In this document: in pieces, positions 1 to 48,128 of the stretch | Layout of the letters: the number at the start of each line of letters is the position of its first letter | Position numbering within the stretch: the first letter of the stretch is position 1 | From: an uncultured Alphaproteobacteria bacterium | GTDB taxonomy: Bacteria; Pseudomonadota; Alphaproteobacteria; Methylaequorales; Methylaequoraceae | Assembly: GCA_902542925.1 (NCBI GenBank) | Contig: CACBWF010000003.1 | Coordinates: 1 to 48,128 of the forward strand | Direction: 5' to 3' | DNA: 48,128 nt | The notes under the pieces: model-generated | What the model was told of the DNA's origin: nothing | Databases searched by the model: none | Seen by the model: only the letters and a program-made list of their open reading frames with translations | Translations under genes and position numbers: made by a program

Positions 1-346
1 AATTTGTTATTAGAAAAGTCGTATTTAAATTTATATCAATAACATTTTGCCATTTCTGTAAATCCATTCTCAGAAAAAGACTGTCTTCAGTTACACCAGC
101 ATTATTTATTAAAATTTCTATAAGCGGGTGCTTTTGTATAATTTTCTCAAGACAAGAAAATAATTGTTCCTTTATCGATAAATCGCATGTGAAAAAATCT
201 GTTTTATCTGGATCTTTGAAATCAATTTCATCGAATCTATCTTTTTTTCTTCCTGTCACAATAACATAGTATCCATTTGCGTTGAAATCTCTTGCTAAAG
301 ATTTACCTATACCTCCGGTCCCACCTGTTAATAAAATTTTTTTCAT
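1..346 (-). CDS. fabG: 3-oxoacyl-ACP reductase, N-terminal part (runs off the window start)
   Basis: Hand translation from ATG at 346, absent from the ORF track: MKKILLTGGTGGIGKSLA...ILINNAGVTEDSLFLRM. TGxxxGIG and NNAG SDR motifs; ATGA overlap with the fabD stop. Confidence 0.9.
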   Translation of the reverse strand, partial: MKKILLTGGTGGIGKSLARDFNANGYYVIVTGRKKDRFDEIDFKDPDKTDFFTCDLSIKEQLFSCLEKIIQKHPLIEILINNAGVTEDSLFLRMDLQKWQNVIDINLNTTFLITN

Positions 347-1305
347 CTAAAAAAATTCTCTAGAAAATGATCTATATCTGGCATTAATTCTATGCTACCA
401 GTATTTATTGGAAAATTCATTCTTTTATTGAGACCACACAAAACTTTTCCAGAACCAATCTCATAAATATTATCTACATTTAGATTTTTAATTTTATCAA
501 TAGACTCTCTCCATCTTACTTTGCTACAAATCTGTCTAACTAACAATTCTTTTATATTGTCAAATTTTTCATATACCTTTGCATCATAGTTGCTTACAAA
601 CTTAATCTCGATGTTATTAAACTCAATATTTTTAAGAGCTTGTTCCATAACATCGGCAGCAGATTTCATTAATTTGCAATGAAATGGTGCACTAACATTT
701 AATTCTATTGATTTTTTTGCTCCATTTTTTAGACATTGATTAGAAATGAGGTCAACTTGTTCAGAATGTCCAGATAAAACGACCTGTCCTGGGCAATTAT
801 CGTTGGCTACCTCGCAAACTAAATTATTTGAGTTTTCTGAAATTATTTCTTCAACGTTTTCTACATCCATCCCTAGAATAGCAACCATCTTTGTTGACAA
901 GTTTAAAACTGCATTTTGCATAGCTAAACCCCTTATTTTCAGTAATTTAGAAGCATTCTTAAGTGACAAAATATTTGATGCACAAAGTGCGCTATATTCT
1001 CCTAGAGAATGTCCACAAATAATGTGTGCAATTTTATTAAATTTTTCTTTTGATTCGTATTCAATAACTCTACTAAGAGCAACACTTAAAGCCATAAGTG
1101 CAGGCTGCGTATTTTCAGTTTTTTTTAAATCAGATTCAGGACCTTCAAAAATAACTTTAGACAAATTGAAATTTAATTCATTATCTATTTCATCAAATAC
1201 ATCTCTTGCAATTTTGTGTTGATTATATAATTCTTTTCCCATTCCCACTTTTTGAGAGCCTTGACCAGGAAAAATGAAAGCAATCTTATTATCCATAGTT
1301 ACCAT
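343..1305 (-). CDS. fabD: Malonyl-CoA:ACP transacylase
   Basis: FPGQGSQ, TQPAL, GHSLGEY and SAPFH motifs; adjacent to fabG. Confidence 0.97.
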   Translation of the reverse strand: MVTMDNKIAFIFPGQGSQKVGMGKELYNQHKIARDVFDEIDNELNFNLSKVIFEGPESDLKKTENTQPALMALSVALSRVIEYESKEKFNKIAHIICGHSLGEYSALCASNILSLKNASKLLKIRGLAMQNAVLNLSTKMVAILGMDVENVEEIISENSNNLVCEVANDNCPGQVVLSGHSEQVDLISNQCLKNGAKKSIELNVSAPFHCKLMKSAADVMEQALKNIEFNNIEIKFVSNYDAKVYEKFDNIKELLVRQICSKVRWRESIDKIKNLNVDNIYEIGSGKVLCGLNKRMNFPINTGSIELMPDIDHFLENFFR

Positions 1306-1402
1306 TTACTTTACATTACATTGAAAAGATACTTTTTTTTTGTTGATAATGATGTTATAAACTTTTTTATTAAATTAATTATGTAATAAATAGGATATCA
1401 TA

Positions 1403-1726
1403 ATGGCAATGTATGAAAACGTTTTTTTATTTAGTGGTAATTTAACCGAAAAAATGGCTAATGAAAAGATTGATTCAGTAGAGGAATTAATAAAAAAAAA
1501 TAAGGGAAATATTCTCAAAAAAGAATATTGGGGACTAAGGTCTCTTGCATATAAGATAAAAAAAAATTCAAAAGCTCATTATTTTATGTTAAATACTGAA
1601 AATAACTACGAAACGATATTAGAAATAAAAAAGAAATTAAGTATTGATGAAGATTACCTAAGGCTACTTAACTTAAAAATCACAGAATTTGATAAAAACC
1701 CTTCAGTAATCTCAAGATTAAAGTAG
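1403..1726 (+). CDS. rpsF: 30S ribosomal protein S6
   Basis: YENVFL and EYWGLRSLAYKIKK motifs; precedes rpsR. Confidence 0.95.
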   Translation: MAMYENVFLFSGNLTEKMANEKIDSVEELIKKNKGNILKKEYWGLRSLAYKIKKNSKAHYFMLNTENNYETILEIKKKLSIDEDYLRLLNLKITEFDKNPSVISRLK

Positions 1727-1735
1727 AGAAAAGAT

Positions 1736-1984
1736 ATGTCAGTTAAAAATAAACTTTTTGATAATAATAGAAATGGATTAATATCGTCCTGCCCTTTATC
1801 AAAAAAGGATGCTCCTAAGATAGATTATAAAAATGTTGAATTACTAAAGAGATATACAACAGAAAAGGGAAAAATTCTGCCTAGCAGGGTAACACATGTA
1901 TCCACAAAAAAACAGAAAGAGTTATCTCTTGCTATAAAAAGAGCTAGATTCATTGCACTTTTGCCCTATGTATCAACCCAGTAG
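1736..1984 (+). CDS. rpsR: 30S ribosomal protein S18
   Basis: [25 protein letters not shown] and [13 protein letters not shown]. Confidence 0.97.
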
Positions 1985-1992
1985 GGTTTTTT

Positions 1993-2928
1993 ATGGAAAC
2001 TCAATCTAAATTACCCAAACAAGTCATTGCTGTTGGGTATTCGGTAATCTTTATTACTGTGTCATATTTTCTATTGCTTAAAACATCACCAATTATATTT
2101 AATTTTTTTAATTTTCTACCTCTTCTTCTTATTGGGTCATTATTAAATACTAGAGCATCATTAATAAGTTTTTTTATTTCTGCATTTTTTATTTTTTTAG
2201 TTTTTTCTTCAATATTGGAATCAACAAATTTTGACTTTTCTTATATAATTTCAAATATATTTTTGACATTTTTTTTAGCCTTGCTTTTCGTCTCATTAGT
2301 CAAAAATAAAGGAGTCTCCTGGGGTCAAATTCTGAATATTTATACAATTATTTCCTCTTCCATTTTAACATTAATATTTTTATTCATATTTGCGGATCAA
2401 ATGGATGATATTTTTGAGGAGATAAAAAATCAATATAGTATACTTTTTCTTAGTAATGAGGGTTTCAACGAATCACAAATTGATTCATTATTTAGTTCGG
2501 TTAAAAAAATTTTTCCTTCAATAAACTTTATTTTTAATTTATTAACAATTTTAATAAATTTTTATTTATCCAACTCAATAATTAAAAAGTTTAATTTTAG
2601 GTCTGAAATTGTAGTTGATTACAAAAATTTTGAAATTGACAATTGGGTATTTTTTCTTCTATGTGCAACGATAATTTTAAGTTTGTTATCAGCCGGAGAT
2701 TTTAATCTATATTTAATTAATATATCAATATCAATATCCTTTATTTTTTTTCTAAAAGGATATAATATTTTTTTTATTTTTTTTGATAAATTTAACCTTA
2801 CAAAATTCATAAAGTATCTTCTAATAATGAATCCGAAGATAAACAAGGTGAAGAAAGTGACATTACTTCAACTAAAGTTGAAGATAAAAAGAAAAAATAA
2901 ATTTGTTTCAATAGTTATAAAAATATAA
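1993..2928 (+). CDS. DUF2232/YybS-like multi-pass membrane protein with an aberrant C-terminus
   Basis: Many hydrophobic segments; sits in the rpsR-X-rplI slot normally filled by DUF2232. The last ~33 residues look like off-frame sequence. Confidence 0.65.
   Translation: METQSKLPKQVIAVGYSVIFITVSYFLLLKTSPIIFNFFNFLPLLLIGSLLNTRASLISFFISAFFIFLVFSSILESTNFDFSYIISNIFLTFFLALLFVSLVKNKGVSWGQILNIYTIISSSILTLIFLFIFADQMDDIFEEIKNQYSILFLSNEGFNESQIDSLFSSVKKIFPSINFIFNLLTILINFYLSNSIIKKFNFRSEIVVDYKNFEIDNWVFFLLCATIILSLLSAGDFNLYLINISISISFIFFLKGYNIFFIFFDKFNLTKFIKYLLIMNPKINKVKKVTLLQLKLKIKRKNKFVSIVIKI
2817..2900 (+). pseudogene. Probable 3' remnant of rplI (acidic C-terminal tail of L9)
   Basis: An alternate frame reads SSNNESEDKQGEESDITSTKVEDKKKK-stop(2898-2900) with no start codon, at the position where rplI would end. 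Confidence 0.45.
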
Positions 2929-3885
2929 ATGCTTTTAGTTGAGCTCTTATTTGGACTGCTTATCCTCATTTTAGGAGCCGAATACTTAATTTCGGGAGCA
3001 ATTATACTCGGTAGAAAATTTAATTTATCTGAGATATTTATCGGAATCATTATTATTGGTTTTGGAACATCCTTATGTGAACTTTTTGTTTCAATCGATG
3101 CAGTCTTGAGCAATGCAAGTGAGTTATCTCTAGGAAATATTATTGGCTCTAATATAGCAAATATCCTTCTTGTAATTGGGTCAGCTGCGTTAATTAAAAG
3201 TTTTAGAATTCCTAAATTACCTAATCTAGACCTTTTAACCCATATCTTCGCAACACTTTTATTTACTTTTGTTTGTTTTTTTAGCTATTTAAATATTTAT
3301 TGGGGTATTTTATTTGTGTTGTGTTTTATTGTATATTTTTTCAAAATTATTGATAATTCAAAAAACCTTTTAAAGAGTAATGACAATAATCAAAAAGATC
3401 TGAATATAATTGAAAAATCAGTTTGGAAGAGTCCTTTTATTTTTGGTCCATTAGTTATATTTTTTTCAATTTTTTTAATTATTAGTGGTGCAGATTTAAC
3501 CGTTGATTCAGCAATAGAAATATCAAAAATACTTGGAATCTCAGAATCAGTAATAGGTTTGTCATTGATTGCTATAGGAACATCTTTACCTGAAATAGCA
3601 TCAGGGATTGTTGCAGTTAGAAAGGGAAAATTTCTAATGGTAGTTGGAAATGTAGTAGGATCAAATCTTTATAACATATTATTGATAATTGGAGCATCTA
3701 CATTCTTCAATAAATATGACTATAATTTAGAAAATATCTCTAACGACTTAATTTTTCTAAATTGTTGCCTTATTTTTTTTACATTTTTAACCATAAAAAA
3801 AGTAGTCATATCAAAAATAATGTCTATTGTAATGCTTTTAATGTACCTTGGTTATCTAGGTTACATATTTTCTAAAACAATTTAA
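2929..3885 (+). CDS. Calcium/sodium antiporter (YrbG/CaCA family)
   Basis: Two alpha repeats: GTSLCE...GNIIGSNIANI and GTSLPE...GNVVGSNLYNI. Confidence 0.93.
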   Translation: MLLVELLFGLLILILGAEYLISGAIILGRKFNLSEIFIGIIIIGFGTSLCELFVSIDAVLSNASELSLGNIIGSNIANILLVIGSAALIKSFRIPKLPNLDLLTHIFATLLFTFVCFFSYLNIYWGILFVLCFIVYFFKIIDNSKNLLKSNDNNQKDLNIIEKSVWKSPFIFGPLVIFFSIFLIISGADLTVDSAIEISKILGISESVIGLSLIAIGTSLPEIASGIVAVRKGKFLMVVGNVVGSNLYNILLIIGASTFFNKYDYNLENISNDLIFLNCCLIFFTFLTIKKVVISKIMSIVMLLMYLGYLGYIFSKTI

Positions 3886-3897
3886 AAGTTTTTACCA

Positions 3898-3906
3898 TTA
3901 TCCACA
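3898..3906 (+). promoter_or_regulatory. Perfect DnaA box upstream of dnaB
   Basis: TTATCCACA in the 80-bp intergenic gap, ending 60 bp before the dnaB ATG. Confidence 0.7.
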
Positions 3907-3965
3907 TAACTAACAACCAGATTTTTGGTGCTACATTTTAATTTTTCATATAATGTTATCTTTTT

Positions 3966-5429
3966 ATGAAGAATTTAAATAATAAGTCGTCTTCGAATTT
4001 AGAATTATTGGGTGAAGAAAGAAATACACCGCTAAATTATGAAGCTGAGAGAGCCTTACTTGGAGCAATACTATCAAACAATAAAGCTTTTGAAAGTATA
4101 GAAGACATATTAACTTCAAATGATTTTGCTGATCCATTACACCAAAAAATTTTTTCATATATAAAAAAAATTATGGAGAAGGGTCAAATTGCAGATATAA
4201 ATGTAATAAAACTTTTTCTTGAAAATGATGAAACACTAATTGAGAATGGAGGAATTGAATATCTTCTTAAGATAACTGAAAATTCATTAAGTATCATCAA
4301 TGCACATCACTATGGTAAAATAATCAGAGAACTTTCTCAAAGACGTCAACTGATAGATTTTGGTACTGATATAGTTAATAAATCTTTTTCACCAAAGATT
4401 GAAATTTCTGCAGACAACCTCATAGAAAATGCTGAACAAAGTCTATATGACCTTACTACACATGGCCAAATTAGATCTGGTCCTAAAAGCTTTGATAATA
4501 TTTTGTCAGAGACCGTTTCAATTGCCGAAAAAGCTTATAAAAAGGACAGTGAAAGTGTTGGAATGAAAACTGGTTTATCCGATTTTGATAAAAAAATAGG
4601 AGGGCTGCATAATTCAGATCTAATTATAATTGCAGGTCGCCCTTCAATGGGTAAAACAGCATTTGCTACAAATATTGCTTATAATATTACAAAAAGAAAA
4701 CAAAAGAGTAAAGAAGATGATCCTAAGGGGAATGTTTTATTTTTTTCACTGGAAATGTCTTCCGAACAACTGGCAACAAGGATTCTAGCTGAATCATCAA
4801 ATATTCCCTCTGAGAAAATTAGAACCGGGAATATATCAAAAAATGATTTCCAAAACGTTGTCAATTCTAGCGAAGAATTATCAAATCTTTCTTTATTTAT
4901 TGATGATACACCTGCTCTTACCATTTCCTCTATTAGAACAAGGTCAAGAAGATTAAAAAGGAAAGAAGGATTAGATCTCATAATTATAGATTACTTACAA
5001 TTAGTGAGTGGAACAAATATTAATCAAAGTGAAAATAGAGTCCAAGAGGTTTCAGAAATAACAAGAGGTCTAAAAGCAATAGCAAAGGACTTGAATATTC
5101 CTGTAATAGCATTATCGCAATTATCAAGAAAAGTTGAAGATCGAGAAGAAAAAAGACCACAATTATCAGACCTGAGAGAGTCTGGTACCATTGAACAAGA
5201 TTCTGATTTAGTAGTTTTTTTATATAGAGAAGAATATTATCTAGCGCGTTCAGAACCTACCGAAGGAACTGAAAAGCATAATGAATGGGTTCAAAAAATG
5301 TCAGCCATACATAATGTAGCTGAAGCAATTATAGCAAAACATAGACATGGTCCCATTTCAAAAGTTAAATTACACTTTAATGCATCATCAACAAAATTTT
5401 CAGATTTTGTGGATACTAATGATTTTTAG
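3966..5429 (+). CDS. dnaB: Replicative DNA helicase
   Basis: AGRPSMGKT Walker A, FSLEMS, IIIDYLQL, LSQLSR, DLRESGTIEQD and AKHRHGP. Confidence 0.98.
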   Translation: MKNLNNKSSSNLELLGEERNTPLNYEAERALLGAILSNNKAFESIEDILTSNDFADPLHQKIFSYIKKIMEKGQIADINVIKLFLENDETLIENGGIEYLLKITENSLSIINAHHYGKIIRELSQRRQLIDFGTDIVNKSFSPKIEISADNLIENAEQSLYDLTTHGQIRSGPKSFDNILSETVSIAEKAYKKDSESVGMKTGLSDFDKKIGGLHNSDLIIIAGRPSMGKTAFATNIAYNITKRKQKSKEDDPKGNVLFFSLEMSSEQLATRILAESSNIPSEKIRTGNISKNDFQNVVNSSEELSNLSLFIDDTPALTISSIRTRSRRLKRKEGLDLIIIDYLQLVSGTNINQSENRVQEVSEITRGLKAIAKDLNIPVIALSQLSRKVEDREEKRPQLSDLRESGTIEQDSDLVVFLYREEYYLARSEPTEGTEKHNEWVQKMSAIHNVAEAIIAKHRHGPISKVKLHFNASSTKFSDFVDTNDF

Positions 5430-5484
5430 ATTTTATAATTTAAATTTATCTTCATAAAAATTTCAATTTGGTTATATTTAAAAA

Positions 5485-6282
5485 ATGCAAAATTTTTTTA
5501 CTAACCTTCTATACTTACCGAAAACTATTGGGAAACTAACCTATCTTTTTTTTGATTCCCTAGGTTTCAAAGTTATTTTTTTTTTAAGTTGTGTTAAGAG
5601 TTGTTTCACACCTATTTACTATCCTGATCTAATTCTAAAACAAATTATTAAAATTGGTTATAATTCTTTGCCAGTTGTTGGAATGACAGCAATTTTTACT
5701 GGAATGGTTTTAGCCTTACAATCGTATACAGGATTTTCAAGATTCTCTGCTGAAAGCGCGATTCCGAATGTAGTTGTTCTTTCAATAACAAGAGAGTTAT
5801 CGCCTGTTTTAGCAGGTTTAATGGTTGCTGGAAGAGCAGGTGCAGCTATTGCTGCTGAAATTGGCACAATGAAAGTTACCGAGCAAATAGATGCATTGAA
5901 AACTCTATCAACCAATCCTCTAAATTATTTAGTGGCACCAAGAATTATTGCTGGATTGATTTCTCTTCCAATTTTGGTCTTCGTTGGAGACATAGTTGGT
6001 GTCTTTGGTGGTTATCTTATTTGTGTTTACGTATTAAGCTTTAATCCGGAAGTTTTTTTGGTGAATGTTTTCAATTTTGTTGAGTTTGTTGATATCTTTT
6101 CTGGTCTAGTTAAAGCATCAGTATTTGGCTTAATAATAACCTTTATGGGTTGTTACCACGGTTTTCATGCAAAAGGTGGAGCTCAAGGTGTAGGGCTAGC
6201 AACAACTTACTCAGTAGTTTCATCGTCAATTATGATTTTATTATTTAATTACATTCTTACATCGCTTTTTTTTCAAATATGA
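5485..6282 (+). CDS. mlaE: MlaE-family lipid asymmetry ABC permease
   Basis: RELSPVLAGLMVAGRAGAAIAAEIGTMKVTEQIDAL signature. Confidence 0.95.
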   Translation: MQNFFTNLLYLPKTIGKLTYLFFDSLGFKVIFFLSCVKSCFTPIYYPDLILKQIIKIGYNSLPVVGMTAIFTGMVLALQSYTGFSRFSAESAIPNVVVLSITRELSPVLAGLMVAGRAGAAIAAEIGTMKVTEQIDALKTLSTNPLNYLVAPRIIAGLISLPILVFVGDIVGVFGGYLICVYVLSFNPEVFLVNVFNFVEFVDIFSGLVKASVFGLIITFMGCYHGFHAKGGAQGVGLATTYSVVSSSIMILLFNYILTSLFFQI

Positions 6283-6992
6283 ACCTTAAAATAAAAATTA
6301 GAGATTTGCAGAAAAAATTTGGAAGCAAAATGGTTCTTAACAATTTAAATCTTGAAATTTTTGATAATGAATCCTTGGCTATAATTGGTGAGTCTGGAAG
6401 TGGTAAATCTGTGCTTACAAAATGTATTAATGGTCTAACAGAGTATAATAATGGAAAAATTATTTATGAAAATAGTTACGATGTGAAAAATCTAAAAACA
6501 AAAGAAAAAGAGTTACATATTTCTAATTTTGGCGTACTTTTTCAAAATTCAGCTCTTTTTGACAGTTTAGATGTAGAAAAAAATATTTTCTTTTCATGTT
6601 CTGGAAAAAAAGACTTTAGTATTTTAAAAGATGTTGGTTTAGATAAATCAGTTTTACCCAAAATGCCAGCTGAAATTTCAGTTGGAGTTCAAAAAAGAGT
6701 TGGTCTTGCAAGAGCTATTATGTCGAAACCAAAAATTTTAATCTTTGATGAGCCTACCACTGGATTAGACCCAATAATTGCAGATCAGATCAATAAGCTT
6801 ATTAGAGATCTCGTAATTAAAAAAAAATTAACGACAATAACGATTACTCATGATATGAAGAGTGTTTATGAATATGCTGATAAGGTTGCTTTTATTAGAA
6901 ATGGGAAAATAGAGTGGTACGGTCAAGTTAAACAACTAAAAAATTGTAAAAATATTTATATGAAAAATTTTATTAGTGGCAAAATTAAATGA
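6279..6992 (+). CDS. mlaF: MlaF-family ABC ATPase
   Basis: GESGSGKS, LFQNSALFDSL, FDEPTTGLDPI and ITHD; coupled to mlaE. Confidence 0.9.
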   Translation: MNLKIKIRDLQKKFGSKMVLNNLNLEIFDNESLAIIGESGSGKSVLTKCINGLTEYNNGKIIYENSYDVKNLKTKEKELHISNFGVLFQNSALFDSLDVEKNIFFSCSGKKDFSILKDVGLDKSVLPKMPAEISVGVQKRVGLARAIMSKPKILIFDEPTTGLDPIIADQINKLIRDLVIKKKLTTITITHDMKSVYEYADKVAFIRNGKIEWYGQVKQLKNCKNIYMKNFISGKIK

Positions 6993-7007
6993 CTTTAGGA
7001 CTTTTCT

Positions 7008-7658
7008 TTGGAATATAACGTAATCTTTGATATTTCTATTTTGGCTTTTATTTTTTTATCTGCAATATTAGCTTTTTCTAGAGGATTTTTTCAAGAATTT
7101 TTGTCATTGGTAAGTTGGCTTGGAGCTATTATACTCTCATATTACTTTTCAAAATATTTTGTTGATATTTTAGAAGGGATGATTGGTAACTTAATAATTT
7201 CCAAAATTCTGTCCTATGTTTTGGTCTTTATTTTATGCGTCTTTACGCTGTCTTATTTCACAAGTATTTTTTCTTCAAAAATCAAAAATAGTGCTGTTGG
7301 AATGATTGATAGGAGTTTGGGTTTTTTTTTCGGTATAATAAGAGGGTACATTTTATTATGTATGGGATTGTTCGCTTTTTATTTTTTTTTCAATCAAAAT
7401 CATCCATCATGGCTAGAAAAATCAAAAATGAATGATCTTTTGATACAAGGTTTAGTACAAATTGTTCCAATATTTGATAGTGAAAATGACTCTATAATAT
7501 TTTTAGAAGAGAAAATTAAAAAAAAATCTAAAGATTTATTTGAAAAGAGTATAAATTCTCATTTAAGAAGAGAAAAAAATAGATCGAATCTAGAAGGTTA
7601 TGGTAAAGATGAAAGAAATAATCTAGAAACGTTAATTGAAAATTTTGACAATGAATAA
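7008..7658 (+). CDS. cvpA: CvpA family membrane protein
   Basis: RGFFQEFLSLVSW and DRSLGFFFGIIRG; directly upstream of purF. Confidence 0.92.
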   Translation: MEYNVIFDISILAFIFLSAILAFSRGFFQEFLSLVSWLGAIILSYYFSKYFVDILEGMIGNLIISKILSYVLVFILCVFTLSYFTSIFSSKIKNSAVGMIDRSLGFFFGIIRGYILLCMGLFAFYFFFNQNHPSWLEKSKMNDLLIQGLVQIVPIFDSENDSIIFLEEKIKKKSKDLFEKSINSHLRREKNRSNLEGYGKDERNNLETLIENFDNE

Positions 7659-9111
7659 ATTCTTGTTTCCTGAAAGAAAAATTAGAGAAGAGTGCGGAGT
7701 ATTTGGAGTTTTCAATAATGATGAGGCTGCATCATTAACGGCATTGGGTTTACATGCTCTTCAGCACAGGGGTCAAGATTCCTCTGGAATTGTAACTTAT
7801 TCTGAAAATAATTTTTTTGGACATCGAGGACTTGGACAGGTTAGTGAAGTTTTTAATGATTCAACTATTCTATCAAAACTTAAGGGTAAAAACTCTATTG
7901 GTCATAATAGGTATGGAACTACTGGAGAAACAGCACTAAAAAATGTTCAGCCACTTTTTTCAGAAATCCTTACTGGAGGAGTTGCAATAGCACATAATGG
8001 AAATTTGACAAACACAAATACACTTAAAGAAAAATTGATTAAATCTGGTTCAATTTTTCAATCAACTTCAGATACTGAAGTTATTTTACATTTAATATCA
8101 ACTGCAAGTGGTAATCTCATTGATAGGTTAGTTTATGCTTTGCATAGTATTAGTGGAGCTTATTCGTTGTTATTACTTAATAAAAGTTCATTGATAGGTG
8201 TCAGAGATCCGTTTGGAATTAGACCCCTTGTACTTGGAAAATTGAAAGATTCATACATCCTCTGTTCAGAGAGTTGCGGCCTTGATATAATAGGAGCTAA
8301 ATTAGTTAGAGATGTTCAACCAGGAGAAATAATAATTATTAATAATAATGGAATTGAATCTATAACTCCCTTCAAAAAAACTGCATTAAGACCATGCTTA
8401 TTTGAATACATATACTTTTCAAGGCCTGACAGTACACTTGATGGAAGAAATGTATACGATGTCAGAAAAAAAATAGGTGAACAGCTTGCGAAAGAATCGT
8501 CTGAGGATAAGGATTTGATCGATATTGTAATACCAATTCCTGACTCTGGGAACGCTTCTGCTTTAGGTTACTCTAATCAAATAAATAAACCATTCGAATT
8601 AGGGATTATCAGAAATCACTATACTGGAAGAACATTTATACAACCAACAAGTAGAGTTAGAAATCTTGGTGTAAAGTTAAAGCATAATCCAAACCCGTCT
8701 GCACTTAAAAATAAAAAAATTGCTCTAATTGATGACTCAGTAGTAAGAGGAACAACAGCGACTAAAATAGTTGAAATGCTAAAAAATGCTGGTGCAAAAG
8801 AAATTCATATGCGTATTGCGAGTCCTCCAGTAAAATTTCCTTGTTATTATGGAATAGATACACCATCAGAAAGTGAATTGCTTGCGTCTAAATATTCTAT
8901 AAAAGAAATTGCTAGTTATATCGGAGTTGATTCATTGAAATTTATTACTTTAAACGGAGTATATAATGCACTTGGATTTCCATCAGGTCGTGACCCAAAT
9001 AATCCACAATTTACTGACCATTATTTTAGTGGCGATTATCCTGTAAGATTAGTTGACAAGAATATAGGGAAAAAACCCTCACAGCTATCATTGTTAATTG
9101 AAACAAAATAA
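7651..9111 (+). CDS. purF: Amidophosphoribosyltransferase
   Basis: EECGVFG Ntn start, LQHRGQ, AHNGN, DDSVVRGTT PRPP motif. ATG at 7651 preferred over TTG at 7636. Confidence 0.97.
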   Translation: MNKFLFPERKIREECGVFGVFNNDEAASLTALGLHALQHRGQDSSGIVTYSENNFFGHRGLGQVSEVFNDSTILSKLKGKNSIGHNRYGTTGETALKNVQPLFSEILTGGVAIAHNGNLTNTNTLKEKLIKSGSIFQSTSDTEVILHLISTASGNLIDRLVYALHSISGAYSLLLLNKSSLIGVRDPFGIRPLVLGKLKDSYILCSESCGLDIIGAKLVRDVQPGEIIIINNNGIESITPFKKTALRPCLFEYIYFSRPDSTLDGRNVYDVRKKIGEQLAKESSEDKDLIDIVIPIPDSGNASALGYSNQINKPFELGIIRNHYTGRTFIQPTSRVRNLGVKLKHNPNPSALKNKKIALIDDSVVRGTTATKIVEMLKNAGAKEIHMRIASPPVKFPCYYGIDTPSESELLASKYSIKEIASYIGVDSLKFITLNGVYNALGFPSGRDPNNPQFTDHYFSGDYPVRLVDKNIGKKPSQLSLLIETK

Positions 9112-9772
9112 ATTGAGTACTTTAAAAAAAAATGGAATAATTTTTGGCACCTCTTCTGTTTTAGGGTTGGAACTGGCAAAAGAACTAACTAGGAAAGGTA
9201 CAAATTTAATTCTTCAAGATAATTCAAAAAGTAATTTAGAAAAAATTAGTTTTCAGATGAAAAAAATTGGTAAGCAACAAACTTACTTACATTGTAATCA
9301 CCAAATTCCAGAAAATCTTGATAATTTAAATATAGCAATACAACAACAATTCAATAAACTAGATTTCATTGTTAGTACAATTGGAAATATTGAAAGTCTT
9401 AGACCATTAACTGACCTTAGTTTAAAGGAATGGAAAAAAAATATTGATATTAATTTGACAACAAATTGGGTTATTCTTAAAAATTCGGAGTTTTTTTTAA
9501 GAAAATCTAGAAGCCCAAAAATTTATTTTTTTTATAACTCTGAAATTGCCAATGGGGCGGCCTATTACAATAGTTATTCTGTATCTAAAGCAGCATTGAA
9601 ATCCATGGTTGACTTATACCAAAAAGAAAAAAAAAAGTTTAATTTCACTGTAAAGATAATCGATATAGAGTTAGATAAATTTTGTGAGATATCACATCTG
9701 AGACCAAAATATAAAAAATACAATTATAAGAAGGAAGTAAAAATGATAGTTTCTGAAATTATAAAAATTTAG
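9098..9772 (+). CDS. SDR-family oxidoreductase (divergent)
   Basis: Degenerate Rossmann motif IFGTSSVLG and catalytic YSVSK; usual position after purF. Confidence 0.8.
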   Translation: MKQNKLSTLKKNGIIFGTSSVLGLELAKELTRKGTNLILQDNSKSNLEKISFQMKKIGKQQTYLHCNHQIPENLDNLNIAIQQQFNKLDFIVSTIGNIESLRPLTDLSLKEWKKNIDINLTTNWVILKNSEFFLRKSRSPKIYFFYNSEIANGAAYYNSYSVSKAALKSMVDLYQKEKKKFNFTVKIIDIELDKFCEISHLRPKYKKYNYKKEVKMIVSEIIKI

Positions 9773-11031
9773 CTAAAAAGTTCTTGTGTGATACTTGAGT
9801 ACCAATCATAAGACTCTCTAGCTTCTCTTGCTCTTTCTGCGTAAGATGCATCAGTCGGACTAGATTTACTTCCTAGGGAAACAATTCTATTTTGTTCAGA
9901 ATTTGTTCTATACCAGGAAGAAATTGAAAAACCATAATTTTCCGCAGCAAGACTATAACATGTATTTAAAAAAACTGGTTGTTCAATTTTATTACCAAAA
10001 ATTCTATTTTTTAAGTTTTCCGCACAAATTTTTGCTTGACTATAAGCAGAAAAAGCTGACTTCGGCATGTCCCATGCATTTATAGAGTCACCTACAACAT
10101 GAATATTATTATGATTCTTTAGAGCAAAGGTCACTGGGTTTATTTGACACCAGTCTTGTGATGAAAGTCTTGAATTAAAAATTAAATCAGATGCTTTTTG
10201 ATCTGGTATCAAGTTAAAAAAATCTCCAAAGACTTTTTGTCCTGATTTTAATACTACATAATTTTCTTTTGCATTAAATTCATTTACTATGCCACCTTTA
10301 CTTCTTGAAATCCACTCAATCGAGTTTGGATAAAGTTTTTTCCAAACATGTAAAAATAATTCCTTTTTAGTAAAAGAATCTTTTTTATCAAGAATAATAA
10401 TTTTAAATTTTTTTTTTTTTTTTTTTAAGAAATGTGCTATTAAGCAGGCCCTCTCATATGGTGCAGGCGGGCATCTGTAAGGATAATCTGGTGCCACAAT
10501 TATCAGTTTTGCGTTATCCTCAAGACTATTAATTTTTTTAAATAATATACTCGATTCTTTACCCCCCGACCAAGCGATAGGATTATTAATGGAATTTTTT
10601 TGATTAAATCCAATTATTGAGTCCCACTTAAAGCCAATACCAGGAGAAAGAACAAGCCAATCATAACTAATATTACTATTATTTAGTTGAATCTTTTTAT
10701 TTTCTGAATCTATAAATTTTACATTATCAAAAATGACATTTACACCTCTCCTAATTATATTATTATAGGAAAATTTATTTTGATTTATGTCTCTAAAGCC
10801 ACCTATCACATAATTTGAAAATGGGCATGTATAAAAATTTTTTTTTTTTTCTATTAATATAAGGTCAAGATTCTCAATATATTTCTCTAAATATTTTATA
10901 ACTGTACTTCCTCCGAAACCACCACCAATTACAACTACTTTTGGTTTATAATTAGCTCTTACACCTTTTAGCAATGGGAACCCTATAATTCCACTTAAGA
11001 CGTACTTTATAAACTTTCTTCTTGTTCTCAT
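9769..11031 (-). CDS. fccB: Flavocytochrome c sulfide dehydrogenase flavoprotein subunit (FccB/SoxF type)
   Basis: Tat signal TRRKFIK, GGGFGG, YTCPFSN, RCPPAPYERA, PKSAFSA and NTCYS motifs. Confidence 0.9.
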   Translation of the reverse strand: MRTRRKFIKYVLSGIIGFPLLKGVRANYKPKVVVIGGGFGGSTVIKYLEKYIENLDLILIEKKKNFYTCPFSNYVIGGFRDINQNKFSYNNIIRRGVNVIFDNVKFIDSENKKIQLNNSNISYDWLVLSPGIGFKWDSIIGFNQKNSINNPIAWSGGKESSILFKKINSLEDNAKLIIVAPDYPYRCPPAPYERACLIAHFLKKKKKKFKIIILDKKDSFTKKELFLHVWKKLYPNSIEWISRSKGGIVNEFNAKENYVVLKSGQKVFGDFFNLIPDQKASDLIFNSRLSSQDWCQINPVTFALKNHNNIHVVGDSINAWDMPKSAFSAYSQAKICAENLKNRIFGNKIEQPVFLNTCYSLAAENYGFSISSWYRTNSEQNRIVSLGSKSSPTDASYAERAREARESYDWYSSITQELFS

Positions 11032-11032
11032 T

Positions 11033-11338
11033 CTAATTCTTTGGATAGTAATAATTTGCTAATCCAATAATATCTTCTTTTGATAAAACAGTTACTAATC
11101 TATTCATGACATTACTATTTTTTTTCGTTTTATATTCTGTCATTTTATCAATAAAATATTGATAATTTTTATTTCTTATTGAGTATAATTTTTTTATTCC
11201 AACTCCGGCACCATCATACCCGTGACAACCATTACAATTTTCTGCAATAGTTTTTATACTTATTCTGTCTTGCTCATCTGCATACACAGGAAATGTATAT
11301 ATAATAACTAATAAAAAAATTTTAATATTATTTTTCAT
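11033..11338 (-). CDS. Monoheme cytochrome c, partner of FccB (FccA-like)
   Basis: Signal peptide, CNGCH heme motif, distal Met in VMNRL; ends 1 bp before the fccB start. Confidence 0.88.
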   Translation of the reverse strand: MKNNIKIFLLVIIYTFPVYADEQDRISIKTIAENCNGCHGYDGAGVGIKKLYSIRNKNYQYFIDKMTEYKTKKNSNVMNRLVTVLSKEDIIGLANYYYPKN

Positions 11339-12665
11339 AGGGATTTTTAATTTTAGTAAATATTAATTTAACAATAACACCCTTAAAATCGAATGTTTTT
11401 TTTAATTCTCTTATAAGGAATCTTTTATAACTTTCATTAATAGAATCAGGAAAATTAGAGAAAATCTTAAATTTTGGGGGCCTTGAACTAATTTGAGTGA
11501 TGTATTTTAACTTTACTTCTTTACCACTTTTAAGAGCAGGTGGGTTTACATTAACAGTTTCACCTAACCATTTGTTAAGCTTTGCAGTATTAATTCTTCT
11601 CACCCAGAGATTCAGAAAATCTAAGATACCATTTTTAAGTTTTTCAATCCCTATTTTTTTTTTTGCCGAAATAAAAAAAGTTGGCATATCTTTTGTTTGT
11701 GGCAATAATAATGAAATTTGGTCTTTAATATATTGTTCTGAAAAGTTTTTTATTGTATCTATTTTATTTATAACCAATATAGTTGCTCTGGATTCCTTGA
11801 TTACTGAATTAATTATTTGTCTATTTTTTTTTTCCCAATAATTACTAATATCTAATATAATAAGTATAGTTTCTGATAATCGTATTTTTCTTTTTGTTTC
11901 ATATTCTGACAATTTTTGAATATGTTCTTTTCTTTTATAATTTGTTGACAAACCGGCTGTATCAAAAATTCTAAAGTGTAAATCATTGATTTGTATATTT
12001 GATTCAACTGGATCTCTAGTCAAATTTGGTTTTTCACTTGTAATTGCAATTTTTTTGTCACCAAAACAGTTTAAAAGAGTAGATTTTCCAGAGTTAGTTT
12101 GACCTACTATTGCAATAGAATGTTCAATTTTTTTATTTTCATAAGCTTCATTTTTATTATTTTTTTTTGGAATCAATTTATCTATTTCTAATTTTAATTC
12201 ATGAATTCCAATATTGTGGGCCGATGAAACAAAAATTGGATCTCCTAATCCTAATTTAAAACAATCTGTTTTTATAAATGGGTCTAGTCTTCCTTCACTT
12301 TTATTTATAACTAGAATTTTTTGGTTTTTAAATTTTCTCACCAATTTACAAACTAATAAATCATCATTATCGATTCCCTGTTTACCATCTATGACAAAAA
12401 GTATAATTGCAGATTCTGTAATATTATTAATAGTAAATGACGTTATTTCTTTACTAAAACAATTACTGTTATTAGAAATTCCAGCTGAATCAAATATTAC
12501 ATAATCATTTTCAAAAAAATTTATTTTTTTTTTTCTAATATCAACTGTAACCCCTGGAATATTTTGTACTAAAGCCAATTTTTTTTCGACAAAAGAATTA
12601 AACAATGATGATTTACCAACGTTGGGTTTGCCAATAATAAAGATTTCATTTAACATTTTACTCAA
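11328..12665 (-). CDS. der: Ribosome biogenesis GTPase Der (EngA)
   Basis: Two G domains (GKPNVGKS, GQTNSGKS, DTAG) and KH-like C-terminus KLKYITQ..RPP. Confidence 0.95.
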   Translation of the reverse strand: MSKMLNEIFIIGKPNVGKSSLFNSFVEKKLALVQNIPGVTVDIRKKKINFFENDYVIFDSAGISNNSNCFSKEITSFTINNITESAIILFVIDGKQGIDNDDLLVCKLVRKFKNQKILVINKSEGRLDPFIKTDCFKLGLGDPIFVSSAHNIGIHELKLEIDKLIPKKNNKNEAYENKKIEHSIAIVGQTNSGKSTLLNCFGDKKIAITSEKPNLTRDPVESNIQINDLHFRIFDTAGLSTNYKRKEHIQKLSEYETKRKIRLSETILIILDISNYWEKKNRQIINSVIKESRATILVINKIDTIKNFSEQYIKDQISLLLPQTKDMPTFFISAKKKIGIEKLKNGILDFLNLWVRRINTAKLNKWLGETVNVNPPALKSGKEVKLKYITQISSRPPKFKIFSNFPDSINESYKRFLIRELKKTFDFKGVIVKLIFTKIKNPYEK

Positions 12666-13932
12666 GTGCTAATAATTTACCCTTTTTAGTTGTGAAAAAA
12701 ATCGATTTGTTTGATAAAATTGGGTTTGTAGTGAAATCATTATCTGTATTAATTTGTCCCAATATCATTCCATTAAATGGGGAAATAGAAAGTATTACTC
12801 CTTCAGAACTTGCAATTATAACTTGATTTGATGTTAACAATGGTCCAACCCATCTGAGCGATTTTTTTTTATTCTGATTCTTCAACTGCACCGTCCACAC
12901 TATAGTACCATCAGACAATTCTATGCAATGTAATTTATTTTCTGTATCTAGAAGATAAATATACTCCCCTGCTGTTACTATTGGATTAATAGTAGAAAGT
13001 TCAATTTCCCACATTTTTTCCCCATCGGTTAAATTCATAGCTAAAAATTTATTAATATAACTTGATACTAACAACTTATCTTTATGTATTACAGGAGAGG
13101 ACTGAATATCAAAAATAAGATTTCTGGTTGAGATTGTTCCTAATGCAATATTTTCAAACCATAGTATACTCCCATTTTCAGAATTTAGTGCAAATATCTC
13201 TCCTGATGTATAAGTCACATATAAAACATTGTCTTTCAAAGACGGGCTGACCCCTCCAATTATTGACACATTTTCTAAACTTCCTGAGTGTGACCATATT
13301 TCTTGTCCATTAAATTTTTCTAATGCAATTGTCTGGTTATCATCGGTAATAACAATTACTTTATTAGAAAAAATCAATGGAGGAGCAGATACTGGACTAG
13401 AAAAACTTTTTTTCCAATTTATTTCTCGTGTATTTAGGTTTATAGAATAAAGATTTCCAATTCCTGATGAAACAAATAGTGTGTCATCATTAATACCTAA
13501 ACCACCAGTAAAGAAAATTTCTTCATCACTTTCCTCACTTAATTTTTTTTCCCATATTTTTTTACCTGTGATTGCATTTCTAACGCTAATTATTGAGTTT
13601 GCAAGAACACTATAAATTCTATTTTTATAAATAATTGGTTTTGCAACAAAAAAATCGTTTTTACTGCCGCTGTAAGATGATTCTTTTACCCATTTTATTT
13701 TTAATTTTTTATTACTTAAAAAATGAGTTAAATTGTTTGATGCATTGTGATTATGTAAAGGCCAGTTTTTTATTTCTTTGGGTTCTGGTAAAATAACTGA
13801 TTTATTTGATTTAATAAGTTTTTGAGACTTTTTTTCAAATACATCTACACGTTTCCCAGGTAGCTTAATTTCTTCTTCATCAAAATAACTACATGCATTC
13901 AATAAAAGTAAAGCTACAAATAAAAAAAACAT
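12658..13932 (-). CDS. bamB: BamB-like PQQ beta-propeller lipoprotein
   Basis: Lipobox LNAC, repeated GxxxW propeller blades, yfgM-bamB-der synteny. Confidence 0.85.
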   Translation of the reverse strand: MFFLFVALLLLNACSYFDEEEIKLPGKRVDVFEKKSQKLIKSNKSVILPEPKEIKNWPLHNHNASNNLTHFLSNKKLKIKWVKESSYSGSKNDFFVAKPIIYKNRIYSVLANSIISVRNAITGKKIWEKKLSEESDEEIFFTGGLGINDDTLFVSSGIGNLYSINLNTREINWKKSFSSPVSAPPLIFSNKVIVITDDNQTIALEKFNGQEIWSHSGSLENVSIIGGVSPSLKDNVLYVTYTSGEIFALNSENGSILWFENIALGTISTRNLIFDIQSSPVIHKDKLLVSSYINKFLAMNLTDGEKMWEIELSTINPIVTAGEYIYLLDTENKLHCIELSDGTIVWTVQLKNQNKKKSLRWVGPLLTSNQVIIASSEGVILSISPFNGMILGQINTDNDFTTNPILSNKSIFFTTKKGKLLALE

Positions 13933-13938
13933 TTCATT

Positions 13939-14586
13939 TTAGTTTTTATTTTTTAAAAAGTTCAACATATCATTTGATCTACCTTTAATATCTCTTGGAA
14001 CATCTTGTCTCTTTGAAATTTTCTCAAACATTTTTTTTGCATTATTCATATCACCATCTTTGAGAAATAAAAATGCTCTTAGTTCATTGGCAGTTGCACT
14101 CCAAGGATTATTATCAGAGAACTTATCTAATTTTTTTATTAAAAAATCAACTGGTTTATGGTCCATGGCATTAAGAACATAAAAAAGAGTAGAAATATCT
14201 CTAAAAGACGAATCAACTGCGGTATTTTCTAAGTCTTGGTACAATTTTAAACCATCATCAATTTTTCCATCTGAAATTAATATGGATGCCTGCTTCATTT
14301 TTGCTAATGTTATATACCCATCAGATGAACTGCTAGCTACTTTCTCCAGTGCAAGTAAAGCAGCATCAGTGTCTTGTTCTTGAATCAGTTCCACAGCAGC
14401 TGAGAAATCATCACCAAGAGATTCTTTCTGTTTTTTTGAATATGTTTGCCACCCAACAATTGAAATTGTTAGTAAAATTATTGCTGAAGCTAAGGAAATG
14501 AAATATGGAGCTAATTTTTTCCATAATTGCATTTGCCTTTCTTCTTTAATTTCTTCGTCAACTTCTCTAATAAATTCTTCGCTCAT
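13939..14586 (-). CDS. YfgM-like TPR membrane protein
   Basis: EEFIREVDEEIKEER N-terminus, one TM helix, helical repeats; upstream of bamB. Confidence 0.85.
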   Translation of the reverse strand: MSEEFIREVDEEIKEERQMQLWKKLAPYFISLASAIILLTISIVGWQTYSKKQKESLGDDFSAAVELIQEQDTDAALLALEKVASSSSDGYITLAKMKQASILISDGKIDDGLKLYQDLENTAVDSSFRDISTLFYVLNAMDHKPVDFLIKKLDKFSDNNPWSATANELRAFLFLKDGDMNNAKKMFEKISKRQDVPRDIKGRSNDMLNFLKNKN

Positions 14587-14661
14587 TTTTTTGTAGATAT
14601 AATTAAAATATTAAAATAAACTATTAATTTATAGTTTATTTAAGATAAATATCAATTAGTT

Positions 14662-14985
14662 GTGTTAGAAAATTTTAAAAGTAACAAAAATAAATTTAAG
14701 TTAGTTAGGTTTTCAAAATTAGAGTTAAATAAAATTATGGAGATTTACAGCAAAAAAATTGCTATTGGTGAATGGAAAGATTATTCAATTTTCTTTTCAA
14801 AGAATTGTGCAATCTTTAATATTCATAAATCCTTTTCAAGGAGCCCAGAATTTAAAATATTAAAATATTATCAAAATACAGAGAAATACACACTTTCTAA
14901 TAAAAATCAAATTTTGGCAAAATCAACATCATTAAATAAACTCTTAAAACTTTTAAAAAAGCCAAATTTAAGATTAATTAAGTAA
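14662..14985 (+). CDS. DUF2794 family protein
   Basis: FSKLELNKIMEIYSKKIAIGEWKDYSI motif and C-terminal LRLIK. Confidence 0.85.
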   Translation: MLENFKSNKNKFKLVRFSKLELNKIMEIYSKKIAIGEWKDYSIFFSKNCAIFNIHKSFSRSPEFKILKYYQNTEKYTLSNKNQILAKSTSLNKLLKLLKKPNLRLIK

Positions 14986-15288
14986 TTTTTTCATACCTGT
15001 CGTATATTTTTTTCCTTTAAAATCACTCAATCTCTGAATACCCATTACACCTGAAAAAATATAATCTTTTCTTCCGGATTCCCAGATAATTTCTAAATTA
15101 CCATCAATAATCTTCCATTGTCCTTTTTCACCATTTCCATAAGTCGAAATTGCCATTCCTGTTTCTATTATTTCAATATTAAATTCAGATTTCCACTCAT
15201 CTAAAGCCATCCAACTACCTATCCAACTTAGTCGATCCGCGCTAAGGCTAGAGAATGTAAAGGTAATTAAAAAAAAAAGCTTATACAT
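14974..15288 (-). CDS. Secreted hypothetical protein (Trp/Gly-rich beta fold)
   Basis: Signal peptide ending SLSA; WIGSW and GQWKIIDGNLEIIW; same strand and tight packing behind marC-DUF1289. Confidence 0.65.
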   Translation of the reverse strand: MYKLFFLITFTFSSLSADRLSWIGSWMALDEWKSEFNIEIIETGMAISTYGNGEKGQWKIIDGNLEIIWESGRKDYIFSGVMGIQRLSDFKGKKYTTGMKKLLN

Positions 15289-15292
15289 TAGT

Positions 15293-15448
15293 TTACCTTA
15301 ATTTTAACTGTTTAATGATCTTTCTTTTCTGTTCTTCAGAGAAAAAAGTCCAGTTTTCAATTTCTTTTGTAGTTCTTTGGCAAGAAATACAATATTCTTT
15401 ACTTAAATCCAATTCACACTTATTTTTACAAGGCGATTTAACTTTCAT
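15293..15448 (-). CDS. DUF1289 family small Cys-rich protein (51 aa, below the ORF-track cutoff)
   Basis: Hand translation MKVKSPCKNKCELDLSKEYCISCQRTTKEIENWTFFSEEQKRKIIKQLKLR; SPCxxxC...CxxCxRTxxEIxxW pattern; ATGA overlap with the marC stop. Confidence 0.88.
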   Translation of the reverse strand: MKVKSPCKNKCELDLSKEYCISCQRTTKEIENWTFFSEEQKRKIIKQLKLR

Positions 15449-16065
15449 AATGTTAATTTAAACCCATTTATTATAAATTCAACAGCTAAGGCACCTAAAA
15501 TAATACCAAATATTTTTTGTAAAATTAATATTAAAGAGGTTCCTAATTTTTTTGCTATTAATTTTGAAGATAAAAAGAATATTGAAGTTATTAGAGTTAC
15601 CGAAATAAGCGGTAATATCTGATAAAAAAAATTGGCAATTGAAAATGTAAATTTTTCAGAAACTAAAATTGCAAGGGTAATTGCAGAAGGGCCAACTACT
15701 AGAGGTACAGCAATTGGAAATATAATATAACTTTGGAGGAATTGGTTATTTAACTTGTCATTTACAAATTTTTTTTTTCTTTCATTTCTTTTTTCAAATA
15801 ACATTTCAAAGGCTATAAAAAATAAAAAAATTCCACCAGCAATCTGAAAAGAGTAAATTGATACACCCATAAAATCTAAAAATAGATTTCCAAAAATTGC
15901 AAAAAATGTTATCAATATCGATGTTAAAAGAAATAAGAAAAAAGATAAAAATAATATTTTTTTTTCATCAATCCTTATAGAAAGAGAAGCAAAAATAGGT
16001 ATGAGTGCAATAGGGTCTAATGCTATAAAAGCTTTAAAAAAATTCTGAAGAAAAATTTCATGCAT
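15445..16065 (-). CDS. marC: MarC family membrane protein
   Basis: LDPIALIPIF, FQIAGGIFLF, PIAVPLVVGPSAIT. ATG at 16065 preferred over TTG at 16089. Confidence 0.9.
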   Translation of the reverse strand: MHEIFLQNFFKAFIALDPIALIPIFASLSIRIDEKKILFLSFFLFLLTSILITFFAIFGNLFLDFMGVSIYSFQIAGGIFLFFIAFEMLFEKRNERKKKFVNDKLNNQFLQSYIIFPIAVPLVVGPSAITLAILVSEKFTFSIANFFYQILPLISVTLITSIFFLSSKLIAKKLGTSLILILQKIFGIILGALAVEFIINGFKLTL

Positions 16066-16980
16066 AAAAACTTTAACAACTGTTACCAAGTAATCTCCTT
16101 TTATAAATTTATTAACATCAAAAATCCAATAGTATTTAAAGAATTAATAATTAATTTTGATCAAGTAAATAATATCAAAGGTACAATAATCATTTCAAAA
16201 GAAGGAATTAATGGTTCTGTTTTTGGAAGTAAATCAATCCTAAAAAAATTTTTTGAAATGATAAATAAAAATATATCAAATGACATAATCAAAAATACAA
16301 ATTTTGTTCAAAAATCGCCTTTCCTAAAATTTAAAGTAAAGATAAAAAAAGAAATTGTTAAGATTGGAATTCCATATCATGGAGTTAAGAAAAAACGGGG
16401 AATTTATGTTAATGCCTCAAAATGGGACAAGTTTTGCACTGATGAAAATGTTGTAATTTTAGATACACGTAATCAATATGAGTCTGATATTGGAAGTTTT
16501 AACAACTCAATCCTACCTGATATAAAAAGCTTTTCTGAGTTTCCAAGTTGGGTAAATAAAAACTGGAACAAAATAAAAGATAAGAAAATTTTTACATATT
16601 GCACTGGAGGTATTCGTTGCGAGAAAGCAACGTCTTTATTGATATCAAAAGGTAATTCAAACGTCTATCAGCTCAAAGGGGGTATTTTAAAATATTTATC
16701 TAGTAAAGATAACGGTTCTAACTTCAATGGAGAATGTTTTGTTTTTGATGAAAGAGTTACTGTTGATAAAAATCTTAAAAAAGGTAAATATGGTATATGT
16801 TTTGCCTGTGGTTCAGCAATATCTAAGGTTGATTTTTTATCTAATGATTATAAAAAAGGAGTTTCGTGCTCAAAATGTATTAATAAAACATCAGAAAAAC
16901 AAAAAAAAAGATTTTCAGAAAGACAAAAACAAATTAATTTTGCTAAACAAAAAGGAATTAAACATTTAGGTAAAACTTAA
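16060..16980 (+). CDS. trhO: tRNA uridine(34) hydroxylase, rhodanese family (TrhO/YceA)
   Basis: SFYKF, EGING, DTRNQYE, YCTGGIRCEKA, GECFVFDER. Confidence 0.92.
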   Translation: MHKNFNNCYQVISFYKFINIKNPIVFKELIINFDQVNNIKGTIIISKEGINGSVFGSKSILKKFFEMINKNISNDIIKNTNFVQKSPFLKFKVKIKKEIVKIGIPYHGVKKKRGIYVNASKWDKFCTDENVVILDTRNQYESDIGSFNNSILPDIKSFSEFPSWVNKNWNKIKDKKIFTYCTGGIRCEKATSLLISKGNSNVYQLKGGILKYLSSKDNGSNFNGECFVFDERVTVDKNLKKGKYGICFACGSAISKVDFLSNDYKKGVSCSKCINKTSEKQKKRFSERQKQINFAKQKGIKHLGKT

Positions 16981-16988
16981 AATCTTTA

Positions 16989-18071
16989 TTATTCATCATT
17001 GAGTTTTCTTATTGAGAGTTTTTTCATTTTTTCAATTAAAGTGGTTCGATTAATCTTTAAACTATCAGCGCTTTTTGTAACAGAACCACTATTTACTTGA
17101 AGAGCAGCTTCAATTAAATTAATTTCAATTTCACTAAGATGTCTTCTTAAATCAATTTTATCCATATATTCAAACCATTTTCTGTAATGTTTTGGGTGAG
17201 GTAATTGAGAAAGATTCTCATTTTGTTTAGTTATATTGTTATTTGATTCTTTAGTAAGCGGTAAATCTCCGGTCATGTCCCATAATCCCTCCTTTTCTTC
17301 AATTCTATCAGGAAGGCTAATTTTAATAAGATTTTCTTTTACATTATTTGATTTTATAATTGTTTTCGGAAAAATAATTGCAGCCCTCTCAATTACATTT
17401 TTAAGTTCTCTAACGTTGCCTGGCCAAATATATTCCTGCAACGCCCTTATTGCAGAGGTATCAAATTTGGGTACTAATTCTTGATTCAATGAAATTTCAT
17501 TAATTATATGGTCTACCAGAATGGGTATATCTTCCTTCCTTTCAGAAAGTGTTGGTATTTCAATTGGAAAGACATTTATTCTAAAGAAAAGATCTGCTCT
17601 AAATGTACCATCATCTATTTTTTTTTCAATGTTTTGATGGGTTGCGCAAACTAATCTTAAATCTAACTTAATCTCTTTTTTCCCACCAACTCTTTGAATT
17701 GACTTTGTTTCAATTGCTCTTAATAATTTTGCTTGCAGAGACATTGGCATGTCACCAATTTCATCAAGGAAGAGTGTTCCATTATTTGATAATTCGAACC
17801 TACCCTGTCTAAGAGAGTCAGCGCCTGTAAAAGATCCCTTTTCATGACCAAAAAGTTCAGATTCAAGAAGTTCTGAAGGTATTGCTGCACAGTTCACATT
17901 GATTAAATCACCCCCTCTTTCTGAAGAATGATGAATTGCTTGCGCAACTACATCCTTTCCACACCCAGTCTCGCCTCTTAACAAAACAGTAGAATTAGAT
18001 TTTGAAACTAAATTAACTAATTTTTTTAATTCTAGAGTTGCTTCACTATTACCTTTTATTATTTCTTCCAT
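16989..18071 (-). CDS. fleQ: Flagellar master sigma54 activator FleQ (AAA+ plus HTH, no N-terminal regulatory domain)
   Basis: GETGCGK, ESELFGHEKGSFTGA, WPGNVREL, FleQ-type HTH INRTTLIEKMKK; divergent from fleT-fliE. Confidence 0.88.
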   Translation of the reverse strand: MEEIIKGNSEATLELKKLVNLVSKSNSTVLLRGETGCGKDVVAQAIHHSSERGGDLINVNCAAIPSELLESELFGHEKGSFTGADSLRQGRFELSNNGTLFLDEIGDMPMSLQAKLLRAIETKSIQRVGGKKEIKLDLRLVCATHQNIEKKIDDGTFRADLFFRINVFPIEIPTLSERKEDIPILVDHIINEISLNQELVPKFDTSAIRALQEYIWPGNVRELKNVIERAAIIFPKTIIKSNNVKENLIKISLPDRIEEKEGLWDMTGDLPLTKESNNNITKQNENLSQLPHPKHYRKWFEYMDKIDLRRHLSEIEINLIEAALQVNSGSVTKSADSLKINRTTLIEKMKKLSIRKLNDE

Positions 18072-18082
18072 AAATACTGATG

Positions 18083-18127
18083 GTCAATTTTTTGAATTTT
18101 TATATTTAAGTATGTCAGAATCATGAC
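18083..18127. promoter_or_regulatory. Two FleQ-type boxes (upstream activator sequence of the fleT promoter)
   Basis: GTCA-ATTTTT-TGAA at 18083-18096 and GTCA-GAATCA-TGAC at 18114-18127, 31 bp apart; match the GTCA-N6-TGAC palindrome known for Pseudomonas FleQ. Confidence 0.65.
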
Positions 18128-18169
18128 AAAAATAACTTTACAAAAAAAGAAAAAAAAAAAAAGTATTTT

Positions 18170-18182
18170 TAAGTTACTGAAT
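18170..18182 (-). promoter_or_regulatory. IHF-like site between the enhancer and the fleT promoter
   Basis: ATTCAGTAACTTA on the minus strand, close to WATCARNNNNTTR; identical 13-mer at 28639. Confidence 0.55.
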
Positions 18183-18223
18183 ATATTTGGTTTTTTAAAT
18201 TTCATTTTAAAATAAATAAGCAT

Positions 18224-18239
18224 TGGTAACATTTTTGCT
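18224..18239 (+). promoter_or_regulatory. sigma54 -24/-12 promoter of fleT-fliEFGHIJ
   Basis: TGGTAACATTTTTGCT with exact GG-N10-GC spacing, 33 bp before the ATG. Confidence 0.85.
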
Positions 18240-18272
18240 TATAGGATTTGTATAAAATTTAATGAGGCAAAA

Positions 18273-19439
18273 ATGGAAGAATTATTTTTAATAAACAATG
18301 AATTTAGAAATGAAGATTTAGAACTAATTAGAAAATTTCTAGAATTTAGAAAAATTTCATCAAATATAAAAAGTTATGATGAGATAAAAGACGAAAACAT
18401 TGGTAAATCAAAAATTATTACTAACAAATTATTTGAAGAAAAGATTGGTGGTAGAGAAAAACTTATCAAATTTGGTAGAAATATTGGTTGTTCAAAAATT
18501 TTAATTTTAGAATCAAATTCTGATAAATACTCTATTCAATCACATTTAGGAGAATCTGTTTTAAATATTAGTTTTAAAAAAATAAATGATTTTATTCTTG
18601 AATTGTTGATTAATATAATCTCTCAACAAAAGTTTTCATTTGCAGATCCAAGAACATTGAGTTTGATTAAATTAGCAAAAAGAGTTGCTGAAACTGATGT
18701 CACTGTTTTTGTTCACGGTCCTACAGGAACTGGAAAAGAGGTCATTTCAAATTACATACATCAAAATTCAAAAAGAAAAGACAATCCATTTATCGCAGTA
18801 AACTGTGCTGCTATACCGGAGAATATGCTAGAAGCCATGTTATTTGGTCACGAAAAAGGTGCATTTACAGGAGCATCATCTGCTAATAAAGGAATTTTTA
18901 GGGCAGCCGATACTGGAACACTTCTTTTAGATGAGATTTCTGAAATGCCATTATCTCTTCAAGCTAAGCTTCTACGTGTCTTACAAGAGAAAAAAGTTAC
19001 ACCTATTGGAGGTCAAAGAGACATAGATGTAGATGTAAGAGTAATTGCAACTACTAATAGAAATATGATGAGTGAAGTAAAAAATAAAACTTTTAGAGAA
19101 GACTTATATTACAGGCTTAATGTATTTCCGATTGAAACAACCAATTTATCAGAACGACCAGGAGATATCATACCAATAAGCCTTGCATTGTTAAAACGCC
19201 ACGTTGAAAGTTCTTCAAAGATTCCTTTTATAAGTGAAAGTGCTCAAAAAGTACTTACCAATTATAGCTGGCCAGGTAATGTCAGGGAACTTGAAAATGT
19301 TCTTCAAAGAGCGATTGTATTATCAAAAGACAATATGATTACTGACCTGGATATCATGATTGATAACGATATCGAGACTCAAATTCAAAATTTAAATCAT
19401 AATGCTGAAGAAGCAAATAAAGCTGCTTTAGGTTTTTAG
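18273..19439 (+). CDS. fleT: sigma54 activator FleT (AAA+ without C-terminal HTH)
   Basis: GPTGTGKE, GAFTGA, WPGNVRELEN; ends shortly after the AAA+ domain with no HTH; first gene before fliE, as in R. sphaeroides Fla1. Confidence 0.85.
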   Translation: MEELFLINNEFRNEDLELIRKFLEFRKISSNIKSYDEIKDENIGKSKIITNKLFEEKIGGREKLIKFGRNIGCSKILILESNSDKYSIQSHLGESVLNISFKKINDFILELLINIISQQKFSFADPRTLSLIKLAKRVAETDVTVFVHGPTGTGKEVISNYIHQNSKRKDNPFIAVNCAAIPENMLEAMLFGHEKGAFTGASSANKGIFRAADTGTLLLDEISEMPLSLQAKLLRVLQEKKVTPIGGQRDIDVDVRVIATTNRNMMSEVKNKTFREDLYYRLNVFPIETTNLSERPGDIIPISLALLKRHVESSSKIPFISESAQKVLTNYSWPGNVRELENVLQRAIVLSKDNMITDLDIMIDNDIETQIQNLNHNAEEANKAALGF

Positions 19440-19448
19440 GAGGTAAAA

Positions 19449-19787
19449 ATGAAACCAAGAATGACAACATTGACACCAGATATTAGTAATACTCAAGAAA
19501 CTGTAAAAAAATTACAAGAAAATATTATAAATACCACCAGACAATCAGTAAGTGATAATACTGATTCAGGAAATTTTTTAAGTAATATCGAAAAAGCTAT
19601 TCAAAATGTATCAGATACTCAAAAACAAAGTGCTGAGATAACTAAAAATTTTGAACTTGGATTTGAGAATGATTTAACTAAAGTTATGATTCAACAACAA
19701 TTATCATCATTAGGTTTTCAAATGACATTAAATGTTCGGAATAAAGTTTTGAGTGCTTACAAAGATATAATGAATATGCCCGTTTAA
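19449..19787 (+). CDS. fliE: Flagellar hook-basal body protein FliE
   Basis: C-terminal VRNKVLSAYKDIMNMPV. Confidence 0.95.
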   Translation: MKPRMTTLTPDISNTQETVKKLQENIINTTRQSVSDNTDSGNFLSNIEKAIQNVSDTQKQSAEITKNFELGFENDLTKVMIQQQLSSLGFQMTLNVRNKVLSAYKDIMNMPV

Positions 19788-19810
19788 GAATTATTAATTA
19801 GGATAAAAAA

Positions 19811-21526
19811 ATGGCAGAACAAACACAAAATATTAAAACAGTAAATGAACTCTCAAGTTCTGGTAGTAATTTGATGAGTAGAGCAACCAACATGTTAGAA
19901 AACTTTCAAAAGTTTTCTAACGAACCAGCTGTTCAGAGATCAATTCCAGTTATGATAACATTGTTCGTTATTTTTATTGGTATTGTACTTTTTGTAAGCT
20001 TCAGAGAACCACCAAAGACAGCACTTTTTTCTGCTCTACCAGAAAGTGAAAAATCACGTATTGTTGATGTACTCAAAGCTAATGGTATTGATGTTTCTGT
20101 TGATAGAACAACAGGAGAAGTTTTAGTTCCCTCACCTGAATATTATGAAGCTAGAATGAAACTTGCTGCCGAAGGGTTACCGAGTTCTGTACCGCAAGGT
20201 TATGATTTACTTGAAGACATTCCTTTAGGTACAAGTAGATCCGTCGAATTTATGAAAATGAAACAAACTCAAGAAATAGAATTGTCTAGATCTATAAATG
20301 AAATTTCTCATATCTTAGGAGCAAGAGTTCACTTAGCTATTCCAGAAAAATCTGTATTTGTAAGAGATTCAGCACCTCCAACTGCTTCAGTATTTATAAA
20401 GCTAGCTGATGGAAGAGTATTATCAAAAGAGCAAGTTCAATCTATAGTACATATTGTTTCATCATCAATTCCCAATATGGCATCTGATAATGTAACAGTT
20501 GTTGATCAGTATGGAACTTTATTATCCAAACCAGAAAATGACCCAAATTCTGCGTTAACGGAAAAACAATTAGCACACAGGTTAAAGGTCGAAAAACTAT
20601 ATAGAGAGAGGATAATTTCTCTTGTTACCCCAATAGTTGGACCAGGTAATTTAACGGCTCAGGTAAATATCTTAATGGACTACACAAGTTCTCAAGTTAC
20701 AGAAGAAGTTGTAGACCCTGAATCAATTGCAAAGCGTAGTGAGCAAAATAGTGCTGAAGAGTCGGCTGATAGACCTGCAAGAGGCATACCTGGTGCGGTA
20801 GCTAATCAGGCACCTCTTGCCGCAGAGTTAGGAACTGAAGCACCACAAAGTGAAGCTGAAGCTGAATTTAGACAGAGATCAACCAGTAATGTTAGAAATT
20901 ACGAAGTTAGTAAAAAGTTAAGTACAGTGGTCAAGCCTGTTGGAATTATAACAAAAGTAAAAACAGCAGTTTTAGTAAAAAATAAATTAGTGGAAACACC
21001 AGAAGGTATTGTATCTCAACCAATAAGTGATGAAGATAGAGAAAAAATCTCATCTCTTGTAAAAGAAGCCGTTGGATTTGAAGAAGATAGAGGTGATTCT
21101 ATTGTTGTTACAAGTGGTGAATTTATTGATGAAATTGATGTTCTTGAAACTAAATGGTATGAAAAATCTTGGTTTCAAAATATGGTAGGTCAACTATCAA
21201 CAGTTTTAATATTAGCAATAATAACATTTGGAGCATTAAAACCACTTCTTAATAGAATTCTGGTACCTGTTTCTGCAGGTGGAACAATGGTTACAGATTC
21301 TGATATTGAAGATGAAAAAGAAGAAGAAGTTGAAGTACAAGAAGGTGAGTCGTTAGAGGATATTAAAGCCAAACTTAAACCAAAAAAATCTGCTATTTCA
21401 GCTGAAATGTTGGATACAGCAAATACATATGATGATAAAGTTGCAGTCATAAGAATGATTGTAGGAGATGAATCAGGAAAAGTTTCTAATGTATTTAGAC
21501 AATTACTTCAAAAAGAAACAAATTAA
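19811..21526 (+). CDS. fliF: Flagellar MS-ring protein FliF
   Basis: ARMKLAAEGLP, ARVHLAIPEKSVFVRD, ASVFIKL, VTVVDQYG; two TM helices. Confidence 0.97.
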   Translation: MAEQTQNIKTVNELSSSGSNLMSRATNMLENFQKFSNEPAVQRSIPVMITLFVIFIGIVLFVSFREPPKTALFSALPESEKSRIVDVLKANGIDVSVDRTTGEVLVPSPEYYEARMKLAAEGLPSSVPQGYDLLEDIPLGTSRSVEFMKMKQTQEIELSRSINEISHILGARVHLAIPEKSVFVRDSAPPTASVFIKLADGRVLSKEQVQSIVHIVSSSIPNMASDNVTVVDQYGTLLSKPENDPNSALTEKQLAHRLKVEKLYRERIISLVTPIVGPGNLTAQVNILMDYTSSQVTEEVVDPESIAKRSEQNSAEESADRPARGIPGAVANQAPLAAELGTEAPQSEAEAEFRQRSTSNVRNYEVSKKLSTVVKPVGIITKVKTAVLVKNKLVETPEGIVSQPISDEDREKISSLVKEAVGFEEDRGDSIVVTSGEFIDEIDVLETKWYEKSWFQNMVGQLSTVLILAIITFGALKPLLNRILVPVSAGGTMVTDSDIEDEKEEEVEVQEGESLEDIKAKLKPKKSAISAEMLDTANTYDDKVAVIRMIVGDESGKVSNVFRQLLQKETN

Positions 21527-21540
21527 TATAGAATAGAATT

Positions 21541-22590
21541 ATGGCTGAAAAAAAAGTAGATAATACTCAAGAAGAAGAAGAAAAAACACCATATGAGAGA
21601 CTAAGTAACACTCAAAAATGTGCTGTTCTTATGATGCTTCTTGGAGAAGATGAAGCTGCAGAAATTTTAAAGAACCTTGGACCAAAAGAAGTACAACAAC
21701 TCGGAAAAGAGATGTATTCAGTTGCGGGTTTAGATCAAGATACAGTCAATCAAGTATTAGATGAATTTCTTGCAATAATTAAAACACAGACAGATTTAGG
21801 AATGGGATCTTCAAATTATATTAGAAATGTGATGACTAAAGCATTGGGTGAGAATAAAGCACAATCAGTTCTTGGAAGAATCACTCCCACGGAATCTGAT
21901 AAACCAATCGAAATTCTTGATTGGATGGATGCCAGATCTGTCACAGAATTAATTGCCGATGAACATCCACAAATAATGTCTCTTGTTATTTCTTACTTAG
22001 AACCAGGAGTTGCAGCTGATGTGTTAGTAATGCTTCCGGAAGATATTCAAGCAGACATAATTCATAGAATTGCTACACTTGAAACAGTTCAACCAGATGC
22101 ACTTCATGAACTTGAAAGAGTGATGCAACTTAAGTTTAAAACTAATACATCTCTAAGAGCTTCTTCAGTTGGTGGAGTAAAAGCTGCAGCACAAATTATG
22201 AATTTTACTAAACAAAATATGGAAGGAAGGATAATAAAGTCATTAGGGGAAAAAGATCGACTTTTAGCAAAAGATATCCAAGAAAGTATGTTTACATTCG
22301 ATACATTGATACTGATGGATGACAGGAGCATGCAAACATTGTTAAGAAATGTTGAACAAGAAGTTCTAATAATAGCGCTTAAGGGCACAGATGACGAATT
22401 GAAAGAAAAAATATTTTCATGTATGTCTCAAAGAGCTGCTGCTAACATACAAGATGAAATGGAAGTTTTAGGACCACTAAGGTTAACTGAAGTTCAGGAA
22501 GCGCAGAAAGCAATTATTAATGTTGCAAGAACAATGTCTGATGAAGGGTCAATCGTTCTTGCTGGAAGAGGTGGAGATGATTACGTATGA
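21541..22590 (+). CDS. fliG: Flagellar motor switch protein FliG
   Basis: EHPQ, GGVKAAAQIMN, MFTFD, GPLRLTEVQEAQ. Confidence 0.97.
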   Translation: MAEKKVDNTQEEEEKTPYERLSNTQKCAVLMMLLGEDEAAEILKNLGPKEVQQLGKEMYSVAGLDQDTVNQVLDEFLAIIKTQTDLGMGSSNYIRNVMTKALGENKAQSVLGRITPTESDKPIEILDWMDARSVTELIADEHPQIMSLVISYLEPGVAADVLVMLPEDIQADIIHRIATLETVQPDALHELERVMQLKFKTNTSLRASSVGGVKAAAQIMNFTKQNMEGRIIKSLGEKDRLLAKDIQESMFTFDTLILMDDRSMQTLLRNVEQEVLIIALKGTDDELKEKIFSCMSQRAAANIQDEMEVLGPLRLTEVQEAQKAIINVARTMSDEGSIVLAGRGGDDYV

Positions 22591-23441
22591 TGCAAAATCA
22601 AACAAACCTAAAAAAAAAAGAAAATAATTCTTTAAATACAGACGAAATTCTTGGAATTCTTAGAAAAGCAAATAAGGATTTTACAAAAGAAACTGATATT
22701 TCTGGTAAAATATCAAATACTTTTCAAAGAACTGACATAATTAAAATTGCTAGGAAAAATAGTGGGACAAAGCAAGATATAACTTCTGAAAATAAAGTCA
22801 AAAATGAAGCTAAAAAAAATAATCAGCCTGATGAAACAAAAAGCAAAGATTCTGATAAAAAAATAGAAACAGAAAATAAACCAAAATTAATAAAAAAGTA
22901 TACTGAGCAAGAAGCAGATTTAAAAGCAAAAGAATTAGCAAAAAAATATTATTATCATGGATACAATTTAGGCGTTAAAAATATTAAAAAAGAATTACAA
23001 AAAGGAGAAAACAACTTAGCAATAACTCTTAAAAATACCATCGATAATCTTTTTTTTGTTTCAAAAGAATTTACTGAAAAGCTCTCTAAGGAAATTAATG
23101 TTTCAATTTTAAAACTTTGCAGGGAAATAATTGGGTATGAAATATCATTAGAACCTGGAAAATTTAATCAGAAAATATCCAAATTAGCTGATTTAATATC
23201 TAATTCAACAAACAAAATTAATGTGTTTCTTAATCCTGAAGATTTAAAAATTATTGCTAAATACTTAGAAAGTCATAAACCAAATACAGATATCAATCTT
23301 AGAGAAGATAGCAAGTTAGAAAGAGGAGATATTAAAATTAGTTCTGGTGAAATTGAAATTGAAGAAATATTCTCAAAAAAAATATTGTTTAATGATGATT
23401 TTGAAATAGCAAATCAATCACACACCCCAAAAAAGAAATAA
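22587..23441 (+). CDS. fliH: Flagellar assembly protein FliH
   Basis: Position between fliG and fliI; GYNLG, LNPED and DSKLERGD C-terminal motifs. Confidence 0.85.
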   Translation: MMQNQTNLKKKENNSLNTDEILGILRKANKDFTKETDISGKISNTFQRTDIIKIARKNSGTKQDITSENKVKNEAKKNNQPDETKSKDSDKKIETENKPKLIKKYTEQEADLKAKELAKKYYYHGYNLGVKNIKKELQKGENNLAITLKNTIDNLFFVSKEFTEKLSKEINVSILKLCREIIGYEISLEPGKFNQKISKLADLISNSTNKINVFLNPEDLKIIAKYLESHKPNTDINLREDSKLERGDIKISSGEIEIEEIFSKKILFNDDFEIANQSHTPKKK

Positions 23442-23442
23442 T

Positions 23443-24762
23443 ATGTCGGCTATTCTAAACAAAATCCATGAAAACTTTTCAAAAACTTCTTTAAAAAAAG
23501 ATAAAATTTATAAAGGTAAAATTTCAAGATTTGATGGTAAAATTGCTGAATGCAGTGGATTTCCAAGTCCTATTGGAACAATTTGTAAGATTAATTGTAG
23601 TGATGATAAGTTTGTAACTGGAGAAATAATTGGTTTTAAAGATGGCAGAAATTTATTAGCTATTCATGACTTAAACGCAAATGTTATTTCTGGTGCACCG
23701 GTTGAAGTAATTGAAAATGGATTTTACATAAATGTGAGTGATAAATTACTAGGAAGAGTTATTAATGCTCAAGGTAAAGCTATAGATGGTTCAAAACCGA
23801 TAGAAATAAGTGAAAATTATTGGCCTATTACAGGTAAATCAGTTAATCCTATGAACAAGGAACCAATTAATGAACCATTAGATGTTGGTATTAAAGCAAT
23901 TAACTCTCTTCTAACAGTTGGCAGAGGACAAAGACTCGGAATAATAGCAGGCTCAGGTGTGGGAAAATCTATACTACTTAGCATGATGACCAAATTTACG
24001 TCTGCAGATGTAGTAGTTGTCGCTCTTATAGGGGAACGCAGTAGAGAAGTTGGTAGCTTCGTAAGACAGGTTTTTAATGAAAAAACAAGACAAAAAACAG
24101 TTATTGTTGCGGTTCCAGCAGATAAATCTCCTCTGTTAAGAATTAGGGGGGCTGAAAGGGCAACATCTATTGCAGAATATTTTAGAGATAAAGGGAAAAA
24201 TGTTTTGCTTATTATGGACTCTCTTACTCGAATTGCCCATGCCAAAAGAGAGGTTGGTTTAGCATTAGGTGAACAACCAACATCAAAAGGGTATCCTCCA
24301 TCGGTTATTTCAATGCTACCTAATTTAATTGAAAGAACTGGTACAGGCACCAACGGTGGAAGTATTACTGCATTTTATACTATCTTGGCGGACTCTGATG
24401 ATACTAATGATCCTGTAGTTGATACTGCAAGAGCAATATTGGATGGACACATAGTACTTTCGAGACAACACGCTCAGATGGGAATATACCCTGCTATAGA
24501 TATAAATTTATCTTTAAGTAGGGTTATGAATTCAATCGCTGAAGAAAAGCATATTGAAAAGGCTACTTATATAAAAAAACTTTATTCATTGTATTTAGAA
24601 AATAGGGATCTTGTGTTAATGGGTGGGTATAATAAAGGTCAAAATGAAGAAATTGATAAGGCAATTGAAAACTGGTCTAAGATTTGCAAATTAATCACCC
24701 AAGCAGAAGACCAGTCTTCAAATTTTGAAGATAGCCTAAAAGAATTATACTCAATAAATTAA
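23443..24762 (+). CDS. fliI: Flagellar export ATPase FliI
   Basis: AGSGVGKS, LIGERSREV, DSLTR, KGYPPS, LDGHIVLSR. Confidence 0.97.
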   Translation: MSAILNKIHENFSKTSLKKDKIYKGKISRFDGKIAECSGFPSPIGTICKINCSDDKFVTGEIIGFKDGRNLLAIHDLNANVISGAPVEVIENGFYINVSDKLLGRVINAQGKAIDGSKPIEISENYWPITGKSVNPMNKEPINEPLDVGIKAINSLLTVGRGQRLGIIAGSGVGKSILLSMMTKFTSADVVVVALIGERSREVGSFVRQVFNEKTRQKTVIVAVPADKSPLLRIRGAERATSIAEYFRDKGKNVLLIMDSLTRIAHAKREVGLALGEQPTSKGYPPSVISMLPNLIERTGTGTNGGSITAFYTILADSDDTNDPVVDTARAILDGHIVLSRQHAQMGIYPAIDINLSLSRVMNSIAEEKHIEKATYIKKLYSLYLENRDLVLMGGYNKGQNEEIDKAIENWSKICKLITQAEDQSSNFEDSLKELYSIN

Positions 24763-24763
24763 A

Positions 24764-25174
24764 ATGAAGAAAAAAACTTATAATTTATTACTTCTAAAAA
24801 AAAAAATAAGTAAAAATCAATCTTTCAAAGAAATTTCCTCTCTTTCAAAGGAAAAAGATAAAAATAGAAATGCTGTTAAATCTCTTAATGATTTATTAAA
24901 CAAAAGTAAGTCAAATATAGGGCAACTACTGACAAGTAGTGATCTAAAAAATATGTCATATTTTCAAGAAGAGATTCGAAAAAGAGTAGAAATATCAAAA
25001 AGCAGAGAAAATTTCTTACAAGCTGAAATTAAAAGTAAAATGAAAGAATTATCAAAAATAAAAAAACAGGAAGAGGTTGTTAAGAATAAAATTAAAGATA
25101 TTGATTACCTTTCAAATGAAGAAACAGAAAAGAAAACAGAAATCACTCTTTTTAATAAAGGCTCAGGTTTGTAA
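24764..25174 (+). CDS. fliJ: Probable FliJ (coiled coil)
   Basis: 136-aa coiled-coil protein 1 bp after fliI; call is mainly positional. Confidence 0.7.
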   Translation: MKKKTYNLLLLKKKISKNQSFKEISSLSKEKDKNRNAVKSLNDLLNKSKSNIGQLLTSSDLKNMSYFQEEIRKRVEISKSRENFLQAEIKSKMKELSKIKKQEEVVKNKIKDIDYLSNEETEKKTEITLFNKGSGL

Positions 25175-25183
25175 AAATGTACA

Positions 25184-25199
25184 TGGCATTAGATTTGCA
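25184..25199 (+). promoter_or_regulatory. sigma54 promoter of fliKLMN
   Basis: TGGCATTAGATTTGCA with exact spacing in the fliJ-fliK gap. Confidence 0.88.
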
Positions 25200-25235
25200 G
25201 AATATTTCTGTAAAAATTTAATATAGGTATATTTA

Positions 25236-26531
25236 ATGGATGTTTTGAAAAAAAAAGGAGAATTACCAACAGTAGATTCAAATAACAAGTTTATTAATAT
25301 AAAATCTGAAGGATTAGATGGAGTATTTGCTGAGTTGTTCTCACTTGTAAATTTATCTTCTATTGAATCAATAAACCCAAACAATGCTAATACTAACGCT
25401 AATGAAATAAATAACACAATTATAAACACTGATGGTGAAGAAATTAAAAGTGATAAAAATTCATTACTTGCAGCCAAATCACTAATATCCATTTTTCTTA
25501 ATGATAAAGAGGTTACCAGTAATACTGATCAAGCTGAAAAAATAAGTTTTAATTTAAAATCTTTTCAAAATATAAATTTACCTAAAACTGAAAATAAAGA
25601 AAAGGACTTCAAGGAACAAAATTTAAATTTTAATCAAAAAGACTATCTCATCAATTCAATTGGTATTACAAATAAGAAAAAAAAACAAGGTGATTTGACT
25701 GATAGTTCCAGGAAGTATAGCAACTTTAAAAATAATGATACTACTGATATTCTCGTTAAAGAAAATAAAAAAGATAACCTTAATAATGAATTACAAAAAA
25801 ATTCCAATTTAATCAATAAATCCAATCAATTGTTTTCAAATAGTGTAATGAAAAATTCAAAAAAGAAAGGACTAAAAGATAAAAATAAAATTTTTAAAAT
25901 TTCAGTAGAATATCTTTCAAAAGAAAAATCAGACATATCAATTCAAAAATTTGCAACGAACAAAGTTAGTAAACATATGTTAAAACAAACAACTGAAAAT
26001 AAAATGTTGTTGTCTAATAACGCTGAAAATTTAAATAGAGGAAATTTAATTGAAAACACTGTAACAAAAAATATTAATTATAATAATGTTCATGATAAAC
26101 AGTTTTTAGACTTACTTGAAAGTGGATGGGGAGAAAAATTTATTAAATCTTTAAAACAAAATATTGAAAATGGTAAAAATAAGATTGACTTCACAATTAA
26201 ACCAAAAAATTTAGGTAAACTAAAAGTTGAGGTTAACGTCGAGGATGGAAAAACTAATATTAAAATAAATGCCGAGAATAAAACTGTTGCTCATTTATTA
26301 AATGAAAACCAGATGAGACTTAATGATTTACTTAATAGAGATAATTTGAGATCAGATAGCATGTTTCAAGCAAGTCACCAAAATAATTCGAACGAAAATA
26401 GTAAAAATAATAATAAAAAAAAAAATGATAATTTTGATTCAATGCAAAGAAAAATTGAAACTAGTAGTAAAGAAGGTCAGGAAATAAGTAGCGCTAAAAA
26501 AAAATTACATAAAGTTGATATTAATGCATAA
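25236..26531 (+). CDS. fliK: Flagellar hook-length control protein FliK
   Basis: Low-complexity N/K-rich N-terminal region; C-terminal T3S4 domain IKPKNLGKLKVEV. Confidence 0.85.
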   Translation: MDVLKKKGELPTVDSNNKFINIKSEGLDGVFAELFSLVNLSSIESINPNNANTNANEINNTIINTDGEEIKSDKNSLLAAKSLISIFLNDKEVTSNTDQAEKISFNLKSFQNINLPKTENKEKDFKEQNLNFNQKDYLINSIGITNKKKKQGDLTDSSRKYSNFKNNDTTDILVKENKKDNLNNELQKNSNLINKSNQLFSNSVMKNSKKKGLKDKNKIFKISVEYLSKEKSDISIQKFATNKVSKHMLKQTTENKMLLSNNAENLNRGNLIENTVTKNINYNNVHDKQFLDLLESGWGEKFIKSLKQNIENGKNKIDFTIKPKNLGKLKVEVNVEDGKTNIKINAENKTVAHLLNENQMRLNDLLNRDNLRSDSMFQASHQNNSNENSKNNNKKKNDNFDSMQRKIETSSKEGQEISSAKKKLHKVDINA

Positions 26532-26559
26532 GTTTATACAATAAAAAAGGAACAAGGTT

Positions 26560-27201
26560 ATGGCTGAAAATAAAAATCAGGAAGAAGAAAATAATAATAA
26601 AGGTGGAATTGTAAAAATTGCTTTAATGGGAGTTGGTGGACTTGTTCTTCTAGCTTTAGGTGCTTTTGTAGGGGCTTTTTTCTTTGGTGGAGAAAGTACT
26701 GATCCCTCTAGTGAAATATCACAAATTATAGAGAAAAAAGAAAACCCTGAAAAATTAGAAGAAGACGATGAATCAACAGAAGAAATAGCTGAAAATGAAT
26801 GTGCTGAAGAAGAAAAAGATGAAGAAGGAAATTGCCCAGTCGGACCAAAGAAAATTCCTAAACTTGTTCCAGAGGAAGAACTATTTGCAACAACTTACTA
26901 TGAATTTCCTGGTAATTTTACAACAAACTTAAAAGGTTCTAAAAAATTTCTTCAGGTTTCCTTAGGTGTGTCAACACAATATGATGAGCAAGTTATGGCA
27001 AATGTAGACAGTCACCAATTGGCTTTAAGATCTGAAATATTAGGTATCATATCTGAGTTTACTGCAGAAGATGTATCAAATAGAGAAGGTAAAAAGCAAC
27101 TTGCAGAAAAATTGAAAGAGGGGATCAATTTAATCCTTGAAGATGTAGAAGGATTTGGTGGAGTTGAAAATGTTCATTTTACATCGTTTGTTTTACAATA
27201 G
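26560..27201 (+). CDS. fliL: Flagellar basal body-associated protein FliL
   Basis: N-terminal TM, FTTNLKGSKKFLQV, C-terminal VHFTSFVLQ. Confidence 0.93.
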   Translation: MAENKNQEEENNNKGGIVKIALMGVGGLVLLALGAFVGAFFFGGESTDPSSEISQIIEKKENPEKLEEDDESTEEIAENECAEEEKDEEGNCPVGPKKIPKLVPEEELFATTYYEFPGNFTTNLKGSKKFLQVSLGVSTQYDEQVMANVDSHQLALRSEILGIISEFTAEDVSNREGKKQLAEKLKEGINLILEDVEGFGGVENVHFTSFVLQ

Positions 27202-27219
27202 TTTTATTTAAGGAAAAAT

Positions 27220-28218
27220 ATGGCAGAACCATCAAGAAAATTATCATCGGATGAAGTAACTGCTCTCATGGAGGGTTTAAAAACTGGTGATTTAAGTAAA
27301 TCAACAATCAAATCAGGTAAAGATGTAGAAGTAAAACCTTTTACTTTTGGATCTGATGATCTGACCTTACTAGGTGATTATTATGCGCTTAGACTAATCA
27401 ACGAGAGATTTGCAAGAATGGTAAGAACAGTATTTTTACCTCTATTAAGAGTTCAACCAAGAATAAGTTCATTTCCACCAGAAGTAAAAACCTTTGAAGA
27501 ATATAGTTCAGGACTTGATGCTTTTATGAGTTTAACTAATAACAGAATAGAGGAATTAAGAGGTTCCATGTTGACTGTCCTACCTCCGAACTTCGTAAGC
27601 TTATGTACAAGTAGCAGGTATGGAGGTAAATTAGAAATAAGTGATAATTCAAGAACTGAATTTACTTCAACAGAAGAAAAAATTATTGAAGTAATCAATA
27701 CTGGTATTTGTAATACTTTAGAACTTTCGTGGAAAGATTTAACGCCTATAACACTTAAATTTCAAAGTAGAGAGCAAAATCCTCAATTTGCTGCATTTGT
27801 TGAAGCAACTGATCTGGTAATAGTTTGTTCATTTGTAATGCAATTACCAAAGATTGATTCAATATCCTTTGATATTGTATATCCATTACAAACGTTAAAA
27901 CCAGTATCGTCTTTACTAAGATCAAGAGTGCAATCTGATGTTATTGATTCGAACCTTAATTGGCAGGATAGATTACAAAATGCTGTTTTGGAAATTCCTT
28001 TGAAAGCATATAGTAATTTGGCTGAACCAACTGTTTCAATGTCTAAACTACTAGTATTAAAAAAAGGTGATGTACTACCTGTTAATGTTGAAGATACTGT
28101 TGATTTTTATGTTGAAGATCAAAAATATTTTTTGGCAGAAATGGGACAAGTTAAAGGTAATATTGCAGTCAATTTAAAAGAAAGATTAAACATTTTAGGA
28201 GAAAAAAATGAACGCTGA
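27220..28218 (+). CDS. fliM: Flagellar motor switch protein FliM
   Basis: N-terminal KLSSDEVTALM, INERFAR, EFTSTEEKII, C-terminal SpoA domain. Confidence 0.93.
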   Translation: MAEPSRKLSSDEVTALMEGLKTGDLSKSTIKSGKDVEVKPFTFGSDDLTLLGDYYALRLINERFARMVRTVFLPLLRVQPRISSFPPEVKTFEEYSSGLDAFMSLTNNRIEELRGSMLTVLPPNFVSLCTSSRYGGKLEISDNSRTEFTSTEEKIIEVINTGICNTLELSWKDLTPITLKFQSREQNPQFAAFVEATDLVIVCSFVMQLPKIDSISFDIVYPLQTLKPVSSLLRSRVQSDVIDSNLNWQDRLQNAVLEIPLKAYSNLAEPTVSMSKLLVLKKGDVLPVNVEDTVDFYVEDQKYFLAEMGQVKGNIAVNLKERLNILGEKNER

Positions 28219-28594
28219 AACAACTGAAAATGTAAATTCAGAAACTAAAAATGAGAATGCACAGGTATCAGAAGATCCAAAAAAAACTGATCAGCAAAGT
28301 CAAGAAGTTGATTCAAAAATAAAGGATAGCTCAGCTGCTAATAATTTAAGAGTTCTTGAAAATATAGATGTAAAACTAACTGTAGAAGTTGGCAATACTG
28401 AAATTAAGATTAGAGATTTACTAAGATTAAATGAGGGTTCAGTTGTAGAATTAGATAGATTAGCTGGTGAACCTCTTGATATACTTGCTAATGGTACCAT
28501 GATTGCCAAAGGAGAAGTAGTTATGGTAGGAGAAAGATTTGGAATTAGGCTCACAGAGGTAGTTGATCCTGAAGAGAGAGTTCAAAATCTATAA
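28208..28594 (+). CDS. fliN: Flagellar motor switch protein FliN
   Basis: GSVVELDRLAGEPLDILANG and AKGEVVMVGERFGIR. Confidence 0.97.
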   Translation: MNAETTENVNSETKNENAQVSEDPKKTDQQSQEVDSKIKDSSAANNLRVLENIDVKLTVEVGNTEIKIRDLLRLNEGSVVELDRLAGEPLDILANGTMIAKGEVVMVGERFGIRLTEVVDPEERVQNL

Positions 28595-28597
28595 ATT

Positions 28598-28611
28598 GTC
28601 AATATTTTGGC
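28598..28611. promoter_or_regulatory. FleQ-type box upstream of the fliO promoter
   Basis: GTCA-ATATTT-TGGC, one mismatch to GTCA-N6-TGAC, about 70 bp upstream of the -24 element. Confidence 0.55.
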
Positions 28612-28638
28612 ATTTAAATATAATAAAAATATAAATAA

Positions 28639-28651
28639 ATTCAGTAACTTA
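28639..28651 (+). promoter_or_regulatory. IHF-like site at the fliO promoter
   Basis: ATTCAGTAACTTA, identical to the reverse complement of 18170-18182. Confidence 0.55.
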
Positions 28652-28679
28652 TATAACAAAGACCCTATAAACTAAGTCA

Positions 28680-28695
28680 TGGCAGGTTTCTTGCT
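28680..28695 (+). promoter_or_regulatory. sigma54 promoter of the fliOPQR-flhB operon
   Basis: TGGCAGGTTTCTTGCT with exact spacing, followed by an AAGGAG RBS. Confidence 0.88.
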
Positions 28696-28730
28696 TATGG
28701 TTATAGATAAACCATAAGGAGTTCAAGATT

Positions 28731-29102
28731 ATGACAGAATTTTCAGGCCCATCTTTTGATCAATATTTAATTGTGATGGGGTTTTTTGTAGCAATTTTTG
28801 CAATCTTTTTATTTATTAAAAAGAATAGATACATTATTTCTAACAAACTACAGAATCAAAAAAGAATGAAGGTGAGTGATGTTACTCTTTTAGGTCAAGG
28901 AGACAGAGCCCTAATTTTAAAGATAGATGATAAGGATTTCCTTTTTATTTCAGGAAAAAATTCTGGAGCTATTCTTACTGAGATTAAAAATGAAAATAAT
29001 TCTAAAGTAAGCAACATAGAACAAACAAAGTTAGAAACAAAAAATAAAAAAGCTTTTGAAATAAGAAGTTTGATTGAAAAAAGGTTAAAAAATGAAAAGT
29101 AA
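28731..29102 (+). CDS. fliO: Flagellar biogenesis protein FliO
   Basis: Single TM followed by MKVSDVTLLGQGDRALILKIDDKDFL; between fliN and fliP. Confidence 0.82.
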   Translation: MTEFSGPSFDQYLIVMGFFVAIFAIFLFIKKNRYIISNKLQNQKRMKVSDVTLLGQGDRALILKIDDKDFLFISGKNSGAILTEIKNENNSKVSNIEQTKLETKNKKAFEIRSLIEKRLKNEK

Positions 29103-29847
29103 ATTTGTAGTTAATTTTTCATTAATATTTATTTTCTTATTGACTAATTCACTAAATGCCCAAGAAATCACTTCTGGTTTAGAGGCTTTAACTGTAACCG
29201 AATTGCCAAATGGTGGAAAAACTTATTCATTGTCTCTAAAGATTCTAGCTTTAATGACAGCCCTAACTATTTTACCATCACTTGTATTAGGAATGACAGC
29301 TTTTACAAGAGTAATAATCGTTATGTCAATTCTCAGACAGGCATTAGGAACTCAGCAAACACCACCAAATCAAATTTTAATTGCAATTTCATTGTTCCTA
29401 ACTTTTTTCATTATGGCGCCAACTTTTAACAAAATATATTCTGATGTTTCAGGTCCTTATCAAAATGGTGAAATAACGATGACTGAGGCTATTCAAAGTG
29501 GTGGAAATGAACTAAAAAAATTCATGATAAGAAATACAAGGAACAACGATCTAAATATGTTTTCTGCCATGGCAGGTGAAGAAAATTTTGACAACCCAAC
29601 AGATGTTCCTTTTTACATAGTTCTTCCAGCATATATGACAAGTGAACTAAAAACTGCATTTCAAATTGGATTTTTACTTTTTTTACCTTTCCTTGTAATT
29701 GACATGGTTGTGGCTTCAATTCTTATGTCACTTGGTATGATGATGTTATCCCCGATGCTAATAGCTTTACCTTTCAAATTACTTTTATTTATACTTGTCG
29801 ATGGGTGGACAATGACAGTAGGCTCTTTAGTTGGAACTTTTCAATAG
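29092..29847 (+). CDS. fliP: Flagellar export gate protein FliP
   Basis: RQALGTQQTPPNQ, SELKTAFQIG, LPFKLLLFILVDGW. Confidence 0.98.
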   Translation: MKSKFVVNFSLIFIFLLTNSLNAQEITSGLEALTVTELPNGGKTYSLSLKILALMTALTILPSLVLGMTAFTRVIIVMSILRQALGTQQTPPNQILIAISLFLTFFIMAPTFNKIYSDVSGPYQNGEITMTEAIQSGGNELKKFMIRNTRNNDLNMFSAMAGEENFDNPTDVPFYIVLPAYMTSELKTAFQIGFLLFLPFLVIDMVVASILMSLGMMMLSPMLIALPFKLLLFILVDGWTMTVGSLVGTFQ

Positions 29848-29858
29848 TGAGATAAATT

Positions 29859-30125
29859 ATGGGTTTTGACGAAAATATTGAAATGGTAAGACTAGCTTTT
29901 TATCAAGTATTAATTTCCAGTGGACCTTTTCTGGGAGCAGCTTTAGCTATAGGATTAACAATTGGTATTATTCAAGCCGCAACATCAATTCAGGAAATGA
30001 CACTCAGTTTTGTACCTAAAGTTGTCCTAGTAATTTTCGCTATGGGTTTTATGGCAAACTATTTTATCGTAAGCCTTACAGACTATTTTTCTTTTATATT
30101 TGATACTATTAGCGGAATTAAGTAA
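29859..30125 (+). CDS. fliQ: Flagellar export gate protein FliQ
   Basis: QAATSIQEMTLSFVPK. Confidence 0.97.
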   Translation: MGFDENIEMVRLAFYQVLISSGPFLGAALAIGLTIGIIQAATSIQEMTLSFVPKVVLVIFAMGFMANYFIVSLTDYFSFIFDTISGIK

Positions 30126-30946
30126 TGGTTGAAATTCCCCTACCATTTTATGAGCCTTTTAATAAACTTCCAGGACTAGAATTAAACCAATTAATTGATT
30201 TTTTACTAATTTTTATTTTATCTTCAATAAGGTTATCATCTTTTTTAATTTCTAGTCCTTTTTTAGGTTCAAGAAATATTCCACTACATGCAAAAATAGT
30301 TTTTTCTATGATTTTATCTTTTTTCTTTTTTGGTCAAACTTCTGACATAGAATTAAGTCAGTATATCATTGAAAATTTATTTTTTTTAGTTTTGATTGAA
30401 ATTTTAATTGGAGTTGCAAGTGGTCTGAGTCTTACAGTTTGGTTTAGTGCAGCCTCAATGGCTGGAGAAAAAATTGCAGCTTCAACTGGACTTGGTTTCT
30501 CTGCTTTAGTTGACCCAGAAACAGGTGGTCAGACTCCAGTTCTCAGTGTTTTGCTAGATTTATTTTTATTAACAATCTTTGTTTCACTGAATGGTCACCT
30601 TCTTGCAATAAACCTGATTGTGGAAAGTTATGAAGTTATAGAAGTAGGATCAAGGTTTCCAGGTATTGCACTAATAGGTTCTGGCATTGAGGCTGCTGGA
30701 GCAATGTTTTATACTGCAGGCTTGATAATGCTTCCAATCGTTGGGGGATTATTATTAACAAATATGGCTATTGGTGTAATTACTAAGTCCGCTCCAACAC
30801 TAAATCTATTTTCTTTTGGATTTCCAATAACCATAATGATCGCATTTGTATTATTATTTTTTGCAACTCGATCAATAGGTGGAGCCTTCGCAGAACTAGT
30901 AAAAAACTCAATAGAAAATCTTGAAGTTGTTTTAGGAGTAATTTAA
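30125..30946 (+). CDS. fliR: Flagellar export gate protein FliR
   Basis: GLGFSALVDP, NGHL, APTLNLFSFGFPI. Confidence 0.95.
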   Translation: MVEIPLPFYEPFNKLPGLELNQLIDFLLIFILSSIRLSSFLISSPFLGSRNIPLHAKIVFSMILSFFFFGQTSDIELSQYIIENLFFLVLIEILIGVASGLSLTVWFSAASMAGEKIAASTGLGFSALVDPETGGQTPVLSVLLDLFLLTIFVSLNGHLLAINLIVESYEVIEVGSRFPGIALIGSGIEAAGAMFYTAGLIMLPIVGGLLLTNMAIGVITKSAPTLNLFSFGFPITIMIAFVLLFFATRSIGGAFAELVKNSIENLEVVLGVI

Positions 30947-32094
30947 TGGCTGAAGACAAAGATGAAAGTCAAGAAAAAACCCAGGACCCCAGTTCCCGAA
31001 GACTTGAAAAGGCTAGAGAAGAAGGGAAGGTTGTAAAATCTACTGAAGTTTTCGTTTTTGTACTACTTGCTGCAGGAATTTTATTGATGCAAATAACTCC
31101 ATTTTTTATAGAAGACTTCTTAAAATTGTGTAAAGGTTTTTTTGTATTTGGGCTTGAAGTAAAGCATGGTCATAGTGCTCTTGGCAGTATTTCAACTGCG
31201 ATAGATATGGTTGTGAAAACTGTTATAGTTTTTGGAATACCTTTGGCAATTGTCTGTATAATTACACAATTTATAATTGGTGGAATAAATTTTTCCCTAA
31301 AATCAATCTACTGGAAAATGGAAAAAATGAATCCTATTTCTGGATTAAAGAGAATTTTTTCACTTAACGGTCTCGTTAATCTTGTTAAGGCATTATTAAA
31401 AGTATTTTTACTTGGCGCAATCTCATTCTTCATAATTAAAAAAAATGTTCCGGATTTAACATACCTTACAACTACAAATTTAGCTTCTGCGTTTGGAAAA
31501 ACTGTATCTTTTTTTCCTGAATTAGTTTTAGCTTTATTACTTGGCTTAGCTCTTATAGCGATTCTAGATTTAGCCTGGCAAAAGTATGATTACATAAAAC
31601 AACTAAGAATGTCGCACCAGGATATTAAAGATGAGTATAAAGAAACAGACGGTCAGCCTGAAGTAAAACAAAAAATTAGAAAACTTCAAATGCAGGCAGC
31701 ATCAAAAGCTGCAAAAGAAAATGCTTCACTTGATAATTTATCTGAAGCCACAGCAATTATAACTAATCCGACTCACTTCGCCGTTGCATTAAAATATGAA
31801 GTTGGTGAATCAAAAGCGCCGGTTGTAATAGCAAAAGGGAGAGGAAAAGTAGCTGAACAAATAATTTCTAAATCTAGTGAATTAGGAATCTCAAAAATGC
31901 AAAGTCCGGTTCTTGCTAGGGCGATTTATTACACATGTGAAATTGGAGAAGAAATTATTAGTAAATTATATAGTGCAGTTGCAATTGCATTAGCTTATAT
32001 TTATAAGGTAAACAATGGGGAAAATATGGATGAGCCAGAAATTGAAATTCCTAACGACTTAGTCTTTGATGAATTTGGTAATAAAAATGTTTAG
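30946..32094 (+). CDS. flhB: Flagellar export switch protein FlhB
   Basis: EKT..PSSRRLEKAREEG, KETDGQPEVK, NPTH autocleavage motif. Confidence 0.97.
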   Translation: MAEDKDESQEKTQDPSSRRLEKAREEGKVVKSTEVFVFVLLAAGILLMQITPFFIEDFLKLCKGFFVFGLEVKHGHSALGSISTAIDMVVKTVIVFGIPLAIVCIITQFIIGGINFSLKSIYWKMEKMNPISGLKRIFSLNGLVNLVKALLKVFLLGAISFFIIKKNVPDLTYLTTTNLASAFGKTVSFFPELVLALLLGLALIAILDLAWQKYDYIKQLRMSHQDIKDEYKETDGQPEVKQKIRKLQMQAASKAAKENASLDNLSEATAIITNPTHFAVALKYEVGESKAPVVIAKGRGKVAEQIISKSSELGISKMQSPVLARAIYYTCEIGEEIISKLYSAVAIALAYIYKVNNGENMDEPEIEIPNDLVFDEFGNKNV

Positions 32095-32296
32095 CAGTAA
32101 TGTAAGCAAAATTATAGTAACTTTTGCTTTTTTCTACAGTGCAATCATATGTTATTTCAAAGGTGAGCAACTTTATAATGAGGGACAAATTTTATATGCA
32201 ATAGTACTTTGGGTTTGCGCATTTTTGTCCTTTATAGGGGCTTTAAGATTCCAGGTTGCAAAATTAATATATTTTTTTAGAGACAAAAAATGGTAA
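32087..32296 (+). CDS. Small two-TM hypothetical protein
   Basis: ATG at 32087 overlaps the flhB stop; two hydrophobic helices; overlaps the next ORF. Confidence 0.65.
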   Translation: MFSSNVSKIIVTFAFFYSAIICYFKGEQLYNEGQILYAIVLWVCAFLSFIGALRFQVAKLIYFFRDKKW

Positions 32297-32505
32297 AAAA
32301 AGCTAATATTCTTGATTGTAAAAAATGTAAACATTTGTATGTTACTTATGATAAGTTTTATCCTTGGGGATGCAAAGCATTCGGTTTTAAATCAAAAAAT
32401 TATCCTTATAATGAAGTTTACTCGATTTCTGGCATGAAATGTGCTCTATTTAGTATGAATAATAAATTTGGACAAAAAACAGATAAAAAGGGAAGATTTG
32501 CATGA
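32290..32505 (+). CDS. Small four-Cys putative metal-binding protein
   Basis: CKKCKH..YVTYD..PWGCKAFGFKSK..SGMKC pattern; overlaps both neighbours. Confidence 0.75.
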   Translation: MVKKANILDCKKCKHLYVTYDKFYPWGCKAFGFKSKNYPYNEVYSISGMKCALFSMNNKFGQKTDKKGRFA

Positions 32506-33227
32506 ATACGCAACTTAATACGATGCAAGAAAGTATCAAGATCGCTCTAGATGCAGCAGATGCTGCTACGGATGTTACGTCTGAATACAAAAGAATGAAA
32601 AACGAATACATAAAAGCGGAGCAAAAAGTGAAAGAAATACACAAATATACAACAATAATTTTTTCGGCTTCAATTGCAACAGCAGTTGTATCAGTTATTT
32701 TAATAGGCTTGTTATATTTTAAATCATTATCTGAACTTGAAGATATGACTAGTACTAGTAAGGAAGCTCTTGTAGTTTTTGCTGAAAATGTCGAAAATGT
32801 AAATAAAGCTGTTGATAACATGAATCAAAGTTTAAATAAACACTCTGATTTAGTTAATGCAAATATTGAAATCAAAGATAAGCTAAATATGTTAATGAGC
32901 GCTATTGAAAAAAATGACAAAAATTTGATGGTAAGTCTTTCAAAAGAGGTTTCAAATCTTTCAAAAGAAATTTCATCTTCTCTAAAAGCTGAGACTGGTA
33001 AACTGAATCAAAATATTCAAGAAAGCGACGTAATGACATCTGCTAAGGTTAACAAAGCCGTAGAAAAACTTCTTAACGATACAAATAAAAAACAAAACGC
33101 TAAACTGCTAAAGGAGCTTTCTAATAATACTTCAAGTTTGACAGCAGCGCTTGAAGCAATTTCTAAACAAAATAAAGTATTAGTTAAAGAAATTGTTGAT
33201 CAAAAAGAAAGTATAACCTATCCTTAA
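32502..33227 (+). CDS. motF: Probable MotF-like Fla1 motor protein
   Basis: 241 aa, single TM at about residues 51-73, coiled-coil periplasmic part, downstream of flhB. Size, topology and position agree with R. sphaeroides MotF as recalled; not aligned. Confidence 0.6.
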   Translation: MNTQLNTMQESIKIALDAADAATDVTSEYKRMKNEYIKAEQKVKEIHKYTTIIFSASIATAVVSVILIGLLYFKSLSELEDMTSTSKEALVVFAENVENVNKAVDNMNQSLNKHSDLVNANIEIKDKLNMLMSAIEKNDKNLMVSLSKEVSNLSKEISSSLKAETGKLNQNIQESDVMTSAKVNKAVEKLLNDTNKKQNAKLLKELSNNTSSLTAALEAISKQNKVLVKEIVDQKESITYP

Positions 33228-33235
33228 TTTTTAAA

Positions 33236-34018
33236 ATGGAGCAAGTAAATAAGTCCGAAAGTTTTCTTAAAATTGATAGTTTTACAAGGAAAACTGTTGC
33301 TCAATCCTTATTACTAAAAGATAATGATGTAATTGTTGCTCTCGACAATAATCTTTATTTAAAAGGCGAAAATGCACTAATTGAGGATTTAAATTTACTT
33401 AAAAAAGAAGAGAAAAAAACGATACTTACAATTTTCAGAGAAGGTGGTTTTTTTGACGTACTAGTTTCTGGTAGCTTAGGAGCTAAATTTATATCTACTG
33501 ATAATGATGAAACAAAATTAATTTCTGAAAAGTTTTCAAAAAAAGAAATTTTCGATCAAATAGATTTAAAAGAATATATTGCAATGAGGGATTTAACTCA
33601 CAATTATGAAATAATATGCAAATCTAAGTCTTTGTTTGCTGGTTTAATGCCACCGATGTGGCTTGCATACCACAGTAAGTGGTGGTTAATATCTCTTTTT
33701 GCAGTATTAAGTTTTTTACTCATTTCTACTAATTTTTGGATTTTCCTTTTTGGTTGGGTATGTGTGAGTATTTATTGTTACATAGGTCAATTAGAGCTTT
33801 TAATAAGTTTTGCACTTCTGTCCGGGAAAGCATACTCAATGATACTATGCGCAACTGATATGGATCACGCTCAAAAGGTTGTGAGGGAACATAATCCCAA
33901 AGCCAAATACAAGGTGACGAGGTTAGGAGATCCTATTAAATCCGATCAAGAAAATAATAGTAAAGAAGATAAAAATCTAAAAAATAAGATTTCTGATTCA
34001 CAAGAAGCTTTGATATAA
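33236..34018 (+). CDS. Hypothetical membrane protein: PDZ-like N-terminus plus DUF2628-like TM region
   Basis: AQSLLLKDNDVIVALDN...ILTIFREG resembles the PDZ core; FAGLMPPMWLAYHSKW resembles DUF2628. Confidence 0.6.
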   Translation: MEQVNKSESFLKIDSFTRKTVAQSLLLKDNDVIVALDNNLYLKGENALIEDLNLLKKEEKKTILTIFREGGFFDVLVSGSLGAKFISTDNDETKLISEKFSKKEIFDQIDLKEYIAMRDLTHNYEIICKSKSLFAGLMPPMWLAYHSKWWLISLFAVLSFLLISTNFWIFLFGWVCVSIYCYIGQLELLISFALLSGKAYSMILCATDMDHAQKVVREHNPKAKYKVTRLGDPIKSDQENNSKEDKNLKNKISDSQEALI

Positions 34019-34054
34019 TTATAAAGTAAATTATATAAAATTAAGAGGTTATTG

Positions 34055-34663
34055 ATGGTCGTAGCAAAAAACGAACAATATTCTGTTCAAGCAGAAACAT
34101 TAATGAAAGCAGCAATTGAAGATTATCTTGAGCTAATAAAAGAAATTCAAGCTTCAAATGCAAATATGAAATTGATAAAAAGTATTAAAATTACTGTGAA
34201 CGGTAAACCAAGACGGTTAGTTGATGTCGGTGACCTAAAAACGGGTGAAAGTGAAAATCAATTAATTCTTTTAGTTTTTAATACAGATCACGTAGAACTT
34301 CTTTTAGACCAGATTGATGAGCTACAATTTGAATCATCAGTTGATGGTCAATTCATTAAAATTAATGTTCCTGATCCAAGCTATAAACAATTAATGGAAG
34401 TAGTAGACGACTTAAATAGAAAAAAAGGAAGTTGTATTGGAAGACTTACCAAAGCTAAATCTGAAGCAACTACAAGGGCAAGAACTGCAGTTGAAAACGA
34501 GTTTATTGAGCAAGCAGTTGCATCTAGGGCTACAAAAGTTTGCGATGAATTCTTAAGTCAATACACAGAAAAAGTAAATGAAATAACCACAGAAAAGATT
34601 CTTGAAATTTTAGGTGAAGATTATTTTAATAAATATAAAACTGAAGAATTAGACGAATTTTAG
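34055..34663 (+). CDS. Degenerate ribosome recycling factor (RRF)-like protein
   Basis: Nearly ungapped manual alignment to E. coli RRF over about 175 aa, with the conserved Arg residues lost; GAGG RBS 6 nt before ATG 34055. Confidence 0.72.
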   Translation: MVVAKNEQYSVQAETLMKAAIEDYLELIKEIQASNANMKLIKSIKITVNGKPRRLVDVGDLKTGESENQLILLVFNTDHVELLLDQIDELQFESSVDGQFIKINVPDPSYKQLMEVVDDLNRKKGSCIGRLTKAKSEATTRARTAVENEFIEQAVASRATKVCDEFLSQYTEKVNEITTEKILEILGEDYFNKYKTEELDEF

Positions 34664-34665
34664 TC

Positions 34666-35301
34666 TCAAGCATCAATAGAAATTCTATTTTTAGACACTT
34701 CAGTTTTATTATCATAAAGCGATGATAAATTTTTGTATTTATTTCTGTTAGTTGGTTGATAGCTTAGCGGTGACCACTTTGGGTAATCAAATGTCATTCC
34801 CTTAACAGCTAACTTATCATGCTCTTTGAATTCTTTTTCTACATTGTCGGTTTTATTTTGTTTTTCAGAAAAATCAACATTTTTTAAGTTTAAATCATTT
34901 TCTACTTTATTTATCTCGTTTTTCTTATCTTTCCATAGATTACTTATACCCAATGTATCAAATGCAAGTTCTGTAGGTGTTTTATCAAATAACTTTTCGA
35001 AAACCCAATTACCAAAACCAGCAATTGCACCAATTGGACCTCCATATATAAATCCGCCAGCACTTGATTGAACTAAGTCTCTATCTGAGTCAGGTTTGTC
35101 AGAATTGATACTTGAGTATATACCACTTATAATAGGTATATTTTGAAGGGGATTAACAAGACCTTTTATCCAATCTAGAAACTTAGACCTATTCGTGGGA
35201 CTTTCATTTTTAATACCAAAATTTACTTTATTTTTTTTATCTATATTAGTGTTGAAAGCACTTTTGGAATTAAAACTATGTAAATGACTTTTTTCTATCA
35301 T
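34666..35301 (-). CDS. Conserved hypothetical protein (NPLQxIP...GGxxYGGPIG motif), third gene of the motAB operon
   Basis: VNPLQNIPIISGIY and AGGFIYGGPIGAIAG glycine-zipper-like core; 4 bp after the motB stop. Confidence 0.75.
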   Translation of the reverse strand: MIEKSHLHSFNSKSAFNTNIDKKNKVNFGIKNESPTNRSKFLDWIKGLVNPLQNIPIISGIYSSINSDKPDSDRDLVQSSAGGFIYGGPIGAIAGFGNWVFEKLFDKTPTELAFDTLGISNLWKDKKNEINKVENDLNLKNVDFSEKQNKTDNVEKEFKEHDKLAVKGMTFDYPKWSPLSYQPTNRNKYKNLSSLYDNKTEVSKNRISIDA

Positions 35302-35305
35302 TATT

Positions 35306-36499
35306 TCAATAATTTATTTCTATTTCAATTCTTCTATTTTTTGCTCTTCCTTGAGAAGTATCATTTGACTCAATAGGTCTTGTTTCACCATAACTAATTG
35401 CCTTCATTCTTTTTGGATCAAGAGAATCATTTTTTGATAATTGTTGTACAACCGATGCTGATCTGGCAGCTGCTAAATCCCAATTATCTCTGTAATTTGA
35501 ACCAAATGTCAAAGGCACATTATCTGTGTGACCCATTACTAAAATTTCACTTCTACCTTTTTTATTTTGTTCGGCAATCTTTGCCATTATATCTCTAGCC
35601 TTCCTTGTAAGTTCTGCTGAACCAGATTTAAAGGCACCTGCAGATCCTACCGTAATAATTACTTTATCATCATCCCTGTCAACGTTCACAAGACCCTCAC
35701 CTATTTCCTCTCTCAAAGCAACTTTAAGTTTATCCTCTGCTAGTTCAGCTTTTTTTGCCTCTTCCTTTGCCGATTGACTTTGTTCAGATTGACCAATACT
35801 ATCGCCTTCTGTTCCCTCTGCTTGACTTTCACCTTTGCTACTCGCAGCAGTTGCAAGATTTGATAAAGCCTTTTCTAATCCCCCAATTAGGACTTCTGTT
35901 TCAGATTTGCCACTTGATGATTTAACTGATTCTATTGAATCTAAGGTCTCTTTTAATAAATTTGGAAGTTCTTTCTCTTTAGCATCTAGTGGAGTAAAGT
36001 TAACTACTACTTTATCAGCTAAAACTTCAACCTCAATATCACCTCTAGCTATTGCGTCTTTGATATTTTTTGCTAACTCTGTTGCTTCTTCATCTTTACC
36101 TTCATCCTTTGTTGCATCTTGGGTTTTAGTTTTTAACTCAACATTTGGTTGGTCTGTCTCAGTAGTTTGCTGAGTCATATTTTCTGTAACCGCAGGTGTT
36201 GGGTTTGGACTAAAATTTAGCGATAAAATTGTAGTTCCTTTTGGTTGCTCAACTACCGGTATCACTCTTTGAATTCCAAAAGCATTTTTCATACTACCAC
36301 TTATTTGTTTAAACTTAGGTACATTAAACTCAGCAAATGATAGAATTAAAACAAAAAAAGCCATTAAAAGTGTTGCCATATCAGCAAAGGTTGCCATCCA
36401 TGCCGGAGCACCTTTAGGCGGACAAGCAGGACATTCATGCTCCTCTTCTTCATCCTTTTTTTCTTCTTTTTTTTTCTCTTCGACTTGTTCTTCAGCCAT
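35306..36499 (-). CDS. motB: Flagellar stator B subunit (PomB-like)
   Basis: WMATFADMATLLMAFFVL TM with Asp40; OmpA-like domain GHTDN, NWDLAAARS, NRRIEI. Confidence 0.95.
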   Translation of the reverse strand: MAEEQVEEKKKEEKKDEEEEHECPACPPKGAPAWMATFADMATLLMAFFVLILSFAEFNVPKFKQISGSMKNAFGIQRVIPVVEQPKGTTILSLNFSPNPTPAVTENMTQQTTETDQPNVELKTKTQDATKDEGKDEEATELAKNIKDAIARGDIEVEVLADKVVVNFTPLDAKEKELPNLLKETLDSIESVKSSSGKSETEVLIGGLEKALSNLATAASSKGESQAEGTEGDSIGQSEQSQSAKEEAKKAELAEDKLKVALREEIGEGLVNVDRDDDKVIITVGSAGAFKSGSAELTRKARDIMAKIAEQNKKGRSEILVMGHTDNVPLTFGSNYRDNWDLAAARSASVVQQLSKNDSLDPKRMKAISYGETRPIESNDTSQGRAKNRRIEIEINY

Positions 36500-36510
36500 T
36501 TTTTGACCTA

Positions 36511-37278
36511 TTAAGCTGCAGCTTCAACTAGCGCTTGTTTCTCTTTAGGAGGAAGATTAGCAACTAATTGATCTTGAATATTTCTTCCACTTTCGCCCCT
36601 TGATATTAATTGTAATCCTATTATTATCATGTCTCTGTAAATTTGTTCATACAAAGAATAGCCTTTTAATTTTGTAACAATTGGCATAAAAATTGTGTTT
36701 GCAATCATCGCTCCATACAGTGTAGTCAATAGAGCAACCGCCATTGCAGGCCCAATTGCTTTTGGGTCTGCCATGTTACCAAGCATTGCAACTAATCCTA
36801 CTAATGTTCCAATCATACCCATTGCAGGAGCAATATCGACCCAAGCTTGAGCAACACCAATCATTTTCTCGTGGCGTTGTTGCATGCTTTTTAACTCTTT
36901 TTTTAACTGAACAGTTAATTTTTGCTCATCTGCACCATCTACAAGCATTTGAAGACCTCCGTCAAAAAAGGGATCAGGAGTTTCCTGCCCCTCTAATGCC
37001 ATCATACCGTCTTTTCTTGCAATTCCGGCTAGCTCTACAATTCTTGTAATTAATTCATCCATTTTCTTTACAGGTGGTTTAAAAGCTTTACCCATAGCAC
37101 CAAATGAACCCAAAAAAACAGGTAGAGGTGCCGTATACATGACAGCAAAAAAAGAACCCCCAAAAACAATTAAAATTGAAGGTATATCAATATATGATCC
37201 AAGCCCACCTGCTGAAATCATTGCACCAGCAATCATTCCTATGGTACCTAAAAAACCTATGAGAGATGCTAAATCCAT
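36511..37278 (-). CDS. motA: Flagellar stator A subunit (PomA-like)
   Basis: ARKDGMMALE, PAMGMIGTLVGLV, AMAVALLTTLYGA; 255 aa. Confidence 0.96.
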   Translation of the reverse strand: MDLASLIGFLGTIGMIAGAMISAGGLGSYIDIPSILIVFGGSFFAVMYTAPLPVFLGSFGAMGKAFKPPVKKMDELITRIVELAGIARKDGMMALEGQETPDPFFDGGLQMLVDGADEQKLTVQLKKELKSMQQRHEKMIGVAQAWVDIAPAMGMIGTLVGLVAMLGNMADPKAIGPAMAVALLTTLYGAMIANTIFMPIVTKLKGYSLYEQIYRDMIIIGLQLISRGESGRNIQDQLVANLPPKEKQALVEAAA

Positions 37279-37321
37279 TAACTAATTCCTATTTTTATAT
37301 TATAAAATATTTAATGTAAGT

Positions 37322-37337
37322 TGCAACTTTGATACCA
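37322..37337 (-). promoter_or_regulatory. sigma54 promoter of motAB
   Basis: TGGTATCAAAGTTGCA on the minus strand with exact spacing, 43 bp before motA. Confidence 0.85.
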
Positions 37338-37397
37338 AAGTTATAGTTTTATATATATTTAGTTAATAAAGTTATTACAAAGTAAAATTTAAATAAT

Positions 37398-37874
37398 ATG
37401 AAAAAAAACTTTAGCCTAATTACAGTCTTATTGAACATTTTTTTTAGTATTAATCATTTAAATGCAACTAACCTTATAGACAAAGGTTATTATGTAGTTG
37501 ATCTCAAACAAAAAGTAGATTGGTTAAAATGTTCTGCTGGACAGCAATGGGATGACACAAATTGTAGTGGTGAAGCTATCAAATTAAATCTTGAAGAAGC
37601 CGAAATTGCATTAAATCAACTCAATGAACAACTAGAAGGTGAATGGAGACTTCCAACTAAGAAAGAATTGAAAAGTTTAGTATGTAGCGATTGTACAGGA
37701 GCAAAAATTAATAAAAAATATTTTCCAAACACACCTGCAGAACCTTTTTGGACCTCACAGAGAAATTGGTGGTCGCCCAAATTTTATTGGTCAGTTAATT
37801 TTTTTACTGGGCATGTTTATGGTAGATTTGTACCGGAAAAAAGATTATTTTTGAGATTTCTTAGAGATCGCTAA
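37398..37874 (+). CDS. Secreted DUF1566 (Lcl C-terminal-like) domain protein
   Basis: Signal peptide, WLKCSAGQQW, WRLPTKKELKSL, FPNTP..FWTS. Confidence 0.88.
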   Translation: MKKNFSLITVLLNIFFSINHLNATNLIDKGYYVVDLKQKVDWLKCSAGQQWDDTNCSGEAIKLNLEEAEIALNQLNEQLEGEWRLPTKKELKSLVCSDCTGAKINKKYFPNTPAEPFWTSQRNWWSPKFYWSVNFFTGHVYGRFVPEKRLFLRFLRDR

Positions 37875-38092
37875 TCTTTTTTACTTTGAAAATATTGGAG
37901 TAATTTTATTACAAATACAAATAATCCTGATATTAAAACAAATATTGCAAAATTAAGCGGCGTGACAAATTTCAAAAGGTGCAGTTGGTCTGAGGCTGTA
38001 AGTGCAACAATTATTATTAAAAGAACTGAAAATATAAAGTATCTGATCGATAAGCATAAAAAACATCCTTTTTTATCATCATTTTTTGACAT
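37871..38092 (-). CDS. Small two-TM hypothetical protein
   Basis: ATG at 38092 overlaps the upstream gene end; CFLC followed by two hydrophobic helices. Confidence 0.6.
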   Translation of the reverse strand: MSKNDDKKGCFLCLSIRYFIFSVLLIIIVALTASDQLHLLKFVTPLNFAIFVLISGLFVFVIKLLQYFQSKKD

Positions 38093-38621
38093 AACACTCA
38101 AATTTTAAAGATTTACTATATTTACACACGTCATTAGCAAAAGATATTTTATTAGTTGGAAGTACAAGCCTATATAAACCATTTTTTTTGTCCTGAATTA
38201 TTAATAAATTAATATTTTTAAATTTTGGTTTGAGCTTATTTTCAATTAACTTTTCTAATTCAATAAGATTTTTTTTTGTTTTATATACCCCATATTGAAC
38301 AAAATATTGTTGAATATTAGGCGGTAAACTTTCTATAATGACTTTTCCTAAATTTTTATTAAGTTCTTTTTTCACAATTTTTTTTTCTTTTAAAGAATTT
38401 TGTTCAGACAATTTTTTTTCAGCAAGTGATTTCTTTTCTTGAATAACCGAAGTTAAAATTTTGTCTCTGTCAATTTTAAATTTTTTGTCAAATACGTCTA
38501 GTTGATTGTTAATAATATTTTTTGATTTATTTAAGTTTTCTTGCGTCAAAAAAATAACATTCAAGAAAATCAAAATAAAAATAATAGAAATTATATTAAA
38601 AGGAAGTAAAAAAATCATCAA
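38079..38621 (-). CDS. Membrane-anchored protein with a degenerate SPOR domain
   Basis: N-terminal TM; C-terminal YFVQYGVY...GLYRLV...ANDVC..K....ECYV pattern typical of alphaproteobacterial SPOR domains. Confidence 0.62.
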   Translation of the reverse strand: MMIFLLPFNIISIIFILIFLNVIFLTQENLNKSKNIINNQLDVFDKKFKIDRDKILTSVIQEKKSLAEKKLSEQNSLKEKKIVKKELNKNLGKVIIESLPPNIQQYFVQYGVYKTKKNLIELEKLIENKLKPKFKNINLLIIQDKKNGLYRLVLPTNKISFANDVCKYSKSLKFECYVKK

Positions 38622-38728
38622 GACTACTCTAGCATTTATACTTAAAAAAAAAAGAAAAAATACACAAAAAACAGCAATTTACACATTTTTGAATAATTTA
38701 CTTCTGAAAAATTACTTTTTAAAACAAA

Positions 38729-38742
38729 GTCAGGTTTTTGAC
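38729..38742. promoter_or_regulatory. FleQ-type box upstream of rpoN, overlapping a candidate sigma70 -35
   Basis: GTCA-GGTTTT-TGAC; TTGACT(38738-43)-N17-TAAAGT(38761-66). Confidence 0.55.
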
Positions 38743-38817
38743 TAAAAAAAATTGTCAAATTAAAGTTTTGCTTTTTATTCTTAAAATTGTGAGATTATAA
38801 TAAAAGGAGATATTATT

Positions 38818-40272
38818 ATGCAAATAACACAGAACCTCAAATTAAAACAGAGTCAGTCATTGGTAATGACTCCTCAATTACAACAAGCTATAAAATTATT
38901 ACAACTAACAAATTTAGAGCTATGTGATTTAGTTAATAAAGAATTAGAGGAAAATCCTTTTCTTGAAGACAGCAAATTTGAAGAAAACAAAGGTGAGGTA
39001 GATCATGAAAATGAGACACATAACCTCGAAGACGAGTTTGTCAGTAAAGATGCAATGGATTCTGAAATAAAATCAGAAGCATATGATAATTGCTGGGATA
39101 AAGAATTAAATTGTAATAATAAATCACAAAATTATGAAACAATCGATGCTGGTTCTGTTGCTGAACAAACGGTTAGTGAGGAAATAACACTGAAGTCAGT
39201 TCTCACAGATCAAGCTAATTTAGAATTTGATAAAGATGATGAAAAATTTATTTCTCGAGTTTTGATTGATTATATTGATTCATCTGGTTGGATGACAAAA
39301 GATTTAAAAGAAATTTCTGAAATTATTGGATGCGAAGAAAATAAGGTTCAAACTATAGTTGATAGAATGAAAGATTTTGAACCCAGCGGTGTTTTTGCTC
39401 AAAATCTACAAGAATGTTTGACAATTCAATTAAAAGCAAAAGAATTATTTAATGATAAAATTAAAATACTACTAGAAAATTTTGATTTGTTAGCAGCCGG
39501 TGAAATTAAGACTATTTGTAAGCAAGGTAATTGTTCAAGAGAAGAGATTGCTAAAAATTTAGCTGTTATTCGACAAATGAACCCTAAACCAGGGAATATT
39601 TATGCTGCACCTGAAAATAATATTTTTCACCCAGATGTTATTGTAAAACGCAAAAATAATACTTGGGAAGTTGAATTAAATCAAAGTACACTGCCTAAAA
39701 TTGTAGTTAATGAAAATTACGCAAATCAATTAAACAATTTAAATTGTAGTCAGGGTGATAAAAAGTTTATTACAGAATCAATTGGATCTGCCAAATGGTT
39801 AGTTAAAGCAATTGAGCAAAGGAATATAACCACACTCAAAATTAGTAGTGAAATTGTTCAACAGCAAAAAGAGTTTTTTGAAAAAGGTTTATCATACTTA
39901 AAACCTATGATACTCAAAGATGTCGCAAAAAAGATTGGAATGCATGAAAGTACGGTAAGTCGAGTAACAAGTGCAAAACTTATGCTTACACCAAGAGGTA
40001 TATTTGATATGAAACACTTTTTTAGTGCATCAATTAATAGTACAGAAAAGGGTGAATCATATTCAGCGGCTTCAGTAAGAGAAACTCTCAAAAATTTGAT
40101 TTCAAGTGAACCGCTTAATCAGCCATTTAGTGATGAGGTAATTGTTTCAAAACTTCAGAAAGAGGGAATCAACCTTGCTAGGAGAACAGTTGCTAAATAC
40201 AGAGAATTAATGTGTATTCCATCATCAGCAGAGAGAAGAAAAATAATGAAAATTCAAAATATAGGCATTTAA
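38818..40272 (+). CDS. rpoN: RNA polymerase sigma-54 factor
   Basis: MTPQLQQAIKLLQL, ELEENPFLE, HESTVSRV, RpoN box ARRTVAKYRE. Confidence 0.98.
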   Translation: MQITQNLKLKQSQSLVMTPQLQQAIKLLQLTNLELCDLVNKELEENPFLEDSKFEENKGEVDHENETHNLEDEFVSKDAMDSEIKSEAYDNCWDKELNCNNKSQNYETIDAGSVAEQTVSEEITLKSVLTDQANLEFDKDDEKFISRVLIDYIDSSGWMTKDLKEISEIIGCEENKVQTIVDRMKDFEPSGVFAQNLQECLTIQLKAKELFNDKIKILLENFDLLAAGEIKTICKQGNCSREEIAKNLAVIRQMNPKPGNIYAAPENNIFHPDVIVKRKNNTWEVELNQSTLPKIVVNENYANQLNNLNCSQGDKKFITESIGSAKWLVKAIEQRNITTLKISSEIVQQQKEFFEKGLSYLKPMILKDVAKKIGMHESTVSRVTSAKLMLTPRGIFDMKHFFSASINSTEKGESYSAASVRETLKNLISSEPLNQPFSDEVIVSKLQKEGINLARRTVAKYRELMCIPSSAERRKIMKIQNIGI

Positions 40273-40290
40273 TAAATATTAAATCAAATT

Positions 40291-40470
40291 TTAATTTATC
40301 ACGCTTTTAATTGTTTTGAAAACTTCAATGTTTTTGTCCATAAAATGTGAAACAGGATATATTTCTTTAAAAGATTCTTGTTCTTTATCATTAAAATATA
40401 CGATTTCAACAAATGGTGCACTGTTTAATTTTGTTTTATTTGAAAGTTTAATTTCTTTTAAATTATTCAT
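40291..40470 (-). CDS. 59-aa hypothetical protein with its own sigma54 promoter
   Basis: AGGAGA RBS before ATG 40470 and a -24/-12 promoter just upstream; the ORF-track start at 40521 lies upstream of that promoter. Confidence 0.7.
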   Translation of the reverse strand: MNNLKEIKLSNKTKLNSAPFVEIVYFNDKEQESFKEIYPVSHFMDKNIEVFKTIKSVIN

Positions 40471-40494
40471 AATTATTCTCCTTTTGAGGAATAC

Positions 40495-40510
40495 TGCAGA
40501 TTTTATGCCA
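40495..40510 (-). promoter_or_regulatory. sigma54 promoter of the 59-aa ORF
   Basis: TGGCATAAAATCTGCA with exact spacing. Confidence 0.78.
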
Positions 40511-40542
40511 TAGATCAGCATAAAAAATAAAACTTATTTCAT

Positions 40543-41196
40543 TTATGAATTTTCTTCTTGGAGAATTTTTTTGAAATACATAATTTTTAAATCTGTTCTA
40601 CTTTTTACTTTTGATTTTTCTTTCTGTGATAAAATTTGTCTATCTTGTAAATCTTGATTATATCTACCTTCTCTATTTTTTTTCCAATGCTCATGGACTC
40701 TTTTTAAATAAACTTTCATTCTTATTGGATTTGACGAATGGTATCGTGATATTGCTAGGTTCCAACTTTTGTACTTCAAAAATAATTTTTTGAGAAATCT
40801 CCCTGCATAGTAGATATTTTCTTCTGGATCAATCATGTCTTTCAAATTTTTAAACATCCTACCATGATACCTATAATTTAATTGCATACACCCAATATCT
40901 ATATTTTGTTCATTCGAATAAATAGCTTTATCCAGATAATTGGTCATTTCTTTTTTTGAGTCAAAAAAAATTGATTTTCCATTAACGTTTAGTGACCAAG
41001 GCCAAGGTTGATAAATACCGTTTTTTGTAATTCCTGTCTCTGTAAATGAAATTGATGAAAGTAATTTATTTGGAATCTTAAACTCTTTTTCAACCTTGGA
41101 GGCAATAGTGTAGCAATCATCCAACTTTTGAGCATTAGTATTATTTAATACAATCAAATTAAATATTAGGATTATTGGGATTGAATAAAAATTCAT
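40543..41196 (-). CDS. Lytic transglycosylase (SltF/PleA-like SLT family)
   Basis: Signal peptide; IPNKLLSSISFTETG (catalytic Glu), PWPWSLN, IDIGCMQLNYRYH, AISRYHS. Confidence 0.9.
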   Translation of the reverse strand: MNFYSIPIILIFNLIVLNNTNAQKLDDCYTIASKVEKEFKIPNKLLSSISFTETGITKNGIYQPWPWSLNVNGKSIFFDSKKEMTNYLDKAIYSNEQNIDIGCMQLNYRYHGRMFKNLKDMIDPEENIYYAGRFLKKLFLKYKSWNLAISRYHSSNPIRMKVYLKRVHEHWKKNREGRYNQDLQDRQILSQKEKSKVKSRTDLKIMYFKKILQEENS

Positions 41197-41206
41197 TCAA
41201 TATTTT

Positions 41207-41222
41207 TGCAATTACAGTGCCA
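41207..41222 (-). promoter_or_regulatory. Consensus sigma54 promoter of the lytic transglycosylase
   Basis: TGGCACTGTAATTGCA, a perfect TGGCAC-N5-TTGCA, inside a 33-bp gap. Confidence 0.9.
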
Positions 41223-41229
41223 CTTAAAA

Positions 41230-42570
41230 TTAGTCTTTAAGAATCGAACTGCTTAAAAGATTTCTTCCTATGGAAATAAAATTGTAAGGATTAATATGTT
41301 TTTTATTAACAATAATTTCGTAATGTAAATGGGCTCCAACAGCTCTTCCAGTTGCTCCCATTTTACCAACTATTTCTCCTTCCTTAACTTGAGTACCTTT
41401 TTTAACAAGAATTTTGTGGAGATGCCCATACAAAGTCTCAATACCATGTTTATGTTTAATTTTAATTGTTTTTCCAAATGACCCATTTCTTCCAGAAAAT
41501 ATTACAGTACCATTTGCAGAAGCTCGAACCTCTTCTTGCCAAGTACCAGCCATATCTATACCTTTATGCATTTGTCTTATTTTTGTTTTTGGATGAGTTC
41601 TTAACCCGTAAGGGCTTGAAACATAATAATACTGCATTGGTGGTTTAAGTGGTAAATAGACAATAGCATCTTTTAAATTTTCCAGAAACTGAAATCTTGC
41701 TGTAACAGAATTTATTAACTCTGATTCGTTATTATTATCGAGCTCTTTTTTTAAAATTGAATCTATTTCTTTAAGATTAATATTATCTGGACTAAGTTTT
41801 AAAGTTTTAAAAACATTGAGTAACTCCATAATTTCAAGATCAATTTTGCGAGTAAACTGTGTAATTTTTGTTTTGTTGTTACGAGGTGCTGAAAATGGCA
41901 GCACTGGCAATGAATTATAATTTCTCTTTAAAATTTCTTTTTTAATTTCTCTTTCATTTAAATTTGAATTTTGTTTTTCACTGATTCTTTTGTTGGACTC
42001 TTCAATTGGAACCATTTCAGGACTAGCTAAACTTACAAATTCATCAAATACAGATTCATCACTTAAAGAGACATTTGGATGAATTCCAAAATCAAATTCA
42101 TTAATAATATCTTTAAAATTTGAATATTTTTCAATAGCATAATTTTTAATTATTTCTAAATTTACGAAGTCGTCTTTTTTATCCTCAATATCAGCGATAA
42201 CTTTTTCTTTTTTAATAGTTGAATCAACTATACTTTCAGTAACAATGGCCTGCTCTGCCAAGTTTTTTAAAACCTCAACTTCAGATTTGGTAAATTGACT
42301 TGTTTGGTTTATCGAATTTTTGTAAAGCATTAAATGAGTAAATACATTAATTACACCAAAGAGTGCAAATTGTAATATTTTAAAAGCAACAAATATCGAT
42401 AACAAAAATCCTGAAATATAATGCTTGATATTAAATACAACTTCAATTGGACCCTTTTTTGTAAAAAAAAGAAACCTTCTTTCTTTAAGTATTTCTTGAA
42501 GATTTTTTGTGACATTCATTTCACCAAATCTTGGACTGGATTTTATTTGATCAATAAAGTTTCTCAGCAT
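41230..42570 (-). CDS. Membrane-anchored M23 metallo-endopeptidase (LmdC-like architecture)
   Basis: Cytoplasmic N-terminus with ERRFLF, TM helix, coiled coil, HKGID and HLH zinc motifs. Confidence 0.9.
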   Translation of the reverse strand: MLRNFIDQIKSSPRFGEMNVTKNLQEILKERRFLFFTKKGPIEVVFNIKHYISGFLLSIFVAFKILQFALFGVINVFTHLMLYKNSINQTSQFTKSEVEVLKNLAEQAIVTESIVDSTIKKEKVIADIEDKKDDFVNLEIIKNYAIEKYSNFKDIINEFDFGIHPNVSLSDESVFDEFVSLASPEMVPIEESNKRISEKQNSNLNEREIKKEILKRNYNSLPVLPFSAPRNNKTKITQFTRKIDLEIMELLNVFKTLKLSPDNINLKEIDSILKKELDNNNESELINSVTARFQFLENLKDAIVYLPLKPPMQYYYVSSPYGLRTHPKTKIRQMHKGIDMAGTWQEEVRASANGTVIFSGRNGSFGKTIKIKHKHGIETLYGHLHKILVKKGTQVKEGEIVGKMGATGRAVGAHLHYEIIVNKKHINPYNFISIGRNLLSSSILKD

Positions 42571-42582
42571 GATTGTTCTCCC

Positions 42583-43131
42583 TTATTTGAGATAGAGAAC
42601 TACAACTAGCATAATATTTGTTAATAATTGCATTAACATTATTAAAAGCATTAATTTCCAAGATATCGGGTTATTGATATTAAGACTAAATTGTGGGAAT
42701 TTTTCAGTAACTTTATCGAATTCAACTTTTTTATTTTGACTATCAACCGTATTTTTCAATTGATAGTTTTCAAAGGATTTTTTTGATTTAGTTTTTTCTT
42801 TTTGATTGATATTAATCGATGATTGCAAATTTTCATCATTTTTCTTTTCAATATTCTCATTTAATGACTCAACATTCTTAAAATTTGGTGAATTAACTTT
42901 TGATCCATCAAATTCAGTTTTTTTATTTTCAAGACTATCGGATTTTTTTAAAAAATTGTCGTTAGTATTTTTGTTTGAGGGTTTTAAATCTTTTTGATTT
43001 TCTAAATTGCCTTTTTTTAAAATAATTTTTTCATTTGGTTTTGAATTATCTTCAGAAGGAGAAGCACCATCATCAATTTGTGTTCTCATTCTTTCAATTC
43101 TTTGTCTAATATCTACTACTTGTTCAGCCAT
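42583..43131 (-). CDS. Tail-anchored hypothetical protein
   Basis: Short N-terminal helix, long N/K/S-rich disordered linker, C-terminal TM ending VVVLYLK. Confidence 0.75.
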   Translation of the reverse strand: MAEQVVDIRQRIERMRTQIDDGASPSEDNSKPNEKIILKKGNLENQKDLKPSNKNTNDNFLKKSDSLENKKTEFDGSKVNSPNFKNVESLNENIEKKNDENLQSSININQKEKTKSKKSFENYQLKNTVDSQNKKVEFDKVTEKFPQFSLNINNPISWKLMLLIMLMQLLTNIMLVVVLYLK

Positions 43132-43165
43132 AATAATTAATTAAACTTATCAAAAATGAATTCAA

Positions 43166-43181
43166 TGCATTTGTTGCGCCA
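43166..43181 (-). promoter_or_regulatory. sigma54 promoter of the tail-anchored protein/M23 operon
   Basis: TGGCGCAACAAATGCA with exact GG-N10-GC spacing in an otherwise very AT-rich gap. Confidence 0.72.
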
Positions 43182-43208
43182 AAACTAAAATTTTGATAAA
43201 GTTTTATT

Positions 43209-43217
43209 TGTTATAAT
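43209..43217 (+). promoter_or_regulatory. Candidate extended -10 sigma70 promoter of the bactofilin operon
   Basis: TGTTATAAT, 24 bp before the ATG; weak evidence in an AT-rich genome. Confidence 0.4.
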
Positions 43218-43241
43218 AACTTATTCTGATAAGGTTACAAA

Positions 43242-43649
43242 ATGTTTTCTAAAGACGATAAAGAATCTTTTAAATCTTCCGATTCAAGTGTTATAGGTAC
43301 CGAAATGCAGATTAATGGTAACATAAAGTGTCAAGGTAGTCTTGTGATTAAGGGTACTGTCAAAGGTAACATCGAATGTGACGAAATTAGACTTTCTTCT
43401 GAAGGTGTTCTTAAGGGTTCTATTAAATCAAAAGATTCAGAAATTTCTGGCAAATTTGAAGGTAATATTTTTTCAGATACAATTGCTATTGGTTCAACTG
43501 CTAGTATCAAAGGTGGTATTAACTACAATAGAATGCAGGCAGAACCTGGAGCTAAACTGGAGGTTGACTTTCTTTTAGGTTTGGAAGAGAAAACAAAGGT
43601 TTCAAAAAAAACTAACTTAGCCAAGTCGTTAAAAACTATAAAAGGATAA
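43242..43649 (+). CDS. Bactofilin (polymer-forming cytoskeletal protein) 1
   Basis: MFSK N-terminus, SVIG..MQINGNI, repeated (I/V)xG beta-helix turns, GAKLE. Confidence 0.92.
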   Translation: MFSKDDKESFKSSDSSVIGTEMQINGNIKCQGSLVIKGTVKGNIECDEIRLSSEGVLKGSIKSKDSEISGKFEGNIFSDTIAIGSTASIKGGINYNRMQAEPGAKLEVDFLLGLEEKTKVSKKTNLAKSLKTIKG

Positions 43650-43656
43650 ATAAATT

Positions 43657-44043
43657 ATGTCAGAAAATCAGTCTATAATTGGTAAAGATGTACTCTTTAA
43701 AGGTAAAATTACCAATTCTAAAACAATTGAAATACATGGAAGAGTTGAAGCAGATATAAAATCTGAAAAGATAACCCTTGGTAAAACCGCAAATTATGAC
43801 GGTGGAATTCAGGCCGATTTGGTTGTAATATCTGGTAAATATCAAGGAAAGTTAAAAGCTGATTCTGTTTGGTTAACAGATTCTTCAGTAATTTCCGGTG
43901 AGATAAATTACAAATCTCTTCAAATGGATAGAGGTGCAGCCTTAAATTGCAGAGTTGTTCATAACTGGGATGAGAAAAAAATAAATAAAAGAAAAGATCA
44001 GAATTTTGAAGATGAAGGAACTGGAGAGTCAGATGAGAATTGA
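43657..44043 (+). CDS. Bactofilin 2
   Basis: SIIGKDVLFKGKI, IEIHGRVEADI, ISGEINYKSLQMDRGA. Confidence 0.92.
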   Translation: MSENQSIIGKDVLFKGKITNSKTIEIHGRVEADIKSEKITLGKTANYDGGIQADLVVISGKYQGKLKADSVWLTDSSVISGEINYKSLQMDRGAALNCRVVHNWDEKKINKRKDQNFEDEGTGESDEN

Positions 44044-44064
44044 CAATCTTAAAAAAGGTGAATC

Positions 44065-44382
44065 ATGAGTGATTTGACTTACATAAACAAAGAATTAACA
44101 ATGGAAGGTACCCTGCAAGCAAAAGAAAGCCAAGTGGTGGTTGCTGGTAAGTTTAAAGGGAATATTACTGCAAAAACTGTAATCTTAGAATCAACGAGTA
44201 TTTTTGACGGAATATTAAATGCTGAACATTTAAAGATCGAGGGGCAGGCTTCTGGTGAAGTCACTGCTGAGTTCCTAGAAATAACTGGCTCTGGAAACTT
44301 TGACGGCAAGCTCAAAACTAACTCATTATCAGTTGACATGGGGGCAAAAGTCTCAGGTAATGTAGGGAGAATTACTGGTTAA
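44065..44382 (+). CDS. Bactofilin 3 (core only)
   Basis: TYINKELTMEGTL, VVAGKFKGNI, LSVDMGAKVSG. Confidence 0.9.
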   Translation: MSDLTYINKELTMEGTLQAKESQVVVAGKFKGNITAKTVILESTSIFDGILNAEHLKIEGQASGEVTAEFLEITGSGNFDGKLKTNSLSVDMGAKVSGNVGRITG

Positions 44383-44638
44383 TTTTTGATATTTCCTGAC
44401 TTTTAATACAATTCTCAAAAAATTCTAAACTTTTTTTTGAACCTTCAAGTTGTTGAAGCTTCATAGAGGAAAATCTTCCAGCAGCTAAAGCAACTGCCCA
44501 ACTGTCGTTGTAGTATTGTGAATATTGGTTTAAAACCTTTTCAATATCATCTCTTATAAAAATATACAATTTTTTTTTATATTCTTCAGAATGCTTTAGT
44601 TTATTTGGGAAATATATTATATTAGAATTAATTGACAT
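44372..44638 (-). CDS. Hypothetical helical protein (88 aa)
   Basis: ATG 44638; N-terminal NIIYFP, core WAVALAAGRFSSMKLQQLEG. Confidence 0.65.
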   Translation of the reverse strand: MSINSNIIYFPNKLKHSEEYKKKLYIFIRDDIEKVLNQYSQYYNDSWAVALAAGRFSSMKLQQLEGSKKSLEFFENCIKSQEISKINQ

Positions 44639-44673
44639 ATATTTAAAACGTCTTATTTTGAAATTGTTTAAAA

Positions 44674-45066
44674 ATGAAACAAAATAAAAATTCAAAAACA
44701 CCCCAACTACCTGTTAAACGGTCTGAAAACCCAATGGTTAAGGTTTCTAAACATGGGAATCCTCTAGATATTTCGGAGAAATTACAACATTTTAAAAATA
44801 GAGATGAAGTAAGGAAGTTCTTACCTGATATACTCGGAAGAGTATTAGCAAGGATTTGGATAGATTCCAATTTTAGAGAACAATTCTCAACAGATCCTCA
44901 AAAAACCCTAGAATTCAATGGAGTAATATTACCGGATGATATGACTATTGAATTTCAAAAACCAAATTCTGATAGGCCTAGAATTGTTGTTTATGAACAA
45001 AAACCTAATTCAAAATTTAAACTGAGAGTTCTTTACCTACAGTTAGTTATGATGGCTGGAAGGTGA
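44674..45066 (+). CDS. Hypothetical protein with an NHLP / nitrile hydratase alpha-like leader segment
   Basis: GRVLARIWIDSNFREQFSTDPQKTLEFNGVILPDDMTIEF resembles the ARAWxDxxF...xDP...LxExG..LP motif. Confidence 0.6.
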   Translation: MKQNKNSKTPQLPVKRSENPMVKVSKHGNPLDISEKLQHFKNRDEVRKFLPDILGRVLARIWIDSNFREQFSTDPQKTLEFNGVILPDDMTIEFQKPNSDRPRIVVYEQKPNSKFKLRVLYLQLVMMAGR

Positions 45067-45692
45067 TTATAAAAATAATTTCTTTTTTACTATTTTTATT
45101 TCTATATTCTTCTATCTACTGCGCAGAAATTATTTCTGATGAAGAATACTACAATAAAGGAATAAATTTATACAAAAACGCTGAATTTGACGAAGCTTTT
45201 GTAATTTTTTTTAATCTAGCTCAAAAGGGAGAAAGAGATTCTCAATTTAATATTACTAACATGTACGAAGGTGGAGTAGGAACTACACAAAATTTTGTTG
45301 AAGCTCTTAAATGGTGTTGGTTATGTGCCCTTGGAGGTGAGAAAAAATGTTTTAAGAAAATCGAAAAATTGCTGACTAAAATTGATGATGAGTCTCTTGT
45401 GAAAATAAGTAAAGAAGTTGAAGCGTTCTTAGAAAAAAAGCTTTATGAAAAATCAGATATTAATTATTCATTAATGTTAGGATTTTGGTACGAAAAATTT
45501 TCTCCTGAGCAAAATATTGAAAAAGCTTATATGTGGTACTCTGTAGCTGTTACAGGAGGCTTGTACAAAGCAATGAAGAATAGAAATAATACAGGAGAGT
45601 CTTTACTGCCAGAAACTCTTATTGATCTTCAAAATAAAGCTAGTAAAATCTATTCAGAAATAAAATATTTTGGAAACACAAAGGATGAATAA
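45063..45692 (+). CDS. Secreted Sel1-repeat protein
   Basis: Signal peptide; AQKGERDSQFNITNMYEGGVGTTQNFVEALKW and EKAYMWYSVA. Confidence 0.88.
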   Translation: MIIKIISFLLFLFLYSSIYCAEIISDEEYYNKGINLYKNAEFDEAFVIFFNLAQKGERDSQFNITNMYEGGVGTTQNFVEALKWCWLCALGGEKKCFKKIEKLLTKIDDESLVKISKEVEAFLEKKLYEKSDINYSLMLGFWYEKFSPEQNIEKAYMWYSVAVTGGLYKAMKNRNNTGESLLPETLIDLQNKASKIYSEIKYFGNTKDE

Positions 45693-45694
45693 TT

Positions 45695-45955
45695 ATGGAT
45701 TATAAAGTTCACTGGATTATTGACGGTATCATGAATGTGGATGCAAATTCAAAGGAAGATGCTGAAAAAATAGTGCAGGAAAAGTTGCAAAATTTTGTTA
45801 AAAATTCTGATGATTTGATGAATTTTTTCATTGCAAAATCTATACAAGGTCAAGCTTATCTTCCTAGTAATGAAGAAAACGAAAAAATTTTACAAAAGGG
45901 GGATGACAGTTTTAGCGATCTAAAAAAAAATGAAAGTAATCAAGATGATACCTAA
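45695..45955 (+). CDS. Small hypothetical protein
   Basis: YKVHW...VDANSKEDAEKIV beta-beta-alpha pattern; tightly packed in the operon. Confidence 0.65.
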   Translation: MDYKVHWIIDGIMNVDANSKEDAEKIVQEKLQNFVKNSDDLMNFFIAKSIQGQAYLPSNEENEKILQKGDDSFSDLKKNESNQDDT

Positions 45956-46214
45956 TCTACTGATCTTATTTTCTTTATTAATACCAGATATGTCATTAGG
46001 AATAGGAAGAAAGTATGAGCCTGAGGAAGGAACCTTTGATAGAAGAAAAAGAATAGTAATTCAAAATAAATGTAGACTGGTCAAACAAACCCATGTCCCT
46101 GGTGATGTCGTTTGTGAATATCAATCTCAAAAAAGAAGCGATAAAAATAAACAAGTTTATCTTGGTTCACCTGGACAGGTCTGCTTGAGAGAAATAATTT
46201 GTCCTGTGAAATAA
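45930..46214 (+). CDS. Small secreted four-Cys hypothetical protein
   Basis: Signal-like N-terminus; KCRL, VCEY and CLREIIC. Confidence 0.65.
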   Translation: MKVIKMIPNLLILFSLLIPDMSLGIGRKYEPEEGTFDRRKRIVIQNKCRLVKQTHVPGDVVCEYQSQKRSDKNKQVYLGSPGQVCLREIICPVK

Positions 46215-46226
46215 TATAAATTTTAA

Positions 46227-47159
46227 ATGCAACAAGATAAATACCTGAAATTAAGAACCAGATGTTGGGAACTACTTGAACCCGGTTCTGAAAAAGATAG
46301 CTTTAGTAAAAAAGTTGATATTTTTCTATTATTACTAATTTCACTTAATGTTTTTTCGGTTATACTTGAAACAGTAGATCAACTTTACAACAAATATGAA
46401 AAGGTTTTTTTATACTTTGAGGTCTTCTCAGTTTTTATTTTCACTATAGAATATTTTCTACGTATATGGTCTTGTGTATCAGAAAAAAAATTTGGTAACA
46501 ACAATTTAAAAAAAAGGATAAGATTTGTTTTCACCTTTTCAGCAATTATTGATTTGATAGCAATATTACCTAGTCTTATTGCACTAATTTATCCTTCTGT
46601 TGATTTGAGGTTTATTAGAGCACTCAGAATTGTTCGATTACTAAAATTTTCAAGGTATTCTAGTTCAATTAATAGCTTGTTATCGGTTTTATGGGATCAG
46701 AGAAGATCATTTGGTGCAGCTTTTTTTATATTATTCATAGCTTTAATAATCGCTTCAAGTGGAATGTATTTGGTAGAAAAAGATGTCCAACCAGACAAAT
46801 TTGGTAGTATTCCAGATGCTATGTGGTGGGCAGTTGTAACATTAACCACTGTAGGATACGGTGATGTTACCCCGATTACCTCAGTAGGAAGAATTTTTGG
46901 CTCAATAATAATTATTTTGGGAATTGGAACTGTTGCACTCCCTTCTGGTATTTTAGCCGCTGCATTCTCAGATTTTCAAAGACGTAATCAAAAGAAATAT
47001 GAAGATAAACTCAAGGACATGTTATCTGACAATATAATTGATGATCTAGAAAGAGAGGAGTTAAAGAGACTTTCAGAGAGTCTTAATCTTTCGGAAGAAG
47101 ATATAAGCTCTATTGAAGGATCAAATAAAATTAATCAACCAACTGATCCTACAAAATGA
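46227..47159 (+). CDS. Voltage-gated-type potassium channel (6TM)
   Basis: S4 helix LRFIRALRIVRLLKFSR; pore WWAVVTLTTVGYGD. Confidence 0.95.
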   Translation: MQQDKYLKLRTRCWELLEPGSEKDSFSKKVDIFLLLLISLNVFSVILETVDQLYNKYEKVFLYFEVFSVFIFTIEYFLRIWSCVSEKKFGNNNLKKRIRFVFTFSAIIDLIAILPSLIALIYPSVDLRFIRALRIVRLLKFSRYSSSINSLLSVLWDQRRSFGAAFFILFIALIIASSGMYLVEKDVQPDKFGSIPDAMWWAVVTLTTVGYGDVTPITSVGRIFGSIIIILGIGTVALPSGILAAAFSDFQRRNQKKYEDKLKDMLSDNIIDDLEREELKRLSESLNLSEEDISSIEGSNKINQPTDPTK

Positions 47160-48127
47160 TTGATACCACTACTAACTCTTCTAGTACACTCATAAAGAGC
47201 TTCTAATCTAGTAAAAATGTTATTTTCTTTGATATAATTGATACTTTTTTCATTGATATAATTTGATGGTTCTCCAAACCCAACGTAATTATTACCTTTT
47301 TTTCCAATTGGAAAAATTTTCTTTAAAATGTTTACTGCATTTAAAATATCAAACCTTATTAATTTGGCTATAACTTCGTCTCTAGAAACGCCTGCTTGAT
47401 CGTTAAATTTTGGAATTTCGACTGACAACAAAAAAATTTCATGAAAAATAGCAACTCTTATACCATGCATTAAAAGTAATTCATCTCTTATTTCTTTTTC
47501 AATTACTCTGCCCCTTCCAACTGCAATTCGTCCTTTCACCTTTCTACCTAACAACCAATTTCTTATTTCCATGTATTCTTGGTGTAAGACTCTATAAACT
47601 TTATTTAATCTCCAGTGCACGTCAAAAGATTCTAGAAGATTTGCTACTTCTCTCATATTCTCACTTCTTCTTTGGTCAGCAGTCCTAGTAGACCAATTTA
47701 ACCACATTCCGGGATCAAAACAATCTACATAAGCCTTCAAAACCTCTATATCACTGTAAGCAAATGAGTATTCTACTATTTTCATAATCCTATTAAATCT
47801 GTCAGATTTATTAACCATTTTATTAAAAGCATTAAAATCTTTTCTTAAAAACTGTCCAACACCCCCTAGTGAATTAGCAAACATACCTAATTGTTGTAAA
47901 ATGCTATTTTGTGGAATAGCTCTTGTTTGACTAGGATGATAAACCAAAGTCTTTACCCCTGTGTCACTCTGTCTTTTTATTGCTCTTGAGCCAGTTGAAT
48001 GTAAAATGTTACTCCCAAAAACACTCAATAAAGTAGCAAAATTTGGATCATCCATTATTTTTGTATTAAATTGTTTGATAGTATTTACAAATTCAACCCC
48101 AAAGTCAGGTGAAGAATAAAGTGGATC
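47135..48127 (-). CDS. ppc: Phosphoenolpyruvate carboxylase-like protein, C-terminal part (5' end outside the window)
   Basis: TGSRAIKRQ and TRAIPQN match the PEPC GSR and RAIP motifs; the frame stays open from 48055 to the window edge. Confidence 0.72.
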   Translation of the reverse strand, partial: DPLYSSPDFGVEFVNTIKQFNTKIMDDPNFATLLSVFGSNILHSTGSRAIKRQSDTGVKTLVYHPSQTRAIPQNSILQQLGMFANSLGGVGQFLRKDFNAFNKMVNKSDRFNRIMKIVEYSFAYSDIEVLKAYVDCFDPGMWLNWSTRTADQRRSENMREVANLLESFDVHWRLNKVYRVLHQEYMEIRNWLLGRKVKGRIAVGRGRVIEKEIRDELLLMHGIRVAIFHEIFLLSVEIPKFNDQAGVSRDEVIAKLIRFDILNAVNILKKIFPIGKKGNNYVGFGEPSNYINEKSINYIKENNIFTRLEALYECTRRVSSGINHFVGSVG

Positions 48128-48128
48128 A

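Follow-up and report, generated by a model that had tools for sequence, protein, structure and literature searches.

A fla3-type flagellar gene set of the pelagic order TMED127 that probably drives swimming without chemotactic steering

Introduction

Alphaproteobacteria of the order TMED127 contribute up to ~10% of surface metagenomic reads with genomes of ~1.5 Mb (PMC12542740), and the locus described here raises the question of whether such streamlined cells swim and, if so, whether their swimming is steered. The locus lies in a window of 48,128 nt, the whole stretch of DNA that was analyzed, on contig CACBWF010000003.1 of the fragmented, 54% complete assembly GCA_902542925.1, whose host is placed in TMED127/Methylaequorales. 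A preliminary description of positions 16989..40272 had proposed an old, intact acquisition of the Rhodobacter sphaeroides Fla1-type flagellum. A 2025 supplement already labels TMED127 genes 'Flagella', and our literature search, which covered mostly titles and abstract openings and few subscription papers, found nothing on the flagellar type or on missing chemotaxis in TMED127 or SAR116.

The flagellar locus

The named flagellar genes in the window are all uninterrupted ORFs, bearing out both the gene list given earlier (fleQ, HTH-less fleT, fliE to fliR, flhB, PomAB-like stators, and rpoN) and the claim of core genes free of frameshifts. The features are as follows.

16989..18071, minus strand: fleQ-like sigma54 activator (Pfam Sigma54_activat and HTH_8), AAA+ plus HTH, without an N-terminal sensor domain
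18224..18239, plus strand: sigma54 -24/-12 promoter site for the unit fleT-fliEFGHIJ (conserved in 31/31 loci)
18273..19439, plus strand: fleT-like sigma54 activator without HTH, divergent from fleQ (profile match)
19449..25174, plus strand: fliE, fliF, fliG, fliH, fliI, fliJ (family matches; fliJ by position)
25184..25199, plus strand: sigma54 site upstream of fliK (33/33 loci)
25236..28594, plus strand: fliK, fliL, fliM, fliN (family matches)
28680..28695, plus strand: sigma54 site upstream of fliO (33/34 loci)
28731..32094, plus strand: fliO, fliP, fliQ, fliR, flhB (family matches; fliO weak)
32066..32505, plus strand: conserved pair of small ORFs, one of 76 aa with two TM and one of 71 aa rich in cysteine, sigma54-like site at 32430 in the second
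32502..33227, plus strand: MotF-like protein, 241 aa (position, size, and topology only)
33236..34018, plus strand: conserved cassette protein, 260 aa, two TM (conservation)
34052..34663, plus strand: divergent ribosome-recycling-factor-like ORF (Pfam RRF, 8e-11)
35306..37278, minus strand: PomB-like motB and PomA-like motA (best NCBIfam and PDB matches, Vibrio PomB/PomA), sigma54-like site at 37337
37398..37874, plus strand: Lcl_C (DUF1566) protein, adjoining motA in every cassette reaching that far
38818..40272, plus strand: rpoN (sigma54), single copy in the partial assembly
40543..41196, minus strand: soluble lytic transglycosylase, sigma54 site at 41222
41230..43131, minus strand: M23 peptidase and 182-aa ORF, sigma54-like site at 43181

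The block fliE F G H I (J) K L M N (O) P Q R flhB spans 19449-32094; FliJ had no family match, FliO a sub-threshold one (1.4e-6), and both are named by position. The fleQ-like product, a predicted master activator, is 42% identical to its Octadecabacter arcticus counterpart and 56-57% identical to those of other carriers, and FleT is considered HTH-less on the basis of the same-type relative, in which just 56 residues come after the lid motif where homologues with an HTH have 108-131. The claimed motF-like gene exists as an ORF with one TM at 52-70 (26.7 kDa), a candidate MotF that agrees in size and single TM with a review's description of that protein (24 kDa, TM 54-74). O. arcticus and four further carriers have homologues at this position; the protein had no Pfam match, and homologue and Atlas look-ups for it and for the 260-aa protein gave hypothetical proteins only, none named in the MotF-like case. 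A fold predicted for the 260-aa protein from its sequence alone was too poor to use (pLDDT 46), and the RRF-like ORF was not seen in flagellar cassettes of other families.

The right boundary set at 40272 proved too short, with sigma54-like sites continuing before the lytic transglycosylase and the 182-aa/M23 genes. The latter two are probable members of the flagellar regulon, and the transglycosylase is probably SltF-like (for the role of SltF see PMC7277832), because FlgJ, encoded on another contig (C1), has only 103 aa; a homologue lies directly 3' of flgL in genome G207.

A fragmented and incomplete assembly might suggest an artefact of assembly or binning, with a chimera at ~17 kb, yet this explanation has next to nothing in its favor. 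The trhO/fleQ junction is kept in all 26 informative loci (32 in total, six ending at contig edges), independent contigs from two studies bridge it (X2, 16388-17181; X3, 16885-17484), and GC3 is uniform, at 0.15-0.23 in the flagellar genes and 0.14-0.21 in the flanks (genome mean 0.193, SD 0.027). The composition shared with alphaproteobacterial-type flanks also agrees with the amelioration and the housekeeping surroundings proposed previously. Contigs from RNA runs span most of the cluster, but show neither strand nor level and are not counted here as evidence of expression.

Flagellar type and origin

In a FliF+FliG tree (40 rows, quick PMSF, unrooted on origin), the locus forms a clade with O. 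arcticus fla3 inside the gamma/beta-type group (SH-aLRT 99), and grouping with native alphaproteobacterial flagella, the outcome that would have contradicted the preliminary description, is rejected (AU p = 7e-6). Nor did six OmpR-size regulators from two near-complete genomes exceed 184 bits against a cut-off of 350 on the CtrA model; by both phylogeny and CtrA, this is not the native CtrA-controlled flagellum. As judged from these sequences, the system is of the fla3 type, equivalent to R. sphaeroides Fla1, where the 'Fla1-type' label derives from the O. arcticus cluster and from publications that treat fla3 of Rhodobacterales and Fla1 as equivalent (PMC7277832; PMC12363192; PMC5030684), the defining papers also use FlhA/FlgH/FlgI, and O. 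arcticus and Rhodosalinus sediminis are the named stand-ins for fla3 FliF. Gamma-like flagella of Sphingomonadales form the sister clade in every tree; the Sphingomonas paeninsulae and Qipengyuania citrea loci share the fliE-fliR-flhB order, but their activator before fliE, unlike that of TMED127, has an HTH, and their FliF is only 28-34% identical.

The closest counterpart is the plasmid cluster of O. arcticus 238 (pOA238_118, NC_020909.1), identified as fla3 (= Fla1-type) in PMC5030684, which has the same order (fleQ<>fleT-fliE..R-flhB-small ORF-motF-like-260aa), rpoN, motAB, Lcl_C and ClC neighbors, and, as in TMED127, giant FlgE (1,410 aa) and FlgK (1,436 aa). Identity is 45% for FliF, 67% for FliG, and 68% for MotA, although the O. 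arcticus cluster is studded with IS elements and its host is described as non-motile. Likenesses to Fla1/fla3 in general comprise FleQ with a second activator FleT heading fliEFGHIJ, cluster-linked rpoN, sigma54 promoters, FliA/FlgM, FlgP and FlgT (basal disk, H-ring), a very large FlgK, FlgJ without muramidase beside a separate lytic transglycosylase with a sigma54 site, a candidate MotF, and the gamma-like phylogeny. Unlike R. sphaeroides, TMED127 has, in the genomes searched, no coupled chemotaxis genes (cheA/W/Y, receptors), no second (CtrA-controlled) flagellum or CtrA match, and a hook protein of 1,261 rather than 423 aa; its flagellar genes are spread over at least three loci, and one of its four flagellins, the long one, sits behind a sigma54 site, whereas R. 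sphaeroides fliC is class IV (sigma28).

While fla3 is sporadic (23/284 clusters) and horizontally spread in Rhodobacterales, it is fixed and vertical across TMED127. The same flagellar type occurs in 64/81 genomes of another order, probably SAR116 (CheW in 1/81), and in 15/41 genomes of an unrelated family, which implies that the cassette has moved between pelagic alphaproteobacteria. The proposed Fla1-type acquisition therefore stands as to type, but is not peculiar to this lineage; because the cassette is common to pelagic alphaproteobacterial orders and roseobacter fla3, the donors or recipients nearest to TMED127 are other alphaproteobacteria. The trees, which do not root a gammaproteobacterial origin, are consistent with one deeper in time. 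Between TMED127 and the SAR116-like order, either descent or transfer may apply, since their sister relation differs by tree model: it is recovered with bias-trimmed LG (SH-aLRT 94), not with C20 on 18 rows, and in the untrimmed host tree TMED127 joined an AT-rich long branch.

An intact, inherited, and transcribed gene set

The preliminary description had tied a reduced export apparatus to the absence of flhA, flg, and fliC; instead, other contigs of the same assembly carry flhA, flgEFGHIJKL, four flagellins, fliD, and fliS, and a named relative has fliA, flgM, flgT, flgA, flgBCD, and flhFG. The region encodes the half of an intact set that is concerned with export apparatus, switch, stator, and master regulation; by sum of ORF coordinates, the whole set takes up ~50 kb or 3-4% of the genome. 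An LPP20 lipoprotein adjoins flhA in one genome and accompanies FlgT_N in the named relative, indicating FlgP and FlgT. The large hook protein and FlgK (1,689 aa) contain no internal repeats by self-BLAST. The flagellins fall into a long (514 aa) and a short (~260 aa) class that are ~30% identical, with a variable glycosylation island among their genes that has its own sigma54 sites.

FliF was found in 32/36 relatives (31 at 75-98%), a flagellin domain in 37/42 family genomes, and FlhA likewise in 37/42, including all 14 genera and every one of the only nine genomes that are ≥90% complete. Flagellar and flanking housekeeping genes have 14/18 splits in common (10 strong shared, no strong conflicts), and the set is vertically inherited in the family. 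Purifying selection is pronounced in eight core genes (dN/dS 0.013-0.049; fliF 0.039, fliI 0.035) and the strongest measured in FliG (0.015) and FliM (0.013), with fliK and fliH at 0.20-0.23. Split copies were seen of flhA in one genome (G027) and of fliC/fliD/flgL in another (G061), and two further assemblies (L013, L035) have several broken genes, housekeeping ones included.

Published transcript counts, in which community reads were mapped to one genome and whose second-last column we took as the mean, show that the flagellar genes are transcribed in situ (Table S5, PMC12542740). Mean TPM is 956 for fliC, 1215 for a short flagellin, 1291 for fleT, 2730 for fliP, 2378 for flhA, 562 for motA, and 3864 for rpoN, compared with 185 for ftsZ, 325 for rpoB, and 108 for gyrA; motB (137), flgK (78), and fliA (98) are low. 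A streamlined host, the lack of each searched marker in 5/42 genomes, and the scattered broken copies could all point to a reduced export apparatus or a decaying relic. Against this, no part from rod, rings, and hook to junction, filament, cap, chaperones, or stator is missing, dN/dS is low, the promoters persist from genus to genus, and the genes are transcribed; we regard that interpretation as very improbable.

Promoters and filament layout

The promoter conservation claimed earlier is also apparent, the sigma54 sites before fleT, fliK, and fliO being near-universal (counts above) versus none at control positions (0/40, 0/34, 0/25, 0/25). A sigma54 site precedes the long flagellin in 21/21 in-family cases and a sigma28-like motif in 0/21; that motif, derived from the same upstream regions in which it was first counted, precedes the first short flagellin (19/19), fliD (20/21), and fliS (19/19), and flgL in 0/17. 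A scan with the canonical sigma28 consensus gave scattered chance matches only, none before the long flagellin, and the motif is a putative sigma28 site.

By this arrangement, FleQ with sigma54 would switch on fleT-fliE-J, and FleQ with FleT would then activate the fliK, fliO, motF-like, motAB, slt, flhA, flgB, flgG, and flgL units and, unlike in R. sphaeroides, the long flagellin. Hook completion would lead to export of FlgM, freeing sigma28 for the short flagellins, fliD, and fliS, such that the filament may consist of long flagellin at its base and short flagellins beyond it. A model for the promoter split is Shewanella putrefaciens, where one RpoN-dependent, FliA-independent flagellin and one FliA-dependent flagellin form proximal and distal segments (PMC6299084); the likeness is an analogy of wiring only, as the TMED127 classes differ twofold in size as well as in sequence.

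Chemotaxis genes and the stator

The suggested search for che genes returned neither CheW (0/42 family genomes) nor MCP (0/42) with Pfam models, which would miss a divergent sensory system, and the 4-5 receivers in each of five relatives include none of CheY size. FliM retains an N-terminal LSxxEVxAL peptide, which we take to be the CheY-binding motif, conserved in 7/7 TMED127-type loci checked and recognizable in other carriers; its retention hints at an unrecognized switch ligand, against unsteered swimming.

MotA keeps G154, T158, T185, and T186, and MotB the channel Asp, matching Na+-site residues of the Vibrio stator (PMC10374538). The stator is probably Na+-driven, although the threonines are no proof, R. 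sphaeroides Fla1, a single subpolar filament that turns in one direction in runs and stops, being H+-driven. The 54%-complete assembly yielded no motif of xoxF or rhodopsin.

Does the flagellum swim, and is it steered?

We consider it probable that the fla3-type set builds, throughout TMED127, a rotating and likely sodium-driven flagellum without chemotactic steering. Motility is predicted here from genes, no cell having been seen swimming or flagellated, and assembly, rotation, ion, and behavior are predictions. Without CheA/W/MCP/Y, the motor would not leave its default state, and Brownian rotation would reorient the cells, which could vary only speed or flagellation, through ion-motive force or gene expression.

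An unlikely alternative is that the assembled flagellum is mainly a surface appendage, serving attachment to particles or phytoplankton, drag, or avoidance of grazers or phage, with rotation incidental or rare. The giant hook and FlgK, the glycosylation island with its sigma54 sites, the lack of detected chemotaxis genes, and the description of Octadecabacter type strains with fla3 only as non-motile (PMC5030684) are all compatible with an appendage, but the stator ion-site residues are intact, FliL, the MotF-like protein, FlgT, and the entire C-ring have been retained, FliG and FliM are the most constrained genes measured, and a large FlgK is required for swimming in R. sphaeroides. Steering by a non-canonical input, such as a FliM ligand, proteorhodopsin-sensed light, or ion-gradient-dependent stops, would account for the conserved FliM peptide and for cassette proteins of uncertain role (the 260-aa protein, Lcl_C, and the ClC channel), and TMED127 transcribes proteorhodopsin at a high level (PMC12542740). 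CheW, MCP, and stand-alone receivers all went undetected, however, the cassette shows no domain that would be a candidate sensor, and such steering seems rather improbable.

Implications

Taken jointly, unsteered swimming and the wider distribution suggest, tentatively and at somewhat less than an even chance, that this chemotaxis-free, giant-hooked, Na+-driven cassette is a module of streamlined open-ocean alphaproteobacteria (all TMED127 genera, most SAR116, and part of a third family), transferred between lineages, held under strong selection, and used for blind swimming with a two-part filament, its long flagellin made early via sigma54 and its short ones later via sigma28. If so, a considerable fraction of the surface-ocean bacteria regarded as passive would swim blind. 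The fla3/Fla1 type, which has been examined in Rhodobacterales as a second flagellum of sporadic occurrence, is extended to lineages where it is the sole and vertically inherited flagellum. The outlay of TMED127 on a flagellum without steering would separate motility from chemotaxis in oligotrophs, and raises the question of how unsteered swimming benefits a cell, which is testable because the cassette is apparently common in SAR116, an order with cultured members (HIMB100, motility listed as unknown, 41 COG-N genes; PMC3368413).

Gene Content, Contig Integrity and Host

The preliminary description had proposed an old, ameliorated and apparently intact flagellar system of gammaproteobacterial (Fla1) type at 16989-40272 of the window, and all of the genes it listed are present, each as an uninterrupted reading frame that matches the expected family, the names FliJ and FliO resting mainly on position. 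The window is contig C3 of assembly G000 (872 kb, 54% complete, 0.5% contaminated, 29% GC), and further flagellar genes lie on other contigs of this assembly.

Flagellar genes of the window and of other G000 contigs
16989-18071, minus strand: fleQ-like activator
18273-19439: fleT-like activator, HTH-less
19449-32094: fliE to fliR and flhB
Window: 241-aa single-TM protein (MotF-like)
35306-37278, minus strand: PomB/PomA-like stator genes
38818-40272: rpoN
Contig C40: flhA
Contig C1: flgG-L, fliD, three fliS-like genes and four flagellin genes (514, 262, 261 and 258 aa)
Contig C28: flgE and flgF

Both activators and rpoN are sole copies within this partial assembly, while flhF, flhG, fliA, flgT, flgA, flgM and flgB-D are cut off at its contig ends and were found in the TMED127 relative AG-892-F10. 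Since rod, hook and flagellin genes occur on other contigs and the rest in AG-892-F10, an apparatus serving export only, which absence of flhA, flg and fliC would have suggested, is ruled out. FlgE (1,261 aa, C28:5972-9757, L047) and FlgK (1,689 aa, C1:53799-58868, L044) are very large, as are their Octadecabacter arcticus counterparts (1,410 and 1,436 aa), and self-BLAST detected no internal repeats in either G000 protein; FlgJ has 103 aa and no muramidase. An additional gene for a 278-aa FlgG-like rod protein adjoins fliA in AG-892-F10 (locus L178:4904-5740), and a sigma54-like site marks its start. A ClC-type chloride channel gene (C1:75746-77260; L045:17746-19260) adjoins fliD/fliS in TMED127, as it does in three other carriers and on the O. 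arcticus plasmid (L087, L090, L093, L051). Within the flagellar block, a divergent ribosome-recycling-factor-like gene (34052-34663), the sole such match in the partial assembly, is not in the cassettes of other families.

A chimeric contig at about 17 kb can be dismissed: trhO adjoins fleQ behind the same set of housekeeping genes in all 26 of the 32 related loci that reach the left flank (the other six stop at contig edges), contigs of two separate studies span the junction, and GC3 of the flagellar genes (0.15-0.23) matches that of flanking genes (0.14-0.21; genome mean 0.193). The host belongs to TMED127/Methylaequorales, described as an order with a single family of methylotrophs of the surface ocean, which have genomes of ~1.5 Mb and include AG-892-F10 and TMED13 (PMC12542740). 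RpoC of three family members forms one clade with these two (support 100), at 79-87% identity compared with at most 69% to other alphaproteobacteria; the G000 assembly has no rpoBC, and G000 is placed in the family by the taxonomic assignment of the database tool. Elsewhere in the window, a gene resembling flavocytochrome c sulfide dehydrogenase and a small ORF resembling a cytochrome (9769-11338, minus strand) are kept beside der in relatives, and a Na/Ca exchanger and dnaB come after rpsF-rpsR-DUF2232 (1403-5429), with no rplI match in that interval, where this gene usually sits.

Inheritance and Selection

Of the 36 relatives, 32 have FliF, which is nearly full-length and 75-98% identical in 31 of them and a fragment in one; those lacking a match are 56-84% complete, and no second, native-type FliF was found among the 36. 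FlhA is encoded by 37 of 42 family genomes, including 9/9 of those at least 90% complete and 14/14 genera, and 37 of 42 have a flagellin domain, usually with five matches. For 21 genomes, represented by the window and 20 of the 32 loci, a tree of five flagellar proteins and one of five housekeeping proteins from the flanks agree in 14 of 18 splits, without strongly supported conflict; as the two sets are linked, this agreement shows co-inheritance of the block. The flagellar set has changed less, with a mean distance of 0.22 against 0.47 for the housekeeping set. Relative to the closest locus, dN/dS is 0.013-0.049 for fleQ, fleT, fliF, fliG, fliI, fliM, fliP and fliR and 0.20-0.23 for fliK and fliH. 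Counting against this picture, broken flagellar copies occur in genomes G027 and G061 and loci L013 and L035; in the last two, housekeeping genes are broken as well, and sequencing error is a possible cause. The flagellar system is real, intact, old, under selection and of a known kind (fla3/Fla1).

A fla3/Fla1-Type Flagellum

The best plasmid match, the O. arcticus pOA238_118 cluster (FliF 45%; next best 28-35%), agrees in gene order and in its accessory genes, and such clusters are described as fla3, the type of Rhodobacter sphaeroides Fla1, which occurs sporadically in Rhodobacterales and has spread there by horizontal transfer (PMC5030684, PMC12363192). In FliF+FliG trees (76 rows, FastTree; 40 rows, LG+C20 quick; 27 rows, LG), TMED127 joins four ~2-Mb alphaproteobacteria (99), then Octadecabacter with genome G207, then genome G768; this clade is sister to Sphingomonadaceae inside a gamma/beta-type group that a long branch (100) separates from native alphaproteobacterial proteins. 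Forced grouping of the host with the native type was rejected (p-AU 7e-6). A gammaproteobacterial origin is possible and consistent with these trees. G743, a genome of another class (L102/L140), and ~20 metagenomic FliF representatives (P0137-P0179) form the sister clade of Sphingomonadaceae plus fla3, and are a candidate source group of the ancient transfer.

TMED127 shares the Fla1 hallmarks FleQ/FleT, linked rpoN, FlgP, FlgT, large FlgK and a short FlgJ with lytic transglycosylase (PMC7277832); the 241-aa protein is a putative MotF that agrees with the Fla1 protein in size and topology. MotA retains the PomA Na+-site residues G154, T158, T185 and T186, as given in PMC10374538.

Promoters and Flagellin Control

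Promoter conservation, claimed earlier, is borne out: sigma54 sites precede fleT in 31/31 loci, fliK in 33/33 and fliO in 33/34 (counts include two overlapping loci from one genome), with none at four control positions. G000 holds 11 strict motifs against 3.6 expected, seven before flagellar genes and three in a glycosylation island beside the flagellins. The motif also precedes flgL (17/17) and, within the family, the long flagellin (21/21). A second motif, TAAA-N14-16-GTCGTT, which resembles the sigma28 consensus, precedes the first short flagellin (19/19), fliD (20/21), fliS (19/19; one locus counted twice) and the third short flagellin (8/20); it is absent before the long flagellin and flgL, and its background rate is 0.003 per window. 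Because it was read from the very regions counted, a fairer test is provided by fliD and fliS in the other genomes. Unlike the long flagellin of TMED127, fliC of R. sphaeroides is sigma28-dependent (PMC7277832); a split resembling that of TMED127 is described in Shewanella putrefaciens and produces a filament of two segments there (PMC6299084).

The short flagellins, three divergent proteins of 258-262 aa with ~30% identity to the 514-aa one, are conserved family-wide (L184-L203; in G000, C1:60868-65845 and 74240-75016, L045). Among and after the flagellin genes (C1 ~65.8-92 kb; L045, L046) lies a sugar-modification and glycosyltransferase island with several sigma54 sites, probably a flagellin glycosylation locus; its interval from fliS to the third short flagellin differs in length between relatives. 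After rpoN, a lytic transglycosylase, an M23 peptidase, a 182-aa ORF and three bactofilins (40543-44382) accompany sigma54-like sites at 40510, 41222 and 43181, which suggest that these wall-remodelling genes belong to the flagellar regulon. A sigma28-like motif at 44670 precedes a small hypothetical ORF (44372-44701, minus strand), a candidate late-class flagellar gene.

Spread Beyond TMED127

Among 397 other alphaproteobacterial genomes, sampled evenly, five carry a system of this type (FliF 45-53%). In the order of one carrier, G175, FliG occurs at 65-75% in 64/81 genomes; in the family of another, G420, the type occurs in 15/41. G175's FliF is sister to one named 'Candidatus Puniceispirillaceae', and from this one named protein its order is probably SAR116. 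Flagellar proteins of TMED127 and these two groups form one clade, yet in RpoB+RpoC trees a common clade of the hosts is rejected both for all three (p-AU 3e-5) and for the latter two (1e-4); together these results argue for at least one transfer of the system among pelagic alphaproteobacteria.

Search for Chemotaxis Genes and Probable Function

The search for che genes, extended to 42 family genomes, found no CheW and no MCP signalling domain in any (controls matched in 8/14). The receiver proteins of five genomes (54-99% complete) number 1-5 per genome and lie in frames of 222-483 aa, with none the size of CheY; six OmpR-size receivers tested were PhoB-, PhoP/PmrA- and OmpR-like, none of them CtrA. 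CheW was likewise absent from the five other carriers, five single-contig carriers had no receiver frames below 187 aa, and the SAR116-like order has CheW in 1/81 genomes (0/61 of high-quality ones). FliM nonetheless retains its N-terminal peptide.

TMED127 flagellar genes were already labelled, without comment, in a 2025 supplement: Table S5 of PMC12542740 marks 44 AG-892-F10 genes as 'Flagella' in Sargasso Sea metatranscriptomes, and nothing on flagella, motility or chemotaxis appears in the main text. The highest flagellar values there (TPM: fleT 1291, fliO position 2627, flhA 2378, flgP 3137, and the motF-like gene 593, compared with 96 for the ORF containing its sigma54 site) are those of genes directly behind predicted sigma54 sites and exceed ftsZ, rpoB and gyrA.

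Octadecabacter with fla3 alone were described as non-motile (PMC5030684), which counts against swimming; we nevertheless infer swimming without steering as the most likely function, and a reasonably probable one, of the TMED127 flagellum. As a sole flagellum with no chemotaxis, no CtrA match, a giant hook and split flagellin control, this system is a variant form of fla3/Fla1 common to pelagic orders.

Follow-up and report, generated by a model that had tools for sequence, protein, structure and literature searches.

Why do genes for three bactofilins and two peptidoglycan-cutting enzymes stand beside rpoN and a flagellar gene cluster? We addressed this question in a 48,128-nucleotide stretch of DNA (the window) and favor, at a probability of roughly 0.6, the reading that a flagellated marine alphaproteobacterium carries here a sigma-54-placed, enlarged module of the BacA-LmdC type, where a bactofilin directs an enzyme that edits peptidoglycan.

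Gene content and the BacA-LmdC-type core

Open reading frame and family searches of the window upheld all seven gene identities proposed in the first-pass annotation. A minus-strand series adjoining rpoN (orf59, SLT, M23, TA182) is separated by a 110-bp divergent gap (43132-43241) from three bactofilin genes that start on its other side, an arrangement that had been described and was borne out. The enzyme operon thus sits between rpoN and the bactofilin genes, and the whole module lies beside a Fla1-type cluster.

16989..37278, both strands: Fla1-type flagellar cluster, given as context (Pfam)
38818-40272, plus strand: rpoN (PF04552, PF04963 and PF00309, all three sigma-54 Pfam domains)
40291-40470, minus strand: orf59, small conserved protein, function not assigned (Shine-Dalgarno AAGGAG 7 nt upstream)
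40543-41196, minus strand: SLT, putatively secreted SLT-domain lytic transglycosylase (PF01464, 25.8 bits, cut-off 21.3)
41230-42570, minus strand: M23 endopeptidase, LmdC-type (PF01551, E 7.8e-31)
42583-43131, minus strand: TA182, tail-anchored 182-aa protein (hydrophobicity, conservation)
43242-43649, plus strand: bac1, BacA-like bactofilin (PF04519; N-terminal MFSK motif, K-rich tail)
43657-44043, plus strand: bac2, bactofilin without membrane-targeting motif (PF04519; conserved C-terminal LNCxxxxNWDEK)
44065-44382, plus strand: bac3, short bactofilin without membrane-targeting motif or tails (PF04519)
44372..44638, minus strand: u109, small helical protein, function not assigned, module membership tentative

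The flagellar cluster runs from fleQ-like (16989-18071, minus strand) and fleT-like (18273-19439, plus strand) genes through fliE-F-G-H-I-J, fliK-L-M-N, fliP, fliR, flhB and unassigned genes to motB and motA.

We identify the core with the published BacA-LmdC module on the basis of the LmdC-type architecture of the M23 protein and the MFSK start of bac1. The M23 protein comprises a cytoplasmic tail with a beta-hairpin, one transmembrane helix (51-83), periplasmic helices and an intact C-terminal M23 domain; an AF2 model of low confidence (overall pLDDT 60.7) places the hairpin at E31-37/E40-46 and a helix at 48-89. The motif ERRFLxFTKxGPIExVFNxKHY and residues H335, D339, H414 and H416 are invariant in the alignment, and the tail aligns with those of gammaproteobacterial M23 proteins; its hairpin motif recurs in M23 proteins encoded immediately before MFSK-bactofilins at eight gammaproteobacterial loci and one Rhodobacterales locus. 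All three bactofilins match PF04519 with E-values of 1e-19 to 1e-22. bac1 begins with MFSK or MFSR in 27 of 28 listed family orthologues and with MAMFSR in the remaining one; the reported consensus for bactofilin membrane targeting is MFSKKKK (PMC12448750).

The enlargement over BacA-LmdC consists of two more bactofilins and a tail-anchored partner. Among the bactofilins, conservation is strongest in bac2, whose orthologues in two more distant lineages, L072 and G310, are 50% and 40-42% identical, respectively. TA182, whose gene stops 12 nt ahead of the M23 start, has its sole hydrophobic stretch at the extreme C-terminus (residues 156-182); a conserved N-terminal helix (VxDIRxRIEKxR) is joined by a variable K/N/E-rich linker to this conserved transmembrane segment (Q168 and N172 invariant), and family searches with TA182 found no family.

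Two small genes flank the set. For orf59, a 76-aa reading (40291-40521) was rejected as over-extended, since relatives keep the 59-aa start. Homologues occur in family loci, L072 and G310; a set of 1.84 billion proteins contained just 27 representatives, and neither Pfam nor NCBIfam gave a match. The u109 gene is syntenic in 17/17 family loci, its homologues adjoin the module in L072 (4103-4405) and G310 (L135 9285-9599), and a Pfam search with it returned no match.

Predicted sigma-54 promoters on the enzyme side

Three minus-strand sites share GG-N10-GC spacing.

43167-43181, minus strand: sigma-54-like site before TA182-M23 (TGGCGCAACAAATGC, 2 mismatches)
41208-41222, minus strand: sigma-54 site before SLT (TGGCACTGTAATTGC, 0 mismatches)
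40496-40510, minus strand: sigma-54 -24/-12 site before orf59 (TGGCATAAAATCTGC, 2 mismatches)

The existence and canonical spacing of these sites agree with the first-pass annotation, whose coordinates were one base off. The TA182 site is kept at 18/18 and 28/28 family loci as TGGC[GT][CT]-N5-[AG]TGCA, with 2-3 mismatches to the strict consensus, and the SLT site is kept in 18/18 family genomes, each with a GC-to-ATG distance of 11 nt. The orf59 site is present at 16 of 17 family loci (the seventeenth has an N within it) and before the homologues in L072 (4579-4593) and G310 (L135 12698-12712). Across relatives, the core of the sites shows 0.96-1.00 identity versus 0.56-0.70 for the flanks, and the intergenic DNA around the sites otherwise drifts. 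On this comparative evidence we consider the three predicted promoters real. The window holds 30 sigma-54 matches at ≤2 mismatches, a number reached by none of 100 shuffles (mean 18.05), and of the 131 sites in the genome, 17 fall 8-70 nt before an ORF start in the matching orientation, where 4.1 were expected (binomial P 8e-7).

Before bac1 of this genome we found no sigma-54 site, and the region upstream of the bactofilin operon holds a TATAAT-like box only. Half of the family loci (14/28) have a bac1-directed site, and all 28 have the TA-directed one. L072 points the other way, with a perfect site directed at bac1, and the TA-directed candidate in G310 has GG-N11-GC spacing. As judged from the sites, sigma-54 in this genome appears to drive the enzyme side only, to the exclusion of the bactofilin operon.

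The rpoN gene at 38818-40272 is the sole sigma-54 gene of the genome, and rpoN is single-copy in 5/5 genomes searched. Near-complete relatives have a single rpoN alongside four sigma-54 activators (FleQ-like, FleT-like, NtrC-like and NtrX-like); given this short list, we infer that the module promoters are most likely fired by FleQ/FleT together with the flagellar genes. Within the flagellar cluster, sigma-54-like sites precede fleT (18224), fliK (25184), the 28731-ORF (28680), u241 (32430) and motA (37323). Elsewhere in the genome, well-placed sites are found before flgG-H-I-J and an LPP20/FlgP-like gene (assigned by Pfam) as well as before flgL, a flagellin, sugar-nucleotide genes and glnB-glnA (translations read by eye). 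Except for glnB and a doubtful clpX site, all other well-placed sites precede genes of flagellar or flagellin-glycosylation type. The proposal that the module belongs to the flagellar sigma-54 regulon is thus plausible for the enzyme side, with its three conserved promoters and Fla1-type setting, but unsupported for the bactofilin operon, which lacks a site here. Together these results suggest local wall remodelling that is switched on together with swimming.

Conservation of the locus and alternative readings

In a synteny survey the module lay beside rpoN and motAB at 17/17 and 31/31 family loci. Within the family, synteny extends over the whole 16-kb region, so that adjacency itself carries little weight, and because every genome that has this arrangement is related to the others, synteny may reflect inheritance rather than selection. 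L072 and G310 keep the bactofilin, TA and M23 genes beside rpoN/motAB. None of the eight gammaproteobacterial loci with LmdC-bactofilin pairs has flagellar genes within 10 kb or a sigma-54 site; linkage to flagellar genes extends to the two distant lineages but not to these pairs.

This unlinked occurrence, the family-wide synteny and the TATAAT-like box before bac1 would all fit an ordinary shape or growth module that merely neighbors flagellar genes, with no tie to motility; its sites would be weak or auxiliary, or be served by NtrC according to nitrogen status, and an NtrC-like activator and the glnB-glnA site are indeed present. We consider this improbable, as position and core sequence are maintained at three separate promoters though the family proteins are only about 55% identical, linkage to rpoN/motAB persists where rpoN is only 40% identical, and the well-placed sites have the flagellar bias described above.

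A somewhat better, still unlikely, alternative is a dedicated flagellar insertion machine, in which the bactofilin trio would mark or surround the nascent basal body and hold there the M23 and SLT enzymes, which would make and enlarge an opening in the peptidoglycan for the rod and periplasmic rings. FlgJ is 103 aa long and has a rod-binding domain only, so SLT would stand in for SltF; the family genomes searched hold no second small SLT-domain protein, and the one other protein with this domain is Slt70-like (650-680 aa). The sigma-54 promoters and the position beside the flagellar cluster suit this machine. SLT has invariant E53, C28 and C103 and an N-terminal hydrophobic stretch read by eye as a signal peptide, and the best structural match of its AF2 model (pLDDT 84), a weak one (E 0.028, TM 0.59 by target), is EtgA (8urn), a type III secretion-dedicated lytic transglycosylase. 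The SLT family occurs in 176 of 401 alphaproteobacterial genomes and is commoner with FliP (145 of the 176 genomes with the family have FliP, versus 116 of the other 225), although kinship among the genomes makes the test overstate this difference. Bactofilins themselves have a precedent in B. subtilis, where BacE and BacF are reported as required for hook and filament assembly (PMC4627819).

Several observations argue against such a machine. SLT homologues had flagellar neighbors in 0/27 loci examined and 31 genomes carry the family without FliP, whereas Rhodobacterales SltF genes are described within flagellar gene clusters (PMC7277832, PMC12363192). SLT is absent from the locus in L072 and G310, and G310 has no small SLT anywhere, yet has FliP. 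LmdC-type enzymes are presented in their source as acting in morphogenesis, not flagellar assembly (PMC10945521), and in B. subtilis, the reported motility defects of mutants lacking bactofilins depend on the strain (PMC9103452). Given the breadth of the family, its non-flagellar neighborhoods and its absence from the two distant loci, SLT is not assignable as SltF.

The least likely reading is a pole-maturation module, whose enzymes would remodel the new pole after division, allowing polar organelles to be put in place there in advance, with the flagellum as only one beneficiary. It would accord with the working model and twitching phenotypes described for LmdC-Baf of P. aeruginosa in relation to type IV pili (preprint 10.64898/2026.10.09.758143) and with the reported preference of bactofilins for curved membrane (PMC10945521), and sigma-54 timing fits it as well as the other readings.

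Proposed mechanism and relation to known systems

Returning to the sigma-54-placed BacA-LmdC-type module, we propose that bac1 attaches to the membrane through its MFSK start and forms a polymer on the inner membrane face, probably joined by bac2 and bac3. This polymer would capture the conserved cytoplasmic hairpin of the bitopic M23 endopeptidase, which would confine the cutting of peptidoglycan cross-links to that place. TA182, presumably from the same transcript as M23, may act as another membrane-anchored partner, serving as a tether or regulating the enzyme, and SLT would cut glycan strands within the same programme. TA182-M23, SLT and orf59 would each use their own sigma-54 promoter, while the bactofilin genes of this genome are probably read from an ordinary promoter, which would make the scaffold constitutive and the enzymes conditional. 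As output we put curvature or pole shaping timed with motility first, at slightly under even odds; wall opening at the flagellar site is a distinctly weaker candidate, and other outputs take up the remainder.

The Helicobacter pylori bactofilin CcmA, with the M23 peptidases Csd1/Csd2 and the membrane partners Csd5/Csd7, shapes a motile curved or helical cell. Its gene order and partners differ from those here, and to our knowledge sigma-54 promoters have not been reported for these genes. B. subtilis BacE/BacF likewise tie bactofilins to flagellar assembly, but are described from a Gram-positive bacterium, with a strain-dependent phenotype and with neither an M23 partner nor a sigma-54 link (PMC4627819; PMC9103452). 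SltF of the Rhodobacter sphaeroides Fla1 system (PMC7277832) resembles SLT as a small secreted SLT-domain enzyme with a sigma-54 promoter, in a system whose FlgJ also has only a rod-binding domain. However, sltF lies within the flgG operon, whereas our SLT gene lies in a bactofilin/M23 module and its alphaproteobacterial homologues lie outside flagellar clusters at the 27 loci examined; the contrast is one of gene context.

The arrangement had been noted as unfamiliar from the literature, but its bactofilin-M23 pairing is already published as the BacA-LmdC module of Hyphomonas neptunium and Rhodospirillum rubrum, in which the LmdC hairpin binds BacA, with such genes adjacent in 226 species (PMC10945521). 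As there, bactofilin genes adjoin the gene for a bitopic M23 endopeptidase with a short cytoplasmic tail, conserved beta-hairpin, one transmembrane helix, periplasmic helices and C-terminal M23 domain, and a bactofilin has an MFSK-type membrane-targeting start. In contrast, the module here has three bactofilins (two without the targeting motif), divergent genes, a tail-anchored protein gene between scaffold and enzyme genes, and a sigma-54-promoted enzyme operon placed between rpoN and the bactofilin genes.

The P. aeruginosa LmdC-Baf-Api system (preprint 10.64898/2026.10.09.758143) likewise joins a bactofilin and an LmdC-type enzyme to a further membrane protein, Api. The latter is built from a short cytoplasmic portion, a transmembrane helix, and a periplasmic helix with a beta-sandwich, the opposite topology to the cytoplasmic, C-terminally anchored TA182. 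In our module the regulator would be sigma-54 and the organelle the flagellum, and inspection by eye of the aligned M23 periplasmic linkers showed no counterpart of the Gly-Gly autoprocessing site that P. aeruginosa LmdC has. What the two systems would share is joint regulation with a motility organelle: in P. aeruginosa, lmdC and baf are reported to be controlled together with type IV pili in the Vfr/cAMP regulon, and their mutants to twitch less.

The module beside rpoN and its distribution

The source genome is 872 kb in length, 54% complete and 29% G+C, and its contig C3 is the entire window. Beyond a Fla1-type flagellar cluster, in which Pfam shows that fliE-F-G-H-I-J is headed by a FleT-like activator lacking a DNA-binding domain, lies rpoN, next to a minus-strand series of four genes and three bactofilin genes that run divergently from it. 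Every element named by the first-pass annotation was recovered: rpoN, a 59-aa ORF (orf59), an SLT-domain protein, an M23 peptidase, a 182-aa tail-anchored protein (TA182) and the three bactofilins.

Features of the locus, in window coordinates
16989-37278: Fla1-type flagellar cluster with FleQ-like activator, FleT-like activator, fliE-F-G-H-I-J, fliK to flhB and motB-motA (Pfam)
38818-40272: rpoN, beyond the flagellar cluster
40291-40470, minus strand: orf59
40543-41196, minus strand: SLT-domain protein (PF01464)
41230-42570, minus strand: M23 peptidase
42583-43131, minus strand: TA182, whose sole hydrophobic stretch is its last 27 residues
43242-44382, plus strand: bac1-bac2-bac3, opposite in direction to the M23 side across a 110-bp divergent gap

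The order flhB ... motBA-LclC-u76-u180-rpoN-orf59-SLT-M23-TA182, divergent from bac1-2-3-u109, recurred in 17 of 17 and 31 of 31 loci of the window's family, with contig ends allowed for. An M23 orthologue is present in 19 of 24 family genomes; the other five (G005, G007, G015, G020 and G024) also lack the bactofilins and rpoN. The contigs of G024 stop at motA and u330, and G020 misses the whole motA-u330 stretch while keeping fliP. These five genomes looked suited to a natural test, but gaps in the assemblies would account for what is missing, and we set them aside as uninformative.

Searching 401 class-level genomes with bac2 yielded one orthologue-level match (E 6e-31; next best 2e-17), in G310, a more distant lineage with 45% G+C. 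Here, and at L072, a locus from a second distant lineage, bac3-bac2-bac1 is divergent from TA-M23, followed by orf59, rpoN, u76, LclC and motA, with motB also at the G310 locus, where the sequence extends far enough. The genomes with the arrangement are all kin. Proximity to rpoN and motA is seen in the family, L072 and G310. The 30 non-clade loci had no flagellar or rpoN match within 10 kb save one ATPase of 24% identity.

Several neighbours drew attention in their own right. An Lcl_C-domain protein and two small membrane proteins lie between motA and rpoN (37398-37874, plus strand; 37871-38621, minus strand), and the Lcl_C protein and first small protein hold the same place in L072 and G310. 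Within the flagellar cluster is a ribosome recycling factor-like paralogue (34052-34663, plus strand; PF01765, E 8e-11) that is syntenic family-wide and scores far under the frr equivalog cut-off. The flhB-motB interval also holds three conserved, family-less proteins of 241, 260 and 211 aa (32502-34018, plus strand; 34666-35301, minus strand), the first with a sigma-54-like site at 32430, which may be uncharacterised flagellar accessory proteins. Past the bactofilins, a 130-aa protein (44674-45066, plus strand) has a weak NHLP leader match (TIGR03793; it scores 30 bits, below the 50.9 cut-off).

Sigma-54 promoters and the surrounding regulon

Three -24/-12 promoters had been proposed for the minus-strand genes, and all three are present as GG-N10-GC sites on that strand: at 43167-43181, 36 nt from the TA182 start codon; at 41208-41222, a perfect site 12 nt from that of SLT; and at 40496-40510, 26 nt from that of orf59. 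Each fits the sigma-54 form, having TGGCAC/TTGC-like elements and preceding a correctly oriented gene. The window contains 30 such sites, a number reached in 0 of 100 shuffles, whose mean is 18. Across the genome, 17 of 131 sites are correctly oriented and 8-70 nt ahead of an ORF, where 4.1 would be expected.

Conservation was assessed in the orthologous region of 17 same-family genomes together with the window; M23 identity to the window across these genomes is 51-59%, save for one congener at 95%. All 18 genomes retain the TA182 site, and all 18 the SLT site; 16 of 17 retain the orf59 site, the 17th having an N in it. Core site positions are 0.96-1.00 identical compared to 0.56-0.70 for the flanks. 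The TA182 site is the weaker consensus match, with two mismatches in the window and three in most relatives.

At SLT (41196-41222 in the window, and family loci L024-L040), the ATG falls exactly 11 nt past the -12 GC in all 18 genomes, and the start has no Shine-Dalgarno sequence. Read from sequence, this spacing is the layout expected of a leaderless mRNA from a sigma-54 promoter, and it would be hard to account for if the promoter were not in use. The bac1 ATG likewise lies 11-12 nt from a sigma-54 site in 11 of 28 family loci, and 14 of the 28, these 11 among them, have a bac1-directed site with one mismatch; the window's genus has no such site and carries a TGnTATAAT-like box instead. In L072 the divergent gap holds a perfect site aimed at bac1, not TA, and the TA-directed candidate of G310 has a spacer one base too long. 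Both lineages have a sigma-54 site before the orf59 homologue and another before motA. As bac1- and TA-directed sites differ among lineages, sigma-54 control of the module appears to be a clade theme in which the controlled operon varies.

Scanning the module for terminators and sigma-70 promoters gave nothing above shuffles, and no shared upstream activator motif was seen by eye among 18 sigma-54 promoters. Gammaproteobacterial lmdC-bactofilin pairs had a sigma-54 site in 0 of 8 loci. At L087, a Rhodobacterales MAG locus with a canonical lmdC-bactofilin pair, TGGCTTTTTGGTTGC lies ~97 nt upstream of the M23 start and has the TGGCTT form of the family TA182 site, a single case that may be chance. 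Twenty seawater metatranscriptome runs contain 13-25% of the sampled words.

The genome's other well-placed sites are found ahead of flgG-flgH-flgI-flgJ and of a gene for an LPP20/FlgP-like lipoprotein (both by Pfam). With names read from translations, they are also found ahead of flgL, a 514-aa flagellin together with fliD, genes of sugar-nucleotide and glycosyltransferase type, and glnB-glnA; a site at clpX, also named from its translation, is doubtful. Several gene names on contig C1 rest in this way on reading translations and not on family search. Sigma-54-like sites also lie downstream of the flagellin genes on contig C1 of genome G000 (79183, 84419 and 85916), before a TPR/glycosyltransferase-like gene, an unnamed 486-aa gene and an rmlA-like sugar-nucleotide gene, with names taken from translations only, and together these may form a sigma-54-controlled flagellin glycosylation island.

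A single rpoN, beside the module, was found in 5 of 5 genomes searched, and three near-complete family genomes (96-99% complete) each encode four sigma-54 activators: the FleQ-like/FleT-like pair and two adjacent genes whose sizes match NtrC and NtrX, which we infer to be NtrC-like and NtrX-like. With one rpoN and four activators, the module promoters would by elimination depend on FleQ/FleT or NtrC, and the make-up of the remaining regulon makes FleQ/FleT the likelier. Searches for FlhF returned only sub-threshold matches (75-89 bits against a cut-off of 174).

Scaffold, enzymes and small proteins

The M23 protein comprises a short cytoplasmic tail, one transmembrane helix (51-83), periplasmic helices (95-304, in a low-confidence model) and a C-terminal M23 domain (333-428), which is the arrangement of LmdC. 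The cytoplasmic stretch ERRFLxFTKxGPIExVFNxKHY is invariant in the M23 alignment and aligns with ERQLLIRQNGEVKY of gammaproteobacterial M23 tails, and an AF2 model (overall pLDDT 60.7) places strands 31-37 and 40-46 as a beta-hairpin directly before the transmembrane helix. All 10 of the M23 sequences compared share H335, D339, H414 and H416, and we take these pairs to be the metal/catalytic motifs HxxxD and HxH of M23 enzymes. By sequence and predicted fold, the enzyme is of LmdC-type architecture. The same architecture, with an LmdC hairpin that binds BacA, is described in PMC10945521.

M23 and bactofilin genes share the locus but are divergent here, with TA182 in between. Scanning with the M23 alignment at one genome per species found full-length relatives solely in the marine clade (31 loci) and in a more distant MAG, L072; the next-best matches were in Colwellia, Pseudoalteromonas, Paraglaciecola and one Rhodobacterales MAG. 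Of 12 outside loci inspected, 9 have the M23 gene immediately ahead of an MFSK-bactofilin, and in these the M23 tail bears a corresponding hairpin motif. A second M23 peptidase of 505 aa (G000 contig C14, 1756-3273, minus strand), which matches the domain of the module enzyme at E about 1e-28, occurs in every family genome searched and is probably the housekeeping endopeptidase.

Each of bac1, bac2 and bac3 matches PF04519 (E 1e-19 to 1e-22), and the three form separate orthologous groups, all kept in L072 and G310. bac1 begins MFSK in the window. Among the 28 family orthologues listed, 27 open with MFSK or MFSR and one with MAMFSR; bac2 and bac3 have no MFSK-type motif. The bac1 start agrees with the membrane-targeting consensus of bactofilins, given as MFSKKKK in PMC12448750.

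In TA182 a conserved helix at the N-terminus (VxDIRxRIEKxR) is joined by a variable linker to a C-terminal transmembrane segment that hardly varies and contains the polar residues Q168 and N172. It had no Pfam or NCBIfam match, and the Atlas gave unnamed clusters alone. A complex prediction of bac2 with TA182 residues 1-45 scored 0.00 against a mark of 0.32 and, run without controls, informs neither way. We rejected an identification of TA182 with Api, the P. aeruginosa LmdC-Baf membrane partner, whose topology is reversed as described in a preprint (10.64898/2026.10.09.758143).

Two small proteins accompany the module. The family of orf59 is very small, with 27 representatives in a set of 1.84 billion proteins, and the gene has its own sigma-54 promoter adjoining rpoN in three lineages. 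u109, a helical, family-less protein, lies beside the module in all three lineages (window 44372-44638, minus strand; L072 4103-4405; L135, the G310 locus, 9285-9599) with differing position and strand, and may be an eighth member.

The SLT protein (PF01464) has an invariant catalytic Glu, E53, and a signal peptide judged by eye. Its perfect, conserved sigma-54 site may place it in the flagellar hierarchy. Its genomic context does not support an identification with SltF, the flagellar lytic transglycosylase: the gene sits in the module and outside flgG-H-I-J, and 0 of the 27 best outside loci had flagellar neighbours within 1.5 kb of the homologue, while 7 of the 27 had an adjoining N-formylglutamate amidohydrolase gene. 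Sequence searching with the SLT profile gave clade members for all of the best 120 matches; the best structural match was a weak one to EtgA, which was also the sole result of a PDB profile search (E 0.073). Of 401 alphaproteobacterial genomes sampled, 176 have a homologue that the profile detects at E <= 1e-25, and these encode FliP more often than the others (145 of 176 compared to 116 of 225; odds ratio 4.4, with one unpublished genome on each side), a test that overstates the association because the genomes are kin. Family genomes contain the small SLT and a 650-680-aa Slt70-like enzyme and no others, and FlgJ of the source genome is a rod-binding domain alone. L072 and G310 have the module without an SLT gene at the locus, and G310 has FliP and no small SLT. 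Given the FliP association, the lone small SLT of the family and the single-domain FlgJ, a flagellar role for SLT is possible.

Possible outputs of the module

Together, the module enzyme genes, SLT and orf59 are most likely transcribed from flagellar sigma-54 promoters; almost every other promoter of this type in the genome serves the flagellum. In half of the related genomes the scaffold operon would be under sigma-54 as well. The literature searched held no paper that links bactofilins to sigma-54; the 226-species table of PMC10945521 (Figure 7-source data 1) might hold cases.

What such control would serve can be read in several ways. The three bactofilins may form a polar platform in the flagellar assembly programme that sites a single Fla1-type flagellum and, via the LmdC-type peptidase, TA182 and the leaderless SLT, cuts a wall opening for the basal body and periplasmic rings; we give this roughly one chance in five. 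If true, it would be a cytoskeleton-positioned flagellar insertion machine, which to our knowledge has been described for no Gram-negative bacterium. More generally, the output could be wall opening at the flagellar site. The module could instead shape curvature or the pole for swimming, as in R. rubrum, or mature the pole, a role put forward for the type IV pili of P. aeruginosa in the same preprint (10.64898/2026.10.09.758143).

If the coupling to sigma-54 holds, it would tie local wall editing to motility at the transcriptional level, offer a simple test system in which one sigma factor and two activators would act on three short promoters, and add a novel tail-anchored partner to bactofilin biology. 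Since the clade is uncultured, marine and small in genome, the module is also relevant to the way in which streamlined plankton form curved cells that swim. Bactofilin-LmdC modules are known shape determinants with dangerous wall-cutting enzymes. Stated most safely, the locus is a BacA-LmdC-type module, after the published pairing of bactofilin and M23 endopeptidase, with two extra bactofilins and a tail-anchored partner reminiscent of the third membrane component in other bactofilin systems.
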